Shown here: in pieces, positions 1 through 64,000 of the stretch
How the letters are laid out: every line of letters begins with the position of its first letter
Position numbering within the stretch: position 1 is the stretch's first letter
IMG/VR virus record: IMGVR_UViG_3300027759_006101
Span: 248,001 to 312,000 of that record
Length of the DNA stretch: 64,000 nucleotides
Direction: 5' to 3' (one strand)
Position numbers and translations under genes: made by a program
Notes under the pieces: model-generated
What the model was told of the DNA's origin: nothing
The model's database searches: none
The model's input: only the letters and a program-made list of their open reading frames with translations

Positions 1-256
1 TATCACTAGTCTCGTTTCCAACTTGTTCTATTCTTTGCGAGAATTGTTGCTTGCTTGTTTGCTTGACATATTTTGAAACTCCCGAGCCAGCAATTAAATT
101 CGTGGTGTTTGTCATAGTCCAATCTGTATATCCTCTGAATCTAAAAGGATTATTAAATGTAAATCCAGTTCCAGGGTACAAAACATTACTAGATGGGTCT
201 AAAATATTATCAAATGTTTCCCAATATGGAACATTGGGGCCGCCTTTTACTCCCAT
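1..256 (-). CDS. LamG/ConA-like family protein, N-terminal part (runs off left edge; not in ORF track)
   Basis: ATG at 256 overlaps the TAA of the upstream gene; manual translation MGVKGGPNVPYWETFDNILDPSSNVLYPGTG... is open to position 1 and matches the family N-terminus MG..xP....LD.S...YPG.G. Confidence 0.7.
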   Translation of the reverse strand, partial: MGVKGGPNVPYWETFDNILDPSSNVLYPGTGFTFNNPFRFRGYTDWTMTNTTNLIAGSGVSKYVKQTSKQQFSQRIEQVGNETSD

Positions 257-1521
257 TATGGTAATCCAAATCTATTTTTAATAGAATTATATTGTGTAGA
301 TATTTCTGTTGCCGTAAGCGCTCTGTTATATATTTGACAAAAACCAATATTGGCAGTAATTCCAGCATTGGAGCCGGAATCTGACTTTTCCATAAAAAAT
401 CTGAATCTGGAAGTAGAATCATAAGTCATATCCGATGTGTCTGTTAAATTAGCACTATTTTCAGCAGATGTTCCAACAGCAGCACCATTAAAATAAATCT
501 TAAATGCGCTTTCTACTCCTGCAATTGTTGTTGGAGGTGTGCCAGTATAAGTTATAGCGTAATGAAGCCAACGTCTATGATAAAGAGAATATCTTGTAAC
601 ACCACCGGGATTTGTTCCTTGTGAATATCCAAAATCAAGATTGTCAGACAGATTACCCTTACCAGCATTCCAATGAGTGATGCTTGATCCTGTTGCTGGA
701 AACCAAGAAGCGCTAAAATTGTATAGGTTATTTCTCCAACCATTATTTCCAATTATAATTGGGCCTGTCAAAACTGTACTGCCTGTAGAAGTTTGTAAAT
801 CTGCTTTTAACTGCGATATATAAGGAACGAATCTATAAGTAGTAGATTTTTGAAGAGGGAAAATTGTAGCTGATGATGTGAATTCAAAAATATTACTATT
901 TTGCCAAGTTAATATATATGTTTGCCCAAAACTTGATGTAGCACTTGTAGAAACAAAAGGTCCAGCTTGTCCACTAAAATATGTTTGTCCATAGTCTCCC
1001 CAAGATATAGCAGTTCCAGCATAGACCCTTCTGCCACCAAAAAATAAATCATTAGCAAGAACAAAAGTTAATTTAGTTGAAGATTCAGGATATAAAGCCC
1101 ATCCTTTATTATTGACAAATCCATTGACCATAAATCCAGATCTATATTCATTAGAATTATTCGCCCATTGCAAGACACAAATTACTGTAAACGGAGTGCT
1201 ATTATTCAATTCAAATGTAGAATCTTTAATTTCTCTTTCTGTTGTTTGTTGTGTATATGCTCCAGAAATAAATGATTTTGGAGGGTTTCTAATCAAAGGA
1301 GCAGTCCAAGCATCAGTTGCACCAGACAAATGAAATGACTGCATTAATTGATTGGGATTTATAGTGGATGAATATTTTTGCATACTAACACCTAATCCAC
1401 TTCCTAAATCAACGTATTGAAAAATTCTTTGAGAACTTGCATCAAATTCAAAGGTCAAGTTACTAGAAAAGTCTTGCCCTCTATTTTCACTTAATTTTCT
1501 TTGTCCAACTTTACTTCCCAT
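256..1521 (-). CDS. LamG/ConA-like lectin-fold virion protein, enlarged (421 aa)
   Basis: N-terminal LTFEFDAS, WLHYAITY, C-terminal QIYNRALTATEISTQYNSIKNRFGL as in the other paralogues; about 200 aa longer than them. Confidence 0.75.
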   Translation of the reverse strand: MGSKVGQRKLSENRGQDFSSNLTFEFDASSQRIFQYVDLGSGLGVSMQKYSSTINPNQLMQSFHLSGATDAWTAPLIRNPPKSFISGAYTQQTTEREIKDSTFELNNSTPFTVICVLQWANNSNEYRSGFMVNGFVNNKGWALYPESSTKLTFVLANDLFFGGRRVYAGTAISWGDYGQTYFSGQAGPFVSTSATSSFGQTYILTWQNSNIFEFTSSATIFPLQKSTTYRFVPYISQLKADLQTSTGSTVLTGPIIIGNNGWRNNLYNFSASWFPATGSSITHWNAGKGNLSDNLDFGYSQGTNPGGVTRYSLYHRRWLHYAITYTGTPPTTIAGVESAFKIYFNGAAVGTSAENSANLTDTSDMTYDSTSRFRFFMEKSDSGSNAGITANIGFCQIYNRALTATEISTQYNSIKNRFGLP

Positions 1522-2210
1522 TATGTTAGCCCAAACCTACTTTTTAAGGCATTATAATTTTTAGCGTGTTCAGCAGCAGAAAGTTGTCTATTGTATAAGA
1601 GGCACATAGCAATTCTCCCTTGAAAATCTCTTACTGCCCCACTATACCCTTCTGTCCCTAAAAAATATGTAAATGATGCCGGAAATGTTGTTTGATTAGT
1701 TCTATAAGCACCTAATATATTCCACCCATTTACTAAAGATGCACCATCAGCTACTGCTGAACCATTAACATAATAAGTAGTACCAGGATTTCCCCAGTCA
1801 TCACCATTAAGACCTGCTGACGCTCTAACAGTCCAAGGACCAGTGCCATTTGCATTATTAAATCTCATACTTTTATCTGTATTTGTAGTGTCATTTGAAG
1901 CTGCTATCAGACCTACCAATGCTGCATTACTGTTCAGTGCAAAATCAGGGTAAAATACAATAGTACAATCTAAATATTGTTGAGACAAAGTTGATGAAAT
2001 AAACTTTGTTGATGCAGCTGTGGCAAAATTCCAATAACTAGAAGAACCAGCGCCAACAAAAGGGACTGTGCCATTAATTGTTCCATTTGCTCCTTTGTCA
2101 GTGAGATCAAATATTGCTGTGCCAGAACCAGGATAAGATCTCGGATTAGAAGCATCAATAGCCATTATTAATCCATTGGTGACAACTTGCGGATTATGAT
2201 AATGTCCCAT
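1521..2210 (-). CDS. LamG/ConA-like lectin-fold virion protein
   Basis: NGLIMAIDASNPRSYPGSG ... YNRQLSAAEHAKNYNALKSRFGL. Confidence 0.8.
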   Translation of the reverse strand: MGHYHNPQVVTNGLIMAIDASNPRSYPGSGTAIFDLTDKGANGTINGTVPFVGAGSSSYWNFATAASTKFISSTLSQQYLDCTIVFYPDFALNSNAALVGLIAASNDTTNTDKSMRFNNANGTGPWTVRASAGLNGDDWGNPGTTYYVNGSAVADGASLVNGWNILGAYRTNQTTFPASFTYFLGTEGYSGAVRDFQGRIAMCLLYNRQLSAAEHAKNYNALKSRFGLT

Positions 2211-2211
2211 A

Positions 2212-3336
2212 CTAGTACTCCACAGTTAGTTTAGGTATATCTTTTCTTTCAGCCCATATAGAATAAAAACAATTTATTTTTTTAAATAAAGATGTTCCTA
2301 TGTATACTTTGTTATCTTCACATTTTAAGAAATAATGTGAATTATTTTTTCCAATAGGTGTTAAGTGAACAGTTATTGTATTGTAATCAACTAATCCCAG
2401 CCAATAATCTGGTAAATAAATAATATTAGAAGTAGATATGCCTCTGATATAAACTCCATTTTCAGGACCTTCTAAAGATCCATATCGAAGTTTCATACCA
2501 GGCTTTGTTGGGTGATTAATTACAAAAGATTTATTTGTTGCAGAAATTTCACCATTAACTTCAAGCTGAAATTGGGGATTTGATACTCCTATTCCAACTC
2601 TGACTGTTGTGGTGGTAGGAGCAGAAATAACAAAAATTGTGTTTCCAATCGCTGCTCCGCCAAATACTGAAATAGTTTGACCTTGTCCAGCAGAAGTGTA
2701 CTCAAATCCATAAGAATCTGTGACGGCACTTCCTGCAGTTGCGTAATAAGCCATCCTATTAGCAACACCAGTAGCAACACCACCACCGGATGCTGCAAGA
2801 GGCACCCAACTCATCACACCTGCTGCAGTAGAAGATAAAACTGATGATCCAATTGCTGGAGATGTAGCAGGTAATACGTAGACAGTATTTCCTGTCGCTG
2901 AACTTCTTAATCCACTAAAGTTTGCACCGTTGAATAGTAAAAGAGTTTGCCCAATTGATGCATTTGAAGATATTGCTATGCCACCATTTAGTCTAGCAGC
3001 ACCAGTAATAAGTGAAGTTGTGTTTGTAGAATCTCCAACAAGTAATACGCCAGAAAGGTTTGCATTTGTAGCAAATGTATTCCATCTTAATACCGCTGAA
3101 CCTAAGTCATAGCCAGAGGTTCCAGGGGTGAAAGCAGATGTTCCAGAGTTATCATTGAAAGTGGCAATAACAAATGTGCCAATACCACTCGAAGCAGGAG
3201 AAAAACCCGAAGAATATCCTATGATATCAATTTTATTTTGAGAATCACCACGTATAGAAATTGATTGAGGAGATCCAGCGCTGTCATTCCAATAAATCTC
3301 TCCACTGGTTGGATTAATAATGACATCAGCAGGCAT
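2212..3336 (-). CDS. tail-fibre-like protein with C-terminal KSF-x-I-x-HP/LEGPE domain
   Basis: S/T/G-rich body, VGIGxxNP motif, YVLPATSP module shared with 13782-16928, C-terminal KSFVINHP..LEGPENGVYIRG..LPDYW..ERKD. Confidence 0.75.
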   Translation of the reverse strand: MPADVIINPTSGEIYWNDSAGSPQSISIRGDSQNKIDIIGYSSGFSPASSGIGTFVIATFNDNSGTSAFTPGTSGYDLGSAVLRWNTFATNANLSGVLLVGDSTNTTSLITGAARLNGGIAISSNASIGQTLLLFNGANFSGLRSSATGNTVYVLPATSPAIGSSVLSSTAAGVMSWVPLAASGGGVATGVANRMAYYATAGSAVTDSYGFEYTSAGQGQTISVFGGAAIGNTIFVISAPTTTTVRVGIGVSNPQFQLEVNGEISATNKSFVINHPTKPGMKLRYGSLEGPENGVYIRGISTSNIIYLPDYWLGLVDYNTITVHLTPIGKNNSHYFLKCEDNKVYIGTSLFKKINCFYSIWAERKDIPKLTVEY

Positions 3337-3344
3337 TTTTTATG

Positions 3345-3599
3345 CTATTCCTTTACAATAACAGCATTGAGTGAAACTAATAATAACTCTAAAATTGCAA
3401 TTCTTGTATCTTTTCCACTGTTACCTATATTTGCAAAATCATCACCATTGATTTGATAATTTTTTCTTTCAAGAGGCTGCATATCATAATCATAAAGACA
3501 GTACATAAATCTTATGCCTGTCTCTATATTAATATTCCCTTCTTCGATTGTAAGCCAAGCAACATTTAAGTTTCCTGCTTGGAGAATCCTGAATTTCAT
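3345..3599 (-). CDS. small hypothetical protein between fibre genes (possible fibre partner)
   Basis: 84-aa co-oriented ORF with GGATAA upstream of ATG. Confidence 0.65.
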   Translation of the reverse strand: MKFRILQAGNLNVAWLTIEEGNINIETGIRFMYCLYDYDMQPLERKNYQINGDDFANIGNSGKDTRIAILELLLVSLNAVIVKE

Positions 3600-3610
3600 T
3601 GATTATCCTG

Positions 3611-3644
3611 TTTCAGAAGGCAGATTTTACTCTGCCTTCTGAAA
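3611..3644. terminator. perfect 14-bp hairpin (terminator or mRNA processing/stability element)
   Basis: tttcagaaggcaga-ttttac-tctgccttctgaaa between two minus-strand genes; no clear U-tract on the transcribed strand. Confidence 0.55.
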
Positions 3645-3650
3645 TTTAGT

Positions 3651-6600
3651 TTATATCTTTTGCTCAATTTCAAGCGGAGCGTCTTTTCTTGAACCTATTA
3701 CAGTAAAGTCAACTTTGATATGCTTAAGTTTTCTATTCAAGAAATTAGTATTTGCAGCTATTATAAAGGAATTCTTTGATTTCTCTACAATATGTACTCC
3801 ATAGTTTCCGTATGGTGTCAAACTGATTGTAAAGTCATCGTGTACTAATTCAGACCAATATTCAGGTAATTCTATAACAAGATTGCCTCTACCCTCAACG
3901 GTTCCTCTATGATAAACTCCGTGTTCTGGGCCTTCAAGAACACCGTATACAAGTCTGTAACCTTCCTTGGTTGGGTGTTCAATGTCAAAGCTTTTAGTTG
4001 TTGCTCTAAGGTTACCATTTGCATCAACAGAGAATTTTGATGTTGCAGTAGAAGTAATACCTCTAATAAAGAAGTCACTTGTAGAAGAATCATCTCCAGA
4101 GACTGTTTGCAATGTAAGGTATGAATTATTTGTCAAAGCAGCTGAAGCAGAAATCGTAAGACCAGCTCCGCTTCCAAATATGCTACTTACTGTAAGTACG
4201 TCTGTAGATGGTACGTATGAAAGAGCAGCATCAGTAGATACTGCTAATCCTGCACCAGATGTACCTGTTGTCATCAACAAGAAATGAGCACCAGAAGCTG
4301 CTGCAGCATTGACATTAACACTTGTTGAAGTAGTTGCAAATCCTGTTAGATTACCACTAATTGCTCCAGAGAATGAACCTGCAGTTAATACATTAGTAGA
4401 AGGATTATATGTCAAACTAGTATCAGTAGAATGACCCAATCCCGAACCTGATGATGCGTTTACAAATGTGAGAAAGTGAGTTTGGTTAGCATCAGTAACT
4501 GTTACATTTGTACTTGTAGCAGTTGTAGCAAATCCAGTTACATTTCCAGTTACATTACCAGTTACATTACCAGACAATGATGCTGTTACGGTTGTTGCTG
4601 ATATGTTAGTTGAGCTTAATGTATCTGTTGACGGGTTGTAAGTCAATTGAGTGTCAGCTGATACTGCTAAACCTGCTCCGCTGGTACCAGTAGTAAATGT
4701 AACAAAGTGTGCAGCATTAGTTCCCGCAGCATTGACATTTACGCTCAGAGCAGTAGATGCAAAACCAGTTACAGTACCACTAATTGCTCCAGAGAATGTT
4801 CCAGCAGTCAACACATTTGTTGAAGGATTATATGTCAGGTTTGTATCAGCAGATTGACCTAAACCAGCACCTGAAGAAGCATTTACAAATGTGATAAAGT
4901 GAGTTTGGTTAGCATCAGTTACTGTTACATTTGTACTTGTCGCAGTTGTAGCAAATCCTGTCACGTTTCCAGTCACGTTTCCAGTTACGTTTCCAGATAA
5001 AGAGGCAGTAACTGTAGTTGCTGAAATGTTTGTTGAACTTAAAGTATCTGTTGATGGATTGTAAGTCAATTGAGTATCAGCAGATACTGCTAAACCAGCG
5101 CCAGAAGAAGCTGTTACAAAGGTAATGAAGTGTGTGGCATTCAAAGCACCTAAAGCAACATTTGTGCTTGTCGAAGTTGTAGCAAATCCTGTAACATTTC
5201 CTGTTACGTTACCAGTTACATTACCAGATAACGATGCTGTAACTGTAGTAGCAGAAATATTTGTTGAACTCAAGGTATCTGTTGATGGATTGTAAGTCAA
5301 TTGAGTATCAGCAGATACTGCTAAACCTGCACCACTTGAACCTGTGCTGAATGTTACAAAATGTGTAGCATTAGCTGCACCAAGAGCTATATTCACACTA
5401 GTAGCAGTTGTAGCAAAACCAGTTACATTGCCTGTTACATTGCCAGTTAGTGGGCCTGAAAAGAGACCTGCTGTCAAAGTATTGGATGATGGGTTATATG
5501 TTAAGCTGGTATCAGCAGATTGACCTAACCCTGAACCGGATGAAGCATTTACAAATGTGACAAAGTGAGTTTGGTTAGCATCAGTTACTGTTACGTTCGT
5601 ACTATTAGCAGTTTGAGCAAATCCTGTAACATTACCAGTTACATTTCCAACAAGAGTACCAAAGAAATTGGTATAGGTTGCAGCGGTTCCTGCAGCGTTA
5701 CCAGCTAATGTCGCCTCAATAGCAAAGAATACTGCGGTTCCTGCAGTGCCTGAATATATATTTGAACCAGCAGTTGTTGTTGCGTTTGGAATGAATCTGA
5801 ACTTACCATCAGTGTCATTGAATCCAAAGAAACCAGTAGTAGCTGTACCAGCATTAGACCATCTAAACTCAATACCTCTATCTTGGTTATTGTCTAAAGT
5901 TGAGTGAGTTCCACCAACTCCAGAACCAATAACAATAACAGGGTCTACTATTGTTGAAACTGTTGAGTCAACTGTAACTGTCGTACCTTGAACTGTTAAG
6001 TTACCTGTAATAACTAAGTTGTCATTTACATTTGTTTGGCCACCTACAGAGTCCAGAGTTAAGTTTCCTGACGTTGTGTTGATTGTATTTGAAGAACTAC
6101 CGACAATTACACCATTTGCAGTTAATTGTCCAGTGCCTATAGACATTGCATTAGTTGATGGGTTTAGTGTAATTGAGACATCAGTTGATAACGCAGCGCC
6201 AGCACCTGCAGTCGAACTTTGCAAAGCAGAAAACACAAGATAATGTGTTGAATTTTCTGCAGCTGACTGCAATCCTACATTGTTTGCAGTTGAAGCAACG
6301 CCACTAATAGTACCACTAAATGCACCGCTGAAGTTTGTAGCGGAAAGTGTGTCTGTGTTTGGATTGTAGAACAGAGTTGAGTCTGTAGATACTGCAACAC
6401 CAGAGCCAGTTTGTGTTGGTGAGAATAAAACAAAATGACTTGCGGCAGCTGCTCCAGCTGCTACATTGATGCTAGTAGCAGTTGTAGCAAAACCTGTTAC
6501 ATTTCCTGTTACATTTCCTGTAAGAGGGCCAGAGAAAGAACCAGCTGTCAATACATTTGTTGATGGATTATAGGTAAAATCTGTGTCAGTAGATTGTCCT

Positions 6601-8192
6601 AATCCTGATGCTGCAGAAGCATTTACAAATGTAATAAAGTGAGTTTGGTTAGCATTTGTAGCTGAAACGCTTGTACTAGTAGCAGTTGTAGCAAAACCTG
6701 TGACATTTCCTGTTACATTGCCTGTTACATTGCCACTTAATGAAGCTGTTACAGTTGTTGCTGAAATGTTTGTTGAACTTAAAGTATCTGTTGAAGGATT
6801 ATAAGTCAATTGAGTGTCAGCTGATACTGCTAAACCAGCACCAGAAGAAGCTGTTACAAAGGTAATGAAATGTGAAGCATTCAAAGCACCTAAAGCAACG
6901 TTTGTACTGGCAGCAGTTGTAGCAAAACCAGTTACATTACCTGTTACGTTGCCAGACAATGATGCTGTAACTGTTGTTGCTGAGATATTTGTTGAGCTTA
7001 ATGTATCTGTCGATGGGTTGTAAGTCAACTGAGTATCAGCAGATACTGCTAATCCAGAGCCTGAAGTACCTGTTGTGAATGTTACAAAATGTGAAGCATT
7101 TGCAGCACCCGCTGCAACATTTACACTAGTAGCAGTTGTAGCAAAACCAGTGACATTTCCTGTTACGTTACCTACCAGCGAACCAGAGAATGAGCCAGCA
7201 GTTAAGGCATTTGAGTTGGGATTATATGTTAAGTTTGAGTCTGTTGATTGCCCAAGACCTGCGCCAGAAACTGCATTTACAAAAATAATATAATGAGGGT
7301 TGTCAGCATTAGTTGTTGTTACACTTGTACTTGTAGCAGTTGTTGCAAAACCTGTCAAGTTTCCTGTAAATGCAGAAGAAACAGCACCTACTGTTAAGGT
7401 ATTTGTCGAAGGATTGTAAGTAAGGTTTGAGTCTGTTGATGCACCTAAACCTGATCCATTAGTAGCATTTGCGAACAATGGGTAATGAGTAGCATTAGCA
7501 TCAGTAACTGATACAAAAATACTTGCAGCAGTTGTTGCGATGGCAGCAATTGTTGGAATGTCATCCGTATAAGCAATTGTTTTTGCTGTTCCACTACCAA
7601 GGCCAAATCTTAATCTTAATCCTGTAGAATCATAGTACAACGCACCATTATCATTGGTAGCACCAGTACCAACGTTGAAATACATATAATCTGTATCCAT
7701 TCTACCAAGAGTAGGATAAATCCAAATTTTTGCAGTTACACCAGTACCACCGCCATAATTAGGGAAAGGTTTGTATAAAGTTGCTCCATCGTATCCACCA
7801 AATGCTAAAACTGGCTGAGTACCTGTTGTTGCATAATTGTAGATGGTGGATCTTACATTAGTATCTACACCTGTGGAGTCTGGTGTAGTTGGAGCATTCC
7901 AATAAAAGTTTATTTGAGAGACAGAAGTAGCTGCAGCGCCACCGTAACCTGGAATGATTACAATGTCTTTATTACCACCAGCGCCAGGACCACCTCCTGA
8001 CCCAGATGGTTGACCTAAGGCTCTAAAATCTGCAGATTGAACTTTTACAACTTCAGGTTCTTGAACTTTTACAACTTCAGGTTCTTGAACTTTAACAACT
8101 TCAGGTTGTTCTGATATGTCAACTGCTCTATTAGATTTTTTTAAGGATTGTAAGACTTTTTCTGCAAAGTCTTGAGGATTTTGATCTCCCAT
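3651..8192 (-). CDS. long repetitive tail-fibre-like protein (1513 aa) with C-terminal KSF/HP/LEGPE domain
   Basis: 14 copies of a ~65-75-aa GNVTGFATTA...HFxTF...DxxLTYNPST repeat; central DRGIEF...GFFGF module; C-terminal KSFDIEHP..LEGPEHGVYHRG. Confidence 0.8.
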   Translation of the reverse strand: MGDQNPQDFAEKVLQSLKKSNRAVDISEQPEVVKVQEPEVVKVQEPEVVKVQSADFRALGQPSGSGGGPGAGGNKDIVIIPGYGGAAATSVSQINFYWNAPTTPDSTGVDTNVRSTIYNYATTGTQPVLAFGGYDGATLYKPFPNYGGGTGVTAKIWIYPTLGRMDTDYMYFNVGTGATNDNGALYYDSTGLRLRFGLGSGTAKTIAYTDDIPTIAAIATTAASIFVSVTDANATHYPLFANATNGSGLGASTDSNLTYNPSTNTLTVGAVSSAFTGNLTGFATTATSTSVTTTNADNPHYIIFVNAVSGAGLGQSTDSNLTYNPNSNALTAGSFSGSLVGNVTGNVTGFATTATSVNVAAGAANASHFVTFTTGTSGSGLAVSADTQLTYNPSTDTLSSTNISATTVTASLSGNVTGNVTGFATTAASTNVALGALNASHFITFVTASSGAGLAVSADTQLTYNPSTDTLSSTNISATTVTASLSGNVTGNVTGNVTGFATTATSTSVSATNANQTHFITFVNASAASGLGQSTDTDFTYNPSTNVLTAGSFSGPLTGNVTGNVTGFATTATSINVAAGAAAASHFVLFSPTQTGSGVAVSTDSTLFYNPNTDTLSATNFSGAFSGTISGVASTANNVGLQSAAENSTHYLVFSALQSSTAGAGAALSTDVSITLNPSTNAMSIGTGQLTANGVIVGSSSNTINTTSGNLTLDSVGGQTNVNDNLVITGNLTVQGTTVTVDSTVSTIVDPVIVIGSGVGGTHSTLDNNQDRGIEFRWSNAGTATTGFFGFNDTDGKFRFIPNATTTAGSNIYSGTAGTAVFFAIEATLAGNAAGTAATYTNFFGTLVGNVTGNVTGFAQTANSTNVTVTDANQTHFVTFVNASSGSGLGQSADTSLTYNPSSNTLTAGLFSGPLTGNVTGNVTGFATTATSVNIALGAANATHFVTFSTGSSGAGLAVSADTQLTYNPSTDTLSSTNISATTVTASLSGNVTGNVTGNVTGFATTSTSTNVALGALNATHFITFVTASSGAGLAVSADTQLTYNPSTDTLSSTNISATTVTASLSGNVTGNVTGNVTGFATTATSTNVTVTDANQTHFITFVNASSGAGLGQSADTNLTYNPSTNVLTAGTFSGAISGTVTGFASTALSVNVNAAGTNAAHFVTFTTGTSGAGLAVSADTQLTYNPSTDTLSSTNISATTVTASLSGNVTGNVTGNVTGFATTATSTNVTVTDANQTHFLTFVNASSGSGLGHSTDTSLTYNPSTNVLTAGSFSGAISGNLTGFATTSTSVNVNAAAASGAHFLLMTTGTSGAGLAVSTDAALSYVPSTDVLTVSSIFGSGAGLTISASAALTNNSYLTLQTVSGDDSSTSDFFIRGITSTATSKFSVDANGNLRATTKSFDIEHPTKEGYRLVYGVLEGPEHGVYHRGTVEGRGNLVIELPEYWSELVHDDFTISLTPYGNYGVHIVEKSKNSFIIAANTNFLNRKLKHIKVDFTVIGSRKDAPLEIEQKI
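8037..8107. repeat. 24-bp tandem repeat x3 (encodes PEVVKVQE)
   Basis: ttgaacttttacaacttcaggttc twice exactly and a third time with minor changes. Confidence 0.95.
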
Positions 8193-8207
8193 GTTTTCTA
8201 CTCCATA

Positions 8208-8951
8208 TTATTTAGGTTGCTCTACAATTAATTTGATATCCGTTCTCTCTCCGACTACAAAATAATCGAATTCAATATATTGTTTACGTAATAGGTTCCT
8301 TCTTACCCTTTGAACTTTGAATTCAGAATTGTCACTTTTAGAAACAAATAAAGAATCATTTACTCGGGAAGTTATATGAACAGTGATTTCATTTTCAGAT
8401 AATGCTTTAAAATAGTTAGGTAATGCAACAGAAACACTCTCATATCCTGATGCTCTTCCTCTTTGATATATTCCGTGTTCTGGTCCCTCTAAAGATCCGT
8501 GTTCCAGATACTTATTTGGGTCTAAGGGATGTTGGATTTTAAAGCTTTTTGTTTGAGCCTTTATACTTCCGCCAACAATAATAGTAGTTCCAAACTGCTG
8601 CATTACTGAATCTGTGAGTTGTGTTCCCCCGGCATCAAATAATGGAATATATGCTGATGTGCCCGAGCCTGTAATTGATCCTGCAGGTGTAGATGTAAGA
8701 GTAATATCGTTGGCGCCAAAGGAAAATGAAATTCCTGAGCCAGCAATGAGTGTTCTATATACTAAACCTGAAGCGCCACTATTTGAACTTAATAAAGCGT
8801 TTCCAGCAGATATACTTGTTAGGCCTGTACCGCCTGCTGTAATTGCTGTAACATTTTGTGTACGCCAAGCAGTGCCATCATAGCGCCAGGTTTTACCGCT
8901 TTCTGTGTAAACCTGATTAGTGCTTGGACCTGAGGGGAAATTTATCGCCAT
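8208..8951 (-). CDS. short fibre-like protein with C-terminal KSF/HP/LEGPE domain
   Basis: N-terminus NFPSGPSTNQVY..GKTWRYDGTAW shared with 16931-25099; KSFKIQHPLDPNKYLEHGSLEGPEHGIYQRG. Confidence 0.75.
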   Translation of the reverse strand: MAINFPSGPSTNQVYTESGKTWRYDGTAWRTQNVTAITAGGTGLTSISAGNALLSSNSGASGLVYRTLIAGSGISFSFGANDITLTSTPAGSITGSGTSAYIPLFDAGGTQLTDSVMQQFGTTIIVGGSIKAQTKSFKIQHPLDPNKYLEHGSLEGPEHGIYQRGRASGYESVSVALPNYFKALSENEITVHITSRVNDSLFVSKSDNSEFKVQRVRRNLLRKQYIEFDYFVVGERTDIKLIVEQPK

Positions 8952-8985
8952 TTAATTATTTTTGAAAGGAGAATGCTTTTTATTT

Positions 8986-9016
8986 TATTCTGCATCTTTG
9001 TTATAAAATATTTCTT
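8986..9016 (-). promoter_or_regulatory. putative promoter AAGAAATA-N15-GCAGAATA
   Basis: same two boxes with identical spacing at 25133-25163. Confidence 0.5.
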
Positions 9017-9680
9017 ATATTCCATATCTAAATCTTGTAGCATTGAAATTTTGCAATATTTCTTGTTGTGTGAGGGCTCTGTTGTAAATAAGAGCCCCAG
9101 CAATTCTTCCTGTAAAATTATTACCATTGTCATATGAACCAATATTTATGTCTTGGCTTCCGGTAAAAGCTGTGGTATTAGCACTTGTTCCATCTTGAGT
9201 ACCATTTAGATATAGTTTCCAGCCTGATGTGCTGCTGTATGTAACTGCGCAAAAATACCATCTATTCAGTGATAGTGTTGTTGAACCAACTACTGTATTC
9301 CAAACATTATTATGCCCAGCATTTAATTTATTAGATGCAAAAAGCCAAAATGCGTGTTGTGCAGTATTTCCACCACTTATAATATTGTTTGAAGTTGAAA
9401 AATTTGTTACATAAATATATGCTATCTTTGTGTATTCTGTTTTTGAAAGAGTGTTAGCACTAGAATTTACAATGACATAATCATTTGAGCCATCAAAGGA
9501 AATATATGATGAGCTACCAGAACCAACATATGAAGCTCCATTTGTTAGGGTACTAGTGTTTGAACTTCTACTTAAGTCATACCAAGTATTTCCTGATCCA
9601 GAATAACTTCTTAGATTTACTGCATCAAGATATAGCACTAATCCATCTGATACAATGCTTGGGTTATATCCTACTGCCAT
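9015..9680 (-). CDS. LamG/ConA-like protein (array member 7)
   Basis: DGLVLYLDAVNLRSYSGSG, SFDGSNDY, WYFCAVTY, IYNRALTQQEILQNFNA. Confidence 0.85.
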   Translation of the reverse strand: MAVGYNPSIVSDGLVLYLDAVNLRSYSGSGNTWYDLSRSSNTSTLTNGASYVGSGSSSYISFDGSNDYVIVNSSANTLSKTEYTKIAYIYVTNFSTSNNIISGGNTAQHAFWLFASNKLNAGHNNVWNTVVGSTTLSLNRWYFCAVTYSSTSGWKLYLNGTQDGTSANTTAFTGSQDINIGSYDNGNNFTGRIAGALIYNRALTQQEILQNFNATRFRYGI

Positions 9681-10336
9681 TACAATCCAAATCTCTTTCT
9701 TGTAGCGTTATAATTTTGGAGAATTTCTTGTTCTGTTAAAGCTCGGTTGTAGATTTGAGCCAATGCAACAGTGCTATTTGAATACGAACCATATCCTGTG
9801 CCTCCCCAACCTAAAGAAAGCATATTAGTAGTTTCATAAACTATAGGTGTATTGACTGATGAAACACCAATTCCATTTATATAAAGATTATTTGCATTTG
9901 ATATTGAAGTAATTGTAACGTGATACCATTGATTGGTATTTGCTGTATATGCCATAGCGGTAGGATAAGAGCGAATTACTCCGCCAATTGTTCCAATATA
10001 ATTTCCTTGTCTCCAATTCACTCCATCAGTCCAACCAAAACAGACTGCAACATCCCCTGAAGTCAAACTTGCAAATTTAGCCCATACAGATAAAGTTATA
10101 TTTGTACCTTGAATATCATTTCTTCTACCTAATGCTATGTGGTCATTAGTCCCATCAAATATAAAACTGCCATTATTAGAACTTGTAAAACCAACACCAT
10201 TAATGAGTGTTGCACCTGTTCCAGCATATAAATCATAGAATGTTAAACCACTACCAGAATAGCTTCTTCTATTAGCAGCATCAAGATAAAATATTAATCC
10301 ATCAGATATAATGCTTGGAGAATGTGCAAGTCCCAT
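9680..10336 (-). CDS. LamG/ConA-like protein (array member 6); start corrected to MGLAHSP
   Basis: ATG at 10336 lies 1 nt after the upstream TGA and gives the family N-terminus; FIFDGTND, WYHVTIT, IYNRALTEQEILQNYNA. Confidence 0.85.
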   Translation of the reverse strand: MGLAHSPSIISDGLIFYLDAANRRSYSGSGLTFYDLYAGTGATLINGVGFTSSNNGSFIFDGTNDHIALGRRNDIQGTNITLSVWAKFASLTSGDVAVCFGWTDGVNWRQGNYIGTIGGVIRSYPTAMAYTANTNQWYHVTITSISNANNLYINGIGVSSVNTPIVYETTNMLSLGWGGTGYGSYSNSTVALAQIYNRALTEQEILQNYNATRKRFGL

Positions 10337-10337
10337 A

Positions 10338-11000
10338 TCAAATGTTATACCGTTCACGCATAGCATTAAAGTTTTGTTGAATTTCTGTGGCTGATAATGC
10401 TCTGTTAAAAATTTGAACTTGAGATATATTTCCGTTAAAATAAAAACCGCCACCAGAAAATCCAATTAAAAGACCATTACTAGTTAATACATTACTAGAA
10501 ACTGTATTTAAAGTAAAATTTGCAATTCCATCTCTGTAAATATAATGTGTTGTACTGCTTCTTACCGAAACTAAATAATGCCATTCATTATCTGCAAATG
10601 GTAAAAAAATTCCATAGTCACCACTTGTTTCTCTTATACCTCCACCCCAATAAGAAGGAGTTGTAATGCTTCTTCCTAACCAAAACCCATTGATATAATC
10701 AAATTCTATAAGTCTTGCAACAATACCATTTGAAGATGAAGGCTTAAACCATAAAGTGACTGTAAAATCTCCTGATATTGATGTTAGTGAAGGTACATTG
10801 ATATAATCATTAGTACCATCAAAGATAAAACTCCCATTATTTGCACTACTAAATCCAACACCATTTACGAGAGTTCCACCAATTCCACCCACTAAACCAT
10901 TAGAAGTTAAGCCAGATCCAGAGTAACTTCTTAAGTTAGAAGCGTCTAATTGAAAAACTAATCCATCAGATATAGAGTTTGGTCCAGCAGAAATTCCCAT
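10338..11000 (-). CDS. LamG/ConA-like protein (array member 5)
   Basis: DGLVFQLDASNLRSYSGSG, FIFDGTNDY, WHYLVSV, IFNRALSATEIQQNFNA. Confidence 0.85.
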   Translation of the reverse strand: MGISAGPNSISDGLVFQLDASNLRSYSGSGLTSNGLVGGIGGTLVNGVGFSSANNGSFIFDGTNDYINVPSLTSISGDFTVTLWFKPSSSNGIVARLIEFDYINGFWLGRSITTPSYWGGGIRETSGDYGIFLPFADNEWHYLVSVRSSTTHYIYRDGIANFTLNTVSSNVLTSNGLLIGFSGGGFYFNGNISQVQIFNRALSATEIQQNFNAMRERYNI

Positions 11001-11695
11001 TATCTGTATCTTCCTTTTGTGGCATTATAATTTTGCTTTATTTCTTGGGCAGATAAAGCTCTATCAAATAGCTGAACTTGTGATATATTTCCATTAAAAA
11101 TAAATTCATTAGCTTCATCTCTGGCAATTCGAACATTAATAGAATTACTTATGGTTGTGATAGGAGATCCTCCGCCATTCGAAATTGAATAAGAAATTCC
11201 ATCAACAAATAAATCTGTCGCAACTTTATTTGTAATTACTACAGCAACGTGATGCCAGACATTATCATTAATTAATTTACTACAATAATATATAATCCAT
11301 CTACTTCCATCAGTTTGTAATAAAATACTTAATCCTTGTGTAGGAATATCTCCTCGAACAAACATTGCCCAACCAGCTCCACTACCATAGTTTACCAATT
11401 TTGCAACTATCATTTGTACATTAGTGATTGCAGATGTTTTTTGCCAAGCTACTACTGTAAAATTTGTGGGATTATCAAGAAAATTTCCACAATCTACATA
11501 ATCATTTGTCCCATCGAAAATAAAACTTCCATTATTTGATGAAGTAAATCCAACACCATTTACAAGAGTTCCACCTATTCCGCCAACAAGTCCATTAGCT
11601 GTTAGACCTGTTCCTGAATAGCATCTTGGATTAGCTGCATCAAGATACAATACTAATCCATCAGAAACAATTATATTATTATAATCAATGCCCAT
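11000..11695 (-). CDS. LamG/ConA-like protein (array member 4)
   Basis: DGLVLYLDAANPRCYSG, DNVWHHVAVV, FDRALSAQEIKQNYNA. Confidence 0.85.
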   Translation of the reverse strand: MGIDYNNIIVSDGLVLYLDAANPRCYSGTGLTANGLVGGIGGTLVNGVGFTSSNNGSFIFDGTNDYVDCGNFLDNPTNFTVVAWQKTSAITNVQMIVAKLVNYGSGAGWAMFVRGDIPTQGLSILLQTDGSRWIIYYCSKLINDNVWHHVAVVITNKVATDLFVDGISYSISNGGGSPITTISNSINVRIARDEANEFIFNGNISQVQLFDRALSAQEIKQNYNATKGRYR

Positions 11696-12369
11696 TAAAG
11701 TCCATATCTCCTTTTTGTAGCATTATAATTTTGTACTATTTCTGATGCAGTTAAAGCACGATTGTAAATTTTAGCAATACTTATATCACCTTGTAGATAT
11801 TCTGTGGCATAAGTTTTTGCTAGTTGAATTGTAGTTGAAGTTACGTTATGGCTTGTTGGAGTGTCAGAAGCAACAAGAACATTATTAGCATATATTTTTC
11901 TTGTAGTGCCATCAAAAGTAACTCCAGCGTAAAACCATTGATTATTTTGAATATTTCCATTATTGTTAGATGATATTAAATCGTTAGCCCACCAATAATG
12001 AGTCAAATTTCCTAGAGTAGCCGTATATGTTCTAAATGCATTGCTTTGATTGGAAACAGTAAAACCACCAATAGAAATCAAGCCTCTTCCATCTGCCCAA
12101 GAAGAAAGTCTTGCAAATAAGAACATAGAGTAATTATCATTTGCTACAGGAATAGAAGAAGTTCCAGCTCCAGTAAAATAACCTGTTGCGCCTGTTGAAA
12201 AATATCCAGAAGAATTAAAAGATGGGGAATTTGTTAAAGTTAAGTTATTTGCGTTTCTTGACAAATCGTACCAAGTATTGCCTGATCCTGAATAACTTCT
12301 TGGATTTGCTGCATCCCAATATCCCACTAATCCATCAGTGACAATTATAGGAGAATGATCAAGCCCCAT
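11695..12369 (-). CDS. LamG/ConA-like protein (array member 3)
   Basis: DGLVGYWDAANPRSYSGSG, WFYAGVTFDG, IYNRALTASEIVQNYNA. Confidence 0.85.
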   Translation of the reverse strand: MGLDHSPIIVTDGLVGYWDAANPRSYSGSGNTWYDLSRNANNLTLTNSPSFNSSGYFSTGATGYFTGAGTSSIPVANDNYSMFLFARLSSWADGRGLISIGGFTVSNQSNAFRTYTATLGNLTHYWWANDLISSNNNGNIQNNQWFYAGVTFDGTTRKIYANNVLVASDTPTSHNVTSTTIQLAKTYATEYLQGDISIAKIYNRALTASEIVQNYNATKRRYGL

Positions 12370-13025
12370 TATCTATATCTCCCTTTTGTGGCGTGGTAGT
12401 TTTGTAACACTTCTTGGGCTGTTAATGCTCGGTTGTACATATTGAATGAAGAAATTTGACAAGCAGCATATTGAGATGCATTAGCTTCTGCACCACCAAA
12501 CAAATAATCAGTTGGAAAATTGGAAATAGTTATAGTAGTAGTTAAAACTGAAACTCCATTCAAGTAAATAATTGTTCCGTCATTTACTCCTGATTGATAT
12601 GTCATAACTACATTTTTCCAAGTGTTGTCTGCAATATTAATACCAGTAGATCTTGTTTGATTTCCACCCCAATCATAGGCAACTAACACACTATCATTAT
12701 AAAAAAAACCATAAGCACCTTGTCTTGCAATAATGCCTCTAAAGCCTCCACCTGGTGCGCTTGTTTTTGTCCAAGCTGATAATGTGCCTGAAGATTGTTG
12801 CAATGTAGAACTATTACCAAAATTTATATAGTCATTAGTTCCATCAAAAATAAAACTTCCATTATTAGAAGAGGTAAATCCAACTCCATTTACAAGAGTC
12901 CCAACAATACCACCTACTAATCCATTTGCAGTAAAACCAGCTCCTGAATAACTTCTTGTATTTCCAGCATCTAATTGAACAATTAATCCATCAGTAACTT
13001 CGATAGGTCCAATATCAATGCCCAT
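12369..13025 (-). CDS. LamG/ConA-like protein (array member 2)
   Basis: DGLIVQLDAGNTRSYSG, DNTWKNVVMTY, YNRALTAQEVLQNYHA. Confidence 0.85.
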   Translation of the reverse strand: MGIDIGPIEVTDGLIVQLDAGNTRSYSGAGFTANGLVGGIVGTLVNGVGFTSSNNGSFIFDGTNDYINFGNSSTLQQSSGTLSAWTKTSAPGGGFRGIIARQGAYGFFYNDSVLVAYDWGGNQTRSTGINIADNTWKNVVMTYQSGVNDGTIIYLNGVSVLTTTITISNFPTDYLFGGAEANASQYAACQISSFNMYNRALTAQEVLQNYHATKGRYR

Positions 13026-13028
13026 TAT

Positions 13029-13775
13029 TTATAACCCATAGATAGCTTTATAAGTGTTGTAGTTAGTTGCTACTTCGTCAGCTGTCAATCCTCTGTTGTA
13101 TACTTGAAAACTACCTACTCTCATAGCACAATAACTTCCCTCACCCATATTTGTACCGTCTTCAGCACCTAAAGCATAATGTAAATTAAAGCCATTGTTA
13201 AAAGGAGCTTGTCTTGTTAAAGTTGCAGTGCCGATTGATGCCCCATTAATATATGCAGTAAGGGTAGTTCCAGAGTAAGTCCAGCCAAGGTTATACCAAG
13301 TATTGAAAGATTTTGATGAACTTGTCACTCTATTAACTAAATTACCATGCCAAACACTAAAAGATATTAGACCACCACTTGATATTTCAATGTTTGAATC
13401 GTGCCAAGCTGAGTTTACAACAGCTTGGCCTATTTCAGAAACAATAACCCCTTGCTCAGTAGGATAACACCAAATAAAAATTGATTGGGCTGTAGATTTA
13501 TTAGGAGATGTTCCACTTATCTGCGCATTTAAGGATGTTGAAGTCATAACGTATTGATTAGAACCATTTAAGGATATATATCCACCGTCACTGCTGGAAT
13601 AAGTTGGACTATTAGCTAAAGTCGCATTACTATTACCTACATCATCAGTCCATGTTGAGCCAGAAGGAGGTGCTGTTTTCAAGTGACAAATTAACCCAGA
13701 ACCAACAACTGCTACACGAGTTGAAAAGATTCTACTTAAAGGTTTATGTTGACTGGAAAATGTGTTTAATGGCAT
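13029..13775 (-). CDS. LamG/ConA-like protein (array member 1)
   Basis: SGSTWTD, LNGSNQY, NTWYNLGWTYSG, VYNRGLTADEVATNYN. Confidence 0.8.
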   Translation of the reverse strand: MPLNTFSSQHKPLSRIFSTRVAVVGSGLICHLKTAPPSGSTWTDDVGNSNATLANSPTYSSSDGGYISLNGSNQYVMTSTSLNAQISGTSPNKSTAQSIFIWCYPTEQGVIVSEIGQAVVNSAWHDSNIEISSGGLISFSVWHGNLVNRVTSSSKSFNTWYNLGWTYSGTTLTAYINGASIGTATLTRQAPFNNGFNLHYALGAEDGTNMGEGSYCAMRVGSFQVYNRGLTADEVATNYNTYKAIYGL

Positions 13776-13781
13776 TATATT

Positions 13782-16700
13782 TTATCCGTAAGTGGAATAT
13801 TGACCTAAAACTGTCCAAGCAGATCCAGTTCTAATTAAACTGAAACCGACTATATCAACCTTACTTGCCGTTCCAGTTGGGGTAATATTATTTACCCATT
13901 TTATTGTTTGCGCACTACCATCTATTTGAAGTGCTGTTGACATATAAGGAGTGACACCTTGTGCTAATACTAAAGTCACACCAATGGCTCTATCATTTGT
14001 AGTTGGAACATTTGTTATATTTGCTGTAAAGTTATTGGAAATAGAGCTGTGATAAAAAATTGAACCTGTTGACAAATCGTGTGTAACTGTTCCTGTAGCA
14101 GATGTTTTTGTAGTTAATTTTTCTGATGTATATGTAAGAGTTGTTAAGCCAGAGATACTTAAATCTGATCCAATATTTAAAGTTCCACCAATACCAACTC
14201 CACCTGTTACTACTAATGCTCCAGTAGTTGTAGATGAAGAGTTTGTAGTTGAAGTGATAACAACATTACCACTTGAACTCAAGCTAGATACTCCCATACC
14301 TCCATCAGCGCCTACTCTAAATCTAGTAACAGCATTTTTTTGTAAATTTATTAAGTCGCCATTAAAAGCTGATATTGCATTTGCAGCAATAAGTGTTCCA
14401 TCAACACTTCCGTTAAAAGAACCAATTGTTTGTTCAATCAATAATGCAGCAGAAGTAGAAGTAGGTAGTTCTTCACCTGGAAAATTACCTAATCTTAAGC
14501 CATTAGTTGTAGTATTGAAGAATAAACTTCTTGTTCCACCAAACCCACTACCAGATTTATATTGAACACTTCCGTCTAAAGCGCCACCTGAAGAACCTCC
14601 AGAAGTAATCATCGGCACCCAACTCATTACACCAGCAGAAGTGGATTGCAATACTGATGAACCAGTAGCCGGAGATGTTGCTGGTAATGTATATACTGTA
14701 TTACCTGTAGCAGATGAAACAAAAGCTGTGTAATTTGCTCCATTAAATAATTGAAGTCTTCCACCAACAGAAACTGACTGACCAATTCCTACTCCACCAT
14801 ATACCCATAAAGAGCCTGATGTAGTAGACGTAGAGGCAATATTTCCACCAATAGATATTCCAGTGCCGGTAAACTGTAAATTAGCATTTTCGCTAACGGC
14901 ATTAGATGAGGCTGGATAAAAAGCAGCATAGGTCGCAGTTCCACTATTTACTGTGCCTGAACTGGATCCCCCCATAATATTGGTTGCAACGCCATTGCCA
15001 CCAGTAGTGATATCTAAAAAGAAACCTCTTGCAGAACCACCTTGCTCAAAGAATCTAAGTCTATTTTGGAAGATATCAATTGTTACACCGTTAGTAATTG
15101 TGGAGTTGGTAGCTGGCTTGTTAAGGAAAATCTCTCCGCCTTCATCACCAAAACTCTGCATAATGCTTAATTTGGTATTTGCATTTGCAGCAACAAATAA
15201 ATCGCCTTGAACTCCCACTCCTCCGCTTACGACTAATGCGCCTGTAGAAGATGATGTTGAAGATGTCGTAGATGTTACTGCTAATCCAGAAACATGTAAT
15301 ATTTCAGTAGATGGATTAAATGATATTGTTGAATCACTTGAAACAGCAGAGCCAGCAGATAACGATGATGGTGTAAATAAAATTGGATGGAAAACATTTG
15401 CGTTTCCAGCTGTGTTTACTACAATATTTTGCGCTGTATTTCCAGAAGCTGTCATAGGCACCCAGCTCATTACACCAGCAGCGGTAGACTGTAATACTGA
15501 AGATCCTGTTGCTGGACTTGTGGCTGGCAATGTATAGACTGTGTTGCCAGTTGCAGAAGAAACAAATGCAGTGTAGTTTGAGCTATTGAATAATTGTATC
15601 CTTCCACCAACACTTACAGATTGACCAATACCAACTCCGCCTGTTACAACTAAAGAGCCTGTTGAAGCTGTATTTGATGCCGTAGTTGAGGTTATTGCAG
15701 CACCAGAAACGCTCAGTATATCTGAAGATGGATTATATACTAATGTGGTGTTAGAAGATACCGCTAAGCCAGAAGCCGAGCCAAAAGATGGTGTGAATAA
15801 TAATGGGTGATTTGCATTTGTAGATGCTGAAATTACATTTATATTTGTAGCAGTAGTGGCAATTCCTGAAGAAGTTGCATTTCCTACAAATAATGTTGAT
15901 TGAGCTACATATGTTGGAGTGGCACCAGATCCAGCTGAAGTTAAAACATAACCTGAATTTGAATTTGCAGTTAATCTTGCCCAAGTAGAAGAAGTATTTG
16001 CGTAAAGTATATCGCCTACTGTAAATGTAGTTTGGAGACCAGTGCCACCATAAAAGGCTGTAATTGAAGTTCCAGACCAAACACCAGTAGTAATTGTGCC
16101 TAAAGCTGTGAGACTAGAATTTGTTACTCCTGTTCCTAAAGATGAACTAGAAAGAATAGTGGTATTATTTATTTTATATGTATTACCTGATGCTAAATTG
16201 AGAGATTCAGAAGATGACCAACCTGTACCTGTATACCAATTTATAGATTTATCAGTAGCACCACGAAGAGTTATACCGCCACCTTCAGCAGTAACGTCGG
16301 ATGGAGTTACAACAGAACCTAATTCAATATTTTTATCATCAACGGTCAAGGTTACTGAATTTATTGTAGTTGTTGTGCCATTTATTGTCAAATCACCAGC
16401 AACATATAAACTACCGCCAATTCCCACTCCACCAACAATTGTAAGAGCGCCTGAAGATGAATTTGTGGCTGCAGTTGTGTAGCCTATATTTATAGATGTC
16501 CCAGTATTTGTAAAACTTAAAGAACCAGTTATTGCAGTTCCAGCAGTAGGATAGTATGGAATTGAATTGAGTGAACCATCGTAGACAGTTCCAGCTCCGC
16601 CTGCACTTCCCCCAGTAACAGTCATAGGCACCCAACTCAATACACCAGCAGAAGTGGATTGTAATACTGAACTTCCTGTAGCTGGACTAGTTGCTGGTAA

Positions 16701-16928
16701 AGTATAGACTGTATTGCCAGAAGCAGAAGAAACAAAAGCAGTGTAATTTGCTCCATTGAACATCTGCAACCTACCACTTATAGATGCAGACTGACCAATA
16801 CCAATTCCTCCACTTAATACAATAGAACCAGTGGTAGATGAAACTGAATTTGTATTATTGACAACAAAAAGATTATCAGCACTTACTCCAATTCCGCTTG
16901 ATAATATAAAACTTCGCTTTATTGCCAT
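13782..16928 (-). CDS. mosaic tail-fibre-like protein (~1048 aa); start corrected to MAIKRSF
   Basis: GAGGA before ATG at 16928, 2 nt after the upstream stop; repeated GALxVxGGVGIG, three YTLPATSPATGSSVLQST modules, DKNIELG module, globular C-terminal domain. Confidence 0.8.
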   Translation of the reverse strand: MAIKRSFILSSGIGVSADNLFVVNNTNSVSSTTGSIVLSGGIGIGQSASISGRLQMFNGANYTAFVSSASGNTVYTLPATSPATGSSVLQSTSAGVLSWVPMTVTGGSAGGAGTVYDGSLNSIPYYPTAGTAITGSLSFTNTGTSINIGYTTAATNSSSGALTIVGGVGIGGSLYVAGDLTINGTTTTINSVTLTVDDKNIELGSVVTPSDVTAEGGGITLRGATDKSINWYTGTGWSSSESLNLASGNTYKINNTTILSSSSLGTGVTNSSLTALGTITTGVWSGTSITAFYGGTGLQTTFTVGDILYANTSSTWARLTANSNSGYVLTSAGSGATPTYVAQSTLFVGNATSSGIATTATNINVISASTNANHPLLFTPSFGSASGLAVSSNTTLVYNPSSDILSVSGAAITSTTASNTASTGSLVVTGGVGIGQSVSVGGRIQLFNSSNYTAFVSSATGNTVYTLPATSPATGSSVLQSTAAGVMSWVPMTASGNTAQNIVVNTAGNANVFHPILFTPSSLSAGSAVSSDSTISFNPSTEILHVSGLAVTSTTSSTSSSTGALVVSGGVGVQGDLFVAANANTKLSIMQSFGDEGGEIFLNKPATNSTITNGVTIDIFQNRLRFFEQGGSARGFFLDITTGGNGVATNIMGGSSSGTVNSGTATYAAFYPASSNAVSENANLQFTGTGISIGGNIASTSTTSGSLWVYGGVGIGQSVSVGGRLQLFNGANYTAFVSSATGNTVYTLPATSPATGSSVLQSTSAGVMSWVPMITSGGSSGGALDGSVQYKSGSGFGGTRSLFFNTTTNGLRLGNFPGEELPTSTSAALLIEQTIGSFNGSVDGTLIAANAISAFNGDLINLQKNAVTRFRVGADGGMGVSSLSSSGNVVITSTTNSSSTTTGALVVTGGVGIGGTLNIGSDLSISGLTTLTYTSEKLTTKTSATGTVTHDLSTGSIFYHSSISNNFTANITNVPTTNDRAIGVTLVLAQGVTPYMSTALQIDGSAQTIKWVNNITPTGTASKVDIVGFSLIRTGSAWTVLGQYSTYG

Positions 16929-16930
16929 TA

Positions 16931-19900
16931 CTAAATCCTCATAACAGAACAAGCAATTTTATAAGTTGTTACTGCATTTGTTGGTGTTACTAAAAATCTC
17001 ATATTGCCACCAGAAATATCTCCATCAAATGTTGATCCAATTGCACCAGTATTGACCATCGCATATTCAGTCATAAATACTTGGCTATCATCGTGCACCA
17101 TCAAAATTTCTTGTGAATGATAATTTGAGCCAGATGTTACTTGCACAACCATTTTTGCTGTTCTAAATGATGATGCGTCTATTGACAATGCAACTTGATT
17201 TGCAGTGGTGGCAGATGTAACTAACGTAGATGAAATTTGGTCATAAACTCCATTGATACTAAAAGATGATGCATAAACTGTTCCTGCAACACCTACTCCC
17301 CCATCAACAATTAAAGCGCCCGTAGAAGTTGATGTAGAAGGTGTAGTGTTGGTTATATGAATTGGTTGTGATAAATCAATTCCACTACCAAGAGCAATTT
17401 CAACCCATTGAGCCGTATCGACATCATTGTAATAAACAAGCAAACCACCATCTAAAGAATTGAACCAAAGATCAGCATTTTTTGGACTGGCTGGAGGTGT
17501 ATCAGAAACAGTTAATGGAGTAACTGTAGTCCAGCCAACTCCTGAAGGCTTCGAAGAATCTGCGCCAAGTACATAACTATTAATGCCCACTGGAAGTTTT
17601 ATGAATGTACTTCCTGAACCAACTAATAAATCACCCTTTGTGTAAGAGTTATATCCCGTTCCACCATAAAGAGAAGTTATTAATGTTCCAGCCCAACTAC
17701 CAGAAGTAATTACACCATTATTTAAAACTACACCAGAAATACTATCTGCAGTTGATGTTCCAGTAAATAAACTTCCACCAATTCCAACTCCACCAGTAAC
17801 AGTAAATGCTCCGGTAGATGTCGAAGTGGAAACTGTATTTGAAGAAATTACAGTGTCGTTCGTAAAAGTTTTGACACCAGCAAAAGATTGTGCTAATGTT
17901 GAAACAAGACCAGTAGCACCAGTTCCAGCAATCGGAACATTGAAAGTATGTGTTGAACCAGATGAGGATATATTGAATCCTGATCCAGATGTTCCAGTAG
18001 CAAAATATTGAATTGATGATGTGAGAGCATTTATTGTTGTTACACCAGTAGATGCAGCAACGGACCACTTTACACCACCAGGAGCAGTATTGTCTGCTGT
18101 AAGAACAAAATTATTTGTTCCTATTGGCAATTTATATAAAGTTGATCCAGCACCAACTAGTAAATCCCCAACTGTGTATAAATTGTATCCTGTTCCACCA
18201 TAGAATGCAGTTATTGCAGTTGCTGACCAAGTGCCAGTTGTAATTGTTCCTACTGCTGTTAGGGAAGAATTTGTAACTCCAGTTCCTAAAGATGTTGAGG
18301 AAAGAACTTGAGTACCATTAATTCTATAAACATAGCCGGATGAAAGATTAGTATCTCCAGCTACGTGAAGTTTGTAAGATGGATTAGAAAGTCCTATGCC
18401 AACATTTCCAGCAAACTCACCCATTGCAACAGTGCCATCAGCATTAGCACGTAATAAGGGTAGGCCAGATATATCATTTACGGCAAATATCCAACCAGAA
18501 GATAGATTGTTGTTTATTGAGAATAATTGCCCAGAACTACCATCAAAAGAAAGTGAATTGTCAGCAAGTACAGACAATGTTATTGGAGAGTTTGTTGTTC
18601 CAATAAATGCCATAGAAGGAATGACAGTAGTGCCAGCCGAGCCCAATGTTGCTTGGCTGAAATAAAGTCTTCCAATTGCGGAATTTCCAACATTTAAGTC
18701 AGTGGCTGTATATACTGTTCCGCCGATACCTACACCGCCTGTTACAACTAAAGCTCCAGTAGTTGAGCTTGTAGATACAGTTGAACCTGTGACTGCCAAT
18801 CCAGATACAGAAAGAATATCTGTGAATGGATTGTATACAAAAGTATTTTCTGTTGAAACAGCTGCTCCAGAAGCAGTTCCTGATGCTGGAGTAAACAATA
18901 CTCGATGGTTAGTATTTGTGGTAGCTGAAACAACATTTATATTTGTAGCAGTAGTTGCAAATCCAGAAGTTATTGCATATCCAGATTGATGGGCGTATGT
19001 TGCAGTAGTGGCTAAACCAGCAGTTATACCATAACCAGACTGATGAGCGTAAGTGGCTGTTGTGGCTAACCCTGAAGTAATAGCGTACCCTGCTTGATGT
19101 GAGTACGCAGCAGTTGTAGCTAAACCTGCTGTTATTGCATAACCAGATTGATAAGAATAACTTGAAGTGGAAGCAAATCCTACAGACAAAGTAGATGGTG
19201 CTACATATGTTGGAGTAGCACCAGAACCTGCAGAAACTAATACATATCCAGAATTTGAATCTGCAGTTAGTCTTCCCCAAGTGCTTGTAGTGTTAGCGTA
19301 AAGAATATCTCCAACAGTAAATGAAGGAACTAATCCAGTTCCACCATACAATGCTGTAACTGCAGTTGCAGACCAAACTCCAGTGGTAATTGTTCCTACA
19401 GCAGTAAGTGAAGAATTTGTTACACCTGTTCCAAGAGAAGAACTTGAAATAACATTGGTGCCATTTATTTTGAAAGTGTTGCCTGATGCTAAATTAAAAC
19501 TTTCTGAAGATGACCAACCCACCCCAGAATACCAGTTTATAGATTTATCAGTAGCACCACGTAAAGTGATACCTCCACCTTGAGCAGTCAAATCAGATGG
19601 GCTTGCAACAACACCAAGTTCAATATTTTTATCAGCAACTGTTATTGTTGTCGAATTGATTGTAGTAAATGTACCTTGAACATTAAGGTCGCCTTGGACA
19701 TTAAGTGTTCCGCCTACTCCTACTCCACCAGTAACAACTAAAGCGCCAGTAGTATAAGAACCTGAACCTGTGCTATCTGTTATTGAAACAGCATTTGTGA
19801 AAGTTTTGATTCCGGCAAAACTTTGTGCTTGTGTAGACACTAAGCCTGTAGCACCTGTACCAGCAATTGGAATATTTAGTGTATGTGTTGAGCCAGAAGA

Positions 19901-22900
19901 TGAAAAGGCAGGGACAGTTCCAGAATAACCAAACGCTAGGTCTTGTTTAGATGCAGTTAAACCGTTTATGTTGGTAATTGCAAAACCAGATACATTAGCC
20001 CACTTGATACCACCTGGAACAGCACTATCTGCAACTAAAATAAAATTATTAGTACCAACAGATAGTTTAGATAATGTTGCACCAGCACCAACTAGTAAAT
20101 CACCAGTACTGTAAGTTTGGAAACCAGTGCCACCGTAGAATGAAGTGATGGTGTTTCCAGCCCAAGAACCAGTGTGAATAGGTGCGTTAAATCTACCTGT
20201 GGATGGGTTGTAATATAAACTGTTATTAGTTGATAAAGCTGTTCCACTAAAGAATGGGATGTTGTAATCAGCATTTACAATTGTATTGTTAGAAGAAACT
20301 GTAAGTGCTAATGTTGCAGTACTAGCTAAACCAGAAGTTATAGCATACCCTGATTGATAGGAGTAACTTGATGTAGCAGCAAATCCTGAGGTAATTGCAT
20401 ACCCGGATTGATAAGCATAATTTGCAGTTGTGGCAAAACCAGACGTTATTCCATATCCAGATTGATATGCATAACCAGCTGTTGTTGCAAATCCTGAAGT
20501 AATCGCATATCCAGCTTGATGTGAATATGTTGCAGTAGTAGCGAATGCAGATGAACCTGACGTTATTGCATATCCAGATTGATATGCATAGCTAGCTGTT
20601 GTAGCAAATCCTGAGGTTATTCCATAACCAGATTGATATGAATAATTAGCGGTTGTAGCAAATCCGGAAGTTATTGCATATCCTGATTGATGTGCATAAT
20701 TTGCTGTAGACGCAAAACTAGCAGTTGTAGCAGTACCTGTAAGGTCACCGATGATAGCGCTTGTAAATGTTTTCTGACCTGCAATTGTTTGAGCAAGTGT
20801 TGATATAAGACCAGTTGCACCAGAGCCTGCTATTGGTATATTGAATGTATGTGTAGATCCAGAAGAAGATATATTAAATCCAGTTCCAGAAGTTCCTGTG
20901 GCAAAATATTGTAATCCTACATTTAAGCCATTTAAGGTTGTTAATCCAGTTGCAGCAGTTGGAGACCAAGTCAAACCTGTTGAAGATAAAGAATTTACAG
21001 TTAAAACATAACTATCAGCACCTACACCTAATTTAATAAATGTATTACCGGCACCAACTAAAATGTCACCTTTAGTATATGAATTATATCCAGTACCACC
21101 GTAGAAAGCTGTTATTGCTGTAGCAGCCCAAACACCAGTAGTAATTGTTTCCACTGCTGTTAATGAAGAATTCGTAACTCCAGTACCCAAAGAAGTAGCT
21201 GAAAGAACTGAAGTCCCGTTTATTCTATAAACATAAGAAGATGATAAATTAGTATCACCTACAACGTGCAACTTGTAAGATGGATTTGAAAGACCAATAC
21301 CAACATTAGCAGCAAATTCTGCCATCGCTATCGTTCCATCAGCGTTTGCACGGATTATTGGAAGACCAGATATATCTCCAACATTGAAAATCCAACCTGA
21401 TGAAAGATTGTTGTTAATCCCAAATAGTTTTCCAGATGTGCCTTCCCAAAGTAATGAATTATCTGAGAGAACGGTAAGTGTAATTGGAGCAGCAGTAGTG
21501 CTACCAATAAACGCCATAGATGGATTTGTAGCGCCAGTATATCCTAGGGCAGCCTGATTGAATGAAAGTTGTCCAGATACACCTAAACCGCCATAAACTG
21601 TCAAAGCCCCAGTATTGAATGCAGTTGACCCAGTCGTTGATGAAATAATTACATCATTAGTGAAAGTCTTAACGCCAGCAAATGATTGAGCTAAAGTTGA
21701 TACTAAACCAGTGGCTCCAGTGCCAGCAATCGGAATATTAAAAGTATGTGTACTTCCAGAAGAAGCAATATTGAATCCAGTTCCAGAAGTTCCAGTTGAG
21801 AAGAATTGAGCAGAAGCAGTAAGGCCATTTACCGAAGTAATTGAAAGGCCTGCGATATTATTCCACTTAACTCCACTTGCTGTTGTAGCATCAGCGACTA
21901 GTACAAAATTATCTGCACCTACATTTACCTTAATGAATGTAGATCCAGCTCCAACTAAAATATCACCCTTAGTGTAAGAATTATAACCAGTACCACCATA
22001 TAATCCGGTTATTAATGTACCAGCCCAAACACCAGTACTTATTGTTCCTACTGCTGTTAATGAAGAGTTAGTAACCCCTGTGCCTAAGGATGTTGCTGAT
22101 AATACACTGTTTCCACCAATGCTGTATGCTTGACCTGACAGTATATTGACGGATGTTGCACCAAAAGCTCCTGAAGTAGCATTGAAAGTAAAGAAGTTGT
22201 TTACAGATGCGCCAATACCTGAAGCTGAAGACGCAGTATTGGAAAGTACTGGATAGAATAGTCCAGAAACAGCACTTGAAATGTTAAAGTTTGCTGCAGT
22301 TGTTGCAAATGCTGAGGTGTTAGAACTTCCAGAAGTAATTGCATATCCGGACTGATGCGAATAGTTTGCTGTTGTTGCTAATCCAGAAGTTAACCCATAT
22401 CCAGATTGGTATGAATATGTTGCTGTAGATGCAAAACCAGATGTAATAGCATATCCAGATTGATGAGAATATGTAGCAGTTGTAGCTAATGCAGCAGAAC
22501 CAGAGGTAATTGCGTATCCAGATTGATGAGAATAAGCAGAAGTTGTCGCAAGCCCTGAAGTGATGGCGTATCCTGACTGATACGCATATGTGGCAGTTGA
22601 AGCAAATCCAACTGATAAAGTATTAGGATTTACATAAGTTGGAGTTGCCCCTGAACCAGCAGAGACTAGTACAAATCCTGAGTTTGAACTTGCAGCTAAT
22701 CTTCCCCAAGTTGTTGAGGTATTAGCATAAAGAATATCACCAACAGTAAATGCAGGTACTAAACCAGTTCCGCCATATAACGCAGTAATGGCAGTAGCTG
22801 ACCAAGTTCCTGAAGTAATAATTCCAGCAGTTTGTATTGAAGAAAATATTACTCCAGTTCCTAATGCGTTGCTTGAAAGAACATTAGTTCCATTTATCTT

Positions 22901-25099
22901 AAAAGTATTGCCAGATGCTAAATTCAAAGATTCAGAGGATGACCAACCTACGCCCGAGTACCAGTTTATGGATTTGTTAGTAGCTCCACGTAAAGTTATT
23001 CCGCCACCTTCGGCAGTTAAATCTGTCGGAGTTGCTACAACGCCTAACTCAATATTTTTATCTGCAACAGTGATAGTTGTAGAATTTATAGTAGTGAATG
23101 TACCTTGGATATTAAGGTCGCCTTGGACGTTAAGTGTTCCTCCAATACCAACTCCACCAGTTACAGTTAAGGCTCCAGAGGTATATGACCCAGAACCAGT
23201 ACTATCTGTTATTGAAACAGCATTTGTGAAAGTTTTTATTCCAGCAAAAGATTGTGCTTGAGTTGAAACTAAACCAGTAGATCCTGTCCCTGCTATTGGT
23301 ATGTTTAATGTGTGAGTGGACCCAGAAGATGAAAAGGCTGGTACAGTTCCGGTATATCCAAATGCTAAATATTGGATTCCTGTATTTAAACCGTTAAGCG
23401 TAGTTAATCCAGTTGCAGCAGTGGGTGACCAAGTTATTCCTGTAGATGATACTGATGATGCTGTTAAGACGTAATTGTCAGTACCGACATTTAACTTGAT
23501 AAATGTATTGCCAGCTCCGACTAAAATATCGCCTTTAGTGTATGTATTGTATCCAGTGCCACCGTAAAAAGCTGTGATAGTGCTGCCTGACCAAGATGCA
23601 CTAGTTATTACACCATTATTAACTACAACACCAGACAGACTTGACGGAAGTGAAGAGGATAAGAATAAACTTCCACCAATTCCAACACCACCAGAGACTA
23701 TCAACGCACCTGTAGAAGAAGATGTTGAATCTGTAGCGGCTGTTATTGCTAATCCAGATGTAGATAAAATGAATGTAGAGGGATTAAAAGAAATAGTTGT
23801 ATTGGAAGATACAGCTACTCCAGAGCCACTAGCCGTTGATCCGAATATTAATGGATGAGCTAAATTACTAGTAGCATTTACAACATTTATATTAGCTGAT
23901 GTGGTAGCAAATCCAGCTGTAAGTCCATACCCAGATTGATGAGAATAGGAAGCGGTAGTTGCAAAACCTGCAGTAATCCCATAACCTGATTGATGGGCAT
24001 AACCGGCAGTAGTTGCAAATCCTGAAGTTATTCCGTATCCTGATTCATAAGAATATGAAGCTGTTGTTGCAAATCCAGCTGTAATACCATAACCAGACTG
24101 ATGAGCATAAGAAGCAGTAGTTGCAAAACCTGAAGTATTAGAACTTCCAGAAGTAATTGCATATCCTGCTTGATGTGAATAACCTGATGTAGTTGCAAAA
24201 CCTGAGGTAATCCCATAACCAGATTGATAAGCATAATTAGCAGTATTAGCAAATCCTGAAGTTATTCCATATCCTGATTCATAAGAATATGAAGCTGTTG
24301 TTGCAAATCCTGATGTTATTCCGTAGCCAGATTGATATGCATAATTAGCTGTGGTTGCAAATCCTGAAGTAATTGCATACCCTGCTTGATAAGCATAACC
24401 AGCAGTAGTAGCAAATCCTGAAGTGTTGGAACTTCCTGAAGTAATTGCATATCCTGCTTGATGAGAATATGCTGCTGTAGTAGCAAATCCAGCTGTGATA
24501 CCATAACCGGACTGATGAGCATAAGAAGCAGTTGTTGCGAATCCAGAAGTGATTGCATACCCAGACTGATGGGCATATGAAGCTGTTAAAGCAAATCCAG
24601 CGGTTGTTGCCGTCCCTGTAAGATCTCCAATTATTGCAGATGTAAAGGTTTTTTGTCCAGCAAATGTTTGGTTTGATGTAGAAACTAAACCAGTTGCTCC
24701 AGCTCCTGCAATTGGAATATTGAATGTATGTGTTTCACCAAAAGAAGAAATATTTGGAAAATCGCCAGAGTAACCAAATGAAAAATATTGGCTTGTAGCA
24801 GTTAATGAATTAAGAGTCGTTATTCCAGTTGCTGCAGTTGATCTCCAGGTTATTCCAAAAGCTGCTGTACTATCAGCTGTAAGAACTAAACTATTAGAGC
24901 CAACAGGAAGGGGATATAATGAAGTTCCAGCACCAACTAAAATATCACCAAGATTATAAGAAGTATTACCAGTTCCTCCACCTTGAACATTTAAGATATA
25001 AAATGTTTTCCAGCTAGTGCCGTCAAATCTCCAAGATTTTCCATTTGCTGAATAAATCTGATTTGTTGATGGTGATGGGGGGAAATTAAGTGCTGCCAT
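16931..25099 (-). CDS. giant mosaic fibre protein (2722 aa)
   Basis: six THT[FL]N[IV]PIAG modules, four blocks of SGFATT/ASYAHQ/SGYAIT repeats, two DKNIELG modules; C-terminal FRTAK..Q..EILMVHD..TEY domain of the kind seen in myovirus structural proteins. Confidence 0.8.
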   Translation of the reverse strand: MAALNFPPSPSTNQIYSANGKSWRFDGTSWKTFYILNVQGGGTGNTSYNLGDILVGAGTSLYPLPVGSNSLVLTADSTAAFGITWRSTAATGITTLNSLTATSQYFSFGYSGDFPNISSFGETHTFNIPIAGAGATGLVSTSNQTFAGQKTFTSAIIGDLTGTATTAGFALTASYAHQSGYAITSGFATTASYAHQSGYGITAGFATTAAYSHQAGYAITSGSSNTSGFATTAGYAYQAGYAITSGFATTANYAYQSGYGITSGFATTASYSYESGYGITSGFANTANYAYQSGYGITSGFATTSGYSHQAGYAITSGSSNTSGFATTASYAHQSGYGITAGFATTASYSYESGYGITSGFATTAGYAHQSGYGITAGFATTASYSHQSGYGLTAGFATTSANINVVNATSNLAHPLIFGSTASGSGVAVSSNTTISFNPSTFILSTSGLAITAATDSTSSSTGALIVSGGVGIGGSLFLSSSLPSSLSGVVVNNGVITSASWSGSTITAFYGGTGYNTYTKGDILVGAGNTFIKLNVGTDNYVLTASSVSSTGITWSPTAATGLTTLNGLNTGIQYLAFGYTGTVPAFSSSGSTHTLNIPIAGTGSTGLVSTQAQSFAGIKTFTNAVSITDSTGSGSYTSGALTVTGGVGIGGTLNVQGDLNIQGTFTTINSTTITVADKNIELGVVATPTDLTAEGGGITLRGATNKSINWYSGVGWSSSESLNLASGNTFKINGTNVLSSNALGTGVIFSSIQTAGIITSGTWSATAITALYGGTGLVPAFTVGDILYANTSTTWGRLAASSNSGFVLVSAGSGATPTYVNPNTLSVGFASTATYAYQSGYAITSGLATTSAYSHQSGYAITSGSAALATTATYSHQSGYAITSGFASTATYSYQSGYGLTSGLATTANYSHQSGYAITSGSSNTSAFATTAANFNISSAVSGLFYPVLSNTASSASGIGASVNNFFTFNATSGAFGATSVNILSGQAYSIGGNSVLSATSLGTGVTNSSLTAVGTISTGVWAGTLITGLYGGTGYNSYTKGDILVGAGSTFIKVNVGADNFVLVADATTASGVKWNNIAGLSITSVNGLTASAQFFSTGTSGTGFNIASSGSTHTFNIPIAGTGATGLVSTLAQSFAGVKTFTNDVIISSTTGSTAFNTGALTVYGGLGVSGQLSFNQAALGYTGATNPSMAFIGSTTAAPITLTVLSDNSLLWEGTSGKLFGINNNLSSGWIFNVGDISGLPIIRANADGTIAMAEFAANVGIGLSNPSYKLHVVGDTNLSSSYVYRINGTSVLSATSLGTGVTNSSLTAVETITTGVWAATAITAFYGGTGYNSYTKGDILVGAGNTFIKLGVGADSYVLTVNSLSSTGLTWSPTAATGLTTLNGLNVGLQYFATGTSGTGFNISSSGSTHTFNIPIAGSGATGLISTLAQTIAGQKTFTSAIIGDLTGTATTASFASTANYAHQSGYAITSGFATTANYSYQSGYGITSGFATTASYAYQSGYAITSGSSAFATTATYSHQAGYAITSGFATTAGYAYQSGYGITSGFATTANYAYQSGYAITSGFAATSSYSYQSGYAITSGLASTATLALTVSSNNTIVNADYNIPFFSGTALSTNNSLYYNPSTGRFNAPIHTGSWAGNTITSFYGGTGFQTYSTGDLLVGAGATLSKLSVGTNNFILVADSAVPGGIKWANVSGFAITNINGLTASKQDLAFGYSGTVPAFSSSGSTHTLNIPIAGTGATGLVSTQAQSFAGIKTFTNAVSITDSTGSGSYTTGALVVTGGVGVGGTLNVQGDLNVQGTFTTINSTTITVADKNIELGVVASPSDLTAQGGGITLRGATDKSINWYSGVGWSSSESFNLASGNTFKINGTNVISSSSLGTGVTNSSLTAVGTITTGVWSATAVTALYGGTGLVPSFTVGDILYANTTSTWGRLTADSNSGYVLVSAGSGATPTYVAPSTLSVGFASTSSYSYQSGYAITAGLATTAAYSHQAGYAITSGLATTATYAHQSGYGITAGLATTATYAHQSGYAITSGFATTATNINVVSATTNTNHRVLFTPASGTASGAAVSTENTFVYNPFTDILSVSGLAVTGSTVSTSSTTGALVVTGGVGIGGTVYTATDLNVGNSAIGRLYFSQATLGSAGTTVIPSMAFIGTTNSPITLSVLADNSLSFDGSSGQLFSINNNLSSGWIFAVNDISGLPLLRANADGTVAMGEFAGNVGIGLSNPSYKLHVAGDTNLSSGYVYRINGTQVLSSTSLGTGVTNSSLTAVGTITTGTWSATAITAFYGGTGYNLYTVGDLLVGAGSTLYKLPIGTNNFVLTADNTAPGGVKWSVAASTGVTTINALTSSIQYFATGTSGSGFNISSSGSTHTFNVPIAGTGATGLVSTLAQSFAGVKTFTNDTVISSNTVSTSTSTGAFTVTGGVGIGGSLFTGTSTADSISGVVLNNGVITSGSWAGTLITSLYGGTGYNSYTKGDLLVGSGSTFIKLPVGINSYVLGADSSKPSGVGWTTVTPLTVSDTPPASPKNADLWFNSLDGGLLVYYNDVDTAQWVEIALGSGIDLSQPIHITNTTPSTSTSTGALIVDGGVGVAGTVYASSFSINGVYDQISSTLVTSATTANQVALSIDASSFRTAKMVVQVTSGSNYHSQEILMVHDDSQVFMTEYAMVNTGAIGSTFDGDISGGNMRFLVTPTNAVTTYKIACSVMRI
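23900..24610 (-). repeat. coding 54-bp (18-aa) tandem repeat block; related blocks near 22290-22610, 20310-20735 and 18945-19180
   Basis: SGFATTASYAHQSGYAIT-type units with occasional 6-aa SGSSNT inserts. Confidence 0.9.
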
Positions 25100-25132
25100 T
25101 AGTTATCCGAATTTTTGGAGGTGCTTATTAAA

Positions 25133-25163
25133 TATTCTGCGTAGTTCATATATTTTATTTCTT
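25133..25163 (-). promoter_or_regulatory. putative promoter AAGAAATA-N15-GCAGAATA
   Basis: matches 8986-9016 in both boxes and spacing. Confidence 0.5.
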
Positions 25164-27562
25164 CAAGAGTAAGCTAAATCTAAATCGCAAAGGTAATTTG
25201 TTCCATCATAATAAATTTTTATCATATCTATGGCATTTGAAGATGTAGATAAAGTTTTATTACCACCTTTGAATTTTAGAGATGCATTTGGTGTTAAAGT
25301 GTGATTTCCGGAAGCATTTTGTCTAACAATTAATTTTAGGGAAGAGCCAGATTGCATATTTATTGGTACATTCAAAGAAAGCCCACCATTTAAAATTATT
25401 TTTTGTATACTTCCATCATTCCAATTAGGTGTAATAGAACCAGAAGATGTACCATAATCATATACAGTTTCTAGATATCCATAACTTGCTAAAAAGTAAG
25501 AAGCTGATATTACTGTAGTTGAACCAGCAGACCCCTGTGAAGGTCCATTGCCAATTTCAACCCATTGTGAAGTACTGTCAACATCTACAAAATAAACACT
25601 TAAAGAACCATCTATAGAGTTCCACCAAAGGTCACCAGTTATAGCAGGTAATGGAGCAGTTTCAGAAACATTGACATTAGAAACATAAGTCCAGCCCAAT
25701 CCACTTGCAAAAGCAGAATTGGCTTGCAAAATATAGCCATTTGATCCTGATGGCAAATTAATTATTGATGTTCCAGCACCTACTAGCAAATCACCAAGGC
25801 TATAAGAAGTTTTTCCAGTACCACCATAAATACTTAGTAATGGTTCATTTGGTAAAGAAAGGCTTCCATAAATTGTAACGCCATTTCCTGAAATTAAACC
25901 ATTTTGAAATGTTTTTACACCACCAAAGGTTTGAGCAAATCCTGAAACTAGACCTGTAATTCCAACTCCAGCAACTGGAATATTGAATGTATGTCCATTA
26001 CCAGCTGAAGAGATATTGAATGTATTTCCATTAAATCCAGCATACAAAAATTGAGAAGAAGCGCCAAGACCATTTATTTGAGTGATTCCAATTCCAATAT
26101 TGTTGGGAGGATCCACGCCACCAAATGCACTGTTGATTTCAACCCATTGTGAGGTATCTACATCAACATAATAAATATTTAATGCGCCGTTTTCAGAATT
26201 GTACCAAAGGTCTCCAGCACTTGAAGAATATGGGGGCGGATACTCACTTATATAAACCGAGGTACCAACACCAGTGCCACCACCGCCAGAGTTAGCTATC
26301 CATCTTAAACCAGAAGGAGTACTATTATCTGCAGCTAGTATAAAGTTGTCTGACCCAACTGAAAGCTTTACAAATGTGTTGCCAGAACCAACTAAAATAT
26401 CACCTTTAGTATATGAATTGTATCCTGTACCACCATAAAAACCTGTAATTAAACTACCAGCCCAGGATCCAGATGTTATTACTCCGTTATTTGCAACGAT
26501 ACCAGAAATACTAGATGGAAGTGAGCTGGTAACAAATAAACTTCCACCTATGCCTACTCCACCTAAAACAACTAAAGCGCCAGTAGAGGTTGAAGTGGAA
26601 ACTGTGCTTGAGGAAAATATGGTATCGCTAGTAAAAGTTTTTGAACCATCAATAGTTTGTGCTATTCCGGTAATTAAACCAGTAATGCCAATACCAGCAA
26701 TAGGTATATTAAATGTATGAGTTGAGCCAGAAGAAGATATGTTAAATCCAACGCCAGAAATTCCTGTTGCAAAATATTGCTGACTGGAAGTTAAGTTATT
26801 GAGCGAAGAAATTCCCGAACCGCCACCGCCTGTATTAGGGATCCAACTCAATCCAGAAGAAGTGGATGAATCAACAGAAAGAATATAACTATTGGTGCCT
26901 ACAGGAAATGGAATAATTGTGGAACCAGCACCAACAATTAAGTCTCCTAAATTATAAGAAGTAAAGCCTAAACCACCACTTGATGCTGGAATAATGCCTT
27001 TTGGACCAATATATCTCCATCCGACAATCTTGAATGGGCCGCTTGTTGAAATTAGTGTGCTGATACTTGTAGTATCATTATTGAAAACTAAAATTCCAGT
27101 TTGATAATCAAAAAGCCAGTTTGAGTTATCAGATTTTGTAATTAGATTATTATTTCTGTCAAAAACTTTGATTTCATAACCAGCGCCAGGAACTGTACCA
27201 AAAGCATCATACTTATCAGAAACCCAATCGCCTAATCTTTGAGCTTCTGAAGCTTGTGTCCCATCATTAGCTGCAGTTGTATTTGCCCACCCTGATGTCG
27301 CAAACCAAGTTAGATTTCCAGGAACAGATGTATCAACAGCAAGAGTTTGCCCAAATGCCGCTGTAGGTCCGTAATAAAATAAATTTTCAGAAACTCCATA
27401 ACCAGCATATCCAGTGCCGGGTATTAGTCCCGTTTTGATGTCTGGTAAATAAAGCTCAAGTGTTGATGCGCCTTTTTCTTCTGGCAGGCCTTTACCAACG
27501 CTAGTGGTAACTCTTTTATTACTTAGCTTCTTAAAACTTGTATCTGTTTGTGTCCAGGGCAT
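25163..27562 (-). CDS. mosaic virion fibre/structural protein (799 aa)
   Basis: N-terminal WLFDYQTGIL domain, two THTFNIP-type modules, two GDLWxNSxxGxL..QWVEI modules, globular C-terminus related to that of 13782-16928. Confidence 0.75.
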   Translation of the reverse strand: MPWTQTDTSFKKLSNKRVTTSVGKGLPEEKGASTLELYLPDIKTGLIPGTGYAGYGVSENLFYYGPTAAFGQTLAVDTSVPGNLTWFATSGWANTTAANDGTQASEAQRLGDWVSDKYDAFGTVPGAGYEIKVFDRNNNLITKSDNSNWLFDYQTGILVFNNDTTSISTLISTSGPFKIVGWRYIGPKGIIPASSGGLGFTSYNLGDLIVGAGSTIIPFPVGTNSYILSVDSSTSSGLSWIPNTGGGGSGISSLNNLTSSQQYFATGISGVGFNISSSGSTHTFNIPIAGIGITGLITGIAQTIDGSKTFTSDTIFSSSTVSTSTSTGALVVLGGVGIGGSLFVTSSLPSSISGIVANNGVITSGSWAGSLITGFYGGTGYNSYTKGDILVGSGNTFVKLSVGSDNFILAADNSTPSGLRWIANSGGGGTGVGTSVYISEYPPPYSSSAGDLWYNSENGALNIYYVDVDTSQWVEINSAFGGVDPPNNIGIGITQINGLGASSQFLYAGFNGNTFNISSAGNGHTFNIPVAGVGITGLVSGFAQTFGGVKTFQNGLISGNGVTIYGSLSLPNEPLLSIYGGTGKTSYSLGDLLVGAGTSIINLPSGSNGYILQANSAFASGLGWTYVSNVNVSETAPLPAITGDLWWNSIDGSLSVYFVDVDSTSQWVEIGNGPSQGSAGSTTVISASYFLASYGYLETVYDYGTSSGSITPNWNDGSIQKIILNGGLSLNVPINMQSGSSLKLIVRQNASGNHTLTPNASLKFKGGNKTLSTSSNAIDMIKIYYDGTNYLCDLDLAYS

Positions 27563-27563
27563 A

Positions 27564-30557
27564 TTATGAACTCGTTATACTTGTCATACTGTAAGTATTG
27601 TTTCTAAAAATAACTACAGCTCTATATCTAGCGGAATTACCAGCGCCTGCTACACCTGTAGTCTTAACTCCTATTGACCAACCTAATGCGCCGCCTGAAG
27701 CAGATGTTTTTGCTGAAATTGCAGCAGATCTAGTAGATCCATTGTTAGAATTTGAGCCTTGTAATACTCCTAAATCAAACCACAAAGCGTCTCCATCTAA
27801 ATAAAGTAAAACATTTATGTTTCCTGTCCCATAAGGTGCTATATTTGAAGCTGTAAAACCTCCGAATGTCAAAGTTCCAGTACTTGCTGATGTTTTGTAG
27901 AAATATCTTTGATATTCTTGATCACCAGAGAAAGTGTGCGTACCGCCCCATTGAGTATCATAATCAGATGCTAATGGGTATTGCAATGTGCCAGATCTAA
28001 CTTGAGCATTACCATTAGCCATATCAATAGTAGAAGTAAAAGCTATACCTGAACCTATAACCAATCTTCTTGCCTCATCTTGAAAACCATCAAATGTGTC
28101 TGTAGAAATTGTTCCATAAGTATTAATTGCTTTAGTTATAGTTGCATTGGAAGCTGCAGTTGTTCCGTGGGCTTTGTAAATTGTTACAGTCAAATACTTA
28201 TTGAATGAAGACTGACTTGCAACAGATAAAGAGACTCTGACGTGATTAGAGCCTGATTTATCTAATTCGTCAGTATATAAAGGAGGACTTGCTGGCAAGC
28301 CTGTTGCAGTATTTAAACCAGTAGCTGAAATTGCATAAACTTGCGTAACATTATAAGCACAACTGTAAATACCAGCTGCACCTTTGAAATAAACACTAAA
28401 ACCTGTGCCTGAAGCGTAATATGAAATTCCAGAAAGCCATTTGTCAGACTGACTATATGTTGATGCAGTGGCCGCCTGTGAAAAAACTGGACTGCCATTA
28501 GACGCTGACCAAGGGTCTTTCCACATTTCATATGTATTTGTCAATTGACTGTTTTCAGTGTGAGAAATAAATACTCCCTCGTATCCAGGATTGGGCTGTG
28601 TGTACGCTGAAATTTGAGCATTTGCTTTAGTCCATATGCTGTTATATGTCCCTAATGCAGAAAGCCTTAAATTATTATTTGTAAATCCAACAGTGTAGTT
28701 TGTTGTCAGATCGATAGTACCAACACCACCACCTGTTGAAGTTAAGAAATTATATCTCTTAAAGAATATTGTTCCATAAGTGGATGTTGTCAAACTACCA
28801 GCAGAGAATGTAGTGCTAGTGTTTGCTGTATTTAATGTATGAGCCCCAGATAAGTAATATTTACTAGTTATCAGGCTGCCAGTACCATAGCCAGCTTGAT
28901 ACCATTCTGTACCTAAGCCAGCTGATATCCTAACTGTATAGTAAGTAGGAACACTGCTTGCGACTAATGATGTTCCAGTTAAGTAGCTAGGTCTGGCAGG
29001 AGCTAAAAGGGCCAGTAATTCATTCACATCATCAAAAGCGTTGGAAATTGTAGTATTGTTAGTCCAAGTTGAAAAGAAACCATCAGTATAAACTCCATCA
29101 GTTGGAGTACCAATAGTAGTTGTTCCAGATCCTCCGCTAGTAGCAGTCATTGGAACCCAAGATAGATTTCCAACAGTGTCTGAACTTAATACTGAAGTGC
29201 CAGTTGCTGGACTACTTTGTGGCAAAATATATGTTGTAGAGGCTGTAGAACTTGATTTAAATCCAGTGTAGTAACTACCATTCCAGAAATTCAGACTTCC
29301 ATCTAAATTTATTGTTTGTCCTACACCAACGCCACCTGTGACGGTTAAAGATCCAGTAGAAGTAGTTGTCGATGCTACTGAACTTGAAACAATTAAGTTA
29401 TTTGTGAAAGTTTTATTTCCAGCAAATGATTGATCCAATGTTGAAATAAGACCAGTGGCAGCAATTCCAGCTATAGGTATGTTGAATGTGTGTGTTGAGC
29501 CTGAAGAGACAATATTGAAACCAGACCCACTTGTACCAGTTGCAAAATATTGAGTTGCACTTGTTAAATTATTTAAATAAGCAATACCGCTAATTCCAGT
29601 AGCGCTTAAACTGGAAAATACTAAACTTCCAGCGTCATAGGTGATTGCAATTCCAGGACCAGCAACCAAGCTGTGCCATTCAACATCTGCTCCGCAATTA
29701 GATACAGAAAGGACTTGATTGGGTGTTCCTAATGGTAATCTTGCCCAGCTTGCACCATCAAAATGTAATATGTCACCTTGAACTTCGTATGGTATTGTTA
29801 GCTTGCTGGCATCAAATGTTTGGCTTGTTGAAAAAGTAATTGGCTGGGAGTAAGTTTGAGTTCCAGTCCAATTGAAATTATAAGCTTCATTGATTGAAAC
29901 ACTACCATATGATGTAATTGGATTTGAGGATAACGATATACCGCTTCCAGCAGTAATACTTGTAATCCCAGAACCTACAGCAACCCAAGAACTTCCATTG
30001 TATAGGTCTAACTTGTTAGTATCTGTGTTGTAATAAACTTGTCCAGCAGTTCCAGAAGCAACTCTAGTAGTTAAGTTGGCAAATCTTAGGAACTGGCTTC
30101 CCATTGAGATAGCGCCAGTAGGAGTATTGCCACCATCTAGTCTTAAATATCTATTGTCTGCAAAAGACTGAGTAATTCCAGAAGTACCAGTCGAAGCAAT
30201 TTCATTCCAAGTAGACCCGTCGTAAACCTTAAGAACACTGTAAGTTGTATTAAAATATAAAGCTCCACTTACACCAGTGCCAGGATCGCTTGGACCAGAA
30301 CCTACAGCAAGACCATATTTTCCTGGGTCTGGCTGAAATATAATATTAGACGGAACAATGTCTCCTGATTTTTTGATATAAAAATCAGGTGCTATCGAAA
30401 AAGTAAAAACCCCACTATTTATGTTTAAGGTTAAACCGCTATCTGGGTTGACCTTAAATGACAAATCTCCACGTAAAGTATTGAGAGATGTTACTACGTT
30501 GGATCTTTGCAGAGAACCAACAATTAGTCTAGGGGGTACTATATAAAAATCAGACAT
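27564..30557 (-). CDS. mosaic virion fibre/structural protein (997 aa)
   Basis: GxxYxNT..LxxYxGSxW motifs, THTFNIPIAG and YILPQSSPATG modules, large C-terminal beta-rich domain. Confidence 0.75.
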   Translation of the reverse strand: MSDFYIVPPRLIVGSLQRSNVVTSLNTLRGDLSFKVNPDSGLTLNINSGVFTFSIAPDFYIKKSGDIVPSNIIFQPDPGKYGLAVGSGPSDPGTGVSGALYFNTTYSVLKVYDGSTWNEIASTGTSGITQSFADNRYLRLDGGNTPTGAISMGSQFLRFANLTTRVASGTAGQVYYNTDTNKLDLYNGSSWVAVGSGITSITAGSGISLSSNPITSYGSVSINEAYNFNWTGTQTYSQPITFSTSQTFDASKLTIPYEVQGDILHFDGASWARLPLGTPNQVLSVSNCGADVEWHSLVAGPGIAITYDAGSLVFSSLSATGISGIAYLNNLTSATQYFATGTSGSGFNIVSSGSTHTFNIPIAGIAATGLISTLDQSFAGNKTFTNNLIVSSSVASTTTSTGSLTVTGGVGVGQTINLDGSLNFWNGSYYTGFKSSSTASTTYILPQSSPATGTSVLSSDTVGNLSWVPMTATSGGSGTTTIGTPTDGVYTDGFFSTWTNNTTISNAFDDVNELLALLAPARPSYLTGTSLVASSVPTYYTVRISAGLGTEWYQAGYGTGSLITSKYYLSGAHTLNTANTSTTFSAGSLTTSTYGTIFFKRYNFLTSTGGGVGTIDLTTNYTVGFTNNNLRLSALGTYNSIWTKANAQISAYTQPNPGYEGVFISHTENSQLTNTYEMWKDPWSASNGSPVFSQAATASTYSQSDKWLSGISYYASGTGFSVYFKGAAGIYSCAYNVTQVYAISATGLNTATGLPASPPLYTDELDKSGSNHVRVSLSVASQSSFNKYLTVTIYKAHGTTAASNATITKAINTYGTISTDTFDGFQDEARRLVIGSGIAFTSTIDMANGNAQVRSGTLQYPLASDYDTQWGGTHTFSGDQEYQRYFYKTSASTGTLTFGGFTASNIAPYGTGNINVLLYLDGDALWFDLGVLQGSNSNNGSTRSAAISAKTSASGGALGWSIGVKTTGVAGAGNSARYRAVVIFRNNTYSMTSITSS

Positions 30558-30672
30558 TTGTTATTTTTGACAAATCAAACGAAATAAGGCCATAGACATT
30601 TTTTACAGTTATTGATTGATATAAATTATATTCATTGCAGATAGAGTATAAACTTTTATGAATAATCGATAA

Positions 30673-30698
30673 AGGTAGTGATCTGGATTATATTGAAA
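30673..30698 (+). promoter_or_regulatory. putative late promoter AGGT-N18-GAAA
   Basis: in the divergent intergenic region; same motif and spacing recur before other virion-type genes. Confidence 0.5.
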
Positions 30699-30758
30699 GA
30701 AAAATCTATAAATCGGTTTGGTTTCTAAGATGATGAAATCATTTAAGGAGTTTGAATA

Positions 30759-31631
30759 ATGCCAACTTATCCATCTTCGCTTTTATTGGGAGTTGCACCA
30801 GGAATAAGATCTGTTAACAATTATAATAACAGATTTGAATTTAGATTTGACAATGAGCCAACTGCAATGTCACTCGCTGGTTTTGCAATTTCAGCAGGTA
30901 CAGGCGCAACATTACAAAGTTCACCTACATATTCAGGTAATGTTCTAACAGGTTCTGGTTCAACAACTTTATTTATAGATGGTGTTTTATATACTGATAC
31001 TGCAACAACAGTTTTAGTAAAAGACCAATCTAATGCAATTCAGAATGGTGTCTATACTCTTTCTAAAGCTGGTTCTGCATCTACATACTGGCAATTAACA
31101 AGAGACACCAGATTTGATGAAGATGCTGAGCTTAAGAGAAATACAATTTTCTCTGTCACAAACGGAACTGTAAACGCATCCCAGAAGTTCTTCTTATCTT
31201 CTGACGAGCCTATTATTCCAGGTACTAGTAGCATAACATTCGGCGCTCTTGGCACTACTGTTGTTTATCCAAGTGCTGCAAAATATCCTACTGACGTAAA
31301 TGTAGGTACAGCAGAAAGAACAAGCGCAACAATGTTTATTGAAGACTTTAGGTCTATGCTTAATACAATTCAATATGACTTGACAGCTTTGGAAACTTCT
31401 TTTTCAAGCGTTTCAACTGAAGGTTTAAAGTGGATGGCTTCTTCAAACATCAACACAATCCAAAACCTTTATAGAAAATTCAGAAAAATAAGCTATGAAA
31501 TTACAAAATTAAGAGGCGATATCGACAGAATGAACACTGTTGGATTTGCTGCTTCATTCCCTGGAATTGGTCTTACTTCTACATATCCATCTGGCAAAAA
31601 TAGATTAACTAATATTGCTGGTGGATATTAG
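30759..31631 (+). CDS. probable virion protein, paralogue of 31736-32245, with inserted VLVKDQ..QNGVY domain
   Basis: AAGGAG SD; shares MPTYPSS, SAAKYPTDV and YPSGxNRxTN with the next gene. Confidence 0.75.
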   Translation: MPTYPSSLLLGVAPGIRSVNNYNNRFEFRFDNEPTAMSLAGFAISAGTGATLQSSPTYSGNVLTGSGSTTLFIDGVLYTDTATTVLVKDQSNAIQNGVYTLSKAGSASTYWQLTRDTRFDEDAELKRNTIFSVTNGTVNASQKFFLSSDEPIIPGTSSITFGALGTTVVYPSAAKYPTDVNVGTAERTSATMFIEDFRSMLNTIQYDLTALETSFSSVSTEGLKWMASSNINTIQNLYRKFRKISYEITKLRGDIDRMNTVGFAASFPGIGLTSTYPSGKNRLTNIAGGY

Positions 31632-31735
31632 AAGGAATAAGCGTCGGAGAAACAAAATTAATCTATTGAAAACAAAAAATATGTTTATTAGTTTTGTTTC
31701 TTCGAAGAAAATGATACGGTATAAGGAGTACTAAT

Positions 31736-32245
31736 ATGCCAACATATCCATCAAGTTTATACAAAGGTACAGCAAGATCAGCCAACGGTACTACTAACGA
31801 TCCAGGCTCATACCTTTGGAACAACTTAACCACCTATCAAGAGTTAAAAGATACTACAATTGGTAATGGCTCTGGCCCTAACGACACAACAACTGTAACT
31901 TTTAATTCTGCAGCAAAATACCCAACTGACGTGACATTTGGTGGCACTGCAATTGGTTCATCAACATATGAAGATTTTGATTTAATTCAATCTACTTTAT
32001 CTACTTTGATTACAAATTATGGTACTGCGGTTTCAGGTATTACAGCAACTGAAAAAGAGATTGCTGCAAACTTCTCTGGAATTTCTTACAACAATCTTCA
32101 ATCAAAAATGGAGAAGATTGCTTTTGAACTCAACAGATTAATTGCTGATATTACATTAGTTAATGCTGGTACTGCAGTAACAACTGCATTAGGTAGATAT
32201 CCATCTGGATGGAATAGATTTACCAACACTTCTGGCGGTATCTAA
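31736..32245 (+). CDS. probable virion protein with helical C-terminal half
   Basis: AAGGAG SD; paralogue of the preceding gene; followed by a strong terminator. Confidence 0.75.
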   Translation: MPTYPSSLYKGTARSANGTTNDPGSYLWNNLTTYQELKDTTIGNGSGPNDTTTVTFNSAAKYPTDVTFGGTAIGSSTYEDFDLIQSTLSTLITNYGTAVSGITATEKEIAANFSGISYNNLQSKMEKIAFELNRLIADITLVNAGTAVTTALGRYPSGWNRFTNTSGGI

Positions 32246-32263
32246 TCTTTTTTATCACCTACT

Positions 32264-32297
32264 AAAAAAGAGGGGAGAGAAATCTCCCCTCTTTTTT
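32264..32297. terminator. bidirectional intrinsic terminator
   Basis: aaaaaagaggggaga-GAAA-tctcccctctttttt between convergent genes, with A and T tracts on either side. Confidence 0.9.
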
Positions 32298-32917
32298 TAT
32301 TTCCAAATTGGCCCTTTCCCAAGTTTAGATTTTAATGCATCTATTGAAAGATGTTCCAATCTCGTTTGAACTAGCATTGTTTTTACAGAGTACCTATTTT
32401 TCATATAAGATCCATTGTAAGATCTGTACATATTTCTATAAGCTGTTCTGCTAGGCAATCCTTTTCTGGAGTGTTTTCGCAAATGAACAGATAACTCTTT
32501 AGTCCCAATTGCTATATTCCCCTCAATTGTGCGTGGATTATAGACTCTTTTAGGGTCGTAATACCTAATTGATGGTCTGACTAGCTGCATCATACCAATA
32601 CAGGGTCTACTAGTCATCTTGAATTCACTTTCAACATATGCGGTAGAAGCTATCACATATGGGTCTACTTTGAAAACTGCAGCATACTTTATTATAGCAG
32701 CTGTAATTTTCTTTATGTATGATTGCGAATATCTCGGTTGAACAAGTTTGATAAATTTAGAAATTTTTTCTTTTTTATCAAGTTTATCCTTTGATGTTGA
32801 TACGGAAACTTTCGCATCTTGATGGTATGGTTTCGGTGGTAATTTTACTACTCTCATACTTGTGAGTAAAAGAATAATAGAGATTACTACCTGACTGATT
32901 ACCTCAATCATTGTCAT
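32297..32917 (-). CDS. lytic transglycosylase (SLT domain) with N-terminal hydrophobic anchor
   Basis: VDPYVIASTAYVESEF (catalytic ES), GMMQL, NIAIGT, SYNG; hydrophobic residues ~3-19; AAGGAG SD. Confidence 0.85.
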   Translation of the reverse strand: MTMIEVISQVVISIILLLTSMRVVKLPPKPYHQDAKVSVSTSKDKLDKKEKISKFIKLVQPRYSQSYIKKITAAIIKYAAVFKVDPYVIASTAYVESEFKMTSRPCIGMMQLVRPSIRYYDPKRVYNPRTIEGNIAIGTKELSVHLRKHSRKGLPSRTAYRNMYRSYNGSYMKNRYSVKTMLVQTRLEHLSIDALKSKLGKGPIWK

Positions 32918-32997
32918 CTCCTTTTCATTTCAAGCAGGAAATCACTTGAAATCTTTTATATTATAAAATGTAAGTGTTTTAATCTGAGAAAAATCAT

Positions 32998-33303
32998 ATG
33001 AGTTTACTAGACAATCTTAATAAATACCACAAGAATCCCGAAAATGCAAAACCTAAAGGTAAAATAAATTTATCAAGGTCTTGCGAATCTTGTGGAAACG
33101 TTTTACCATTAAATACTGGCTTATTTAGATTCTTGCCAGTATATGCTGAAACTGCGCCTTGGTATAAAGATCGTATTGGTAAAAATGTATGTTTTTCTTG
33201 TTTGCCTCCTGAAGTTCAAAATCAGTTATCGAACAATATCACAACTGCATCTAAAAAATCTTATGTTGATGATTTGTTCGTAGAAATTTTTAAGAGTAAA
33301 TAA
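32998..33303 (+). CDS. small zinc-finger protein
   Basis: CESC ... CFSC. Confidence 0.7.
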   Translation: MSLLDNLNKYHKNPENAKPKGKINLSRSCESCGNVLPLNTGLFRFLPVYAETAPWYKDRIGKNVCFSCLPPEVQNQLSNNITTASKKSYVDDLFVEIFKSK

Positions 33304-33579
33304 ATGAATATTTCCAAATTAGCTCAATTGATAAAAGATTTGGAAGAGTCTGGCTTAGAGAATGAAGCGACAGAATTGGCTGATGCTATTACTGAAGAAA
33401 CAGACCCAAATCAAATCTTAAACAGAGCTGATATCAATAATTTGATAGATAGTATTGCTGGAGGTGTTTTATATCACTTAAAGCTTGATAATAACATTTC
33501 TTTTGAAGGAAATAAAGTTTCAGATCAAACTTTATTGGACATTAGAAACAGCTTAGATCAAATTATTAAAACTTCTTAG
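33304..33579 (+). CDS. small acidic protein with SKLAQ/LEESGLENEATEL motif
   Basis: 91-aa ORF abutting the previous stop; motif related to those in 35379-36131 and 50703-51284. Confidence 0.7.
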   Translation: MNISKLAQLIKDLEESGLENEATELADAITEETDPNQILNRADINNLIDSIAGGVLYHLKLDNNISFEGNKVSDQTLLDIRNSLDQIIKTS

Positions 33580-33803
33580 CTATATTTTAGTTTTTTATAA
33601 TCTTCCATACAGCTTTCTGGAATTTCTTTTTCTCTGCATTCTTCGCAGTGAGTAGACATATGAGCCACCCAATCATCCCAAGTCTTAAGTTGTTTTCTAT
33701 TCATCGCAAAAACTGTACGATATTTAAGACCTGGAAGATATAATTCTTCTTTAGAATAAAAATTTTTTCCGCAATTTTGACAATAGCAAGTAATTGTAGG
33801 CAT
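33576..33803 (-). CDS. small zinc-ribbon protein; start corrected to MPTITC
   Basis: CQNC ... CEEC; ATG at 33803 overlaps the upstream TAA. Confidence 0.65.
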   Translation of the reverse strand: MPTITCYCQNCGKNFYSKEELYLPGLKYRTVFAMNRKQLKTWDDWVAHMSTHCEECREKEIPESCMEDYKKLKYS

Positions 33804-34258
33804 TATTTTACGAAGTCCACTAATCCTTTGCCTGTAACTAATTGCAAGATAGTTAAAAAGGCTATAATTCCACCAATAGTCCACGCAACTTTATTCAATG
33901 TATTTTTGACATCCCAGTACATTTTTTTGATAAACTTTACGTCTTCTTTCATTTCTTCAACAGTTCCGCCAAAATCAGAAATTTGTGCTGTATATTCTAA
34001 TGTTGCTTCTTCTAACTCAGCATCTCTCCTAATTTGAGCGCTTTGAAAATTCTCAAACAACTTTTCAAGAATTGCGTAGTCTTTAGAAAGTTTTTTAAAC
34101 TCATCATCTGAAAGTATTTTTAATGATTCAACCTTTCCTAGCAATTCTTTTTGATTAGTTAAAATATTAATAAGAGCCATATTAAAATCTAAATATGCCT
34201 CTGTCTGTGCTTTGTAGACGTTCTTAAGCTGTTCTAAACCGACTTCGTTTTCTTGCAT
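33803..34258 (-). CDS. coiled-coil protein with single C-terminal transmembrane helix
   Basis: GGAGGAG SD; heptad-like body; VAWTIGGIIAFLTILQLV. Confidence 0.75.
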   Translation of the reverse strand: MQENEVGLEQLKNVYKAQTEAYLDFNMALINILTNQKELLGKVESLKILSDDEFKKLSKDYAILEKLFENFQSAQIRRDAELEEATLEYTAQISDFGGTVEEMKEDVKFIKKMYWDVKNTLNKVAWTIGGIIAFLTILQLVTGKGLVDFVK

Positions 34259-34269
34259 TTCTCCTCCGA

Positions 34270-34590
34270 TTATAAGGCAGAGAGAACTTGTCGTAATTTT
34301 TTGGAAGATTCTGTGAGTTTAGTAATTGTTTCATCAACTACTTCAAAAATGATTAATTTACTTTTGGTTCCGCTATTGAGATCTTGTTTTTTAATTTGAT
34401 ATTTCAGGCCTTGATACGAAAGGATGGAAGCATTGACATACTTCTTTACATCCAATCCATTTTCAAATAATTCTCTAGCGTGTATATTCATTATGATGTT
34501 TTTATTTTCATCAACAATACAAGCTGGAAATTCAAATGTATTTAATAAGCCACATAGTAGATTAGACGGGTTCTCACAAGTTACTTCCAT
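34270..34590 (-). CDS. small PAS-like protein
   Basis: LLNTFEFPACIVDENKNIIMNIHARELF resembles a PAS N-terminus; GAGGT SD. Confidence 0.55.
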   Translation of the reverse strand: MEVTCENPSNLLCGLLNTFEFPACIVDENKNIIMNIHARELFENGLDVKKYVNASILSYQGLKYQIKKQDLNSGTKSKLIIFEVVDETITKLTESSKKLRQVLSAL

Positions 34591-34601
34591 TCAACACTAC
34601 C

Positions 34602-35360
34602 TCAAGTAAATATTCTATTGTAATATTCCTCGTATGTATTGTAACTGTCCTCGTCTTCCATAACTACAAAAATATTTTTAATTTTGCAATTTTTCTCTGA
34701 GTTCAAGAATGTTTTTATAGCTGATAATTGAACTCGGGCAGAATCATTGATATCTAAAGTTCCACAATCACTAGGCAACATTACAATATTTCTAGCTTCT
34801 TCTTGGTTTGCTAAAATAAGAGCTTTTTTGATTGCTGACTTTGTATCAGCTTCATTTACAAGCCTGCTCTCTCCTGCTACTACTGCATGATAAACTTTCT
34901 GAGGTTTAACTTTAGAATCACCAAAACCATTTGAAGTAATATATACGGTGCCCATTTTGATTGGTTTTGAGAATTTATCACATTCAAATTGAATTCTGCC
35001 TCTTGACATACGATTGAGCAGAGGATCGTCTATAGTAAGGCCAATATTCGTTGGGTAAACCAAAACATCTGACTTGACAAGATAAGGGTTTTCAACTTTG
35101 TGGATACTTACTTTAGTACTTTCGACAAATTCTTCAGTGATTTGTTTTACAGCTGGTTCGTCAATAACTTCTTGAGATTTAGATTCTTTTGTTTCTTCTT
35201 TGTACGAACACTTAAGAATAGAACCTTCGCAATCAGAAATCCATTTTTCTTGAATTACTGAAAATTCTTTTTTCAATAAAAAAGCTACTAATCTTGGGTT
35301 TGAAATTAACTTGAGAGCACATTCTGATGTTTGAGTGTAAAGTGGGCAAATTTGATCCAT
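34602..35360 (-). CDS. macrodomain-containing protein, degenerate active site
   Basis: SDVLVYPTN, GTVYITS, VYHAV, NIVMLP follow macro-fold order; Gly-rich loops missing. Confidence 0.75.
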   Translation of the reverse strand: MDQICPLYTQTSECALKLISNPRLVAFLLKKEFSVIQEKWISDCEGSILKCSYKEETKESKSQEVIDEPAVKQITEEFVESTKVSIHKVENPYLVKSDVLVYPTNIGLTIDDPLLNRMSRGRIQFECDKFSKPIKMGTVYITSNGFGDSKVKPQKVYHAVVAGESRLVNEADTKSAIKKALILANQEEARNIVMLPSDCGTLDINDSARVQLSAIKTFLNSEKNCKIKNIFVVMEDEDSYNTYEEYYNRIFT

Positions 35361-35378
35361 ACTTTAGTTATACAGATG

Positions 35379-36131
35379 CTATTTTAAAGGCTGAACTCCA
35401 TATTGCTGGAAGATAGAATTACCTTCGCCTTTCATAAAATCATCACGTAATTTTGGGTTATTTGTACTTCGTGCTTCTCTTGAAATATCTTTGAATATAT
35501 TTTGCAATATATTTGGCACATATTGTCCCAATCCAGGATATTTAGATGCCTTCTGTGTAAAATCATTAATAATTCTACGCCATTGGGAACTAGGCTGAGC
35601 TCTCAATTGGTCTGAATATAATTTTGTTAATGTAGGTATTGATGCTTGCAATATTTGTTGTTTTGCAGCTTCATTTCCACCAGATTTTGCAAGGTTTGAC
35701 ATATAGAATTCAATTGCTTTAAATGGTTCGCCAGTACTTGCCATAAATTGTTGAGCTTTTTCAAGATTCCTTATTTTCAAATCGTACAATTGTTGAGGAG
35801 TCATCCTAGCTTCTTGTTCAGGAGAAGGAGTATCTAAGATTAACGGACCTTCATTGCCACCAGGCCTATCTTCTTTGTAGGCTGAATCAGGTCCCATCAT
35901 ACCTTCTCCAAAATACTCTCCCATAGCAGTACCACGGGTATCAAACATATTACCTACATATTTATTAGTTTGATAACCTACGCCTTGAGGTGCATCTTTG
36001 TCTTCTTGAAAAAATGAAAAAGGGCTGTCCATCAACTGAGAAACTTTGATGAATTTTTCAAGTTTATCTGCAGTTTTATATAATTTAGAATTATCTAAAC
36101 TTTCTAATATTTCAAATAAATAATTTTTCAT
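35379..36131 (-). CDS. hypothetical protein, candidate internal head protein
   Basis: N-terminal LDNSKLYKTADKLEKFIKVSQ motif. Confidence 0.6.
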   Translation of the reverse strand: MKNYLFEILESLDNSKLYKTADKLEKFIKVSQLMDSPFSFFQEDKDAPQGVGYQTNKYVGNMFDTRGTAMGEYFGEGMMGPDSAYKEDRPGGNEGPLILDTPSPEQEARMTPQQLYDLKIRNLEKAQQFMASTGEPFKAIEFYMSNLAKSGGNEAAKQQILQASIPTLTKLYSDQLRAQPSSQWRRIINDFTQKASKYPGLGQYVPNILQNIFKDISREARSTNNPKLRDDFMKGEGNSIFQQYGVQPLK

Positions 36132-36133
36132 TT

Positions 36134-37288
36134 CTATGCCACATCAGGGAGATTGTAATTTTGTTTTAAGAAATTGTATAGAGCTGTTGCAGAACTTGAA
36201 TACTTATTGACAATTGTAACAACTGCTCTTTGCTTCTCTGCAACAGACATTTTTGGATCGTCAGCAATTGGCTTGATTTGATTTAATATGTCTGTTACTG
36301 ACCACTTAGGCATCAAGTTTTGCAACTGTTCTATAGATTTTTTGCTTTCTTCAGTAGGCTCCGGCTTAGCTGCTGAAACTGGTTCGCTAGTTGCTTGAGA
36401 AATTTTGACAAATTTGGTATTTTTATTTTTTGAAGAAGTATTTTGTCTTAAGGCATTTTGGATATCTGGATCTTTATATCTTGATGTTCCAACTGAATCT
36501 GGAATGAATTTTTTAAAATCTGACTTAAGTTCTGCAGAAGGCATATCGTAAGCGCCTTGAGAAGCTTGTTGTCCTCCATAACCTCTAGCGCCTTTTGTTT
36601 CTAATATATGTTCATAAGCGCTTGGTGCGTACATTTCAGACTCCATAGAATCCTGAATTCTTCTGTAAGCATTATAATCTAAAATAACTTCACGCAAAAA
36701 GGATGGTTCTGTTACTTGATCGACAATTTCGTTCCAGTTATTTTTAAACCAACCAACAATAGAATCAAAAATCCCCTTAATAACTGGCCACAAAGTCATA
36801 GCCATCCAGCCGTGCCTACTGAAAAACTTTTTCGATGATTGACTGATAGAATTAAAAATATTTTTCTTAGCTCTTGCTGATGCACCAGGAGAGGGAGTTA
36901 CAGGTGATGTTCCACTTGGCGCAGCAGGTGTCCCAGGACGTCTTGCAGGAACTGTGGGGCCTAAACCTGGTGTTCTTCGAGGTCTCACTCTAATAGGTCT
37001 TATTCTAGGCGCAGCTAAAACTTCTTTGTCAGAATTTGGCTCACTACCAGCTAACAATTCACTGCGAGAAAAACCTGCTTGCACAAGTTCATCCAAATCA
37101 AAAGTTGTACTTTCGGACTGAGCTAAAGAATCAATTTCTTCGAGCCCTTGAGTGATAATATCTAAAAAAGATTGTTCATTAACAAAAGGGCTTGTGACCG
37201 TTTCATTTTCAACAAAATCAATCAACAATTCTGATAACTTTGACTTAAAATAATCTTTATTTGAATTATTTAATGTAACTTGCGCCAT
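36134..37288 (-). CDS. hypothetical protein, candidate internal head/ejection protein
   Basis: acidic N-terminus, Arg/Pro-rich segment, amphipathic hydrophobic helix, KFVKISQ motif; AAGGA SD. Confidence 0.6.
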   Translation of the reverse strand: MAQVTLNNSNKDYFKSKLSELLIDFVENETVTSPFVNEQSFLDIITQGLEEIDSLAQSESTTFDLDELVQAGFSRSELLAGSEPNSDKEVLAAPRIRPIRVRPRRTPGLGPTVPARRPGTPAAPSGTSPVTPSPGASARAKKNIFNSISQSSKKFFSRHGWMAMTLWPVIKGIFDSIVGWFKNNWNEIVDQVTEPSFLREVILDYNAYRRIQDSMESEMYAPSAYEHILETKGARGYGGQQASQGAYDMPSAELKSDFKKFIPDSVGTSRYKDPDIQNALRQNTSSKNKNTKFVKISQATSEPVSAAKPEPTEESKKSIEQLQNLMPKWSVTDILNQIKPIADDPKMSVAEKQRAVVTIVNKYSSSATALYNFLKQNYNLPDVA

Positions 37289-37297
37289 TTATATTCC

Positions 37298-38248
37298 TTA
37301 AAACTTCTTCTTCGGAGACAATTCTCTATCATCTCTAAGCCAGTAATCTAGCAAGCCCCTATATTTTATATGATCAATAGCATTTTTCATTTCATCTGAC
37401 TTCAAAGGCAAAACAGGTTGAGCTAATGATAAACCTTTCAATGCGTTTAGTCCGATGTTTCCTAGGCCACGTAATCTGCTTTTTATTCTATTCAAATACA
37501 AGCCCTCTAATCCTTCGAGAGCTTTGATAAATTTTCTTTGTGATAAATTATTTGTAAGAAGTTCTTTTTCTAAGCCTGCTAGATTATTTTGAAATTCGTC
37601 TCTTTGGCTTTTCATATCCTCTGTTCTATCTAAACTTTTTTTCTCAATTTTTAAATAATATAAAAGTTTATTTTGAGCATCATTGTAATTTTTTCTGTGT
37701 TGATAGATTTTTTCTTTCTCTTTTTCTGAGCAATTAGAAGGCAATGAGTCAATACTCTTCCTTAATTGTGACGGTTCTAATATCTCATCTAAAGAGGCTT
37801 TTTTATTTATTTCACTAGTGTAACAATTATAACTATCTTCATCTTCTTGCACAGGAATATCAAAACTTTCATCTGGCAATTCATCAACGGGACTAGTAGT
37901 TGTGGTTGTCAGAGTAGTTACAGGTGTAGATGTTTCAGTTTTTTCCGAATACATAGATACATCGCCAATGTCAGTATACTTTGGCTCATCTTCTATTCTT
38001 GGTGTTTCTTCAGATACAATGATTGGCTCAGGATAATTTTTCAAGCTGAATATACGCTTTACATCATCAACATTATATTTTTCAGCTTCAGGTACATCTT
38101 CTTGTTTGACCTTTGCTACAGATGCACCCGGCGCATTCCAATTGACAGTAAAAAAGTAAGTTTTTCTAGCTGCATAGACATATTTAGCATTTTTATTATG
38201 CTCTTCTAAATATGATTGAGCTAACTTAATTATTTTTTCTTGGTCCAT
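37298..38248 (-). CDS. hypothetical protein, candidate head-associated protein
   Basis: KIIKLAQ, KYVYAA, INKKAS motifs; preceded by late-type promoter. Confidence 0.6.
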   Translation of the reverse strand: MDQEKIIKLAQSYLEEHNKNAKYVYAARKTYFFTVNWNAPGASVAKVKQEDVPEAEKYNVDDVKRIFSLKNYPEPIIVSEETPRIEDEPKYTDIGDVSMYSEKTETSTPVTTLTTTTTSPVDELPDESFDIPVQEDEDSYNCYTSEINKKASLDEILEPSQLRKSIDSLPSNCSEKEKEKIYQHRKNYNDAQNKLLYYLKIEKKSLDRTEDMKSQRDEFQNNLAGLEKELLTNNLSQRKFIKALEGLEGLYLNRIKSRLRGLGNIGLNALKGLSLAQPVLPLKSDEMKNAIDHIKYRGLLDYWLRDDRELSPKKKF

Positions 38249-38257
38249 AAAAATATA

Positions 38258-38283
38258 TTTCAGAAATCTAGGTCTTTCATCCT
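38258..38283 (-). promoter_or_regulatory. putative late promoter AGGA-N18-GAAA, 9 nt before ATG
   Basis: aagga-tgaaagacctagatttct-gaaatata on the minus strand; no SD. Confidence 0.55.
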
Positions 38284-39632
38284 TCTAAAATATATTTGCT
38301 GGGTTCAAGGACTGTTTCTTTAGTTACTTTGATTTTTATTTTTTCTTGATTATTTACGCCCAAATATTCGAATGCTGCTGAAGATAAAGACATCTTCACA
38401 ATAGAATTAAGTGCTCTTGTTCCAGTACCTGCTTTGATAGCTTTATTAATTACTTCTTCTAAAAAATCTTCTTCAAAATCTAAGATAACATTAGATTCAG
38501 CAAATAATAATTGATGCTTCTTCACAGGGCTATCTTCTAATTGCGTAAGACAATAAAGCATTTGTTCTCTGTCTAATGGAATCAAAGGAACAATTGATTG
38601 AATTCTGCCTACAAATTCAGTTGACATACCAAATTCAATTAAACTTTCGGCCAAAACCTCGTGAGATGCCTTATTGTAGATTTCATAATTTTTAACTTGA
38701 GCATCGTACTCATTGGTTTTTGTATTTCTGAAGCCTATTGTTCCTTCAGTAAGACCTAGTTTTTTAGCAACGATTTTTTCCAAACCATTAAATGCTCCGC
38801 CAAAACAAAATAAAATATTAGAAGTATCCACTACTACAGGTGGCGTACCTTGCTCTCCTAAGGCAGCAGAGCTAACTTTAACTTTTTTCCCTTCAATAAG
38901 TTTGAGTAATGTACTTTGAGTTGAATAGTGAAAACTCTCAAGTCTTGTTGCAGCACTCATATTTGATGCTAATTTGTCAATCTCATCAATAAATACAACA
39001 CCTTTTTCAGCTAATCCAGGTTCACCATTTGCTTTTAATAATAAATCAGTTATGACAGAATCAGCATCAGATCCTTGAAATCCTGTGGGTGAAAATGATG
39101 TAGCATCGCCCGAAACGAAAGGAACGTCTAAATACTTTGAAATTGTATTTACGATCAATGTTTTACCAGAGCCTGAAGGGCCTAAAAACAAGATATTTTG
39201 CTTATCATTACTGACTGAATTATGGATGTTTCGCATATGTTCAAAAACAGCTAAACTAATTCTTTTTTTTGCTATATCTTGACCAACGACTTTTTTGTTG
39301 AGGTTTTCATATAAATCTTTAGGATTGACATATTTGAATTTCTTAATGTCACTCGTGAATAAAAACTTTTTTGATAATGGTGCTATTTCTGCAAGCTTCA
39401 TTTTCAGATCAAGTACTGGACTCTCATTGTCACAACTTGAAATAAGAGAAATAACATTTTGATGAACTTGAAGTTGTCCAAATTTATTTCCTGTCAAATA
39501 CGATTTGTAACAAGCATCACACAAATGCATTTTTACTAACCTGTTTGCGAAAATTTCAATTTCTCCAAGAACGTCTTTAGTTGCAGGCCTACTACAAAAG
39601 TTACATTCAATTCCTTTAAGTTGTTTCAACAT
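38277..39632 (-). CDS. clpX: ClpX-like AAA+ unfoldase
   Basis: N-terminal CNFC..CDAC zinc finger, VVGQDIAK, Walker A GPSGSGKT, Walker B FIDEIDK, IGF loop, EFVGR; AGGAGG SD. Confidence 0.9.
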   Translation of the reverse strand: MLKQLKGIECNFCSRPATKDVLGEIEIFANRLVKMHLCDACYKSYLTGNKFGQLQVHQNVISLISSCDNESPVLDLKMKLAEIAPLSKKFLFTSDIKKFKYVNPKDLYENLNKKVVGQDIAKKRISLAVFEHMRNIHNSVSNDKQNILFLGPSGSGKTLIVNTISKYLDVPFVSGDATSFSPTGFQGSDADSVITDLLLKANGEPGLAEKGVVFIDEIDKLASNMSAATRLESFHYSTQSTLLKLIEGKKVKVSSAALGEQGTPPVVVDTSNILFCFGGAFNGLEKIVAKKLGLTEGTIGFRNTKTNEYDAQVKNYEIYNKASHEVLAESLIEFGMSTEFVGRIQSIVPLIPLDREQMLYCLTQLEDSPVKKHQLLFAESNVILDFEEDFLEEVINKAIKAGTGTRALNSIVKMSLSSAAFEYLGVNNQEKIKIKVTKETVLEPSKYILEG

Positions 39633-39648
39633 ATGTTCTCCTCCTAAT

Positions 39649-39656
39649 ATTATACA
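39649..39656 (-). promoter_or_regulatory. sigma70-like -10 box TGTATAAT for clpX
   Basis: same octamer before dnaK; close variants before the macrodomain gene and at 62731. Confidence 0.55.
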
Positions 39657-39715
39657 TTATAGGCAGGATTTGTTTTAGATTTATAATAAATATTTAATGT
39701 AATGGAGGGAAACAT

Positions 39716-39949
39716 ATGGCAGTAGTTGACAATAATTCACAGAATAGAGGCTTTGGGAAATGGAAAGTTCAAACTTACAATCCAACAGCTCTTATTGGAC
39801 CTATTGACGGTGTATTGATTGTAAGCAAAGATTTTTACACAATTTTCAAAGATGAGAAGTTGATCAATTGTCTTTTCAATGTACCAAGTCAAAATGTTGC
39901 TTTTGCATATAACGAAATTCACGTACAAGATTTAATGATTCAAAAATGA
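39716..39949 (+). CDS. hypothetical protein
   Basis: GGAGGG SD; preceded by AGGA-N18-TAAAT. Confidence 0.7.
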   Translation: MAVVDNNSQNRGFGKWKVQTYNPTALIGPIDGVLIVSKDFYTIFKDEKLINCLFNVPSQNVAFAYNEIHVQDLMIQK

Positions 39950-40230
39950 ACAGCAAAGAACTAAAACAAGAAGATAAGGTGGACAAGCAAAGACCAACTT
40001 ATGAAATGAAGATTATAATTTTAGATGGAGAAAATGCAATTAGAAATTTGCTTAGACTTCAAAAAAACTATAATCCTGAAACTGTTTTAGTCGATAGAAT
40101 GTTAAAAAGACTTGTTAATTATTTAGAAGAAAGTTATGGTTCAATTGCTAATGTAAGATTGTTCAGTAAAGGAATGTCTTTACAACCAATTGTTACTGAA
40201 GCTGTGCAACACTTGTTCGGAAAAAAATAG
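39946..40230 (+). CDS. hypothetical protein
   Basis: ATGA overlap with the previous gene. Confidence 0.7.
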   Translation: MNSKELKQEDKVDKQRPTYEMKIIILDGENAIRNLLRLQKNYNPETVLVDRMLKRLVNYLEESYGSIANVRLFSKGMSLQPIVTEAVQHLFGKK

Positions 40231-40236
40231 TGAAAA

Positions 40237-40833
40237 TTGGAAAGTCTTCAAGAAATTTCCAATAAACTCATCAAATGCTCTCACAATGATAAGTTGGAAA
40301 TACTTATGAGTGTGAGAGCATTTTTATTTGACAATCCTGAAATTGGTGGACTAATTTTTTCGCCTTATTCAGATTATAATCAGGTAATTGGGACATTTGT
40401 ATCTAAGTCTAACAAGTCGATAAGATTACTAAATGAAAAAAATCTTAAGAAACTTCACATAAAATCTCAAGAATTATTTCTTCTCCCCAAAAATAAAAAA
40501 CTTGTTCTGATAAATTTAGTTGACAGCCTAATTCAAGAATTTGATGCTGTTGTTGTATTTGATCAAGTAAGAGCAGATCCATTTGCTAAAGATGAATTAT
40601 TTGATTTCATAAAAGATAACAAAAATAGTTTTTCTAAAAACTACATAAATATACTTGCAAAAAGATCTAGTGAGTTATATAAAATTATTGATTATGCTAA
40701 AATTGAAAATCAAATTAATGAAACTTGTTTTACCATTTCAAGAAAAAACAAAATTATAAATTATTGGATTAATACTTGGGGACTATCAGAAACATATTTA
40801 GATTCTGGAATTATAGAAAATTTAATATTATGA
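40237..40833 (+). CDS. hypothetical protein
   Basis: 198-aa ORF in a co-oriented run, TTG start. Confidence 0.65.
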   Translation: MESLQEISNKLIKCSHNDKLEILMSVRAFLFDNPEIGGLIFSPYSDYNQVIGTFVSKSNKSIRLLNEKNLKKLHIKSQELFLLPKNKKLVLINLVDSLIQEFDAVVVFDQVRADPFAKDELFDFIKDNKNSFSKNYINILAKRSSELYKIIDYAKIENQINETCFTISRKNKIINYWINTWGLSETYLDSGIIENLIL

Positions 40834-41417
40834 AACAAGCTTTTTTAACTTTTATCAGAAAAAAGGAAAATGATATAAAATTTCTGGCAGTTAAAAATCC
40901 TACTAACATTAACGACATAAACTATAATGAACTAAGATCTGGCTTACCCGTAATTGTTGTAATATCTGATGAAATCTTAGAAGCTCTTTACATAATTGGC
41001 ACAGATGGAGTGTTGTTTCAAGTTTTTGGTGACAATGATAGTCTTTTTTTTATGAAAAAAATAAATGACATATCCTTGATAAATATCCAAAAATACAATC
41101 TAATTAAATTCATTTTACTAGACGCTTTTGACGAGCTTACAATTCAAGAATCAAAAATTTATAAAAATATTTTTGAAAGTTTTGAAGAAAAAATTTATTA
41201 CAATACTTTGCATACAGAATTAGAATTTTTGGGAATAAAAAATTTTGCAATCAAAGAACTAATGAAGATAGAACTGGACGCAAAACTTAAGGCTAGATTA
41301 TTAGATAAAATTAAAAATGTAAAGCCAATGCCAGATCGTTTTTTGAAAAAGAAAATTGATGTTGATTTAACTGGGTATGGCATTTATATCAATGCCTTTA
41401 TTGGTCAATCTTTGTAA
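40830..41417 (+). CDS. hypothetical protein; start corrected to MKQAF
   Basis: ATGA overlap at 40830-40833. Confidence 0.65.
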   Translation: MKQAFLTFIRKKENDIKFLAVKNPTNINDINYNELRSGLPVIVVISDEILEALYIIGTDGVLFQVFGDNDSLFFMKKINDISLINIQKYNLIKFILLDAFDELTIQESKIYKNIFESFEEKIYYNTLHTELEFLGIKNFAIKELMKIELDAKLKARLLDKIKNVKPMPDRFLKKKIDVDLTGYGIYINAFIGQSL

Positions 41418-41849
41418 TTCTGCTCTGTTGAACTCAATTGCACTTGCTTCACATTTTTCACAGCAATTTTCAGACCTTTTCCAAACTCTTCTTCCATCTC
41501 TAACACCAGGGGCAGAAAGCACAGGAAGTGTAATGACTTCACAATGGCAATTATCATGCAACGGAGGAAGTTGCATCATTACTGTGGGATCATTCTCAAT
41601 TTTTTGAACATTCTTTTCTAAATCTTCTGGTGTAAACTCATCTGTAGGAGTTTCGTCTTCTACATCAACGTCAATTGGATTGATAATTTCATCAACAGAT
41701 TCAGGTTCTTCAGTAACTTCTTCTTGCTCTAATGGAGTTTCTTGAATATCTGTATCTTCCGAATCTTCTTCTGCAAAAAATTTAAACTTTTTATCTCCAG
41801 AGATTGGCAATCCAAATATATTGTATTTCTTAGCTTGTCGATACCACAT
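41367..41849 (-). CDS. protein with Mu gpF/SPP1 gp7-like minor head protein motif
   Basis: PPLHDNCHC resembles PPxHxNCRC; MWYRQAK N-terminus, acidic linker, second Cys cluster. Confidence 0.6.
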   Translation of the reverse strand: MWYRQAKKYNIFGLPISGDKKFKFFAEEDSEDTDIQETPLEQEEVTEEPESVDEIINPIDVDVEDETPTDEFTPEDLEKNVQKIENDPTVMMQLPPLHDNCHCEVITLPVLSAPGVRDGRRVWKRSENCCEKCEASAIEFNRAELQRLTNKGIDINAIPS

Positions 41850-41857
41850 AGGTTTTT

Positions 41858-41883
41858 ATTCTCTTTTTACTTTATAAAAGCCT
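41858..41883 (-). promoter_or_regulatory. putative late promoter AGGC-N18-GAAT, 8 nt before ATG
   Basis: aaggc-ttttataaagtaaaaaga-gaataaaaacctATG on the minus strand. Confidence 0.55.
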
Positions 41884-41884
41884 T

Positions 41885-42877
41885 ATGTCAAATGAGTTTG
41901 ATCCCAAAAAAATTATTGATTTTGAAAAGGATTATTATAATATATTATCCATAGATAAAGAATCTTTTCCAAAAGGTAATACCAGAAATGATGTTATTGC
42001 AAGAACAAAAATACTAGAATCTGCTTTCAGAAAAGGAGCAAGAAAAGCTCATCCTGATTTTGGCGGATCTGATGAACAATTCTTAGACTTGGTGAGAGCC
42101 AGAAGAATACTTGAAGACTCTATTTTGCGTAAGATATATGATAATGGAGAGTTTTTGGATTTTGATATTAACATTTCTGAAGACACTAGCTTCAAAGTTG
42201 ATTGGACAAAAGTTGGCAATTATAGAAAAGGCACTCCTGAAGACACAGTAGGATTTAGCTTATTCTTAAGATTATGCGAGAAAAAAGAAGAGCTTGGACT
42301 TGTGCCTGCATTTTTTCCAACAACTAATGAACACAATTATCAATGGGATTTTGTAATTAAAGATTCCAATAAAAATAAATTAGTTATTTCTATTGTCAAT
42401 GACGAAAATGAAGTGTTAAGACTTACAACTTCTGACAAAATACAAGATTCTTTACCATTTAAGATTTATATTTGTGTTCCAGAAAGTTCGCTGGTATTTT
42501 CACGAGACAATAACTTAACTATTGACCCTTATGGCAAAACCCTTATAAATGGAACAATCTTAAACGCAAACTACAATGATTTAGATTTGTTGGAGTCTAC
42601 AAACATAAACTCTACAAATAATTATATAGAAAAAGCTTTAGCTCAAGATTTAATTGCTTTTAAAAATGGAGAACTCAAGTCAAAATCATATAAAAACCAG
42701 AAAAAATGGATTTCTAGTGAAGAACTAAAAAAAATTGATAAAGAAAAATTACAAGAAATTGTAAACTTCAGAAGTTTTGAGGTTGCCAATTTAGAAAATG
42801 CAGACACTTGGTTAGATTCAATTGACAAAAAACCTATTAAAAGATTGTTTGAAAGCAAACCTGATTTGCCTTTATAA
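41885..42877 (+). CDS. J-domain (class C DnaJ-like) protein
   Basis: DYYNILSI, AFRKGARKAHPDFGG (HPD motif), ARRILEDSILRKIYD; unrecognised C-terminal domain. Confidence 0.85.
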   Translation: MSNEFDPKKIIDFEKDYYNILSIDKESFPKGNTRNDVIARTKILESAFRKGARKAHPDFGGSDEQFLDLVRARRILEDSILRKIYDNGEFLDFDINISEDTSFKVDWTKVGNYRKGTPEDTVGFSLFLRLCEKKEELGLVPAFFPTTNEHNYQWDFVIKDSNKNKLVISIVNDENEVLRLTTSDKIQDSLPFKIYICVPESSLVFSRDNNLTIDPYGKTLINGTILNANYNDLDLLESTNINSTNNYIEKALAQDLIAFKNGELKSKSYKNQKKWISSEELKKIDKEKLQEIVNFRSFEVANLENADTWLDSIDKKPIKRLFESKPDLPL

Positions 42878-42951
42878 CAGGGCTCTATTATCAAAAATTG
42901 GAAAAAATAAGAGTGGTTATATTTTAGCACTAATGCGAGGAGACCAATAAT

Positions 42952-44319
42952 TTGGCAAAGCATATATACATCATCGACACTTGTGTCCTACTCCACGATC
43001 CCCTTGCTCTCTATAAATTCGGTGATAATGATATTTACATACCATTAGCAGTCATCGATGATTTGGATGATATCAAGACAAGAAAAGAAAATGTTGGTTG
43101 GTCAGCTAGACAAGTATTTAGAAACTTAGAACATTACTCACTTCAAGATCTTCTCAAGGGCGTTAAAATCAATGAGTTGGGAGGAAGATTGTTTGTTTAC
43201 AACACTGAGTCTCCTTTACAAAAAAATGAAAGACCAAATATCGTTAAAGTTCATTCTGATAACGCAATTATAGAATGCTGCTTAGCCCTAAAATCAGCAA
43301 ATCCTAGAAAGAAAGTAGCGATTATCACAAAAGATACTGGATTAAGAATTCGTGCTATCACTTGGGGTTGTGCAGCTGAAAATTACAGAGCAGATCAACT
43401 TTCTGATGAAATTTACACAGGTATCAGAAAATTTGAACTTACTAATGAAACAGATTGGGCGTTACTTTGGTCAGATTATGAAATTGAAGCTAAAAAACTC
43501 TCTGAAGAAACAATTACTCAGCTTGGCGACATATTTCCAAACGAATTTATTTTATTTCACTACGGAGATAAAATTTGCCCTACACTATATAAGAGAGGCA
43601 TTTTTAGAATTCTCAAAGAAAAATCCAATGCTAAAGAATCAAAGGGATTCTCTGGAATTCAAGGTAAAAACTTAGAGCAAAAGTGTGCTTTAGAAATTTT
43701 ATCTGATTTGACTGTAGCTTTAGTAACTCTATCTGGACCAGCTGGTACAGGTAAATCTTTCTTAGCTCTTGCAGCTGCTTTGCAAATGATTAACGAAGGT
43801 ATCTACGACAAGATTGTTGTAATGAAGCCACTGATTGCGGTTGGCGGAAAAGACATTGGTGCTCTTCCTGGTGATAAGTTTGACAAGATTTCTGCTTGGC
43901 TAGGACCTATCAAAGACAACATTGACCAAATCTTGGGCTCTAAATCTCTTTCTGCTAATAATATGTTTGAAGAAATGTGTCGAGATGGAATTATTGAAGT
44001 AGAAGCTATGGCTTTTATTCAAGGTCGTTCTATTCCAAGATCTATCATTATTCTTGATGAAGCTGAGAACATTAGCCCTAGAGAAGCAAGGATGGTAGTA
44101 GAAAGATGCGGAAAAGACAGTAAAGTAATCCTTCTTGGCGATCTGTCACAAGTCGAAAATCCTTATCTTGATGCTAGATCAAACGGCCTTTCTCACGCTA
44201 TATCAGGTGGAAAGAAAAGTGAACTAGTAGCTTCTGTTACCCTAAGTAAAGTTGAAAGATCTGAATTAGCTGCTGTTGCTAGTGAGATTTTCAATAGACC
44301 TGAAGCTAGAAGAAATTAA
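42952..44319 (+). CDS. phoH: PIN domain-PhoH family ATPase (YlaK/PhoH2 type)
   Basis: IIDTCVLLHDP and DNAI (PIN), GPAGTGKS, IGALPG, FIQGRS, ILDEAEN, GDLSQ; GAGGAG SD, TTG start. Confidence 0.9.
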   Translation: MAKHIYIIDTCVLLHDPLALYKFGDNDIYIPLAVIDDLDDIKTRKENVGWSARQVFRNLEHYSLQDLLKGVKINELGGRLFVYNTESPLQKNERPNIVKVHSDNAIIECCLALKSANPRKKVAIITKDTGLRIRAITWGCAAENYRADQLSDEIYTGIRKFELTNETDWALLWSDYEIEAKKLSEETITQLGDIFPNEFILFHYGDKICPTLYKRGIFRILKEKSNAKESKGFSGIQGKNLEQKCALEILSDLTVALVTLSGPAGTGKSFLALAAALQMINEGIYDKIVVMKPLIAVGGKDIGALPGDKFDKISAWLGPIKDNIDQILGSKSLSANNMFEEMCRDGIIEVEAMAFIQGRSIPRSIIILDEAENISPREARMVVERCGKDSKVILLGDLSQVENPYLDARSNGLSHAISGGKKSELVASVTLSKVERSELAAVASEIFNRPEARRN

Positions 44320-44332
44320 AAACGGATAACTA

Positions 44333-47300
44333 ATGGCTCACGCATTTTTATGGACTGAATTAAACTCATCCAACAACACGGAAGTTTCAAGAGAAATTTC
44401 TAGTGCAGGTTTTGGCACTAACACGTCAACCACTTGGACAAAAAAACTTTTTAAACTTAAGTGGATAAACTCAGATGTTGAAAATATTAGACTATGGATT
44501 GATAACGAATATGCTAATATATATAATACATCTCATTATCCAACAATCAAGAATACATCAAACCTCAAAATTATAGAGGACTTGGGTTTTGAATTTAAGT
44601 TTACTGTTTTTGATACATTCATCGTAAACCAAACAAATGCTGACCTTGCCACATCTTCTAATCTTGGATCGACGACAATTGTTAGTAGTAATTTTTTAAT
44701 TGCTCCTAGCTACATTGATGGAATAGCACTTGACACAAATAAAAAAATTCTTGTCAAGTCTCAATCTGATGCAAAAACTAACGGATTGTATAAAGTTTCG
44801 TCTACTTCAGGTCAAGGAACATATGGTGGTATAGTTGCAGAAGATATTTTGACTGCAGCAAAAATAGTTACCCTGAATAATGCAAGTTATTTTTTATATA
44901 GTGTGGGACTATCACCATTTCAAAGTGCAGCTGCTGGATCAACAAGTTTTAAATGGGTAAATAGATCTACACTATATCAACTTGCAAACGTTGACTGTGC
45001 TACTGAAAACAATTTGCAGCAGTCAGCAGTAGGTCTTTCTACGCCATCTTTAGTTTTAGACAATCATACCTTGAGCACAAACGACAGAGTGCTAGTAAAG
45101 GACCAATCTGCAAAATCTGAAAATGGTATTTATTTCGTATCAAGCTTATATCAACCAAACGCTAATACTTACTATAATCCATACAATAGTTCGTTAGCGG
45201 CTGATGATTTTTGGGATTCGGCGCTTGATTTTATCCGTTCAAATAACTCCCTAAGTGTTCAATTTGTCAACAGTGCTGTAGGCAATAGCGGAGGATATTT
45301 TAGATATTATTCTGGATCTGGATTAACCGGAGGCACTGCCTCTACTTCTGATTTAAAATGGGCAAACGCTGCATACAACTACAAGCATTTTGGCGTTAAT
45401 TGGTACTATGAAATCTCATCAGGAAGTGCAATTGGTTTTAGTTTTGATTTAAGTTCCAACTCTGGAACATTGACTAGCACACCTCGGCAAATTGTAAATT
45501 CTTCAGGCATAGCTACAACCCTTGCCACAAATGAGCGTGTGCTGGTAAAGCATTATTTACCTAGTTTTAGTGGTATTTACACTGTCAGTAATGTGGGATC
45601 AGGTTCTACTGGATTGTGGGTGAGAAACACTGCGTTTGACAGTTCGAGTGAAATTACACAAACAGTAGTAAGTGTTGCTAATAACACAAACAGCCTTGGT
45701 GGAAATATTTGGTACTTGGGCAAAACAGAAACATATAATTCTTTATTCTTGCTCAATATTGACCCTATAACAATTCAAGAAAGATATTATCCTTACACAT
45801 ACGAGCCAGTAAACAATTTAGTTAATGCAAACCAAACAGACTTGACTACAGTTAATGAAGTTTATTTTTCTAATTCAGGTATTGCAATTTCACAAAGAGT
45901 TTTGGTTTCTGGCCAAACTTCTTTTCCAGCACAAAACGGTATATACAGTGTAAGTTCTATTTGTGATGTAGTTTATGGACTTAAGCTCAATGATAATTAC
46001 TCTGTGTTACGTGGATCTGTTGCAAGAATTGTAAATGGTAATACTGGAGCTGGCACTACATATATGCTTTATGCGCCAGGAACAAACACTTCTCCAGGAG
46101 CAATTGGTGTAACTTGGGTTGATATAACTAATATTACAAACATCAGATGTAATGCAGAAACAACTGTAAACAAGTTTTCTTCACAATACATCACTCCTAA
46201 TGATTTTGATGTAGCAGTTGCAGTAGGTACCACTGTTTTAGTAAGAATTGACGATGAAACTAGAAATGGTATCTATACTGTTTCTGCAATAGGAAATTCT
46301 CAAAAACAAATTTTTAATTACGAAAATGCTTTGTCTAGCTGGACATTTGATATCTTTGAATCTGTTCTTTCTGAAGGACCTGCGGGAAGTCACAATGTAT
46401 CACCAAACTTTAAGAAACAAATCAAAGGTATCTATCAAATAGCATCAATTGCATCAACTGAAACTGGTCAAATATTTGTACCTGAAATTTCATTCCCATC
46501 TTTTCAAAATTATGAAAATTTCTTTGGGTCAGAGGGTAAAGGCAGTTCTTTATTACAAGATCTAGATATTGATTGGTATAAACAAGATTTTCAAAAATAC
46601 TCTGTCAAAGCAGTTTTAAATGTTGCTGATGTATCATTAATACCTACTACATCAGGCACAGCTATATCGAGTTTGGTACGCTCTCATTCTGGATTAGGCA
46701 ATACTATCTTACAATCAAATGATAGTGTTCTGATTTTTGTAGGCTCAGGCTCAAGTTCGTCATCAGCCTTAAATGGTATCTACAGACCTTCATTTACAGG
46801 CATAGGTAGTGTCTATTTTACCCAACACGAAGATTTTTATTTTGATACTAAATTTGAATCAACAACCGACAAAAAATCTCTTGCTTCACCTTATGAAAGG
46901 CCATCAGTCGTATCAGTAGAGCAAGGTTATATGGGCGTTGGTACAACATTCCAGAGCAAATATGTCTATATGCAAGGTGAAGTAGCAATTCGAGCTAATA
47001 CATTTAGCTCTGATTACTCTACAGAGGACCTTGAAAAATATTTACACACAGGAACTGAAACTTTTAAGATTGGTTCTGAAATAAGATTAAATACAAATAC
47101 ACAAGATTTAGATAAATTTCCAAGATTAGCTCCAATTCAACATACTCTTTTAGCAGACTTAGCTCTAGACACTGTATCTAATGACATCTTGATAGTCAAA
47201 AGAAATGGCAATCAATTATATAGCTTAGTAAGTGGAGATCCGTCACTATTTTACTTCCAAATAAATGATAGAGTGTTCTATTACGCTACTGATGAGGATA

Positions 47301-50161
47301 TTTATAATTCAAGCATTAGAAAATCGACTAGCGGCATTTATCAAATAATTTATATTGACACTAATTTTAATTACTACTTAAGAAAAGTCAAAAATAATTC
47401 AGTAAATGGGCATCTTGATTATTCAAAAAGATTAGTTGCTCAATCTTCAATTGGTGGAACAATTTTTTATCTTGCACGTCCAGAAACTTCTACGACAGTG
47501 TTCACTTGGACTAATTCAAATTATCCAGTTTCTTTATCTGACGTTTATTTAGTTTCAACTGGTAACACAGTTATTCCAAAAACTTACTCAACTGATTACA
47601 CAATAAACCCAAGTAATGGTCAAATCAGTGTTGTAGGTTCTGGCTGGACTGGGACATTGTATGTACATCTTTATGCAGATAATACAGTCCCTTCTTATGA
47701 CGCAGAACCGAAACAAATACTAAATAGATATTATTACATCCCACGAGTAACCAAAGACAGATTTATTTTTACTTCCGGAGTTGCTTTAGGTTCATCTACT
47801 TGGCAAATTGATTCTGAGCATTTTCAAGTAGTAAACAGCATTGGAACTGCTACTACTACTGAAATTAAATTTAATAGAGATAGAAGTTCTTGGCTTGCAG
47901 ATTATGACACAAGCAAGAATTATAGCTCAGTAGCTCAACACATTTTAAGTAGCGACTCAGTATCAAATTATTTCTTCACAGACAGATTGTCATCAGATGG
48001 GTATTATTTTAAAACTGGATTAGGGAATTCGAGTGTTTTCAACGACACAAATCTTATTGATCCAATTACTCTTAATAAAATTGGCTTATTCACTGGTGAT
48101 TTCTATTTAGAAAAGTTAATAAATTCAGGAATTGGAGCTACTCTTACAGACTGGTACGCTGGTTTGGGATTGACTGTTGATGCTAATGTACTAATTTTAA
48201 CTAATAAAACCACACCAGATTATAGCGACAAAATAATAGATTCTTCATATCAATCTTCTTATTATGATGATTTGAATAGATTAATTCTGCAAGATAAAAC
48301 TGGTAAACGATACCAGAAAGTTTACACATTCAAAAGAAATGAATATCAAACTGTCAACTTAGATTATCATTCAGCTTTCGGAGTTACATTATCACCGATT
48401 CAAGCAATTTTGACTAATTCTGCCGGAAGTGGAACATTTGTTTTATATTACGATCCCGCTAATACAAACAGAAACACAAGCAATCGTTCTTGGATTGATG
48501 TTGCTACAAGATCTAGCTTCTTGTGTGCAACAGGTAACACAGGTAGTGTTCCAGATTTCAATGATATAACTTATGTTCCTGTGATAGGGCCTTTGAGTTC
48601 ACCATCTGGGTCAGGTAACACAGCGCAGTTCGATGGTTACGTAGTTGGCACTGGCGATACTATTATGATTAGAAATCAATCAGATAGTACTAAAAATGGC
48701 ATCTATACTTCAGTTGTTAGAAACAAATACACTTTAGTGAGAGCTACTGATTTAAATGCAACTTCAGAATTATATGAGTTAGGTAGAGTTTCATTTGGTA
48801 ATAGAATTTTTGAATTAAATCTGCCAGATGATAATTCTTCATATAACTTAGGAGCGTCAGCGTTAAATACTCCGCTTATATGGAAAAATTTGGGTTCTGA
48901 GTATGTCATCGATGTTGTCGGTTTAGGACATACTAATTTTTCAAATCTAAACGCACTTCCTGATTATATCAATGGAAGAGAAATTAGTGAAGGAAATAAA
49001 GTTTTCTTTTTTGGACAAACTACAAATTCTGAAAAAATAGTTGCAAGATTTAGAAAAAAAGTAATGCCTAATCTAACAAGAGTAGGTAATGGATCAAGTA
49101 CAACTCAATTCCAAATTTCAAGTTTGTACGTAAATGATGCAAATAGAAATATAAACTATGAATTGTATTATGATCCCTCATTGACTTCAGTTGGAACACA
49201 TCCCGTACAATGGTTTAGACAAAATTTTATATCAAATTTTTCACCAGTTTCTTTTGGAAGCACTATCCCGTTAAGTGTCAATAATTTTATTATATTAAAT
49301 GCACAAAAAGGAGATAGAATTTTACTTTTCAATCAAACAAATGAAACTGAAAATGGCATCTATTATTACGACATTGTGAGAAACTTCTATCTGTCAAGAG
49401 ATGAATTTTTAGATTCTGATGATGAAATTTCTGTTGACAAAAAAGTATATGTTTCATCTGGTTTTGCAAACACAGGATATTACGGCTTAAGCTTTGATGA
49501 AGACGTAGTAAGTCCAGGAATTGGTATTACTCCAATATATTGGACAAAAATTAGAGAAAACACAACATTGACTGACGCTAGAGTTGCATCAATTGCAAAT
49601 ATAAATCTAACAAATCCTCCATCGAAAGTTGATGAAATTACTTTAAGAAAATTTGATAGAATTTTACTTAAAAATCAAACATCACAAACTGAAAATGGAG
49701 TCTATATAGTTTCAAGCATAGGTAATTCAAATGTTTGGACCAGAGCCACAGATTTAGATTCAAGTTCAGAACTAATACCTCAACTTTCTGTCAATGTTGG
49801 ATACGGCACTACTAATTCTAATAAAAACTTTAGAATTAAATTGCCAGTTCCAAGAACAATCACTAATACACAAACAACTGCTTACATATTAAACACCGAT
49901 AACATTAATTGGATTGACACATCTTCATCTGAGTTATATGAATCAAGCCCTGAATTATGGCAAAACTTAAAAGCAGGGTATGAAAATGCTGTTTTTCTTG
50001 GGACAGCAAAAATGGGTGTAGAGTCAACAGCTTCTAGTCGTAGTTTTGGAATTGCAGTAAGAACACCAAATTCTACTATTTTATCAGGTTTTGGAATCAC
50101 ACAAAATGGTAAAGTAAGAGGATTAAATTTCAAAGTAGAATATAAAATTACAAAGGACTAA
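44333..50161 (+). CDS. large virion structural protein (1942 aa) with ~11-12 DRVLVKxQ..NGIY domains
   Basis: repeats such as DRVLVKDQSAKSENGIY and DRILLKNQTSQTENGVY; same domain in 30759-31631. Confidence 0.75.
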   Translation: MAHAFLWTELNSSNNTEVSREISSAGFGTNTSTTWTKKLFKLKWINSDVENIRLWIDNEYANIYNTSHYPTIKNTSNLKIIEDLGFEFKFTVFDTFIVNQTNADLATSSNLGSTTIVSSNFLIAPSYIDGIALDTNKKILVKSQSDAKTNGLYKVSSTSGQGTYGGIVAEDILTAAKIVTLNNASYFLYSVGLSPFQSAAAGSTSFKWVNRSTLYQLANVDCATENNLQQSAVGLSTPSLVLDNHTLSTNDRVLVKDQSAKSENGIYFVSSLYQPNANTYYNPYNSSLAADDFWDSALDFIRSNNSLSVQFVNSAVGNSGGYFRYYSGSGLTGGTASTSDLKWANAAYNYKHFGVNWYYEISSGSAIGFSFDLSSNSGTLTSTPRQIVNSSGIATTLATNERVLVKHYLPSFSGIYTVSNVGSGSTGLWVRNTAFDSSSEITQTVVSVANNTNSLGGNIWYLGKTETYNSLFLLNIDPITIQERYYPYTYEPVNNLVNANQTDLTTVNEVYFSNSGIAISQRVLVSGQTSFPAQNGIYSVSSICDVVYGLKLNDNYSVLRGSVARIVNGNTGAGTTYMLYAPGTNTSPGAIGVTWVDITNITNIRCNAETTVNKFSSQYITPNDFDVAVAVGTTVLVRIDDETRNGIYTVSAIGNSQKQIFNYENALSSWTFDIFESVLSEGPAGSHNVSPNFKKQIKGIYQIASIASTETGQIFVPEISFPSFQNYENFFGSEGKGSSLLQDLDIDWYKQDFQKYSVKAVLNVADVSLIPTTSGTAISSLVRSHSGLGNTILQSNDSVLIFVGSGSSSSSALNGIYRPSFTGIGSVYFTQHEDFYFDTKFESTTDKKSLASPYERPSVVSVEQGYMGVGTTFQSKYVYMQGEVAIRANTFSSDYSTEDLEKYLHTGTETFKIGSEIRLNTNTQDLDKFPRLAPIQHTLLADLALDTVSNDILIVKRNGNQLYSLVSGDPSLFYFQINDRVFYYATDEDIYNSSIRKSTSGIYQIIYIDTNFNYYLRKVKNNSVNGHLDYSKRLVAQSSIGGTIFYLARPETSTTVFTWTNSNYPVSLSDVYLVSTGNTVIPKTYSTDYTINPSNGQISVVGSGWTGTLYVHLYADNTVPSYDAEPKQILNRYYYIPRVTKDRFIFTSGVALGSSTWQIDSEHFQVVNSIGTATTTEIKFNRDRSSWLADYDTSKNYSSVAQHILSSDSVSNYFFTDRLSSDGYYFKTGLGNSSVFNDTNLIDPITLNKIGLFTGDFYLEKLINSGIGATLTDWYAGLGLTVDANVLILTNKTTPDYSDKIIDSSYQSSYYDDLNRLILQDKTGKRYQKVYTFKRNEYQTVNLDYHSAFGVTLSPIQAILTNSAGSGTFVLYYDPANTNRNTSNRSWIDVATRSSFLCATGNTGSVPDFNDITYVPVIGPLSSPSGSGNTAQFDGYVVGTGDTIMIRNQSDSTKNGIYTSVVRNKYTLVRATDLNATSELYELGRVSFGNRIFELNLPDDNSSYNLGASALNTPLIWKNLGSEYVIDVVGLGHTNFSNLNALPDYINGREISEGNKVFFFGQTTNSEKIVARFRKKVMPNLTRVGNGSSTTQFQISSLYVNDANRNINYELYYDPSLTSVGTHPVQWFRQNFISNFSPVSFGSTIPLSVNNFIILNAQKGDRILLFNQTNETENGIYYYDIVRNFYLSRDEFLDSDDEISVDKKVYVSSGFANTGYYGLSFDEDVVSPGIGITPIYWTKIRENTTLTDARVASIANINLTNPPSKVDEITLRKFDRILLKNQTSQTENGVYIVSSIGNSNVWTRATDLDSSSELIPQLSVNVGYGTTNSNKNFRIKLPVPRTITNTQTTAYILNTDNINWIDTSSSELYESSPELWQNLKAGYENAVFLGTAKMGVESTASSRSFGIAVRTPNSTILSGFGITQNGKVRGLNFKVEYKITKD

Positions 50162-50221
50162 AGGTATTGTTACTCCCCATAAAAAAATATAGTAATAACA
50201 ATTTATCAAGAGAGATAAAAT

Positions 50222-50701
50222 ATGCATAATTTAGAATCAGGCCTTCACATTATTTTAGATGATATAGCTCCCAATATTCACTCCTTAGAAGAGCAAGCTA
50301 AAATTATCGCTTTAGCTTCGTCAATCATAAATAAAAAATTCAATTCTGTAAGATTATCTAAAACAGATTCTAAAACTGTAGAAGCTAAAATGACCGAAGC
50401 CATTCTGATTTCTATGAGTTCACTCAGCAATTGGGATGATGAAGATGATGAAAATGATTACATTGACGGACGTGGATTGTCTGCTAATCAATTAGTCAGA
50501 AAAGTAGCTAATACTAAACCTTCCTGGGGCAAGATGGACATTATTGATCCTGATGTTTTAGATGATGTATTTTCTTTTGAAGAAGAAGACGTAAAAGATG
50601 AAGAAAATTTCTTTGAAAATGGACAACAGACTACAGAAGTCTTTGACACCAAAGGCAGAGGAAGACATCGTTCAGATTTTAATTTTATGCCAGTAAAATA
50701 A
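50222..50701 (+). CDS. acidic hypothetical protein
   Basis: 159-aa ORF after a late-like motif at 50162; KIIALAS, VRLSK, RKVAN motifs. Confidence 0.7.
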   Translation: MHNLESGLHIILDDIAPNIHSLEEQAKIIALASSIINKKFNSVRLSKTDSKTVEAKMTEAILISMSSLSNWDDEDDENDYIDGRGLSANQLVRKVANTKPSWGKMDIIDPDVLDDVFSFEEEDVKDEENFFENGQQTTEVFDTKGRGRHRSDFNFMPVK

Positions 50702-50702
50702 T

Positions 50703-51284
50703 ATGAAAAAAACAATTTTATCTCAAATGATGCCACCAATGGGAGATCCAATGGCTGCTATGGGTATGCCACCACCAGTAGCTCCTGCAGCTGGTCCGGG
50801 TATGGCTGGGGGTAATGCTGAAAAAATTATCAGAATTCCACTTTCAAATTTAGGTTTAATTTTAGCAGATGTTGAAGTTGAAAAAAAATTGATGGAAGAT
50901 TTTGAAGACAACGAACTTGAACTTGCCAATGAAATTTGGATTATGTATGGTGGCACAGAAGATGGTGGAGTTGTTCAGTCAAGAGTTGGCAAAAGAATGG
51001 AAAATCAAGATGTTAGTGATGAAGAAATTGAAAATACTAACAAATCTCGTTGGGAAAGACTTCCTGATGGAGAAAATTTGGATGATTTAGAAATTGAACT
51101 TTCTGATTTTGCTAATGCTATAAAATATCTTTCATTCGGCTTTTCTAAGAATAAAGCAAAAGAACAGCCAGCTCCTGGCGGAGGAATGCCAGGTATGGCA
51201 TCAAGAAAGCTTGAAAATATGGTAAAATTAGCACGAAATTTGGATAAATTTGGCCTTTATCGTATAGCTGATCGATTAATGTAA
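50703..51284 (+). CDS. hypothetical protein, candidate head-associated protein
   Basis: MKKTILSQ start, Met/Pro/Gly linkers, C-terminal VKLARNLDKFGLYRIADRL. Confidence 0.7.
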   Translation: MKKTILSQMMPPMGDPMAAMGMPPPVAPAAGPGMAGGNAEKIIRIPLSNLGLILADVEVEKKLMEDFEDNELELANEIWIMYGGTEDGGVVQSRVGKRMENQDVSDEEIENTNKSRWERLPDGENLDDLEIELSDFANAIKYLSFGFSKNKAKEQPAPGGGMPGMASRKLENMVKLARNLDKFGLYRIADRLM

Positions 51285-51311
51285 TTATTTCAAATTTGGC
51301 TTGTTTTTCGT

Positions 51312-51349
51312 ATAATGCTATGGTATAAAAATCATAGCATTATTTTTTT
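51312..51349 (+). terminator. hairpin plus T-tract overlapping candidate gyrB -10 boxes
   Basis: ataatgctatg...catagcattat-tttttt. Confidence 0.65.
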
Positions 51350-51364
51350 GCTCAAGGAAAACAA

Positions 51365-53491
51365 ATGGCAAGTCAATACAATGAAAATTCCATACAGATC
51401 TTGGAAAGCCAAGAAGCTGTAAGGACACGACCAGCAATGTACATCGGTGACACTGGTAAGAGAGGTCTTCATCATTTAGTCTGGGAAATTTTGGATAACT
51501 CAGTTGACGAGCATATGGCTGGTCACTGTACTAAAATTGATGTCATTGTTTCTAAAGACAACCGTTCAGTTACAGTTATTGATAATGGAAGAGGCATTCC
51601 TGTAGCCGTAAAGCAAGAAGATCCAAAGAAACGATCTACTCTTGAGATTGTACTTACTGAACTTCACGCTGGTGGTAAGTTCGGCGATGATGGCTCTGGC
51701 TATGAAGCATCAGGTGGACTTCACGGTGTAGGAGCTTCTTGTGTAAACTTTCTTTCATTAAGGTTAGATGTAGAAGTTTGCAGAGACAAGAAGAAGTATC
51801 AACTTAGCTTTGATCGTGGAATTCCTGCGTCTCAAGTGACCGAAATTGGAAATTCATCCTCTACTGGTACAAAAATTACTTTCTCTCCTGACTATAATAT
51901 TTTTGGTCAATTTGCAGTAGAAGATGCTTTTCGTGAAGTTCTCTTGGATGATTTTGACATTGATGAGAAATTTGCAGAATGTTCTGGCAAATGGCGCAAA
52001 GCACTAATCAATGGCCCTGTTAATCTTGAAGTATTCAACCAATGTTTTGGATATATGAACTATGCAGAGGAAATATTAACAAAAGCCTTTGATTCTTGGT
52101 TCAACCATTCTTGGAAAAATATTCATTTTGATGAGTCAGTTATAATCCGCAGATTGCGTGAAACTGCTTATCTTAACGGCGGACTGAAGATTGTTTACAA
52201 AAATGAGCACACTGGTACCAAAGAAGAATTTTTCTTTGAAGGCGGAATTGCTGATTACGTAAGTTATCTTGCGTTTTCTCGGACAGGGGTGTATCCACTC
52301 AAGCCATTCTTCTTTGATAACAAAAGTGGCAAAGTCAATGTTCAAGTTGCATTTCAATACAGTGAAGATGATGAAGAAACAATTTATACCTATGCAAATA
52401 ATATTTTTACCACTGACGGTGGCACTCATCTTAGTGGCTTCAAAACATCTATCACAAGAGTAGTAAATCAATTTGCACGTTCTTCAGGTGTTCTTAAGGA
52501 AAAAGAGCCAAACCTTTCCGGAGAAGATATCCGAGAAGGCATTATTGCCATAGTTTCTGTCCGCCTACCACAACCTCAATTTGAAGGACAAACTAAAGGC
52601 AAACTTGGTTCTCAAGAAGTTGAAGGTGTTGTAAATAGGCTCTTTTCAGAGGCAATCACAGAATATTTTGAAAAAAATCCTTCTGTAGTCAAGAATATTG
52701 CAGAAAAAGCTTTGAGAGCAGCAAAGGCACGAGCAGCAGCAAAGAGAGCATCTGAAAATATCAAGAGGCAAGGTTTTCTTGGTCGTTCAGGTTCTCTTCC
52801 TGGAAAGTTATCTGATTGTAATTCGGAAGATGCAATGTCTACTGAACTTTACATTGTTGAAGGTGACTCTGCAGCTGGAAGTTGCAAGGGTGGTCGTGAC
52901 CCAGAATATCAAGCAGTTATGCCTATTCGTGGAAAGATTATCAATCCAGAGAAGAACGATTATGCCAAACTTATGCAAAATGAAGAAGTTGGTGCAATCA
53001 TTTCAGCTGTTGGTACTGGAATAAAAGATGATTTCAATATTAAGGATCTTCGATATGGCAAGATTGTAATTATGACTGACGCTGATGATGATGGTGCTCA
53101 TATTGCAACTCTTTTGATGACATTCTTTTATAGATTTATGCGCCCTCTCATAACAGAAGGTCATTTATTTATTGCTAAGCCACCACTTTATCGAGTCAAT
53201 TACAAGAATGATAAATTTTACATTCATACTGAAGCTGAACTTGATGGGTACAGAAAGAAGTATGGTGATAAAATAGAAGTCACAAGATTCAAAGGTTTGG
53301 GTGAAATGGATGCTGATGAACTTGGCACAACTACTATGGAAATTGGCAAACGTCAAATTATCAAAGTAAATGTCGAAGATGTTGAAGAAGCATCAAGAAT
53401 CCTAAATGTTCTGATGGGCAGTAATGTTGCTCCTCGCAAAGAACATATCATCGAAAAGTCTGCTGCAAGGATATTAGAAAACAATGGCTAG
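51365..53491 (+). CDS. gyrB: DNA gyrase subunit B
   Basis: RPAMYIG, EILDNSVDE, DNGRGIP, GGLHGVGAS, PQFEGQTK, VEGDSA, PIRGK, TDADDDG, RFKGLGEM. Confidence 0.97.
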   Translation: MASQYNENSIQILESQEAVRTRPAMYIGDTGKRGLHHLVWEILDNSVDEHMAGHCTKIDVIVSKDNRSVTVIDNGRGIPVAVKQEDPKKRSTLEIVLTELHAGGKFGDDGSGYEASGGLHGVGASCVNFLSLRLDVEVCRDKKKYQLSFDRGIPASQVTEIGNSSSTGTKITFSPDYNIFGQFAVEDAFREVLLDDFDIDEKFAECSGKWRKALINGPVNLEVFNQCFGYMNYAEEILTKAFDSWFNHSWKNIHFDESVIIRRLRETAYLNGGLKIVYKNEHTGTKEEFFFEGGIADYVSYLAFSRTGVYPLKPFFFDNKSGKVNVQVAFQYSEDDEETIYTYANNIFTTDGGTHLSGFKTSITRVVNQFARSSGVLKEKEPNLSGEDIREGIIAIVSVRLPQPQFEGQTKGKLGSQEVEGVVNRLFSEAITEYFEKNPSVVKNIAEKALRAAKARAAAKRASENIKRQGFLGRSGSLPGKLSDCNSEDAMSTELYIVEGDSAAGSCKGGRDPEYQAVMPIRGKIINPEKNDYAKLMQNEEVGAIISAVGTGIKDDFNIKDLRYGKIVIMTDADDDGAHIATLLMTFFYRFMRPLITEGHLFIAKPPLYRVNYKNDKFYIHTEAELDGYRKKYGDKIEVTRFKGLGEMDADELGTTTMEIGKRQIIKVNVEDVEEASRILNVLMGSNVAPRKEHIIEKSAARILENNG

Positions 53492-56003
53492 AAGACCAAA
53501 GGTTGAAGATACAACAACAATTATTGATAAAGAAGACCACATTATCAACAAAGAGTTCATCGAACTCTTAGATGATCGGTTTACCAATTACGCTTTTGCA
53601 GTAATGGAAGATCGTGCTCTGCCTGATGCAAGGGATGGTTTAAAGCCATCCCAACGCAGAACTCTTGTCGCAATGAATGACTTGAATTTGCGTTCATCTG
53701 GTAAGACTAAAAAATGTGCAAAGATCTGTGGTGATGTTTCAGGTAACTACCATCCTCACGGAGAAGCGGTTGTCTATCCAACACTTGTTCGTATGGCACA
53801 AGTTTGGTCTTTGCGCTACCCATTGATTTCCCCTCAAGGAAACTTTGGCTCACCAGCACCAGAAGACAAGCCTGCTGCTATGCGTTACACCGAAGCGAAA
53901 TTTTCTGCTTTTGGTGATCAAATGGTTGCTGAGCTTTCAAATCAAGTTGTAGATTATGTATCTAACTACAATGATGAGTTGATGGAACCAACTGTTATGC
54001 CTTCCCTGATTCCAAACCTATTAATCAATGGGTGTTCTGGAATTGCTGTTGGCTGGGCGACAAATATGGCACCTCATAACTTGCGTGAAGTGGCTAATTT
54101 GATTGACGCTTATATCAAAAATCCTGAAATTACAGTAGATGAAATTTTAGAGATTGTTCCAGGCCCAGATTTCCCTCTACCTTGTAAGATTCTCGGAACT
54201 AATGGAGTGAAGAGTTACTTTACAACTGGAAGGGGCTCTATTCAATTGGAAGGCTACCATACAATTGAATCTGAGAAGAACGGTCAGCTTTACATTAAGG
54301 TCACTGCACTTCCATACGGTGGTTCTGCTGAAGGCTTTTGTCGTGAAATCAAAGAACTTGTTGAATCTAAGAAAATTGAAGGCATCACAAACCTCAAGAA
54401 TCTTACAAACAAGAAGGGTATGGATGTCAGGATTTGGATCCATAAATCAGCAAATTCAAATGTTGTTTTAAATCTAATTCTCAAGCATACTTCTTTGCGA
54501 ACAAATTTCTCTGTTAACTCAACAGTACTTATGGGTGGCAAGAAAGTTGTTGAAAATGTTCCTATTATCAAACTTGTAGAAACATTTGTAGAACACCGCA
54601 AAGATGTTTTAACTAGAAAATTTAATGCAGAACTTGATAAAAATAATCGAAGACTCCATATCCTTGATGGTCTCATTGGCATTACCGCTAAAATTGATTC
54701 GGTTATTAAGCTCATCCGTCAAGCTGATGATAGGAATGTGGCACAACAAGAACTCATTGCCCAAGGATTTGTAAAGTCTCCTGAGCAGGCTGATGCAGTT
54801 TTGAAGATTACTTTGGGAAATCTTACTAAACTTGATGTCAACTCTATGACTGATGAGTTCTCAAAGCTCACACACCGAAATGAGTGGCTTGTTGAACAGC
54901 TTTCTTCAGAAAAGAAAATGCTCAGGCTAATTTCTAAAGAGCAACTTGATCTTGCTGCAAAGATTGGCGATGATAGACGGTCAGAAATTGTACCTTCCAT
55001 AGAAGATTTCAATTATGAAGACTTGATTAAAGAAGAGCAAATCATCGTATCTCTTACAAAAGATGGCTACATCAAGCGTGTTCCATTGGATACTTTCAAG
55101 ACACAAAATCGTGGTGGAAAAGGTGTCATTGGCGTAAAGTCTCGTGAAGAAGATGAGGCTTCAGACTTCTTTTCAGGCACGACTCACGATTTGTTCTTGT
55201 TCTTTACAAATCAAGGTAATTTGCTGAAGAAAAAGGGCTATGAAATTCCATTAGCAACAAGAACTTCCAAGGGTGTTCATCTTAACAATCTTTTGAACTT
55301 GACTGAAGCAGAATCAGTATCATCAACAATTACACTCAAAAGTTTAGATGTTGATGGCAACTTTGTTATGGTCACTAAGAAAGGTCTCATCAAGAGGTCT
55401 GAGATTAGAGACTACAACACCAGTCTTCGTAAAAGAGGACTAAAGGCCATCTCATTAACTGAAAATGATGAGTTAGCATTTGTAATGCAAACAGATGGTA
55501 CTCAAGATGTTATGATTGTCACAGCAATGGGAATGGCTGTAAGGTATTCAGAAAATCTTGTACGGTGTATTGGCAAAAATGGGCAAGGTAGTCGCTCAAT
55601 GCTTCTAAAAGCAGAAGATACAATTGCTGCAGTTCTAGCAATTGATGCTGATGCTGATCCTTCAATTCTGGTAATTACTGAATTTGGTAAGGGTAAGAAG
55701 ACTTTTGCTTCTGAATACCGTTCTACTGCTGGTAGAGCAGTCAAAGGCCAAAGAACAATCAACACTCTTAAGAGAGAAGCTTCTGGAAAAATTGTAAGTG
55801 CAGTGGCATTATCAGATAATGATGAAATATTAGTGCTTACAAACAAGGGCAAAATGATGAGATGTAATCTTGACTCTCTTCGAAATAAATCCAAAGTCAC
55901 ACAAGCAAATAACATTGTGTCCCTTGATGACGGAGACACTGTGCAAACTGTTAGTGTAGTTCCAACTTCAAATAAGGACTTTGAAGAGGAGTTTACAGAA
56001 TAA
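53484..56003 (+). CDS. gyrA: DNA gyrase subunit A
   Basis: RALPDARDGLKP, YHPHG, AAMRYTE (catalytic Tyr), GPDFP, GyrA box QNRGGKG, C-terminal pinwheel repeats. Confidence 0.97.
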   Translation: MARRPKVEDTTTIIDKEDHIINKEFIELLDDRFTNYAFAVMEDRALPDARDGLKPSQRRTLVAMNDLNLRSSGKTKKCAKICGDVSGNYHPHGEAVVYPTLVRMAQVWSLRYPLISPQGNFGSPAPEDKPAAMRYTEAKFSAFGDQMVAELSNQVVDYVSNYNDELMEPTVMPSLIPNLLINGCSGIAVGWATNMAPHNLREVANLIDAYIKNPEITVDEILEIVPGPDFPLPCKILGTNGVKSYFTTGRGSIQLEGYHTIESEKNGQLYIKVTALPYGGSAEGFCREIKELVESKKIEGITNLKNLTNKKGMDVRIWIHKSANSNVVLNLILKHTSLRTNFSVNSTVLMGGKKVVENVPIIKLVETFVEHRKDVLTRKFNAELDKNNRRLHILDGLIGITAKIDSVIKLIRQADDRNVAQQELIAQGFVKSPEQADAVLKITLGNLTKLDVNSMTDEFSKLTHRNEWLVEQLSSEKKMLRLISKEQLDLAAKIGDDRRSEIVPSIEDFNYEDLIKEEQIIVSLTKDGYIKRVPLDTFKTQNRGGKGVIGVKSREEDEASDFFSGTTHDLFLFFTNQGNLLKKKGYEIPLATRTSKGVHLNNLLNLTEAESVSSTITLKSLDVDGNFVMVTKKGLIKRSEIRDYNTSLRKRGLKAISLTENDELAFVMQTDGTQDVMIVTAMGMAVRYSENLVRCIGKNGQGSRSMLLKAEDTIAAVLAIDADADPSILVITEFGKGKKTFASEYRSTAGRAVKGQRTINTLKREASGKIVSAVALSDNDEILVLTNKGKMMRCNLDSLRNKSKVTQANNIVSLDDGDTVQTVSVVPTSNKDFEEEFTE
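55975..56001 (+). promoter_or_regulatory. putative late promoter AGGA-N19-GAAT inside the gyrA 3' end
   Basis: 9 nt before the ATG at 56011. Confidence 0.5.
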
Positions 56004-56010
56004 AATAATT

Positions 56011-56397
56011 ATGGCTAATTCGTTGTATGACAGTGGTAGAGATGGATTCCTCAAGGGTGAATTCAACTGGAGTTCTGATACTTTCAAAGTAATTTTACTT
56101 TCGTCAGCATATTCAGTAAATCTATCAAGTCATACAACGACAGCAAATATTGGTGGAACAGTTGCTATCTCAGGTGGTTTATCAACATTAGTCCCTGGTG
56201 CTGGTGTAGCAGATGCTAATGACATTACATTATCAAGCGTAGCTGGAACAACTGTAACGCAATTTGTAATTTTCCATGATTCTTCAAAAAAACTTGTAGC
56301 TCACATTAATGACTCAACAAACTTACCTTTTACGCCTAGTGGAGGAAATGTAACTTTGCAATGGGATAATGGAGTAAATAAAATTTTCAAGCTGTAG
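56011..56397 (+). CDS. phage virion structural protein; start corrected to MANSLYD
   Basis: MANSLYD..FL.G..NW..DTFKV, GVADAND, LPFTPSGG.V.LQWDNG.NKIFKL pattern recognised from phage structural regions. Confidence 0.7.
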   Translation: MANSLYDSGRDGFLKGEFNWSSDTFKVILLSSAYSVNLSSHTTTANIGGTVAISGGLSTLVPGAGVADANDITLSSVAGTTVTQFVIFHDSSKKLVAHINDSTNLPFTPSGGNVTLQWDNGVNKIFKL

Positions 56398-56419
56398 AAC
56401 TCAATCTACAGCTTTTTTT
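56389..56419 (+). terminator. intrinsic terminator
   Basis: aagctgtaga-actcaa-tctacagctt-ttttt. Confidence 0.8.
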
Positions 56420-56465
56420 ATAGGTATTGCAGGTGTTTATTGGAAAAATATAATTAGGACTTGCA

Positions 56466-57296
56466 ATGGAAAACTATACAATAGAATCTTGGATACATAA
56501 AAAGTATTATTTTGACTCTTCAAAAAATGGAGTTGTCATCCCACCAGCTTATGATTCTGGGGGGACTGGTGGCACAGATGGCGGTGGTGGAGGCGGTGGT
56601 GGTGAGTCTGGTTCAGGTTCAACCACTTTCTTAAGCACCACCGACTTGATACTTAATTTAAGAGCTTCAGATACTGATTCATATCCTGGCACTGGATTAT
56701 ACTGGTACGACTTAACATCGTATGGAAATAACGGTATTTTTTACAATGGGGCGGCTGTAACAGGCACAGGTAATTCAAAAGCATTTATATTTGATGGTAC
56801 TGACACATACTTTGGAATTGGAAGAAATATTACTCAAAACACAACTAATGTAAGTATGTCTGCCTGGGTTAAGACTTCTAACAACCTAATAGCTGGTCAG
56901 ATGATTGTATACAACGGTAGTGAAGCTAGACTAAATGGTTATGGCTTTTCCATAAATAGAGATGGTATTACATCTGGAAATATTTACGTAAGATATGGAG
57001 ATAGCCAATGGTTTAACACAGGAATTGCCATTACAAGCAATCATTGGCATTATATTACTTTGAACATTTTATCAGACAGAAGACCTCAAGTATTTGTTAA
57101 TGGTGCTATAGGATACACAGGTTCAGCTGCAAGAATCAACACTCCAACAAACTACACTGAAGTTGGACGAAGTGATTATCCTGTTTCAAGATACTTCTAC
57201 GGATACATTGCTCAAGTTCACGCTTATAAAAAGGCACTTACATCTACTGAAATTCAAGGAAATTTCAACAGCACTAAAACACCTTATGGGTATTGA
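56466..57296 (+). CDS. LamG/ConA-like protein with N-terminal peptide and poly-Gly linker
   Basis: SYPGTGLYWYDL, FIFDGTD, NHWHYITL, YKKALTSTEIQGNFN. Confidence 0.85.
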   Translation: MENYTIESWIHKKYYFDSSKNGVVIPPAYDSGGTGGTDGGGGGGGGESGSGSTTFLSTTDLILNLRASDTDSYPGTGLYWYDLTSYGNNGIFYNGAAVTGTGNSKAFIFDGTDTYFGIGRNITQNTTNVSMSAWVKTSNNLIAGQMIVYNGSEARLNGYGFSINRDGITSGNIYVRYGDSQWFNTGIAITSNHWHYITLNILSDRRPQVFVNGAIGYTGSAARINTPTNYTEVGRSDYPVSRYFYGYIAQVHAYKKALTSTEIQGNFNSTKTPYGY

Positions 57297-57310
57297 TAAG
57301 GAATTAAAAT

Positions 57311-57628
57311 ATGCTTAATAACGAATTCTTAACAGGTACAACTCTTAATATTTATGCTGAATTAAAAGATGAAAGTGGATATGGAGTTACAACTACTGGT
57401 TTAACCTTTTATATGACTGAACCAGGGGGAATTGGCTATACTTATTATTTTGGGTCAGGTTCAGGTAGCGGAAACTCAGAGCCTGTTCAAGCTGGTATTG
57501 CGACTGGCATATATTATAAACAATGGACTCCAAGCAGAACAGGTGTACATAAATATTCCTGGAAGGCATCAGGAAGTATTCAAGCTACATTCAAGAGCTT
57601 TTTTGATGTCAAGAGTGGTGAGTGGTAA
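57311..57628 (+). CDS. small beta-sandwich virion protein
   Basis: AAGGA SD; GIYYKQWTP..GVHKYSW. Confidence 0.65.
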   Translation: MLNNEFLTGTTLNIYAELKDESGYGVTTTGLTFYMTEPGGIGYTYYFGSGSGSGNSEPVQAGIATGIYYKQWTPSRTGVHKYSWKASGSIQATFKSFFDVKSGEW

Positions 57629-58584
57629 TGGCTTTTCCTGGAATTCTTTCAAGAGCTGAGCTTTCTTCTGGTCTTAACACAAAAAGTATATGTGTTAATG
57701 GAAATTACCTTATTGTCGAGCAATGCAACATCAATCAAGAACAAGAGCATAATGTAAATAATTACATTCAAGGTGGTCCTGCCTATGCTATCTACAATCT
57801 AGGTGCTAGAAAGCATGTGGGTAATTTTTCATTTCCTTTACGTGTAGATCAAAATGGTAATTTAGAAGAAGCAGCAAAAGTAATTTTACGTCACGCAGCA
57901 AAGCCTATGACTTCCTTGAGAATAGACACTCACAACGTTCTTTCTTCATTTTCAACCACTGTAGTTAATCCAGGCACAGATGATAACAAAAATTTATCTC
58001 TAGATTCTTGTGTTATAAGTAATCTTAAAATTACTGTCAGTGAAGGTGGAGACGTTAATGCAAGTGTTGATTTTATAGGAATGCTTGACATAGAAACGGA
58101 ATCTACATTTGATTTTTCGTCTGATTATCTTATGGGAAGAAGGCTAAATTTTGCTGATTGTAATGCATTTAGAAAAGAATCATCAATGAGAGGCACATCT
58201 TCAATAACAATCAATATTGAAAATGAAGTGGTAACACCAGTATTTCTTATGCCTTATTATTCAAATAAATTTGTTGGTTCTGGAGTTACTGAACAAAAAG
58301 ATCAGATTGAGCTTCTAGCAGTTCAATCTACTAAGTGGTCTGGAGAATTTACAGAAGTTATCAGAAACGGTCTTGATTTATATACTTTCATCCACGGTGG
58401 TTTGATGCATGATGAAAACTTAACTTTAGACATTGGAAACTTAAGAACCACTTTTTATAACCCAGTTTTCAAAATTGCTCAATCTCCATTAACAACACAA
58501 GTAATAAGGAGAACTACAGAGTGGGTTGGAATTAATAAACCAGATGATTCTATGTTGGATGATCGACTGTTTACTTTTTTATAA
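57628..58584 (+). CDS. tail-tube-like protein; start corrected to MAFPG
   Basis: TAATG overlap; beta-strand pattern; distant paralogue of the next gene. Confidence 0.5.
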   Translation: MAFPGILSRAELSSGLNTKSICVNGNYLIVEQCNINQEQEHNVNNYIQGGPAYAIYNLGARKHVGNFSFPLRVDQNGNLEEAAKVILRHAAKPMTSLRIDTHNVLSSFSTTVVNPGTDDNKNLSLDSCVISNLKITVSEGGDVNASVDFIGMLDIETESTFDFSSDYLMGRRLNFADCNAFRKESSMRGTSSITINIENEVVTPVFLMPYYSNKFVGSGVTEQKDQIELLAVQSTKWSGEFTEVIRNGLDLYTFIHGGLMHDENLTLDIGNLRTTFYNPVFKIAQSPLTTQVIRRTTEWVGINKPDDSMLDDRLFTFL

Positions 58585-58610
58585 AGGTAAACCAAATTAA
58601 TTATAAGAAT
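58585..58610 (+). promoter_or_regulatory. putative late promoter AGGT-N18-GAAT
   Basis: aaaggt-aaaccaaattaattataa-gaataaa. Confidence 0.55.
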
Positions 58611-58672
58611 AAATTGAATAGCCTAAAAAAACAAAAGAATTAAAGAAATCTTTTGAAAGTGAGTTGAAAAAA

Positions 58673-59692
58673 ATGCCTATTAATAACGACATTCTTGGTA
58701 TTTATAAGCAAGTATACGTATTAACATCTGGTACAGCAATTTCATACATTGTTGAAAGTGCTAACAGAAATGTTTCAATCGATGCGCAGCCAAAAGTTCT
58801 GATTGCTGGTAGCCCTAAGACAAGAATTATGGATATCGGTGGTGTAACAGAAACTATTTCTATTACTGCGCCTATGCTTATTGGTGGTGGTGCGGCCTAT
58901 GACGGTAGAGCTCTTGTTGGTAATAAAATTACTGAAATTTTGAATCCAGCTACAGCAACTCTACCAATTTTAAAATCAGCATCATATTCGATTAGTGAAG
59001 GTGGTGGATCTGTTTCTGTCACATTAGAGTCAGATGGTAACGCAGCTTCAGGTAACTCTGGTTTCTATCTTGTAAACTCAACAACACCTCACCCATCATT
59101 AAATCCAGTTGGTACTGGTGGTTCTGGTACTACAGCTTTTGGCCCTACAAGAGTTGCAAGATTCTATGACTTCCGTGCTAAAATCGGCGGAAGACAATAT
59201 TTCATTCAAGAAGCTAATGTAGACGTAAACGTCGAAACTTCAAAAGCTTACTTTATCAACCCATACGACTTTACTAATCCTAACGATGGTTACAGATATT
59301 CTGGTGGCGGTGGTACTGTAATCCCATCAGTTCTTGGTGGATTTGGTATTTCTTGGGCATATGGTAGCCAGTTCCCACATATCGGTGTTAATGGAATTAC
59401 CATTTCTGGTAAGGGCAAAGGCGCTGTTGTTGTAGGTTCAACCTATGCTTCTGAAACTACTGCTGGAATTACTACTCAAACAGCTGGTAAGACAATCTTA
59501 GCATCTACAGAAGATGTTACTTTTGCTCTTGAGATTGCTGGTGGCACTGGAGGAAATCCTGGTGTAGTAGCAACATGGCAAGATCTTATTGCTGGTATTG
59601 GTCTTTCAAAATCAATTATCAATGCAACAGCGTTCTCAGTCAGCACAGGTATCTTGACAGTTGAATTTGACTTTATGTGTTATGTCGTCTAA
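58673..59692 (+). CDS. tail-tube-like (possibly major tail) protein
   Basis: paralogue of 57628-58584 (YxIVE..N, IxGxP, IG/LG, SEGG.V, FxD); own promoter; start at 58673 or TTG at 58664. Confidence 0.5.
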   Translation: MPINNDILGIYKQVYVLTSGTAISYIVESANRNVSIDAQPKVLIAGSPKTRIMDIGGVTETISITAPMLIGGGAAYDGRALVGNKITEILNPATATLPILKSASYSISEGGGSVSVTLESDGNAASGNSGFYLVNSTTPHPSLNPVGTGGSGTTAFGPTRVARFYDFRAKIGGRQYFIQEANVDVNVETSKAYFINPYDFTNPNDGYRYSGGGGTVIPSVLGGFGISWAYGSQFPHIGVNGITISGKGKGAVVVGSTYASETTAGITTQTAGKTILASTEDVTFALEIAGGTGGNPGVVATWQDLIAGIGLSKSIINATAFSVSTGILTVEFDFMCYVV

Positions 59693-60184
59693 TCAGTCGG
59701 TATCGTCAGACATATAAGTTTCAAAATCCCAGTCTTCATCCAACTCATCCATATTGTCCCATACATTTCGTAAAACAAATAAATTTGTATGGGATAATAT
59801 GGATAAAATTAAACTATCAACAAGAGAACAAACAGAAAAATAATTATTTTTCTTATAATCAGTGAATTTTACAGATGCATATATGACATCTCCTACTCTG
59901 TTCTCTATACAAATACTTTCAACACTTGAATTATAATGATTCAGTAAACGCAAAAACATTTGATGTATGATCATAACGTGAGCGTTTAAGTGATAATCCT
60001 TAATAACAAAATTCAACAAACTAGCTTCGTACGGAGCAATCTCACAGGCCACTTTTTTCAACCCATCACTCAGTAATATAAAAACTCTGGTTTCAGAGTC
60101 TACTATTACTTTTTCTAAAAGGATAGGAATAGTTTCATAACGATCATCATTGTGAATATTATTTCTATCTATTTTTTTTGGCAT
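59693..60184 (-). CDS. bifunctional nuclease (DUF151/BFN) family protein
   Basis: IAPYEASLL, HQMF, ICIENRVGDVIYAS, VDSLILSI. Confidence 0.75.
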   Translation of the reverse strand: MPKKIDRNNIHNDDRYETIPILLEKVIVDSETRVFILLSDGLKKVACEIAPYEASLLNFVIKDYHLNAHVMIIHQMFLRLLNHYNSSVESICIENRVGDVIYASVKFTDYKKNNYFSVCSLVDSLILSILSHTNLFVLRNVWDNMDELDEDWDFETYMSDDTD

Positions 60185-60570
60185 TTTGAATTTCCTGTAT
60201 TACACACTCTGCAAAGTTTGCAAATTTTATTGTTTAATATATTTGAAAATATAAGCATCAATGAACCAATAATCATTAAGTAATTTATTTCTTTATGATC
60301 GGAATGCTTGTGTTCATTTAAAAAATAACCTGCAAATGTTATGATAATTCCTAAAGAGAAAAACCATAATATATTGTAATTTTTGTGAGTTTTGATTCCA
60401 AAGCAAACATTATAAATATTTATTGCGCAAGATATAAATAATAAAATAAATTCTATTTTTGAATCAAGCATCAAGTAAAGAGCTGAAGTAGGCAAAAATA
60501 TCATAAATAAAGGTAATATCGTGCAGTGCAAAACACAAACAATACTAGCTATATTTGCGAATTTTATCAT
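60169..60570 (-). CDS. MerC-domain membrane protein
   Basis: ASIVCVLHCTILP, four hydrophobic segments, His-rich loop EHKHSDH, C-terminal CKLCRVC. Confidence 0.8.
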   Translation of the reverse strand: MIKFANIASIVCVLHCTILPLFMIFLPTSALYLMLDSKIEFILLFISCAINIYNVCFGIKTHKNYNILWFFSLGIIITFAGYFLNEHKHSDHKEINYLMIIGSLMLIFSNILNNKICKLCRVCNTGNSKCQKK

Positions 60571-62261
60571 AGATTGACTTTCTTTTTTGCTATGTCATGA
60601 ACTTTTAGAGAGATTTCTTTAATAGTTTCTTTTGCACTTTCTAAGAGACTTGAAAGTAACTCAATATTGTGACTTTTGCCATCTTGTTCTATTGATTTCT
60701 TGAGATCTAGTAATTCATTAACATCAAGTTTATCTAAAACATTAGTTCTAAGTAATTCTTCAATTTGAATTTCACAATCATAAAGAAGATCGTGCATATT
60801 TGTAATCTTTCTAAAGTGCTCATCTTCGTCTTTGTGTTGTTGTGCTTCATCAATAATTTTTGATATTTCTTGACTTGATAACGACGATCTGCCTGTAATC
60901 TCAATGTCTTTTTCTATTCCATTATCCAAACTTGTGGCTTTGACTGAAAGAATTCCATTTGGATCAATTTGAAACGTGACTTCAAGTTTTGGCAATCCTC
61001 TTGGTTTTTCTTCTACCCCATCAAGTTTAAATTCCCCAAGCAACAAATTATCTACTGTTTTGGGTCTCTCTCCTTGATAAATCTTTACATCAACTTCTGT
61101 TTGATTATCATATGCAGTTGTAAAGATTTCCTTAACAACTGAGGGTACTTGAGTATTTCTGGGAATTAAGATACTCATAATCCCACCTTGTGTCTCTATA
61201 CCTAAAGAAAGTGGTGTAACATCAAGCAAATAAACTTCTCTGCTTGATTTTCCTGTCAAAACTGATGCTTGAATAGCTGCACCGACAGAAACAGCTTCGT
61301 CAGGATTAATTGACTTATTGGGCTTTTTTCCGAACTTTTCTTCTATTACTCTTTCTATTAGTGGAATTCTTGTACTGCCACCAACAAAAACAATTTCATC
61401 AATTTTGTCAGTTTTTAAATTAGCGTCTCGTAATGCATCATTGACACAGAGCATTGTTTTATCAATGTATGTCTTGATAGATTCTTCAAATTCTTCACGA
61501 TTAATCTTGAGTGGCTCTTTTCCAACCATTACATTAGCCACAGTCATATGAGAAAGCATCTTTTTAGTCTTCTCAGAGATATTTCTTAAATCAATCTGAT
61601 CTAAAGTAACATTAGTTTTGCTAAGAATTACTTTTCCAAGTGCTTCATCAAAATCAACACCACCAAGAGATGTATTACCAGATGTAGATTGAACGTGGAA
61701 GTCAACACCGTCCATAAGCTTAAGCAAGGTGACATCAAATGTTCCTCCGCCTAAGTCATATACTAAAATCGTTGCATCATTTTTCTTATCTAGACCATAT
61801 GCCAAAGATGCTGCAGTAGGTTCATTGATGATACGTAATACTTTAAGACCAGCTAATTCTCCAGCTGTTTTAGTAGATTGCCTTTGGTCGTTGTTGAAAT
61901 ATGCAGGGACAGTAATTACAGCTTCAGTTACTTCTTTGCCCAAATGCCTCTCTGCGCAATTTTTAAGATACTTTAGGATGTATGATGAAACTTCTTCTGG
62001 GCTGTAGGATTTGCTATTTATTTCAAATCTCTTATTAGTCCCCATTTGCCTCTTTACAACACGTATAGTATGAGAAAAGGGCAAATGCTGCTCCATATCA
62101 ACAGCATATTGCCCTACATAAATCTCATCACCAAAACTGACTACGCTGGGAGTAATTCTTTCACCTAAATCATTTGGGATAACTTCTGGCTGATCTTTGT
62201 CATTTACATAAGAAACTACACTAAAAGTACTTCCTAAATCAATTCCAATTGCGTAACTCAT
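60567..62261 (-). CDS. dnaK: Hsp70/DnaK chaperone, compact
   Basis: GIDLGST, TVPAYF, INEPTAA, DLGGGTFD, VGGSTRIP, NPDEAV, LLDVTPLSLGIET, QGER. Confidence 0.95.
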   Translation of the reverse strand: MSYAIGIDLGSTFSVVSYVNDKDQPEVIPNDLGERITPSVVSFGDEIYVGQYAVDMEQHLPFSHTIRVVKRQMGTNKRFEINSKSYSPEEVSSYILKYLKNCAERHLGKEVTEAVITVPAYFNNDQRQSTKTAGELAGLKVLRIINEPTAASLAYGLDKKNDATILVYDLGGGTFDVTLLKLMDGVDFHVQSTSGNTSLGGVDFDEALGKVILSKTNVTLDQIDLRNISEKTKKMLSHMTVANVMVGKEPLKINREEFEESIKTYIDKTMLCVNDALRDANLKTDKIDEIVFVGGSTRIPLIERVIEEKFGKKPNKSINPDEAVSVGAAIQASVLTGKSSREVYLLDVTPLSLGIETQGGIMSILIPRNTQVPSVVKEIFTTAYDNQTEVDVKIYQGERPKTVDNLLLGEFKLDGVEEKPRGLPKLEVTFQIDPNGILSVKATSLDNGIEKDIEITGRSSLSSQEISKIIDEAQQHKDEDEHFRKITNMHDLLYDCEIQIEELLRTNVLDKLDVNELLDLKKSIEQDGKSHNIELLSSLLESAKETIKEISLKVHDIAKKKVNL

Positions 62262-62269
62262 AATAAAGG

Positions 62270-62277
62270 ATTATACA
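62270..62277 (-). promoter_or_regulatory. sigma70-like -10 box TGTATAAT, 8 nt before the dnaK ATG
   Basis: TTACCA-N17-TATAAT-cctttatt-ATG, no SD. Confidence 0.55.
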
Positions 62278-62631
62278 TTATTCAGGTTCTTCTGGTAATA
62301 CAGTTCCTCCAGGCACATATCCTTCCATCAATTCTTTGAGAGCATCTTTATTTTCAAGCTTTTTTCTAAACTCAAGACTTTCATTTTTTGTTATTGGCCC
62401 TATCGCTATATTTTTATCTTTGTCTTTTGGTAAATTGTCTTTATACTCGTGAGCCATTGACATTAATTGTATTATTGCAAAAGTATCTTTACATTTTGAA
62501 CAACGCATAATAGCGTAAACTTCTACTTCTGACTTAGGCAACCAACCCAAGTGAGATAATTTTGTAAATTGAGTTTTACAATTTCTATTAAGACAACACT
62601 TCGGTTTGCCGATGATAGTTTGATGGAACAT
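62278..62631 (-). CDS. zinc-finger protein; start corrected to MFHQ
   Basis: GGAGGT SD before ATG at 62631; CLNRNC and CSKC. Confidence 0.7.
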   Translation of the reverse strand: MFHQTIIGKPKCCLNRNCKTQFTKLSHLGWLPKSEVEVYAIMRCSKCKDTFAIIQLMSMAHEYKDNLPKDKDKNIAIGPITKNESLEFRKKLENKDALKELMEGYVPGGTVLPEEPE

Positions 62632-62796
62632 AGCACACCTCCAATGCACAAATGAGCAATTTAATATTCCTGTTAGAACAAAGCTTGACTTTTATTAAGA
62701 ACCATTAATAGGACAAAATAAACTTGATATTGTATACTATTATAGTCCACTGGCGGATAAATTGAGGCCAGTGGATATTTTTATGTAAGGAGGAAA

Positions 62797-62874
62797 ATGA
62801 TTATGAAGATTTTTGAACAACTTGAAGAAATGATGAATCAAGTAATTTCAGCATTATTCAACGTAGAATTGTAA
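62797..62874 (+). CDS. 25-aa small protein MIMKIFEQLEEMMNQVISALFNVEL (not in ORF track)
   Basis: TAAGGAGG SD, upstream TGTATACT and 9-bp hairpin, downstream hairpin with T-run. Confidence 0.6.
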   Translation: MIMKIFEQLEEMMNQVISALFNVEL

Positions 62875-62882
62875 GGTAACTT

Positions 62883-62909
62883 ATAATCTACAGCGTCGTA
62901 GATTATTTT
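62883..62909 (+). terminator. hairpin terminator between the small ORF and the convergent helicase
   Basis: ataatctac-agcgtc-gtagattat-ttt. Confidence 0.6.
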
Positions 62910-64000
62910 AATTCAAACATTTTCCAAGCTCGTTCATTCTTATAAACTTTCTTTCTCATATTTACGTGAGATCTCAAATTCTTATGACTTGAGGCAAAAT
63001 CAATAATAATAGCTTCAGGTTTTCCATTCTTTATAGAATCTTCAACATCTTTGCCTACACATCTTAAGACTCTTCCAACTTGCTGATAAGTTGTGACTGG
63101 TGATGAACTAGTCCCAGCAAGAATTAGACAAGAGATTTTAGGAGCATCAACACCAACATTTGCCCACTGTGTTGCAATCAAGACTATTTCATTATTCTCA
63201 ACTGCATTAAGCATTCTTCGACGATAATTCTTTTCCTCATCGCTTGGGTCTATTTCGCCTTTATCGCCACCAGGTACAAATACTGCGTCCTCTATCATTC
63301 CTTCAAGAATATTGCCGTGTTCCATCCTTTCAACAAGAATAAGAGTAGGAGTACCCTTTTTTTTCATAGCTTCGGCAAATTGTTTTATTCTAAAATTTCT
63401 TTCCCAGCAATTAACAATATTTAAATTGTAAACTTCATGATAAGTTTGGCCAGGTTCTACAGTATCTATATTTACTACAAAGATTTTGGGTGGAACTAAG
63501 TACCCTCTCTCCACGAGATCACTGGCACTTACTTCGCATACTTTACCGCCCAAAGTACCTTCTATCCTGATTTCTTGATTATCGGTACGAAAGGGAGTTG
63601 CAGATAAACCCAATCTGTAATATGCATTCTTTGCTTGATTACCAATTTCTTCAGTAACAACAGCTGCTAAATGTGCTTCGTCTATAATCAAAGCATTACA
63701 GTTCTTGATTACATCTCTGACTTGAGATTTTTGAAATAATATATTCTGCCTATTGTCCCAAGCTGATTGAGCTTTCTTATAATCTGACAATTCTTTTTTT
63801 ACTAAGATTGACAATTCACGATCATACTGTTTTCGTAATTGAATTAAGTTTTTTGCAGAACTTTCTTCAGCTTTTTCAACTTTCTCATACAAGTCTGAAA
63901 GTTTTCCTGAAGCCACATGAGTTGCTTTTTTGTAGTTTGATAGAGCTACTTCTAATTCTTTTTGAAGAAAAGCAGTTGGTTTACTTCCTTCCCCATTATC
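62903..64000 (-). CDS. superfamily 2 DEAH helicase (UvsW/XPB-like), 5' end beyond window
   Basis: IIDEAH, SATPFR, VGVDAP, QQVGRVLR; frame open to the window edge. Confidence 0.9.
   Translation of the reverse strand, partial: DNGEGSKPTAFLQKELEVALSNYKKATHVASGKLSDLYEKVEKAEESSAKNLIQLRKQYDRELSILVKKELSDYKKAQSAWDNRQNILFQKSQVRDVIKNCNALIIDEAHLAAVVTEEIGNQAKNAYYRLGLSATPFRTDNQEIRIEGTLGGKVCEVSASDLVERGYLVPPKIFVVNIDTVEPGQTYHEVYNLNIVNCWERNFRIKQFAEAMKKKGTPTLILVERMEHGNILEGMIEDAVFVPGGDKGEIDPSDEEKNYRRRMLNAVENNEIVLIATQWANVGVDAPKISCLILAGTSSSPVTTYQQVGRVLRCVGKDVEDSIKNGKPEAIIIDFASSHKNLRSHVNMRKKVYKNERAWKMFELK

What the first reader, a model, noticed from the sequence alone, without database searches (positions are those of the whole stretch)
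2212..8550. Three fibres end in the same unassigned ~110-aa domain (KSF-x-I-x-HP...LEGPE-x-G-x-Y-x-RG...LPxY...RxD)
Seen at 2212-2535, 3651-3995 and 8208-8550: charged globular domains capping almost uncharged fibres of 374, 1513 and 247 aa, with invariant K, H-P, E-G-P-E and R-G. Established: trimeric fibres often end in autocleaving chaperones (peptidase S74 with S-D-x-R-x-K; phi29 gp12 peptidase G2), and neither signature is present. Inference: a different class of intramolecular trimerisation chaperone, or a common adaptor for LamG tips.
Basis: partly seen in the sequence, partly recalled or inferred. Interest (0 to 1): 0.6.

Follow-up and report, generated by a model that had tools for sequence, protein, structure and literature searches.

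The report
Conserved lectin-like foot capping phage fibres
Three tail-fibre-like proteins of an uncultured 358-kb phage end in the same ~130-residue domain, a member of a very large unnamed phage family that is predicted to be a three-fold lectin-like "foot" held together by an invariant neck; it is more probably a permanent trimerising tip than a new self-cleaving chaperone.

Summary
ORFs 2212-3336, 3651-8192 and 8208-8951 (minus strand; 374, 1513 and 247 aa) have G/S/T/A/N-rich shafts with 6-7% charged residues. Each ends in a homologous domain with 20-28% charged residues and the quoted motifs.

The domain has no Pfam, NCBIfam or PDB sequence match. It belongs to PHROGs 17490 and 28536 (function unknown). 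A profile search found 11,437 cluster representatives, and in all 150 listed hits and 88 locus genes the domain sits at the extreme C-terminus.

My best reading is a retained trimerisation nucleus and distal foot. Self-cleavage is unsupported but untested. The LamG link has gene-order support only: the arrays touch such fibres in 25 of 31 loci that have them, and 44 of 76 loci have none.

This is a new sequence family of a known structural kind, of moderate interest.

The parts
2212..3336 (-). P0001, a 374-aa fibre-like protein with a G/S/T/A/N-rich shaft and the C-terminal domain
2212..2592 (-). Domain copy 1 (aa ~249-374). KSF starts at nt 2532 and LEGPE at nt 2475.
3651..8192 (-). P0002, a 1513-aa giant fibre with internal repeats of about 70-140 aa and the C-terminal domain
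3651..4055 (-). Domain copy 2 (aa ~1380-1513). KSF starts at nt 3995 and LEGPE at nt 3938.
8208..8951 (-). P0003, a 247-aa short fibre. Its N-terminus resembles tail collar and tail fibre PHROGs (phrog_3449, phrog_31660), and it carries the C-terminal domain.
8208..8609 (-). Domain copy 3 (aa ~115-247), the copy that was modelled. KSF starts at nt 8549 and LEGPE at nt 8492. The neck is aa 128-165 and the beta-sandwich aa 160-237.
3345..3599 (-). Conserved 84-aa ORF directly after the giant fibre. Its function is unknown, and a role in fibre assembly is only a guess.
9015..13775 (-). Array of seven single-domain LamG (PF13385) genes directly upstream of P0003
256..2210 (-). Two LamG-type genes directly downstream of P0001. 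The 1521-2210 gene starts 2 nt after the end of P0001; it matches only my LamG profile and PHROGs, not Pfam. The 256-1521 gene has a sub-threshold Pfam LamG hit.

Best explanation
Each of the three proteins is a trimeric tail-fibre-like protein capped by one member of a very large phage domain family that has no Pfam entry. The domain has two parts. The first is a neck of about 35 residues (G-x3-A-x2-K-S-F-x-I-x-H-P ... L-x2-G-x-L-E-G-P-E-x-G-x-Y-x-R-G), almost invariant across the family, that wraps around the three-fold axis and forms most of the inter-chain contacts. The second is a beta-sandwich of about 80 residues with the H-type-lectin / gp53-like 'foot' fold, with a conserved framework (P64, Y66, T80, R122, D124) and variable outer strands and loops. 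I propose that the domain folds first and sets the register of the three chains, so that the low-complexity shaft can zip up from C- to N-terminus. It would then stay on the mature fibre as its distal foot, where the variable surface binds a host surface component (probably a glycan) or another virion protein. Shown here: homology of the three copies; strictly C-terminal position; predicted fold; predicted trimer with the motifs at the interface; the conserved-neck, variable-body pattern. Inferred: the role as folding nucleus, retention on the virion, and ligand binding.
For: Position: the domain ends 0-20 residues (mostly 0-3) before the stop in all 88 domain-bearing genes of 76 IMG/VR loci. 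It is at the C-terminus of all 150 listed representatives, which are 145-2617 aa long. It therefore caps shafts of any length and type, including four with collagen-like repeats.

Trimer: ipSAE 0.93 (runs 0.94, 0.93, 0.93) against a best control of 0.00, with at least 96% contact agreement and partner pLDDT at least 89. The mark was reached by 20 of 30 solved homo-pairs and 1 of 23 solved single chains, and those counts hold only roughly here because my own alignment and three copies were used. The interface includes residues 7-52 and an L40-L40 contact, which I take to place L40 near the axis.

Conservation: among 117 orthologues of P0003, residues 131-170 have 0.01-0.67 bits of entropy. Residues 171-220 have 1.1-1.5 bits, among the most variable stretches of the protein, comparable only to shaft residues 71-90.

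Precedent: the LEC domain of KP32gp38 is necessary and sufficient for trimerisation (PMC13082707). The R-pyocin foot is proposed to bind sugar through variable distal loops (PMC6363177).

Parsimony: P0001 and P0003 contain no other globular domain that could serve as a tip.
Confidence: 0.58

Rival explanations
1. Docking hub. The conserved trimeric domain is a standard socket onto which separately encoded tip proteins (single-domain LamG proteins here) are mounted, so that one fibre design can carry exchangeable adhesins. This is compatible with the domain also being the trimerisation nucleus.
For: High conservation fits a protein-protein socket better than a host-specific adhesin. There are ten LamG-type genes in the window, nine of them flanking the three fibres. 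In related loci the gene directly downstream of a domain-bearing fibre is a LamG gene in 18 of 88 cases, usually starting -3 to +4 nt from the fibre's stop. LamG arrays touch such fibres in 25 of 31 loci, against a block-shuffle mean of 11.5, sd 2.3 and a maximum of 23 in 5000 shuffles. Flavobacterium phage immuto has a fibre with this domain followed by two LamG genes annotated 'structural protein' that are 31-35% identical to the window's.
Against: 44 of 76 related loci have no LamG gene within 8 kb. The neighbouring genes tested in S-T4 and Mufasa8 have no Pfam LamG hit. Downstream neighbours are otherwise diverse. No fibre-domain-LamG fusion was seen. The LamG proteins show no obvious separate docking peptide. 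The loci are not phylogenetically independent, and fibres and adhesin-like genes cluster in late operons anyway.
Confidence: 0.2
2. Self-cleaving intramolecular chaperone of a new class. The domain nucleates trimerisation and then cuts itself off near the KSF motif, as Peptidase S74 domains do.
For: The position is strictly C-terminal, as for S74. An invariant Lys sits next to a 97%-conserved Ser exactly at the shaft-domain boundary, together with invariant His and Glu residues. No S74 domain exists anywhere in this 358-kb record, so these fibres need another assembly solution. The domain is predicted to trimerise strongly.
Against: There is no sequence relation to S74 or G2. The fold is a beta-sandwich of a class retained in solved mature tailspikes and fibres, not the S74 fold. 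The Ser is Ala in 5 and Glu in 1 of 226 members. Cleavage would leave P0003 as a tipless shaft of about 130 aa. The sandwich surface is among the most variable parts of the protein among orthologues, which is not expected of a discarded folding aid, although this could be neutral drift.
Confidence: 0.1
3. Small enzyme or ion-dependent module. The invariant K/H/E/E/Y/R/R/D set at the subunit interfaces forms three active or metal/ligand sites (for example a glycan-modifying activity, or a His3 metal site on the axis) that act on a surface component common to many hosts.
For: There is an unusual number of invariant polar residues, and they lie at inter-chain contacts. [quoted passage not shown]
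Against: No similarity to any enzyme family. The domain is small. The conserved residues are mostly in the neck rather than the distal loops. No coordinates were available to check the geometry.
Confidence: 0.07

Closest known systems
C-terminal domain of the cyanophage Pam1 tailspike (PDB 7eea, residues 688-758)
   Different: Only 17% identity, and no sequence-level hit. It follows a tailspike body rather than a thin fibre. The KSFxIxHP...LEGPE neck is not part of the match.
Gp53-like_C / R-pyocin 'foot' (PF21882; PDB 4mtm, 6cl6, 6cxb)
   Different: No Pfam hit at E<=1. R-pyocin fibres needed a separately encoded chaperone, co-expressed, for soluble yield. The family here has an invariant neck and much higher overall conservation.
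H-type lectins (PF09458; Helix pomatia agglutinin 2ccv, discoidin I 2w94, SLL-2 3wmp)
   Different: No sequence match. The sugar-binding residues were not compared. Those proteins are not fibre caps.
LEC domain of Klebsiella phage KP32 gp38 (PDB 9qrm)
   Same: A C-terminal lectin-like domain shown by experiment to be essential and sufficient for trimerisation (PMC13082707), which is the function proposed here.
Peptidase S74 intramolecular chaperone (endosialidase, T5 pb1)
   Same: A strictly C-terminal module of trimeric fibres that drives trimer folding.
   Different: No Pfam match, no S-D-x-R-x-K motif, a different predicted fold, and no evidence of cleavage.

Membership tests
PHROG 17490 / 28536 (function unknown) | Profile match | tested here: met
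   All three proteins match: phrog_17490 at E 1.1e-34, 3.6e-24 and 1.4e-15; phrog_28536 at E 4.3e-31, 5.6e-18 and 1.9e-12. The matches cover the C-terminal domain.
Peptidase S74 intramolecular chaperone | PF13884 profile match | tested here: not met
   No hit at E<=1 in the three proteins, and none in the whole 358-kb record at E<=0.01, with positive controls working.
   The motif is absent from the translations. The family has K-S-F instead, and that Ser is not invariant, at 220 of 226.
Peptidase S74 intramolecular chaperone | Autocatalytic release of the domain after trimerisation | not testable with these tools
   This needs protein expression or virion mass spectrometry.
Peptidase G2 (phi29 gp12 type) | Pfam profile match | tested here: not met
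   No Pfam family at E<=1 other than two chance-level hits.
H-type lectin (PF09458) | Profile match | tested here: not met
   No hit at E<=1.
H-type lectin (PF09458) | Beta-sandwich fold assembled as a trimer | tested here: met
   [not shown]
H-type lectin (PF09458) | Sugar-binding residues at the protomer interface | not tested
   Neither a residue-level superposition nor model coordinates were available.
Gp53-like_C (PF21882) | Profile match | tested here: not met
   No hit at E<=1.
Gp53-like_C (PF21882) | Distal C-terminal trimeric sandwich of a tail fibre | tested here: met
   [not shown]
Adaptor for LamG tip proteins (hypothetical system) | Consistent co-occurrence with LamG genes | tested here: inconclusive
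   Adjacent in 25 of 31 loci that have LamG genes, against a null of 11.5, but LamG genes are absent from 44 of 76 loci.
Adaptor for LamG tip proteins (hypothetical system) | Physical binding of LamG proteins to the domain | not tested

The most novel reading that the evidence does not exclude
The invariant K-S-F-x-I-x-H-P / L-E-G-P-E / R-G / R-x-D constellation is a catalytic or autocatalytic centre. On that reading this family of more than 11,000 clusters would be a second, structurally unrelated class of self-processing intramolecular chaperone built on a lectin-like sandwich, widespread in marine, freshwater and soil phages that lack Peptidase S74. A milder variant is a universal socket for exchangeable LamG adhesins.
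Probability: 0.1. Interest if true: 0.7.

Novelty: new variant of a known kind. Interest (0 to 1): 0.35.

Why it matters
The family is very large: 11,437 representatives at 50% identity with E<=1e-3, and 4,781 at E<=1e-10. It caps fibres of cyanomyoviruses (P-SSM2, S-SM2, S-T4, S-SSM7 and others), Flavobacterium and Arthrobacter phages and many uncultured jumbo phages. Yet it has no Pfam or NCBIfam model, and in the phage records I looked at these proteins are mostly annotated 'hypothetical', at most 'minor tail' or 'tail fibre-like' protein.

A named domain model would mark the C-terminal end of host-recognition fibres in thousands of environmental phage genomes. The sharp split between an invariant neck and a variable sandwich body points to where host-range variation should be looked for. 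If the neck alone proves sufficient for trimer registration, it could serve as a compact trimerisation tag, like the T4 foldon. The link with LamG arrays suggests a modular adhesin system in marine phages that deserves a structural look.

Tried and rejected
- **Sequence assignment:** Pfam and NCBIfam scans of the three proteins gave only chance-level hits: CBM32 E 0.083, YgjK_N E 0.072, ELWxxDGT E 0.14.
- **PDB by sequence:** searches with P0003 and with profiles A1 and A2 gave nothing meaningful; the best was tektin-3 at E 1.1.
- **Foldseek against PDB:** no hit at E<=1e-3, top hit Pam1 at 6e-3. The exhaustive aligner was needed to see the fold.
- **Language-model look-alikes:** only unnamed viral clusters were returned.
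- **Nucleotide search of 12 kb against cultured phages:** one 43-nt match only, so there is no close cultured relative. The topoisomerase protein search did not reveal a host.
- **Collagen link:** I tested whether the domain typically caps collagen-like triple helices, which would argue for a registration role. Only 4 of 150 representatives and 4 of 91 locus genes have eight or more G-X-Y repeats, and these are not adjacent to the domain. That is weak support only.
- **Prophage distribution:** a strict-pattern scan of 185,579 species genomes gave 10 loci, all on MAG contigs. No conclusion about hosts follows.
- **Literature searches:** four searches found no description of this family.
- **S74 lead-in strand:** I recalled that the 'GIGT..P...L-x-V-x-G' lead-in strand resembles the segment preceding S74 domains in other fibres. 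I could not test this here, so it is not used as evidence.

Full report
**Setting.** The window is bases 248001-312000 of a 358,269-base IMG/VR viral record, estimated 89% complete. G+C is about 35%. It has no close cultured relative: a 12-kb nucleotide search found only a 43-nt match in a Synechococcus phage.

The left 30 kb is a minus-strand block of structural genes. In transcription order it holds:
- four large fibre-like ORFs of 997, 799, 2722 and 1056 aa;
- seven single-domain LamG genes (13775 to 9015);
- the 247-aa protein P0003;
- the 1513-aa protein P0002;
- an 84-aa ORF;
- the 374-aa protein P0001;
- two more LamG-type genes.

**Observation.** Their shafts are 56-62% G/S/T/A/N and only 6.1-6.9% D/E/K/R. 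The last ~115 residues are 20-28% charged. The three C-termini align with 33 invariant columns. Within the phage's own record they are the only three copies, at E 4.8e-21 and 3.3e-15 to the P0003 copy. The profile shows the domain begins about 20 residues earlier, with a 'L-x-V-x-G-x3-A' strand.

**Family.**
- There is no Pfam or NCBIfam hit at E<=1, and the PDB sequence and profile searches at E<=10 returned only chance-level rows, E 0.47 and worse.
- All three copies match PHROGs 17490 and 28536, both of unknown function.
- A profile of the three copies, searched against 1.84 billion cluster representatives, finds 11,437 proteins at E<=1e-3, 4,781 at E<=1e-10 and 664 at E<=1e-30.
- In all 150 listed hits (145-2617 aa) the domain is at the extreme C-terminus.
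- In 76 IMG/VR loci, all 88 domain-bearing genes end 0-20 residues (mostly 0-3) after the domain.
- Cultured carriers include many Synechococcus and Prochlorococcus myoviruses, Flavobacterium phage immuto ('putative tail fiber-like protein') and Arthrobacter phages Mufasa8 ('minor tail protein') and Sonali ('hypothetical protein').
- A strict-pattern scan of 185,579 prokaryote species genomes found only ten loci, all on MAG contigs.

In 226 distinct family members, G14, K21, F23, I25, H27, P28, L35, L40, E41, G42, P43, P64 and R122 are invariant. A18, S22, G38, E44, Y48, R50, G51, Y66, T80 and D124 are at least 97% conserved. Numbering is that of P0003:115-247; add 114 for P0003 residues. This set is biased, because it was gathered through these motifs or as top profile hits.

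**Fold.** AlphaFold2 with a 46-sequence alignment gives mean pLDDT 82.6, with above 90 on most of the sandwich. The model is almost all beta.

Foldseek alone found nothing at E<=1e-3. The exhaustive aligner gave the following for model residues 46-123:

|---|---|
| Cyanophage Pam1 tailspike C-terminal domain (rmsd 1.8 A, 69 residues) | 9.9-10.0 |
| LKA1 gp49 | 7.7-7.9 |
| Helix pomatia/aspersa agglutinins and discoidin I (H-type lectins) | 7.5 |
| AP22 gp54 | 6.7-7.1 |
| phi297 tailspike | 6.9 |
| Sf6 tailspike | 6.7-6.9 |
| Oekolampad phage RBP | 6.8 |
| R1/R2 pyocin foot | 6.5 |
| K1 lyase C-terminus | 6.2-6.3 |
| AP22 gp53 | 6.2 |
| KP32gp38 | 5.1 |

**Assembly.** Three copies of the domain were folded with controls.
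- Score: ipSAE 0.94, 0.93 and 0.93 in three runs, against 0.00 for the best of three controls.
- Agreement: the runs share at least 96% of contacts, and the partner's pLDDT is at least 89.
- Calibration: the mark was reached by 20 of 30 proteins solved as homo-pairs and by 1 of 23 solved as single chains. These counts hold only roughly here, because my own alignment and three copies were used.
- Interface: it includes residues 7-52, which covers every conserved motif. There is an L40-L40 contact between copies, which I take to place the LEGPE turn near the three-fold axis. There are also cross-chain contacts of Y48 with L40, E41 and G42, and of R50 with residues 76 and 119.

The model supports trimerisation but does not prove it.

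**Evolutionary pattern.** I aligned 117 orthologues of P0003 (57-98% identical in the domain) and measured entropy per ten-residue block:
- residues 131-170 (the neck): 0.01-0.67 bits;
- residues 171-220 (the outer sandwich): 1.1-1.5 bits, among the highest blocks in the protein, matched only by shaft residues 71-90 (1.36-1.54);
- residues 221-240 (the last strands, with R-x-D): conserved again.

So the domain combines a fixed trimer core with a variable exposed body, as described for R-pyocin feet.

**Interpretation.** The best-supported reading is a retained C-terminal trimerisation nucleus that doubles as the fibre's distal foot. Four points support the trimerisation role:
- the position is strictly C-terminal;
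- shafts of any length and kind sit upstream;
- the trimer is predicted with confidence, with the invariant residues at its core;
- the similarly folded LEC domain of KP32gp38 is experimentally essential and sufficient for trimerisation (PMC13082707).

Three points support retention: the structural relatives are all present in mature proteins, the body is variable, and P0001 and P0003 have no other globular part. What the foot binds is unknown. A glycan is the default for this fold class.

**Self-cleavage.** Nothing supports it. There is no relation to S74 or G2, and the fold differs. The Ser of KSF is Ala in five members and Glu in one. Nothing excludes it either. The number of invariant polar residues is striking, and the phage has no S74 domain at all. 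I give it about 0.1.

**LamG link.**
- In 31 related loci with LamG genes, the LamG array directly touches a domain-bearing fibre gene in 25. Shuffling gene blocks within loci gives 11.5 +/- 2.3, with a maximum of 23 in 5000 shuffles.
- A LamG gene is the immediate downstream neighbour in 18 of 88 cases, usually -3 to +4 nt from the fibre's stop.
- The unrelated Flavobacterium phage immuto shows the same fibre-LamG-LamG order, with LamG proteins 31-35% identical to the window's.

Against it:
- 44 of 76 loci have no LamG gene.
- Other downstream neighbours are diverse: a huge fibre family (15), the 85-aa ORF (9), another domain-bearing fibre (7), an ~850-aa family (7) and others.
- No fusions were seen.
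- The loci are not independent lineages.
- No binding test could be run.

I give a docking role about 0.2. It is not exclusive of the main reading.

**Novelty.** By sequence this is a distinct, very large and uncurated family. By fold and position it is another version of the trimeric lectin-like foot known from R-pyocins, AP22 and many tailspikes, with a family-specific invariant neck. I rate it a new variant of a known kind, with moderate interest. The practical value is a domain model for annotating environmental phage fibres, plus a candidate compact trimerisation module.

**Limits.**
- All structural statements rest on predictions.
- No coordinates were available, so residue-level geometry (His on the axis, salt bridges, location of the variable loops) is inferred only from the contact lists.
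- The invariance statistics are biased by how the sequences were collected.

Noticed in passing
[not shown]
   Followed up: partly
window 9015-13775 (-), 256-2210 (-), 56454-57293 (+): There are ten LamG-type genes in the window (most match PF13385; three rest on my own LamG profile or a sub-threshold hit). Nine of them flank the three fibres as tandem arrays of paralogues of about 220 aa, 28-36% identical to the first. The same family follows the equivalent fibre in Flavobacterium phage immuto.
   Followed up: partly
window 9680-10465 (-): The TTG start listed for this LamG ORF is probably too far upstream, since it overlaps the previous gene by 128 nt. Alignment with its paralogues puts the start at MGLAHSP, the ATG at 10336.
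   Followed up: partly
window 8037-8107 and 4303-7169 (-): The N-terminus of P0002 carries three exact-like copies of EPEVVKVQ (a 24-nt repeat). Its shaft is built of long repeats with periods of 219, 231 and 423 nt, with 12-nt 'NVTG' sub-repeats.
   Followed up: no
window 13782-30557 (-): Four further large fibre-like ORFs (1056, 2722, 799 and 997 aa) lack the C-terminal domain. The 799-aa one hits phrog_9729 (tail fibre) and phrog_3304 (L-shaped tail fibre assembly, E 2.4e-11), but it has no Pfam S74 match and the whole record has none.
   Followed up: partly
window 42952-44319 (+), 51365-56003 (+), 44333-50161 (+): There is a PhoH-like gene and both subunits of a type II topoisomerase. A 1942-aa plus-strand ORF between them was not examined.
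   Followed up: no
L008, L010-L014 (IMG/VR loci): Related jumbo-phage contigs keep the same order as the window, a short fibre of about 250 aa followed by a fibre of about 1,200-1,700 aa, both ending in the domain. L012 also has nine LamG genes upstream. The whole module is therefore conserved in a phage lineage.
   Followed up: partly
Atlas shape search, row 5: A cluster of 390 Nucleocytoviricota proteins with YadA-head repeats has a C-terminal part resembling model residues 15-133 (TM 0.55). The same cap might therefore occur on giant-virus fibres. This was not verified by sequence.
   Followed up: no

What the first reader, a model, noticed from the sequence alone, without database searches (positions are those of the whole stretch)
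9015..13775. Seven tandem LamG lectin-like genes with constant ends, variable cores and mosaic shared segments
Seen: seven 218-248-aa paralogues joined by TAATG overlaps or 1-3-nt gaps, with conserved N-termini (DGLVxxLDAxNxRSYSG in six) and C-termini (YNRALTxxEIxQNYNA) but highly divergent centres. Segments are shared in patchwork: TL[VI]NGVGFxSxNNGSFIFDGTND in four members, RSYSGSGNTWYDLSR in two others, ATKGRYR in members 2 and 4. Four more family members lie at 1-2210 and 56466-57296. Inference: a library of interchangeable glycan-binding tips that dock on a common fibre site through their constant ends and are reshuffled by recombination between conserved flanks, broadening host range without a DGR or invertase.
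Basis: partly seen in the sequence, partly recalled or inferred. Interest (0 to 1): 0.72.

Follow-up and report, generated by a model that had tools for sequence, protein, structure and literature searches.

The report
Swappable lectin-fold gene cassettes beside phage fibres
A 358-kb uncultured freshwater phage carries seven back-to-back genes for small lectin-fold proteins inside its tail-fibre gene cluster, and related phages in lakes and rivers carry the same kinds of genes swapped, deleted and re-ordered by recombination in their conserved ends. This looks like a plug-in system for changing what the phage sticks to.

Summary
Seven minus-strand genes (218-248 aa) lie at 9015-13775, joined by four TAATG overlaps and two gaps of 1 and 3 nt. 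All seven match Pfam Laminin_G_3. Four more family members lie elsewhere in the genome.

Each protein is one complete beta-sandwich (AlphaFold2 pLDDT 87). Residues 1-65 and 193-218 are conserved. Residues 66-187 are hypervariable.

The "patchwork" segments inside this genome are not recent recombination. They are variants of a consensus shared by hundreds of phage contigs. Synonymous sites between paralogues are near saturation, and the longest exact match between any two is 20 nt.

Between related phages, recombination is clear. The array always sits between the same fibre genes, but it holds 3 to 13 cassettes in different orders. One relative carries a 660-nt stretch identical to g5 in a background of about 80% identity. 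Another lacks g4 and has a different core in place of g1's. All seven mapped breakpoints fall in the conserved gene ends. The record holds no reverse transcriptase and no serine invertase.

Virion location, docking on a fibre, glycan binding and host-range effects remain inferred. I rate it a new variant of a known theme, modular adhesin exchange at fibre loci. It is widespread and, as far as I could find, undescribed.

The parts
13029..13775 (-). g7, first LamG cassette (248 aa). It has a divergent N-terminal extension and lacks the RSYSG motif.
   Evidence: ORF. PF13385 E 1.7e-13. Its ATG lies 6 nt after the stop of the upstream fibre gene. An 82% orthologue sits in the same position in L090.
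12369..13025 (-). g6, LamG cassette (218 aa).
   Evidence: PF13385 E 9e-21. AlphaFold2 model pLDDT 86.8, pTM 0.85, a single beta-sandwich plus a C-terminal helix. Orthologues at 61-79% occupy other positions in L090, L096, L097 and L098.
11695..12369 (-). g5, LamG cassette (224 aa). This is the cassette traced through relatives.
   Evidence: PF13385 E 8.7e-12. Orthologues at 62-100% lie in at least 12 metagenome contigs with different neighbours. A 660-nt tract is identical to L090. PHI p<0.001. dN/dS 0.11-0.23.
11000..11695 (-). g4, LamG cassette (231 aa).
   Evidence: PF13385 E 3.8e-22. It is absent from L091, where the g5-like gene ends with g4's 3' end.
10338..11000 (-). g3, LamG cassette (220 aa).
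   Evidence: PF13385 E 1.3e-20. A 97% orthologue lies in L091.
9680..10336 (-). g2, LamG cassette (218 aa; ATG at 10336).
   Evidence: PF13385 E 8e-16. A 97% orthologue lies in L091. Its first 90 nt are 94-97% identical to an L098 gene whose core is unrelated (35% nt identity).
9015..9680 (-). g1, last LamG cassette (221 aa), the most widely conserved type.
   Evidence: PF13385 E 9e-23. Orthologues at 46-64% lie in L009, L002, L003, L004, L090 and L097. At least 120 protein clusters at 62-90% identity exist in metagenomes. In L091 its core is replaced while its first ~45 nt and last ~70 nt are kept.
13782..16928 (-). Fibre-like gene (1048-1056 aa) directly upstream of the array.
   Evidence: phrog_6002 and phrog_697 'virion structural protein'. 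Homologues sit upstream of the array in L009, L090, L097 and L098.
16931..25099 (-). Giant repetitive fibre-like gene (2722 aa). Its stop overlaps the start of the next fibre gene.
   Evidence: ORF. 54-nt periodic repeats. Shares modules with the 1056-aa gene and with fibre ORFs in relatives.
8208..8951 (-). 247-aa short fibre-like gene that closes the array in all relatives.
   Evidence: phrog_17490, and phrog_3449 'tail collar' at residues 1-41. Homologues at 54-94% lie directly after the array in L009, L091, L092, L097, L098 and L104.
3651..8192 (-). 1513-aa repetitive fibre-like gene.
   Evidence: ORF. Tandem repeats of 219-423 nt. It shares its C-terminal ~125-aa domain with the 247-aa and 374-aa genes.
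1..2210 (-). Second tandem set of the family: one gene cut by the window start, a 421-aa gene (256-1521) with a C-terminal LamG, and a 229-aa gene (1521-2210).
   Evidence: Family HMM E 1e-10, 3e-11 and 3e-33. Pfam and PHROG matches.
56466..57296 (+). Lone family member (276 aa).
   Evidence: PF13385 E 9e-14. Family HMM E 1e-38.

Best explanation
The region is a hypervariable cassette array inside the tail-fibre operon of a large freshwater phage. Each gene encodes one complete LamG/ConA-like (lectin-fold) beta-sandwich.

The N-terminal third (about 65 residues) and the last strand plus C-terminal helix (about 25 residues) form a constant scaffold. I infer that this scaffold is also the surface that holds the protein on the fibre apparatus. 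The central ~120 residues form the specificity part.

All seven genes are translationally coupled to each other and to two giant fibre genes. They are therefore probably made together and displayed together as accessory adhesins, not used one at a time.

Diversity does not come from mutation in place. Whole cassette cores are exchanged, deleted, inserted and re-ordered between co-circulating relatives. The mechanism is homologous recombination with crossovers in the conserved 5' (first ~90 nt) and 3' (last ~75 nt) gene ends.

Shown: fold family, array anatomy, conservation pattern, and cassette turnover with its breakpoints. Inferred: virion location, attachment through the constant part, ligand binding, and host-range consequence.
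For: - Family and fold. PF13385 matches in 7 of 7. AlphaFold2 pLDDT 86.8, pTM 0.85, a single sandwich that includes the N-terminal strand 14-19, the last strand 188-197 and helix 203-216. Foldseek TM 0.76 to the trans-sialidase lectin domain. The family profile matches LamG/LNS, NanA lectin domain, arabinanase domain 4 and pentraxin chains in the PDB.
- Conservation. Residues 1-65 and 193-218, loops included, have majority-residue frequency 0.6-0.8. Residues 66-187, strands included, have 0.2-0.4.
- Fibre context. PHROG tail-fibre and virion-structural matches on the flanking genes.
- Fusions. The same domain is fused to the C-terminus of fibre-sized ORFs in S-PM2 p176, annotated 'virion structural protein', and in L074, L012 and L018.
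- Cultured example. Flavobacterium phage immuto has a tail-fibre-like gene followed by two such genes annotated 'structural protein'.
- Operon layout. Overlapping stops and starts, and no terminator-like site on the coding strand inside the array.
- Turnover. Syntenic loci hold 3, 9, 10 and 13 cassettes. 84 domains fall into 44 types at >=55% identity, and 15 types are shared between loci in different orders.
- Breakpoints. L090 has 660 nt with no mismatch from 27 nt inside g5 to 14 nt into g4, within flanks of ~80% identity. L091 shows identical blocks, loss of g4, a g5 core joined to g4's 3' end, and g1's core replaced between its conserved ends. Some pairs have identical cores but ends at 82-91%. 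Others have unrelated cores but 94-97% identical first 90 nt. PHI is 13 sd below permutations.
- Functional genes. dN/dS is 0.11-0.23 within the g5 type.
- Independent samples. Logan contigs from other samples tend to cover single cassettes.
Against: - No direct evidence that any standalone member is in a virion, binds a fibre or binds a glycan.
- The only complex prediction run (g6 with g5) gave no answer.
- Paralogues inside this genome share at most 20 identical nucleotides. Recombination between them in this genome would have poor substrates. The exchange seen is between genomes.
- All relatives are metagenome contigs. Long-range linkage on a contig could be chimeric, although local junctions are supported by k-mer continuity and recur in several samples.
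- Relatives were found by similarity to g5, so the sample is biased towards arrays that contain g5.
Confidence: 0.6

Rival explanations
1. This is an ordinary old paralogue family. The seven genes arose by duplication and diverged. The ends are constant only because the fold needs them, and there is no cassette exchange system.
For: Inside this genome the synonymous sites are close to saturation (0.56-0.59 same codon against 0.44 expected), and no exact match exceeds 20 nt. The 'patchwork' motifs equal the consensus of 77 sequences from unrelated contigs. The N-terminal strand and the last strand are part of the predicted sandwich. In ~400-aa relatives an extra domain is inserted after the first strand, which is kept.
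Against: A 660-nt identical island sits in a background of ~80% identity. L091 shows block mosaics with a deletion and a core replacement. Cassette types are re-ordered among syntenic loci. PHI p<0.001. Conserved loops (residues 20-31, 46-48, 62-65, 198-202) are more constrained than the central strands, which fold alone does not explain.
Confidence: 0.12
2. The proteins are fibre assembly factors or structural connectors, comparable to the tail-fibre chaperones encoded just downstream of fibre genes in other phages. They are not receptor-binding adhesins.
For: Their position is directly downstream of fibre genes and translationally coupled to them. The constant part could recognise a fibre. 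No ligand has been shown.
Against: There are seven to thirteen different copies per locus, and they turn over faster than the fibre genes beside them, which fits exposure to host variation better than a housekeeping assembly role. The domain forms the C-terminal end of fibre-sized proteins annotated as virion structural in S-PM2. The fold family is one of lectin and ligand-binding domains.
Confidence: 0.15
3. The proteins are not part of the particle. They might be secreted or cell-surface-directed proteins made during infection, or glycan-degrading enzymes of the ConA-like glucanase type.
For: The ConA-like superfamily includes glucanases. No virion evidence exists for the standalone forms.
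Against: Pfam places them in Laminin_G_3, not in a glycoside hydrolase family, and the nearly invariant residues show no catalytic acid pair motif. The genes lie inside a fibre operon. Fused forms lie at fibre C-termini.
Confidence: 0.05
4. The apparent cassette shuffling is an artefact of metagenome assembly across repeated conserved ends.
For: All relatives are short-read assemblies. Logan contigs break at cassette ends, and the short-sided joints in run X9 are unreliable.
Against: Exact matches between paralogue ends are at most 20 nt, shorter than usual assembly k-mers. Different arrangements recur in independent samples and assemblies (L090, L091-L093 and L096, L094 and L095, L097, L098, L009). 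g5 orthologues at graded identity (62-100%) each sit in a different context, which chimerism between two strains cannot produce.
Confidence: 0.03

Closest known systems
T2/T6-type gp38 adhesin of T-even phages (Trojet et al. 2011, PMC3157838)
   Same: Both are small separate proteins encoded next to a tail-fibre gene. Both have a constant part and hypervariable specificity parts set in conserved motifs. The authors discuss the specificity parts as easily interchanged determinants of host range. It is the closest match in proposed mode of action.
   Different: The fold and sequence are unrelated: no Pfam family other than LamG-type ones matched. gp38 is a single gene per phage, against 7-13 tandem genes here. 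Here whole cores are swapped between two conserved ends, not short loops. gp38's attachment to the fibre tip is demonstrated; here attachment is inferred.
Laminin_G_3 / ConA-like lectin domains on jumbo-phage tail fibres (Iyer et al. 2021, PMC7824862)
   Same: Same domain family and the same association with fibres and virion components of large phages.
   Different: That survey notes the presence of the domain. It does not describe standalone single-domain genes in translationally coupled arrays, the constant-end and variable-core design, or cassette exchange between related genomes.
S-PM2 p176 and related cyanophage virion structural proteins (PHROG 8510)
   Same: Homologous domain, 34-36% identity over the full ~215 residues including the N-terminal motif. 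Located in a fibre-like structural gene cluster.
   Different: There the domain is covalently fused, twice, to the C-terminus of a 1058-aa protein. Here it is split off as separate genes and multiplied.
Multi-receptor-binding-protein phages with tandem tailspike genes (CBA120-type, Klebsiella jumbo phages; recalled from my own knowledge, not tested here)
   Same: Several different binding proteins are encoded side by side and presumably displayed together to widen the range of surfaces recognised.
   Different: Those are large trimeric beta-helix enzymes with a conserved N-terminal anchor only. Here the proteins are small lectin-fold units with both ends conserved.
Diversity-generating retroelements and invertible fibre segments (Mu Gin, P1 Cin)
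   Same: The biological goal is the same: varying a fibre-associated binding protein.
   Different: The record has no reverse transcriptase and no serine invertase. The array has no near-identical template/variable repeat pair and no flanking inverted repeats.

Membership tests
Pfam PF13385 Laminin_G_3 (ConA-like lectin/glucanase superfamily) | Profile match above the curated gathering score | tested here: met
   All seven score 45.9-81.5 bits against a cut-off of 27.6. Ten places in the genome are over the cut-off.
Pfam PF13385 Laminin_G_3 (ConA-like lectin/glucanase superfamily) | Two-sheet beta-sandwich (jelly-roll) fold | tested here: met
   AlphaFold2 model of g6 has pLDDT 86.8 and 16 strands. 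Foldseek TM 0.71-0.77 to lectin-like jelly-roll domains in the PDB. TM 0.81-0.89 to viral ConA-like proteins.
Pfam PF13385 Laminin_G_3 (ConA-like lectin/glucanase superfamily) | Binding of a carbohydrate or other ligand | not testable with these tools
   There is only fold and profile likeness to carbohydrate-binding domains such as the NanA lectin domain and arabinanase domain 4.
Phage standalone LamG cassette family defined here (consensus in alignment A2) | Full-length ~215-250-aa protein with the N-terminal GLV..LDA...SY.G motif and the C-terminal YNRAL...E..QNYNA motif | tested here: met
   Six of seven carry both motifs; g7 lacks part of the N-terminal one. The same consensus appears in 77 sequences from dozens of viral contigs. 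At least 425 relatives lie in viral contigs.
Phage standalone LamG cassette family defined here (consensus in alignment A2) | Tandem, overlapping genes next to fibre genes | tested here: met
   Arrays of 2-13 genes in most of 80 viral loci. Fibre-like neighbours.
T-even gp38 adhesin | Sequence homology to gp38 | tested here: not met
   The Pfam scan at E<=0.01 returned only Laminin_G_3, Sialidase N-terminal and TS_C families.
T-even gp38 adhesin | Non-covalent attachment to the fibre tip through a constant domain | not testable with these tools
   The only complex prediction (g6 with g5) gave no answer. No fibre fragment was tested.
Diversity-generating retroelement target | Reverse transcriptase in the genome | tested here: not met
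   No RVT_1 match in the 358-kb record, estimated 89% complete.
Diversity-generating retroelement target | Template/variable repeat pair of ~100 nt differing mainly at adenines | tested here: not met
   The longest exact match between paralogues is 20 nt. Direct repeats in the array are 60-79% alike and correspond to the gene ends.
Invertible fibre segment (Gin/Cin type) | Serine invertase and flanking inverted repeats | tested here: not met
   No Resolvase-family match. Only three weak 24-25-nt inverted pairs were found, and none flanks a cassette.
Virion structural protein | Detected in purified particles | not testable with these tools
   There are only annotations of homologues: S-PM2p176 'virion structural protein' and immuto gp050/gp051 'structural protein'. 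I could not check what these annotations rest on.

The most novel reading that the evidence does not exclude
The array is a self-contained plug-in adhesin system. The two constant ends of every cassette would serve three purposes at once: they hold the protein on repeated docking sites of the giant repetitive fibres, they provide the homology arms for exchanging cores between phages without any dedicated recombinase, and at the 3' end they carry the purine-rich ribosome-binding stretch for the next gene. Any imported core would then be expressed and mounted immediately. Each particle would display 7-13 different lectins, and lake populations would share a common pool of dozens of cassette types.
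Probability: 0.25. Interest if true: 0.8.

Novelty: new variant of a known kind. Interest (0 to 1): 0.6.

Why it matters
Host recognition by uncultured freshwater and marine phages is largely a black box. This family is common: at least 425 loci in viral contigs, and hundreds of protein clusters that are all labelled hypothetical. It sits in fibre loci of very different phages, including a cyanophage, a Flavobacterium phage and large uncultured phages.

If these cassettes are adhesins, their types could serve as markers of host or receptor specificity in metagenomes. Their clean two-ended design would explain how large phages re-tool their binding repertoire without a diversity-generating retroelement or an invertase. 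The design also suggests natural junction points for studying specificity swaps in laboratory phage-host pairs.

Tried and rejected
- Megablast of the array against cultured phages found no match.
- A search of viral contigs with the 247-aa flanking gene found only short N-terminal matches and no close relatives.
- The complex prediction of g6 with g5 gave 'no answer'. I do not use it as evidence either way.
- The joints reported by read laying in run X9 lie at homologous positions of different cassettes. They have short sides and were laid at 85% likeness, so I do not count them as evidence for recombination.
- A topoisomerase search did not identify a cultured relative or a host.
- Literature searches for LamG arrays in phages found only a general note that Laminin G3 domains occur on jumbo-phage fibres. 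I could not confirm from the papers held that S-PM2 p176 itself was detected by mass spectrometry.
- I considered an enzymatic (glucanase) role and rejected it for lack of any hydrolase family match or catalytic motif.
- I considered recent gene conversion among the seven paralogues and rejected it on the codon evidence.
I obtained only conservation per secondary-structure element.

Full report
**What is there**

The window is bases 248001-312000 of a 358,269-bp IMG/VR virus record, estimated 89% complete. It comes from freshwater metagenomes.

Between 9015 and 13775 the minus strand carries seven ORFs of 218-248 aa. I call them g7 to g1 in transcription order. Four junctions are TAATG stop/start overlaps, one is a 1-nt gap and one a 3-nt gap. 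The 261-aa TTG-started version of g2 listed mechanically is an over-extension; the real start is the ATG at 10336.

All seven match Pfam Laminin_G_3 above the curated cut-off. A family profile finds 11 members in the genome:
- the seven in the array;
- a second tandem trio that reaches from just outside the window to 2210;
- a lone gene at 56466-57296.

**Surroundings**

The array lies inside a block of very large, repetitive, fibre-like genes on the same strand. In transcription order these are:
- a 2722-aa gene whose stop overlaps the start of a 1048-aa gene;
- that 1048-aa gene, which ends 6 nt before g7;
- the seven cassettes;
- after a 63-nt gap, a 247-aa gene and then a 1513-aa gene.

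PHROG matches for these neighbours are 'virion structural protein', 'tail fiber protein' and 'tail collar protein'. They contain tandem repeats. No terminator-like site lies on the coding strand inside the array. I infer a single late operon in which the cassettes are made together with the fibres.

**What the proteins are**

An AlphaFold2 model of g6, built on a 77-sequence alignment, has pLDDT 86.8 and pTM 0.85. It is one beta-sandwich followed by a C-terminal helix. The conserved N-terminal strand (residues 14-19) and the conserved last strand (188-197) both belong to the sandwich.

The nearest solved folds are:
- the lectin-like domain of trypanosomal trans-sialidase (TM 0.76);
- the jelly-roll half of clostridial neurotoxin binding domains;
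- arabinanase domain 4.

This is a fold resemblance only. A family profile matches LamG/LNS, the NanA lectin domain and pentraxin chains by sequence. The nearest viral models are standalone ~225-aa ConA-like proteins of uncultured tailed phages and the C-terminal ends of long cyanophage proteins.

**The constant ends are a family signature**

The segments shared by two or four of the seven genes are therefore differently retained versions of one old consensus.

At the DNA level, identical amino acids in the conserved parts use the same codon in 56-59% of cases, against 44% expected from codon usage. The longest exact match between any two paralogues is 20 nt. So there has been no recent gene conversion among the seven copies in this genome.

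Conservation along the model is striking:
- residues 1-65 and 193-218, loops included, have a majority-residue frequency of 0.6-0.8;
- residues 66-187, beta-strands included, have 0.2-0.4.

Loops more conserved than core strands suggest a functional constraint on the constant part beyond folding. I read this as an interaction surface, but I could not test that.

**How common the design is**

The seven-gene alignment finds at least 425 relatives in viral contigs. In the 80 loci fetched, tandem overlapping arrays of 2-13 such genes are the rule. The same domain also occurs in three other forms:
- two or three times within one polypeptide;
- at the C-terminus of fibre-sized proteins, including S-PM2 p176, annotated 'virion structural protein';
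- with a 200-270-aa insert after the first strand.

In the cultured Flavobacterium phage immuto, a tail-fibre-like gene is followed by two such genes annotated 'structural protein'. These fusions are the main, indirect, argument that the standalone proteins physically belong to fibres.

**The array is not fixed**

A 316-kb viral contig (L009) is syntenic. It has the same flanking fibre genes at 45-67% identity, but nine ORFs (ten domains) between them. Only g1 has a clear orthologue there (61%), and it sits at a different position.

Searching metagenomes with g5 gave a graded series of relatives. Their cassette maps are:

| Locus | Cassettes in transcription order (identity to the window) |
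|---|---|
| Window and L089 | g7 g6 g5 g4 g3 g2 g1 |
| L090 | g7 (82%), g1-like (64%), g5 (100%), g6-like (76%), new |
| L091 | g5 (95%), g3 (97%), g2 (97%), new, then the 247-aa gene (94%) |
| L092 | new, g5 (94%), new |
| L097 | nine cassettes, ending g6 (61%), another type, g1 (64%), g5 (68%) |
| L098 | thirteen cassettes, with g5 (79%) before g6 (79%) |

Across 17 loci, 84 domains fall into 44 types at >=55% identity. Fifteen types are shared between loci, in different orders.

**Breakpoints**

L090 and the window are identical over 660 nt, from 27 nt inside g5 to 14 nt into the next gene. The sequence on both sides differs at about one base in five.

L091 and the window form a block mosaic:
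- the g5 core is identical for about 520 nt, while its first ~80 and last ~70 nt differ;
- g4 is missing;
- g3 and g2 are nearly identical for about 1,200 nt;
- g1 keeps its first ~45 nt and last ~70 nt but has an unrelated core;
- the next ~550 nt, running into the 247-aa gene, are identical again.

The g5-like gene of L091 ends with g4's 3' end. This is the product expected from an unequal crossover in the conserved C-terminal motif. All seven cassette breakpoints lie within the first 90 or last 75 nt of a gene, which together make up about a quarter of its length.

Further support:
- some pairs have nearly identical cores but ends at 82-91%, and others have unrelated cores but a 94-97% identical first 90 nt;
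- a PHI test on 12 g5 orthologues gives 0.476 against a permutation mean of 0.551 (sd 0.006), none of 1000 permutations being as low;
- within the g5 type, dN/dS is 0.11-0.23, rising to 0.22-0.46 in residues 69-125, so these are functional genes under purifying selection and variation comes mainly from exchange of types;
- Logan contigs from other freshwater and river samples carry pieces 95-99% identical to g1, g2, g4, g5, g6 and g7, and they tend to end at cassette boundaries.

**What is excluded**

The record has no reverse transcriptase and no serine invertase. The array has no template-like repeat and no flanking inverted repeats.

**What stays open**

No tool here could show that the proteins are in particles, that they bind a fibre, or what they bind. 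The one complex prediction (g6 with g5) returned no answer.

The closest known mode of action is the separate gp38 adhesin of T2/T6-type phages. It has an attachment domain and interchangeable specificity segments between conserved motifs. The fold, the copy number and the unit of exchange all differ. A survey of jumbo phages already noted Laminin G3 lectin domains on fibres. I found no description of the cassette arrays or of their exchange.

**Verdict**

The functional half, glycan-binding tips docking on a common site and widening host range, is plausible and untested.

Noticed in passing
window 11695-11720, 12369-12395, 11000-11025: The conserved C-terminal codons (..K-G/R-R-Y..) are purine-rich (AAAGGAAGA, GGGAGATA, AAAGGAGA) and lie about 8-17 nt before the next gene's ATG, like a ribosome-binding site. 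Part of the 3'-end conservation may therefore be at the nucleotide level, for translational coupling. Seen in the junction sequences.
   Followed up: partly
window 2212-3336, 3651-8192, 8208-8951: Three fibre-like genes of 374, 1513 and 247 aa share a C-terminal ~125-aa domain (phrog_17490 and phrog_28536; 35-39% identity). It has no Pfam or PDB sequence match. This may be a common distal or assembly domain of unknown fold.
   Followed up: partly
window 8540-8208 and 8192-7700 against L091: Mosaic block structure continues beyond the cassettes. The 247-aa gene is identical to L091 for its first ~410 nt and then 10-16% different. The 1513-aa gene is identical for ~60 nt and then about 50% different. 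The whole fibre locus is a recombination hot region.
   Followed up: partly
L009:6898-7605 and L097:8632-9339: One cassette type is 96-98% identical in DNA between two contigs whose flanking genes are much more diverged. This is a second case of recent cassette transfer that does not involve the window.
   Followed up: no
window 16931-25099: The 2722-aa ORF has several blocks of 54-nt (18-aa) tandem repeats, and it shares modules at 55-56% identity with the 1056-aa gene downstream. Repeated units of this kind could be repeated docking sites, but nothing tests that.
   Followed up: no
L027:3626-5140, L056:5407-6573, L044:11370-12623, L075:8599-9753; window 256-1521: These are ~385-505-aa family members. 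The first 25-55 residues match the start of the LamG profile, and the rest of the domain follows after a 150-270-aa insert. An extra domain is nested after the first strand.
   Followed up: no
window 56466-57296 (+): A lone family member (276 aa, with a 58-residue N-terminal extension) sits next to topoisomerase II genes, far from any fibre gene.
   Followed up: no
window 42952-44319, 44333-50161, 51365-56003: A PhoH-like gene, an unexplained 1942-aa ORF and a split topoisomerase II lie downstream. The topoisomerase has no cultured phage relative above 49% identity.
   Followed up: no
window 8037-8108: Three copies of a 24-nt tandem repeat lie near the 5' end of the 1513-aa gene. They encode the repeated EPEVVKVQ peptide.
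   Followed up: no

What the first reader, a model, noticed from the sequence alone, without database searches (positions are those of the whole stretch)
30673..58610. Recurrent SigH-like promoter motif marks virion genes
Seen: AGG[ATC]-N18-GAA[TA] at 30673(+), 38283(-), 41883(-), 58585(+); an N19 version at 55975(+); weaker versions (AAAT/TAAAT) at 31633, 39665, 50162, 56422. All precede structural or tag-bearing/hypothetical genes and none precedes gyrB, dnaK, clpX or the J-protein. Established: Bacillus SigH promoters are approximately AGGA-N18-GAAT. Inference: a phage-encoded or alternative sigma factor drives late transcription, and the motif can classify hypothetical genes as late.
Basis: partly seen in the sequence, partly recalled or inferred. 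Interest (0 to 1): 0.62.

Follow-up and report, generated by a model that had tools for sequence, protein, structure and literature searches.

The report
SigH-type promoters in a jumbo phage
A 358-kb uncultivated lake-water jumbo phage carries a real, conserved two-box promoter class (ARG-N19-GAATAW) that looks like bacterial sigma-H promoters, and it also encodes a sigma-H-like factor, so it probably uses that factor to switch host RNA polymerase onto many of its virion genes.

Summary
The motif is at every stated coordinate. As a loose pattern over all DNA it is not enriched (16 hits against 14.6 expected). In intergenic DNA oriented towards the next gene it is strongly enriched, and only at one spacing.

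- **Sharper consensus:** aaA(A/G)Gt-N16-taGAATA(A/T). It is enriched again in three relatives with 45-50% protein identity. It is kept upstream of orthologous genes, in all four genomes for a 1450-aa virion protein.
- **Sigma factor:** the genome encodes four sigma factors. One matches SigH best and is the best match of the authentic SigH in a clostridial genome. In that genome spo0A and spoVG carry AGG-N19-GAATAA and AGG-N18-GAATTT.
- **Window sites:** robust sites are 30628-30655(-), 41856-41883(-), 58585-58612(+) and 62664-62691(-). 30673(+) and 38283(-) are off-consensus, and three of the four 'weak' sites are unsupported.
- **Target genes:** tail-fibre and virion genes, but also a NUDIX hydrolase and the small gene ahead of dnaK.

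Late timing and the sigma-promoter pairing are inferred, not shown.

The parts
58585..58612 (+). Best promoter-like site in the genome: AGGT-N18-GAATAA. It lies 60 nt upstream of the ATG at 58673 of a 338-aa protein of unknown fold, the last gene of the + block that follows a tail-tube-like gene.
   Evidence: Matrix score 18.2 bits. The ortholog in G002 keeps AGG-N19-GAATAA at 39% protein identity. Lake-water metatranscriptome contigs begin at 58643 and 58675 and cover the gene at depth about 20 in run X1, with depth 0 in X1 and X2 over 58201-58600.
30628..30655 (-). Promoter-like site AAGT-N18-GAATAT, 71 nt upstream of the 997-aa gene (27564-30557) that heads the long minus-strand block of tail-fibre and virion-structural genes.
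   Evidence: Matrix score 15.8 bits. Block annotation by PHROGs: tail fibre and virion structural proteins. Not conserved upstream of the orthologs in G001-G003.
41856..41883 (-). Promoter-like site AGGC-N18-GAATAA, followed by 6 nt and the ATG (41849) of a 160-aa protein that starts MWYR. The geometry is leaderless.
Evidence: Matrix score 14.9 bits. Geometry.
62664..62691 (-). Promoter-like site AAGT-N18-GAATAT, 15 nt upstream of the predicted start of a conserved 123-aa ORF (62278-62649). That ORF sits directly upstream of dnaK (60567-62261) on the same strand.
   Evidence: Matrix score 15.7 bits. The G002 ortholog (65% identity) keeps AGG-N19-GAATAT. dnaK has its own TGTATAAT box at 62270-62277.
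55975..56003 (+). Variant with a spacer one base longer (AGG-N20-GAATAA), followed by 7 nt and the ATG at 56011. That ATG is the likely true start of the phrog_644 protein.
   Evidence: Sequence. The PHROG match and the orthologs start at residue 11 of the long ORF. Orthologs in G002 and G003 have Shine-Dalgarno sites and no such box, so this is a probable but unconserved member.
39665..39693 (+). Weak variant AGG-N20-AAATAT upstream of a conserved small ORF (39716-39949).
Evidence: Orthologous positions hold AGG-N19/20-AAATAA in G001 and AGG-N20-GAATAT in G003.
50116..50143 (+). Consensus match AAGA-N18-GAATAT inside the last codons of the 1942-aa gene, 79 nt upstream of the gene at 50222. 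Status uncertain.
   Evidence: Matrix score 14.1 bits. Its conservation in G001 and G002 can be explained by the coding sequence (..KVEYK..).
30673..30698 (+). The downstream box is GAAAGA, not GAATAW. Possible weak divergent partner of the 30628(-) site. The downstream 290-aa protein has an Ig-like virion domain.
   Evidence: Below 9 bits. Not conserved upstream of the orthologs. PHROG hits to head decoration and tail fibre proteins.
38258..38283 (-). The downstream box is GAAATA, followed by 7 nt and the ATG at 38248. Status uncertain.
   Evidence: Sequence. Below 9 bits. The downstream gene has no ortholog in G001-G003, so conservation cannot be tested.
51310..51338 (+). Contrast element: GTATAAT box plus hairpin upstream of gyrB, of sigma-A type rather than SigH type.
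   Evidence: Conserved in all four genomes. Coordinates.
62270..62277 (-). Contrast element: TGTATAAT (extended -10 type) 8 nt upstream of the dnaK ATG.
   Evidence: Also TGTATAAT in G002 and a TGTACAAT variant in G001 and G003.
39649..39661 (-). Contrast element: tandem TATAAT boxes upstream of the clpX-like AAA+ gene (38277-39632).
   Evidence: Gene annotation.

Best explanation
The window belongs to a 358-kb uncultivated jumbo phage from lake water. No RNA polymerase of its own was detected, and it encodes four sigma-70-family factors.

ABOUT 17-25 transcription units carry a two-box promoter, aaA(A/G)Gt-N16-taGAATA(A/T). Written between the cores, this is ARG-N19-GAATAW, with occasional N20.

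This has the architecture of Bacillota sigma-H promoters. The most likely mechanism has three steps:
1. Host sigma-A holoenzyme transcribes early genes from TTGACA-N17-TGnTATAAT promoters. These include the operon that holds the phage's SigH-family sigma gene.
2. That sigma then binds host core polymerase.
3. The new holoenzyme starts transcription 7-9 nt downstream of GAAT at these promoters.

The genes switched on include:
- the tail-fibre and virion block;
- other virion proteins;
- a prohead-protease-domain protein;
- a LysM protein;
- several proteins with the N-terminal MWY(R/K) tag;
- a few non-structural genes, namely a NUDIX hydrolase and the ORF ahead of dnaK.

Shown here:
- the motif, its spacing and orientation specificity, and its conservation;
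- the existence and SigH affinity of the sigma factor;
- the separate sigma-A promoter class.

Inferred:
- which sigma reads the motif;
- the transcription start site;
- middle or late timing.
For: **1. Enrichment**
- ARG-N19-GAATAW has 15 of its 38 genome hits in forward-intergenic DNA, which is about 3% of strand positions. Other spacings give 0-4, apart from N20 with 8, which partly overlaps N19.

**2. Replication in relatives**
- G001-G003 have a median protein identity of 45-50% to this genome.
- N19 gives 5, 6 and 3 forward-intergenic hits there, against about 0.6-0.9 at other spacings.
- The G000-trained matrix at 12 bits or more gives 14 forward-intergenic hits against 1 antisense-intergenic hit.

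**3. Conservation upstream of orthologs**
- The boxes are kept upstream of the 1450-aa virion protein in all four genomes at 33-46% identity.
- They are also kept upstream of orthologs of the genes at window 58664 and 62278 in G002, and of a NUDIX-family MWY-tag gene in G001.

**4. Position like a -10 box**
- GAATAW sits 6-7 nt before the ATG at 9 gene starts (expected about 2.4).
- This parallels TATAAT-N6-ATG at 16 gene starts.
- Metatranscriptome contigs begin 31-63 nt downstream of the 58607-58612 box, with no coverage upstream in two runs.

**5. The sigma factor**
- The best NCBIfam hits of the 236-aa ORF are all SigH (E 1e-31 to 3e-30, full length). The next family scores about half as much.
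- Its best match in a Peptostreptococcaceae genome is the authentic SigH in the rlmB-sigH-tuf neighbourhood.
- The two align over 194 residues at 32% identity, with the 4.2 recognition helix conserved.
- It is kept at 68-94% identity in 44 related viral contigs.

**6. Authentic SigH targets**
- In that same genome spo0A carries AGG-N19-GAATAA and spoVG carries AGG-N18-GAATTT.
- The published boxes are RNAGGAWWW and RNNGAATWW.

**7. No phage polymerase found**
- No beta, beta-prime or T7-type RNA polymerase domain was detected.

**8. A separate early class**
- A sigma-A-type promoter cassette clusters at 154-181 kb, where no SigH-type site occurs.
- The operon holding the SigH-like gene starts with TATAAT-N6-ATG.
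Against: - No direct transcription start site or time-course data exist. The contig ends are imprecise, and one variant-strain contig runs about 77 nt upstream of 58646, across the promoter.
- The upstream box is AAG in 10 of the 17 training sites, whereas sigma-H prefers AGG.
- The sigma factor scores far below NCBIfam's SigH equivalog cut-offs (105 against 295 bits).
- Three other phage sigma factors could be the reader of the motif.
- The host is unknown. DnaK relatives gave no clear host signal.
- Several G000 sites are not conserved in relatives, for example 30628(-) and 230974(+).
- Targets are not exclusively virion genes.
- The refined consensus was derived from the same genome. The out-of-window and cross-genome tests reduce this circularity but do not remove it.
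Confidence: 0.6

Rival explanations
1. The promoters are real, but another of the phage's sigma factors reads them: the 188-aa, 189-aa (SigB/F/G/FliA-like) or 191-aa (ECF-like) protein. The SigH-like protein would then do something else, for example interfere with host development.
For: Four sigma genes exist. Phage sigma homologs of sporulation factors are known to alter host dormancy rather than drive phage genes (bioRxiv 10.1101/2021.11.12.468384). No experiment links any of the four sigmas to the motif.
Against: The box sequences and spacing match sigma-H promoters. From my own knowledge of the Bacillus subtilis consensus sequences, they do not match FliA, SigF/G or ECF promoters. The recognition helix of region 4.2 is conserved between the phage protein and the authentic SigH.
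Confidence: 0.15
2. The host's own sigma-H, or an equivalent host alternative sigma, reads these promoters. The phage would then tie virion production to the host's transition state.
For: The motif is indistinguishable in architecture from authentic spo0A and spoVG promoters.
Against: The phage and 44 relatives keep their own SigH-family gene at 68-94% identity. The host is unknown, and lake-water plankton is not rich in sporulating Bacillota (habitat; the ecology is my own knowledge). Depending on a stationary-phase host factor would be a fragile strategy for a lytic jumbo phage (inference).
Confidence: 0.12
3. The sites are degenerate sigma-A promoters, with TAGAAT read as a TATAAT variant, and no special sigma is involved.
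For: About half of the sites read TAGAAT. The phage clearly uses sigma-A-type promoters elsewhere.
Against: The conserved upstream box ARG at fixed spacing has no resemblance to TTGACA. There is no TG extension. The ATG lies 8-9 nt after TAGAAT, whereas TATAAT sites show a sharp 6-nt optimum.
Confidence: 0.07
4. The motif is a compositional accident of AT-rich intergenic DNA.
For: The whole-window count of the loose pattern is at chance. Matrix hits are as numerous in coding DNA as in intergenic DNA in absolute numbers.
Against: The evidence against is spacing specificity, orientation bias (14 forward to 1 antisense in the relatives), replication in three diverged genomes, and conservation upstream of orthologs.
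Confidence: 0.03

Closest known systems
Sigma-H (SigH/Spo0H) promoters of Bacillota
   Same: Both have two boxes with the same cores and the same distance. The published boxes are RNAGGAWWW and RNNGAATWW (PMC8510167). In a Peptostreptococcaceae genome, spo0A has AGG-N19-GAATAA and spoVG has AGG-N18-GAATTT. The phage motif is ARG-N19-GAATAW.
   Different: The phage sites tolerate AAG in place of AGG (10 of 17), prefer T after the core (AGGT or AAGT, not AGGA), and nearly always have A after GAAT. They drive phage virion and accessory genes, not transition-state genes. Many sit at leaderless distance from the ATG.
Bacillus phage SPO1 sigma cascade (gp28 for middle genes, gp33/34 for late genes)
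   Same: In both, a lytic phage without its own polymerase replaces host sigma-A with phage sigma factors that read distinct promoter classes. In a published tree, gp28 falls in the cluster that also holds SigH. From my own knowledge, the SPO1 middle upstream box is AGGAGA.
   Different: The downstream box differs (from my own knowledge, TTTNTTT in SPO1 middle promoters). The phage here is an unrelated, uncultivated 358-kb lineage with four sigma genes. No temporal data exist for it.
Phage T4 late transcription (gp55 and gp33, TATAAATA)
   Same: Both have a phage-encoded sigma-type factor and a promoter class in front of virion genes.
   Different: From my own knowledge, T4 late promoters have no upstream box and need the sliding clamp. 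The motif here has two boxes at strict spacing, and the sigma is a full SigH-like protein with regions 2 and 4.
Phage-encoded homologs of sporulation sigma factors (SigF/SigG-like) in Bacillota phages
   Same: Both are phage genes that automatic pipelines name 'sporulation-specific sigma factor'. The published examples are described in bioRxiv 10.1101/2021.11.12.468384.
   Different: The published examples are described as distinct from the sigmas that run the lytic programme, and they alter host dormancy. Here a matching promoter class sits in front of the phage's own genes, which argues for a role in the phage programme.

Membership tests
Sigma-H-type promoter | Downstream (-10) box RNNGAATWW | tested here: met
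   GAATA(A/T) is present, with A-rich bases after it. The same box recurs in the relatives' sites. The published box is quoted.
Sigma-H-type promoter | Upstream (-35) box RNAGGAWWW | tested here: inconclusive
   The core is A-R-G. It is AGG in 7 and AAG in 10 of the 17 sites, and the next base is T in 12 of 17 rather than A. The A-rich flank fits the consensus.
Sigma-H-type promoter | Distance between the box cores as in authentic sigma-H promoters | tested here: met
   The phage has 19 nt (sometimes 20) between ARG and GAAT. Authentic spo0A has 19 nt and spoVG has 18 nt in genome G007, which carries an authentic SigH.
Sigma-H-type promoter | Transcription starts a few bases downstream of the -10 box | tested here: inconclusive
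   The ATG lies 6-7 nt after GAATAW at 9 genes, which is leaderless geometry. Metatranscriptome contig ends lie at 58643 and 58675, downstream of the box at 58607-58612. No true 5'-end data are available.
Sigma-H-type promoter | Activity depends on a SigH-family sigma factor | not testable with these tools
   This needs in vitro transcription or reporter assays.
SigH sigma factor family (NCBIfam TIGR02859 / PRK08295) | Score above the curated equivalog cut-off | tested here: not met
   The scores are 105-110 bits against cut-offs of 208-295. The protein is a divergent relative, not an equivalog.
SigH sigma factor family (NCBIfam TIGR02859 / PRK08295) | Closer to SigH than to any other sigma family, and best match to an authentic SigH | tested here: met
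   The top five NCBIfam hits are all SigH models over the full length, and the next family scores 52 bits. The best match in G007 is the authentic SigH (E 2e-22; the second hit has E 3e-4).
SigH sigma factor family (NCBIfam TIGR02859 / PRK08295) | Conserved DNA-recognition helix of region 4.2 | tested here: met
   The stretch (V/I)DNAL(T/Q)R(I/V)(R/K)(K/R)K aligns between the phage protein and the authentic SigH.
Phage sigma-factor cascade (SPO1/T4 type) | Phage-encoded sigma factor or factors, and no phage RNA polymerase | tested here: met
   There are four sigma ORFs. No Rpb2_6, Rpb1_2 or T7-type polymerase domain was found. The T7-type control rang nowhere, and the record is 89% complete, so the absence is provisional.
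Phage sigma-factor cascade (SPO1/T4 type) | Distinct promoter classes for different gene sets | tested here: met
   The sigma-A cassette (TTGACA-N17-TGATATACT/TATAAT) clusters at 154-181 kb and also precedes gyrB, dnaK and clpX. ARG-N19-GAATAW sites lie elsewhere and precede virion genes.
Phage sigma-factor cascade (SPO1/T4 type) | Temporal switch from early to middle or late genes | not testable with these tools
   The phage is uncultivated, and only assembled metatranscriptome contigs were available.

The most novel reading that the evidence does not exclude
A widespread lineage of freshwater jumbo phages has captured a SigH-family sigma factor. Around it, the lineage has built a self-contained middle/late regulon of SigH-type promoters, many of them fused directly to leaderless start codons. 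The regulon includes a set of proteins that share an N-terminal MWY(R/K) tag and may be packaged into the capsid. This would be the first phage transcription programme run by a sigma-H-type factor, possibly in a host that has no sigma-H of its own.
Probability: 0.4. Interest if true: 0.65.

Novelty: new variant of a known kind. Interest (0 to 1): 0.52.

Why it matters
Nearly all genes of uncultivated jumbo phages lack annotation, and nothing is known of how their expression is timed.

- **Handle on unknown genes:** a verified promoter class with a plausible cognate sigma sorts unknown genes into co-regulated sets. Here these are tail-fibre and virion proteins, tagged proteins, a protease and a NUDIX enzyme.
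- **Testable without the host:** the pairing can be checked with the purified sigma, core polymerase and short promoter fragments.
- **Wider repertoire:** if confirmed, it adds the SigH family to the sigma factors that phages use for their own programme.
- **Possible tool:** the sigma-promoter pair could serve as an orthogonal expression part.
- **Annotation:** the many leaderless starts matter for calling gene starts in such genomes.

Tried and rejected
- **Whole-window count:** the loose pattern is not enriched. It is informative only together with position and orientation.
- **Naive matrix iteration:** iterating over all 42 columns drifted into AT-rich sequence and was abandoned.
- **Similarity searches:** a DNA search of the phage collection found nothing. 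A relative search with the 342-aa protein found nothing.
- **Host hints:** DnaK relatives were 33-56% identical and scattered over phyla.
- **Pfam:** seven large proteins gave nothing. Searches of the genome for terminase, T4-type capsid and tail-sheath families also gave nothing.
- **Fold of the 338-aa protein:** the prediction failed (mean pLDDT 33), so no fold search was made. Protein-atlas leads for it and for the 562-aa protein were below the useful score.
- **MWY tag and motif:** the association is only marginal. Four of 15 tag genes score above 8 bits, against 9% of other genes (Mann-Whitney P = 0.05).
- **Literature:** the original sigma-H regulon paper is not held. The consensus is cited from a later paper.
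- **Metatranscriptome coverage:** it said nothing about the 62664 site.
- **Degenerate sigma-A reading and chance:** both were considered and judged unlikely; see the rival explanations.

Full report
**Setting.** The window is bases 248001-312000 of a single 358,269-bp viral record. IMG/VR classes the record as linear, and CheckV estimates it 89% complete.
- GC content is 34%.
- A greedy longest-ORF call gives about 390 genes in about 86 strand blocks.
- Nine tRNA genes are present.
- No multisubunit or T7-type RNA polymerase domain was found.
- Window genes include the following:
  - a ClpX-like AAA+ protein, a DnaJ-domain protein, PhoH, GyrB, GyrA and DnaK;
  - a long minus-strand block (1-30557) whose products hit tail-fibre and virion-structural PHROGs;
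  - Ig-like, laminin-G-like and tail-tube-like proteins.

No alternative genetic code was needed. 

**Checking the observation.** Taken as a pattern on all DNA of the window, AGG[ACT]-N18-GAA[AT] is at chance: 16 matches against 14.6 expected. The picture changes when only DNA upstream of genes is considered.
- I extracted 156 intergenic regions of 40 nt or more from the whole genome, each oriented towards its downstream gene (17.6 kb in all).
- In these, the N18 pattern occurs 12 times against 1.85 in dinucleotide shuffles. None of 300 shuffles reaches 12. The spacings N15-N17 and N19-N21 stay at 0-2.
There, N18 gives 13 forward-intergenic hits, and nine other spacings give 0-5. Poisson P is about 6e-8.
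- At least two of these 13 belong to a different element, a GGTA..TACC hairpin followed by GAAA.

**A sharper consensus.**
- The first box is A-(A/G)-G, usually followed by T and preceded by A.
- The second box is GAATA(A/T), usually preceded by T-A.
- Written between the cores, the motif is ARG-N19-GAATAW.
- Fifteen of its 38 genome occurrences lie in forward-intergenic DNA, which is about 3% of all strand positions. Other spacings give 0-4. N20 gives 8, partly because AAGG contains both registers.
- The stricter form A[AG]GT-N18-GAAT gives 12 intergenic of 28 hits, against 0-3 of 36-57 at the other spacings.
- I derived this consensus from the same genome, so it needed outside confirmation.

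**Replication in relatives.** The SigH-like sigma protein described below retrieved 44 related viral contigs. I fetched three large ones whole: G001 (316 kb), G002 (261 kb) and G003 (the first 300,000 of its 300,536 bp).
- Their proteins are 45-50% identical to those of the window's genome at the median. Unconstrained intergenic DNA should therefore be scrambled.
- ARG-N19-GAATAW gives 5, 6 and 3 forward-intergenic hits in G001, G002 and G003, against about 0.6-0.9 at other spacings. Together this is 14 against about 2.3 expected, P about 2e-7.
- A box-only matrix trained on G000 and applied to the relatives gives 14 forward-intergenic hits, 1 antisense-intergenic hit and 29 coding hits at 12 bits or more. 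That is a 12- to 32-fold higher density in forward-intergenic DNA than in coding DNA.
- Orthologous positions keep the boxes:
  - the 1450-aa protein with an Ig-like virion domain has AGG-N19-GAAT in all four genomes at 33-46% protein identity;
  - the ortholog of the 342-aa ORF at window 58664 keeps the motif in G002;
  - the ortholog of the 123-aa ORF at window 62278 keeps it in G002;
  - a NUDIX-family gene with the MWY tag keeps it in G001;
  - the small ORF at window 39716 keeps variants of it in G001 and G003.
- Other sites, such as 30628(-) and 230974(+), are not conserved.

**Does the second box sit where a -10 box should?** Two indirect lines say yes.
- *Leaderless geometry.* The phage has a striking number of genes with TATAAT exactly 6 nt before the ATG: 16 cases, against 0-3 at other distances. 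This is the signature of leaderless transcripts that start at the A of the ATG. GAATAW shows the same kind of peak, at 6-7 nt: 9 cases against about 2.4 expected. Examples are window 41849(-) and, after correcting its start codon, window 56011(+).
- *Metatranscriptome contigs.* Four lake-water metatranscriptome runs were laid on window 58001-64000.
  - The gene behind the best site is covered from 58643 (X2) or 58675 (X1) to about 59750-60060.
  - Depth is about 20 in X1, and zero in X1 and X2 over 58201-58600.
  - The rest of the stretch, including dnaK, lies mostly at depth 0-5.
  - The 5' edge therefore falls 31-63 nt after the GAATAA at 58607-58612.
  - *Caveats.* These are assembled contigs, so neither ends nor depths are quantitative. 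One variant-strain contig runs about 77 nt further upstream.

**The sigma factors.** Pfam regions 2 and 4 of sigma-70 factors match four ORFs, all outside the window.

| Genome coordinates | Length | Best NCBIfam affinity |
|---|---|---|
| 68634-69344(-) | 236 aa | SigH (top five hits, E 1e-31 to 3e-26, 92-110 bits, full length) |
| 64302-64868(-) | 188 aa | unspecific |
| 203372-203947(-) | 191 aa | ECF-like |
| 219958-220527(+) | 189 aa | SigB/F/G/FliA-like |

- For the 236-aa protein, the next family reaches 52 bits. The scores are below the equivalog cut-offs of 208-295 bits.
- Its best match in a Peptostreptococcaceae genome is a protein that scores 347 bits on the SigH model. That protein lies between rlmB and tuf, the canonical place.
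- The two align over 194 residues at 32% identity, with the region 4.2 recognition helix conserved.
- JGI's pipeline names the phage protein family 'sporulation-specific sigma factor'.

**What authentic sigma-H promoters look like.** A paper on Bacillus thuringiensis spoVS gives the boxes as RNAGGAWWW and RNNGAATWW (PMC8510167). To avoid relying on memory for the spacing, I looked upstream of two classical SigH targets in the same Peptostreptococcaceae genome.
- spo0A has AGG-N19-GAATAA.
- spoVG has AGG-N18-GAATTT.

The phage motif therefore has the same cores and the same distance. The differences are that AAG is accepted (10 of 17 sites) and that T rather than A follows the core.

**A separate early class.** The region 154-181 kb, full of small ORFs, holds about 20 copies of a cassette. 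It reads: hairpin, TTTGTCAAAT, TTGACA, 17 nt, TGATATACT or TGATATAAT.
- None of the 17 SigH-type sites used to build the matrix lies between about 146 and 191 kb.
- gyrB has a GTATAAT box plus hairpin that is conserved in all four genomes.
- dnaK has TGTATAAT 8 nt before its ATG, and the clpX-like gene has tandem TATAAT boxes.
- The operon that contains the SigH-like gene begins with TATAAT-N6-ATG, and the 188-aa sigma gene has its own box of that kind.
- This fits a cascade in which host sigma-A comes first and the phage sigma afterwards. The timing itself is inferred.

**What the motif precedes.**

| Class | Genes behind a motif site |
|---|---|
| Virion-type | 997-aa gene heading the tail-fibre/structural block |
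| Virion-type | 1450-aa Ig-like protein |
| Virion-type | 1379-aa protein with a prohead-protease-like domain (its site has GAATAC) |
| Virion-type | 338-aa protein next to the tail-tube-like gene (weak tail/baseplate leads only) |
| Virion-type | tail-collar-like gene, in relatives only |
| Lysis-type | LysM protein |
| Other | NUDIX hydrolase |
| Other | 123-aa ORF ahead of dnaK |
| Other | subtilase, in relatives only, with the spacer one base longer |
| Unknown | many ORFs with no family match |

Four of the 15 have a good site, against 9% of other genes (P = 0.05). Many tag genes sit inside operons. 'Marks virion genes' is therefore a tendency, not a rule.

- *Confirmed strong:* 41883(-) and 58585(+).
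- *Probable variants:* 55975(+), with a spacer one base longer and leaderless geometry; and 39665(+), with an AAATAT box and boxes kept at the orthologous positions.
- *Unsupported or uncertain:* 30673(+), 38283(-), 31633, 50162 and 56422.
- *Missed:* 30628-30655(-) and 62664-62691(-). A match at 50116-50143(+) lies in coding sequence and stays uncertain.

**Novelty.**
- Phage-encoded sigma factors and promoter classes are classical knowledge, as in SPO1 and T4. Jumbo phages without their own polymerase are known to carry sigma genes (PMC7824862).
- Sporulation-type sigma homologs in phages have been described mainly as host-manipulating genes.
- My searches found no description of a SigH-family phage sigma paired with a SigH-type promoter class on the phage's own genes.
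- I rate this a new variant of a known kind. The pairing and the timing are still to be shown.

Noticed in passing
whole genome; in the window e.g. 35358-35373(-) and 62270-62277(-): There are many leaderless-type gene starts. TATAAT lies exactly 6 nt before the ATG at 16 genes of this genome, against 0-3 at other distances, and a weaker peak appears in G001. Several have TTGACA and a TG extension. This matters for start-codon calling, and it suggests a host that translates leaderless mRNA well.
   Followed up: partly
window 41849(-); genome 61590, 72482, 72846, 80599, 137894, 139862, 152708, 226895-229228, 236355 and others: Fifteen ORFs begin with the peptide MWY(R/K)xA, among them a NUDIX hydrolase, and a cluster of five lies at 226.9-229.2 kb. 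About ten ORFs in each of three relatives do the same. This could be a shared N-terminal targeting or processing signal, for example for capsid packaging. That reading is an idea only and was not tested.
   Followed up: partly
genome 154-181 kb (outside the window): About 20 copies of a composite early-promoter cassette occur here. It consists of the hairpin AGGnnnGGTAnnnACCnnnCCT, then TTTGTCAAAT, then TTGACA, 17 nt, and TGATATACT or TGATATAAT. The copies lie in front of small ORFs. The roles of the hairpin and of the TTGTCAAAT box are unknown.
   Followed up: partly
genome 191560-192770 (outside the window): A 1.2-kb stretch without ORFs holds about eight CTCGAA(A) boxes. Four of them are followed within about 20 nt by CTCTAAT. 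The stretch also has two SigH-type sites (191695 and 192733). The paired pattern is absent from the three relatives. It may be an origin, an iteron array or a non-coding RNA region.
   Followed up: partly
window 51310-51338(+): The gyrB leader has a GTATAAT box followed directly by a hairpin (GCTATGGTA..TCATAGC). The arrangement is conserved in all four genomes, which suggests a regulated 5' leader.
   Followed up: no
window 31697-31710: The palindrome TTTCTTCGAAGAAA lies about 25 nt upstream of the gene at 31736. It is also present upstream of related genes in G001 and G002. It may be an operator or another promoter element.
   Followed up: no
window 9015-13775(-): A run of seven adjacent ORFs of 218-261 aa lies inside the tail-fibre block. 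They look like a tandem paralog array. My greedy gene call left a 534-nt hole at 10466-10999, where two ORFs overlap.
   Followed up: no
genome 64302-64868(-), 203372-203947(-), 219958-220527(+) (outside the window): The genome has three further sigma-70-family genes: one unspecific, one ECF-like and one SigB/F/G/FliA-like. Their promoter classes were not searched for.
   Followed up: no
window 58001-64000: Lake-water metatranscriptome contigs from two studies carry this phage or close strains at 90-100% identity. The 338-aa gene at 58673-59692 is by far the best covered part of the stretch.
   Followed up: partly
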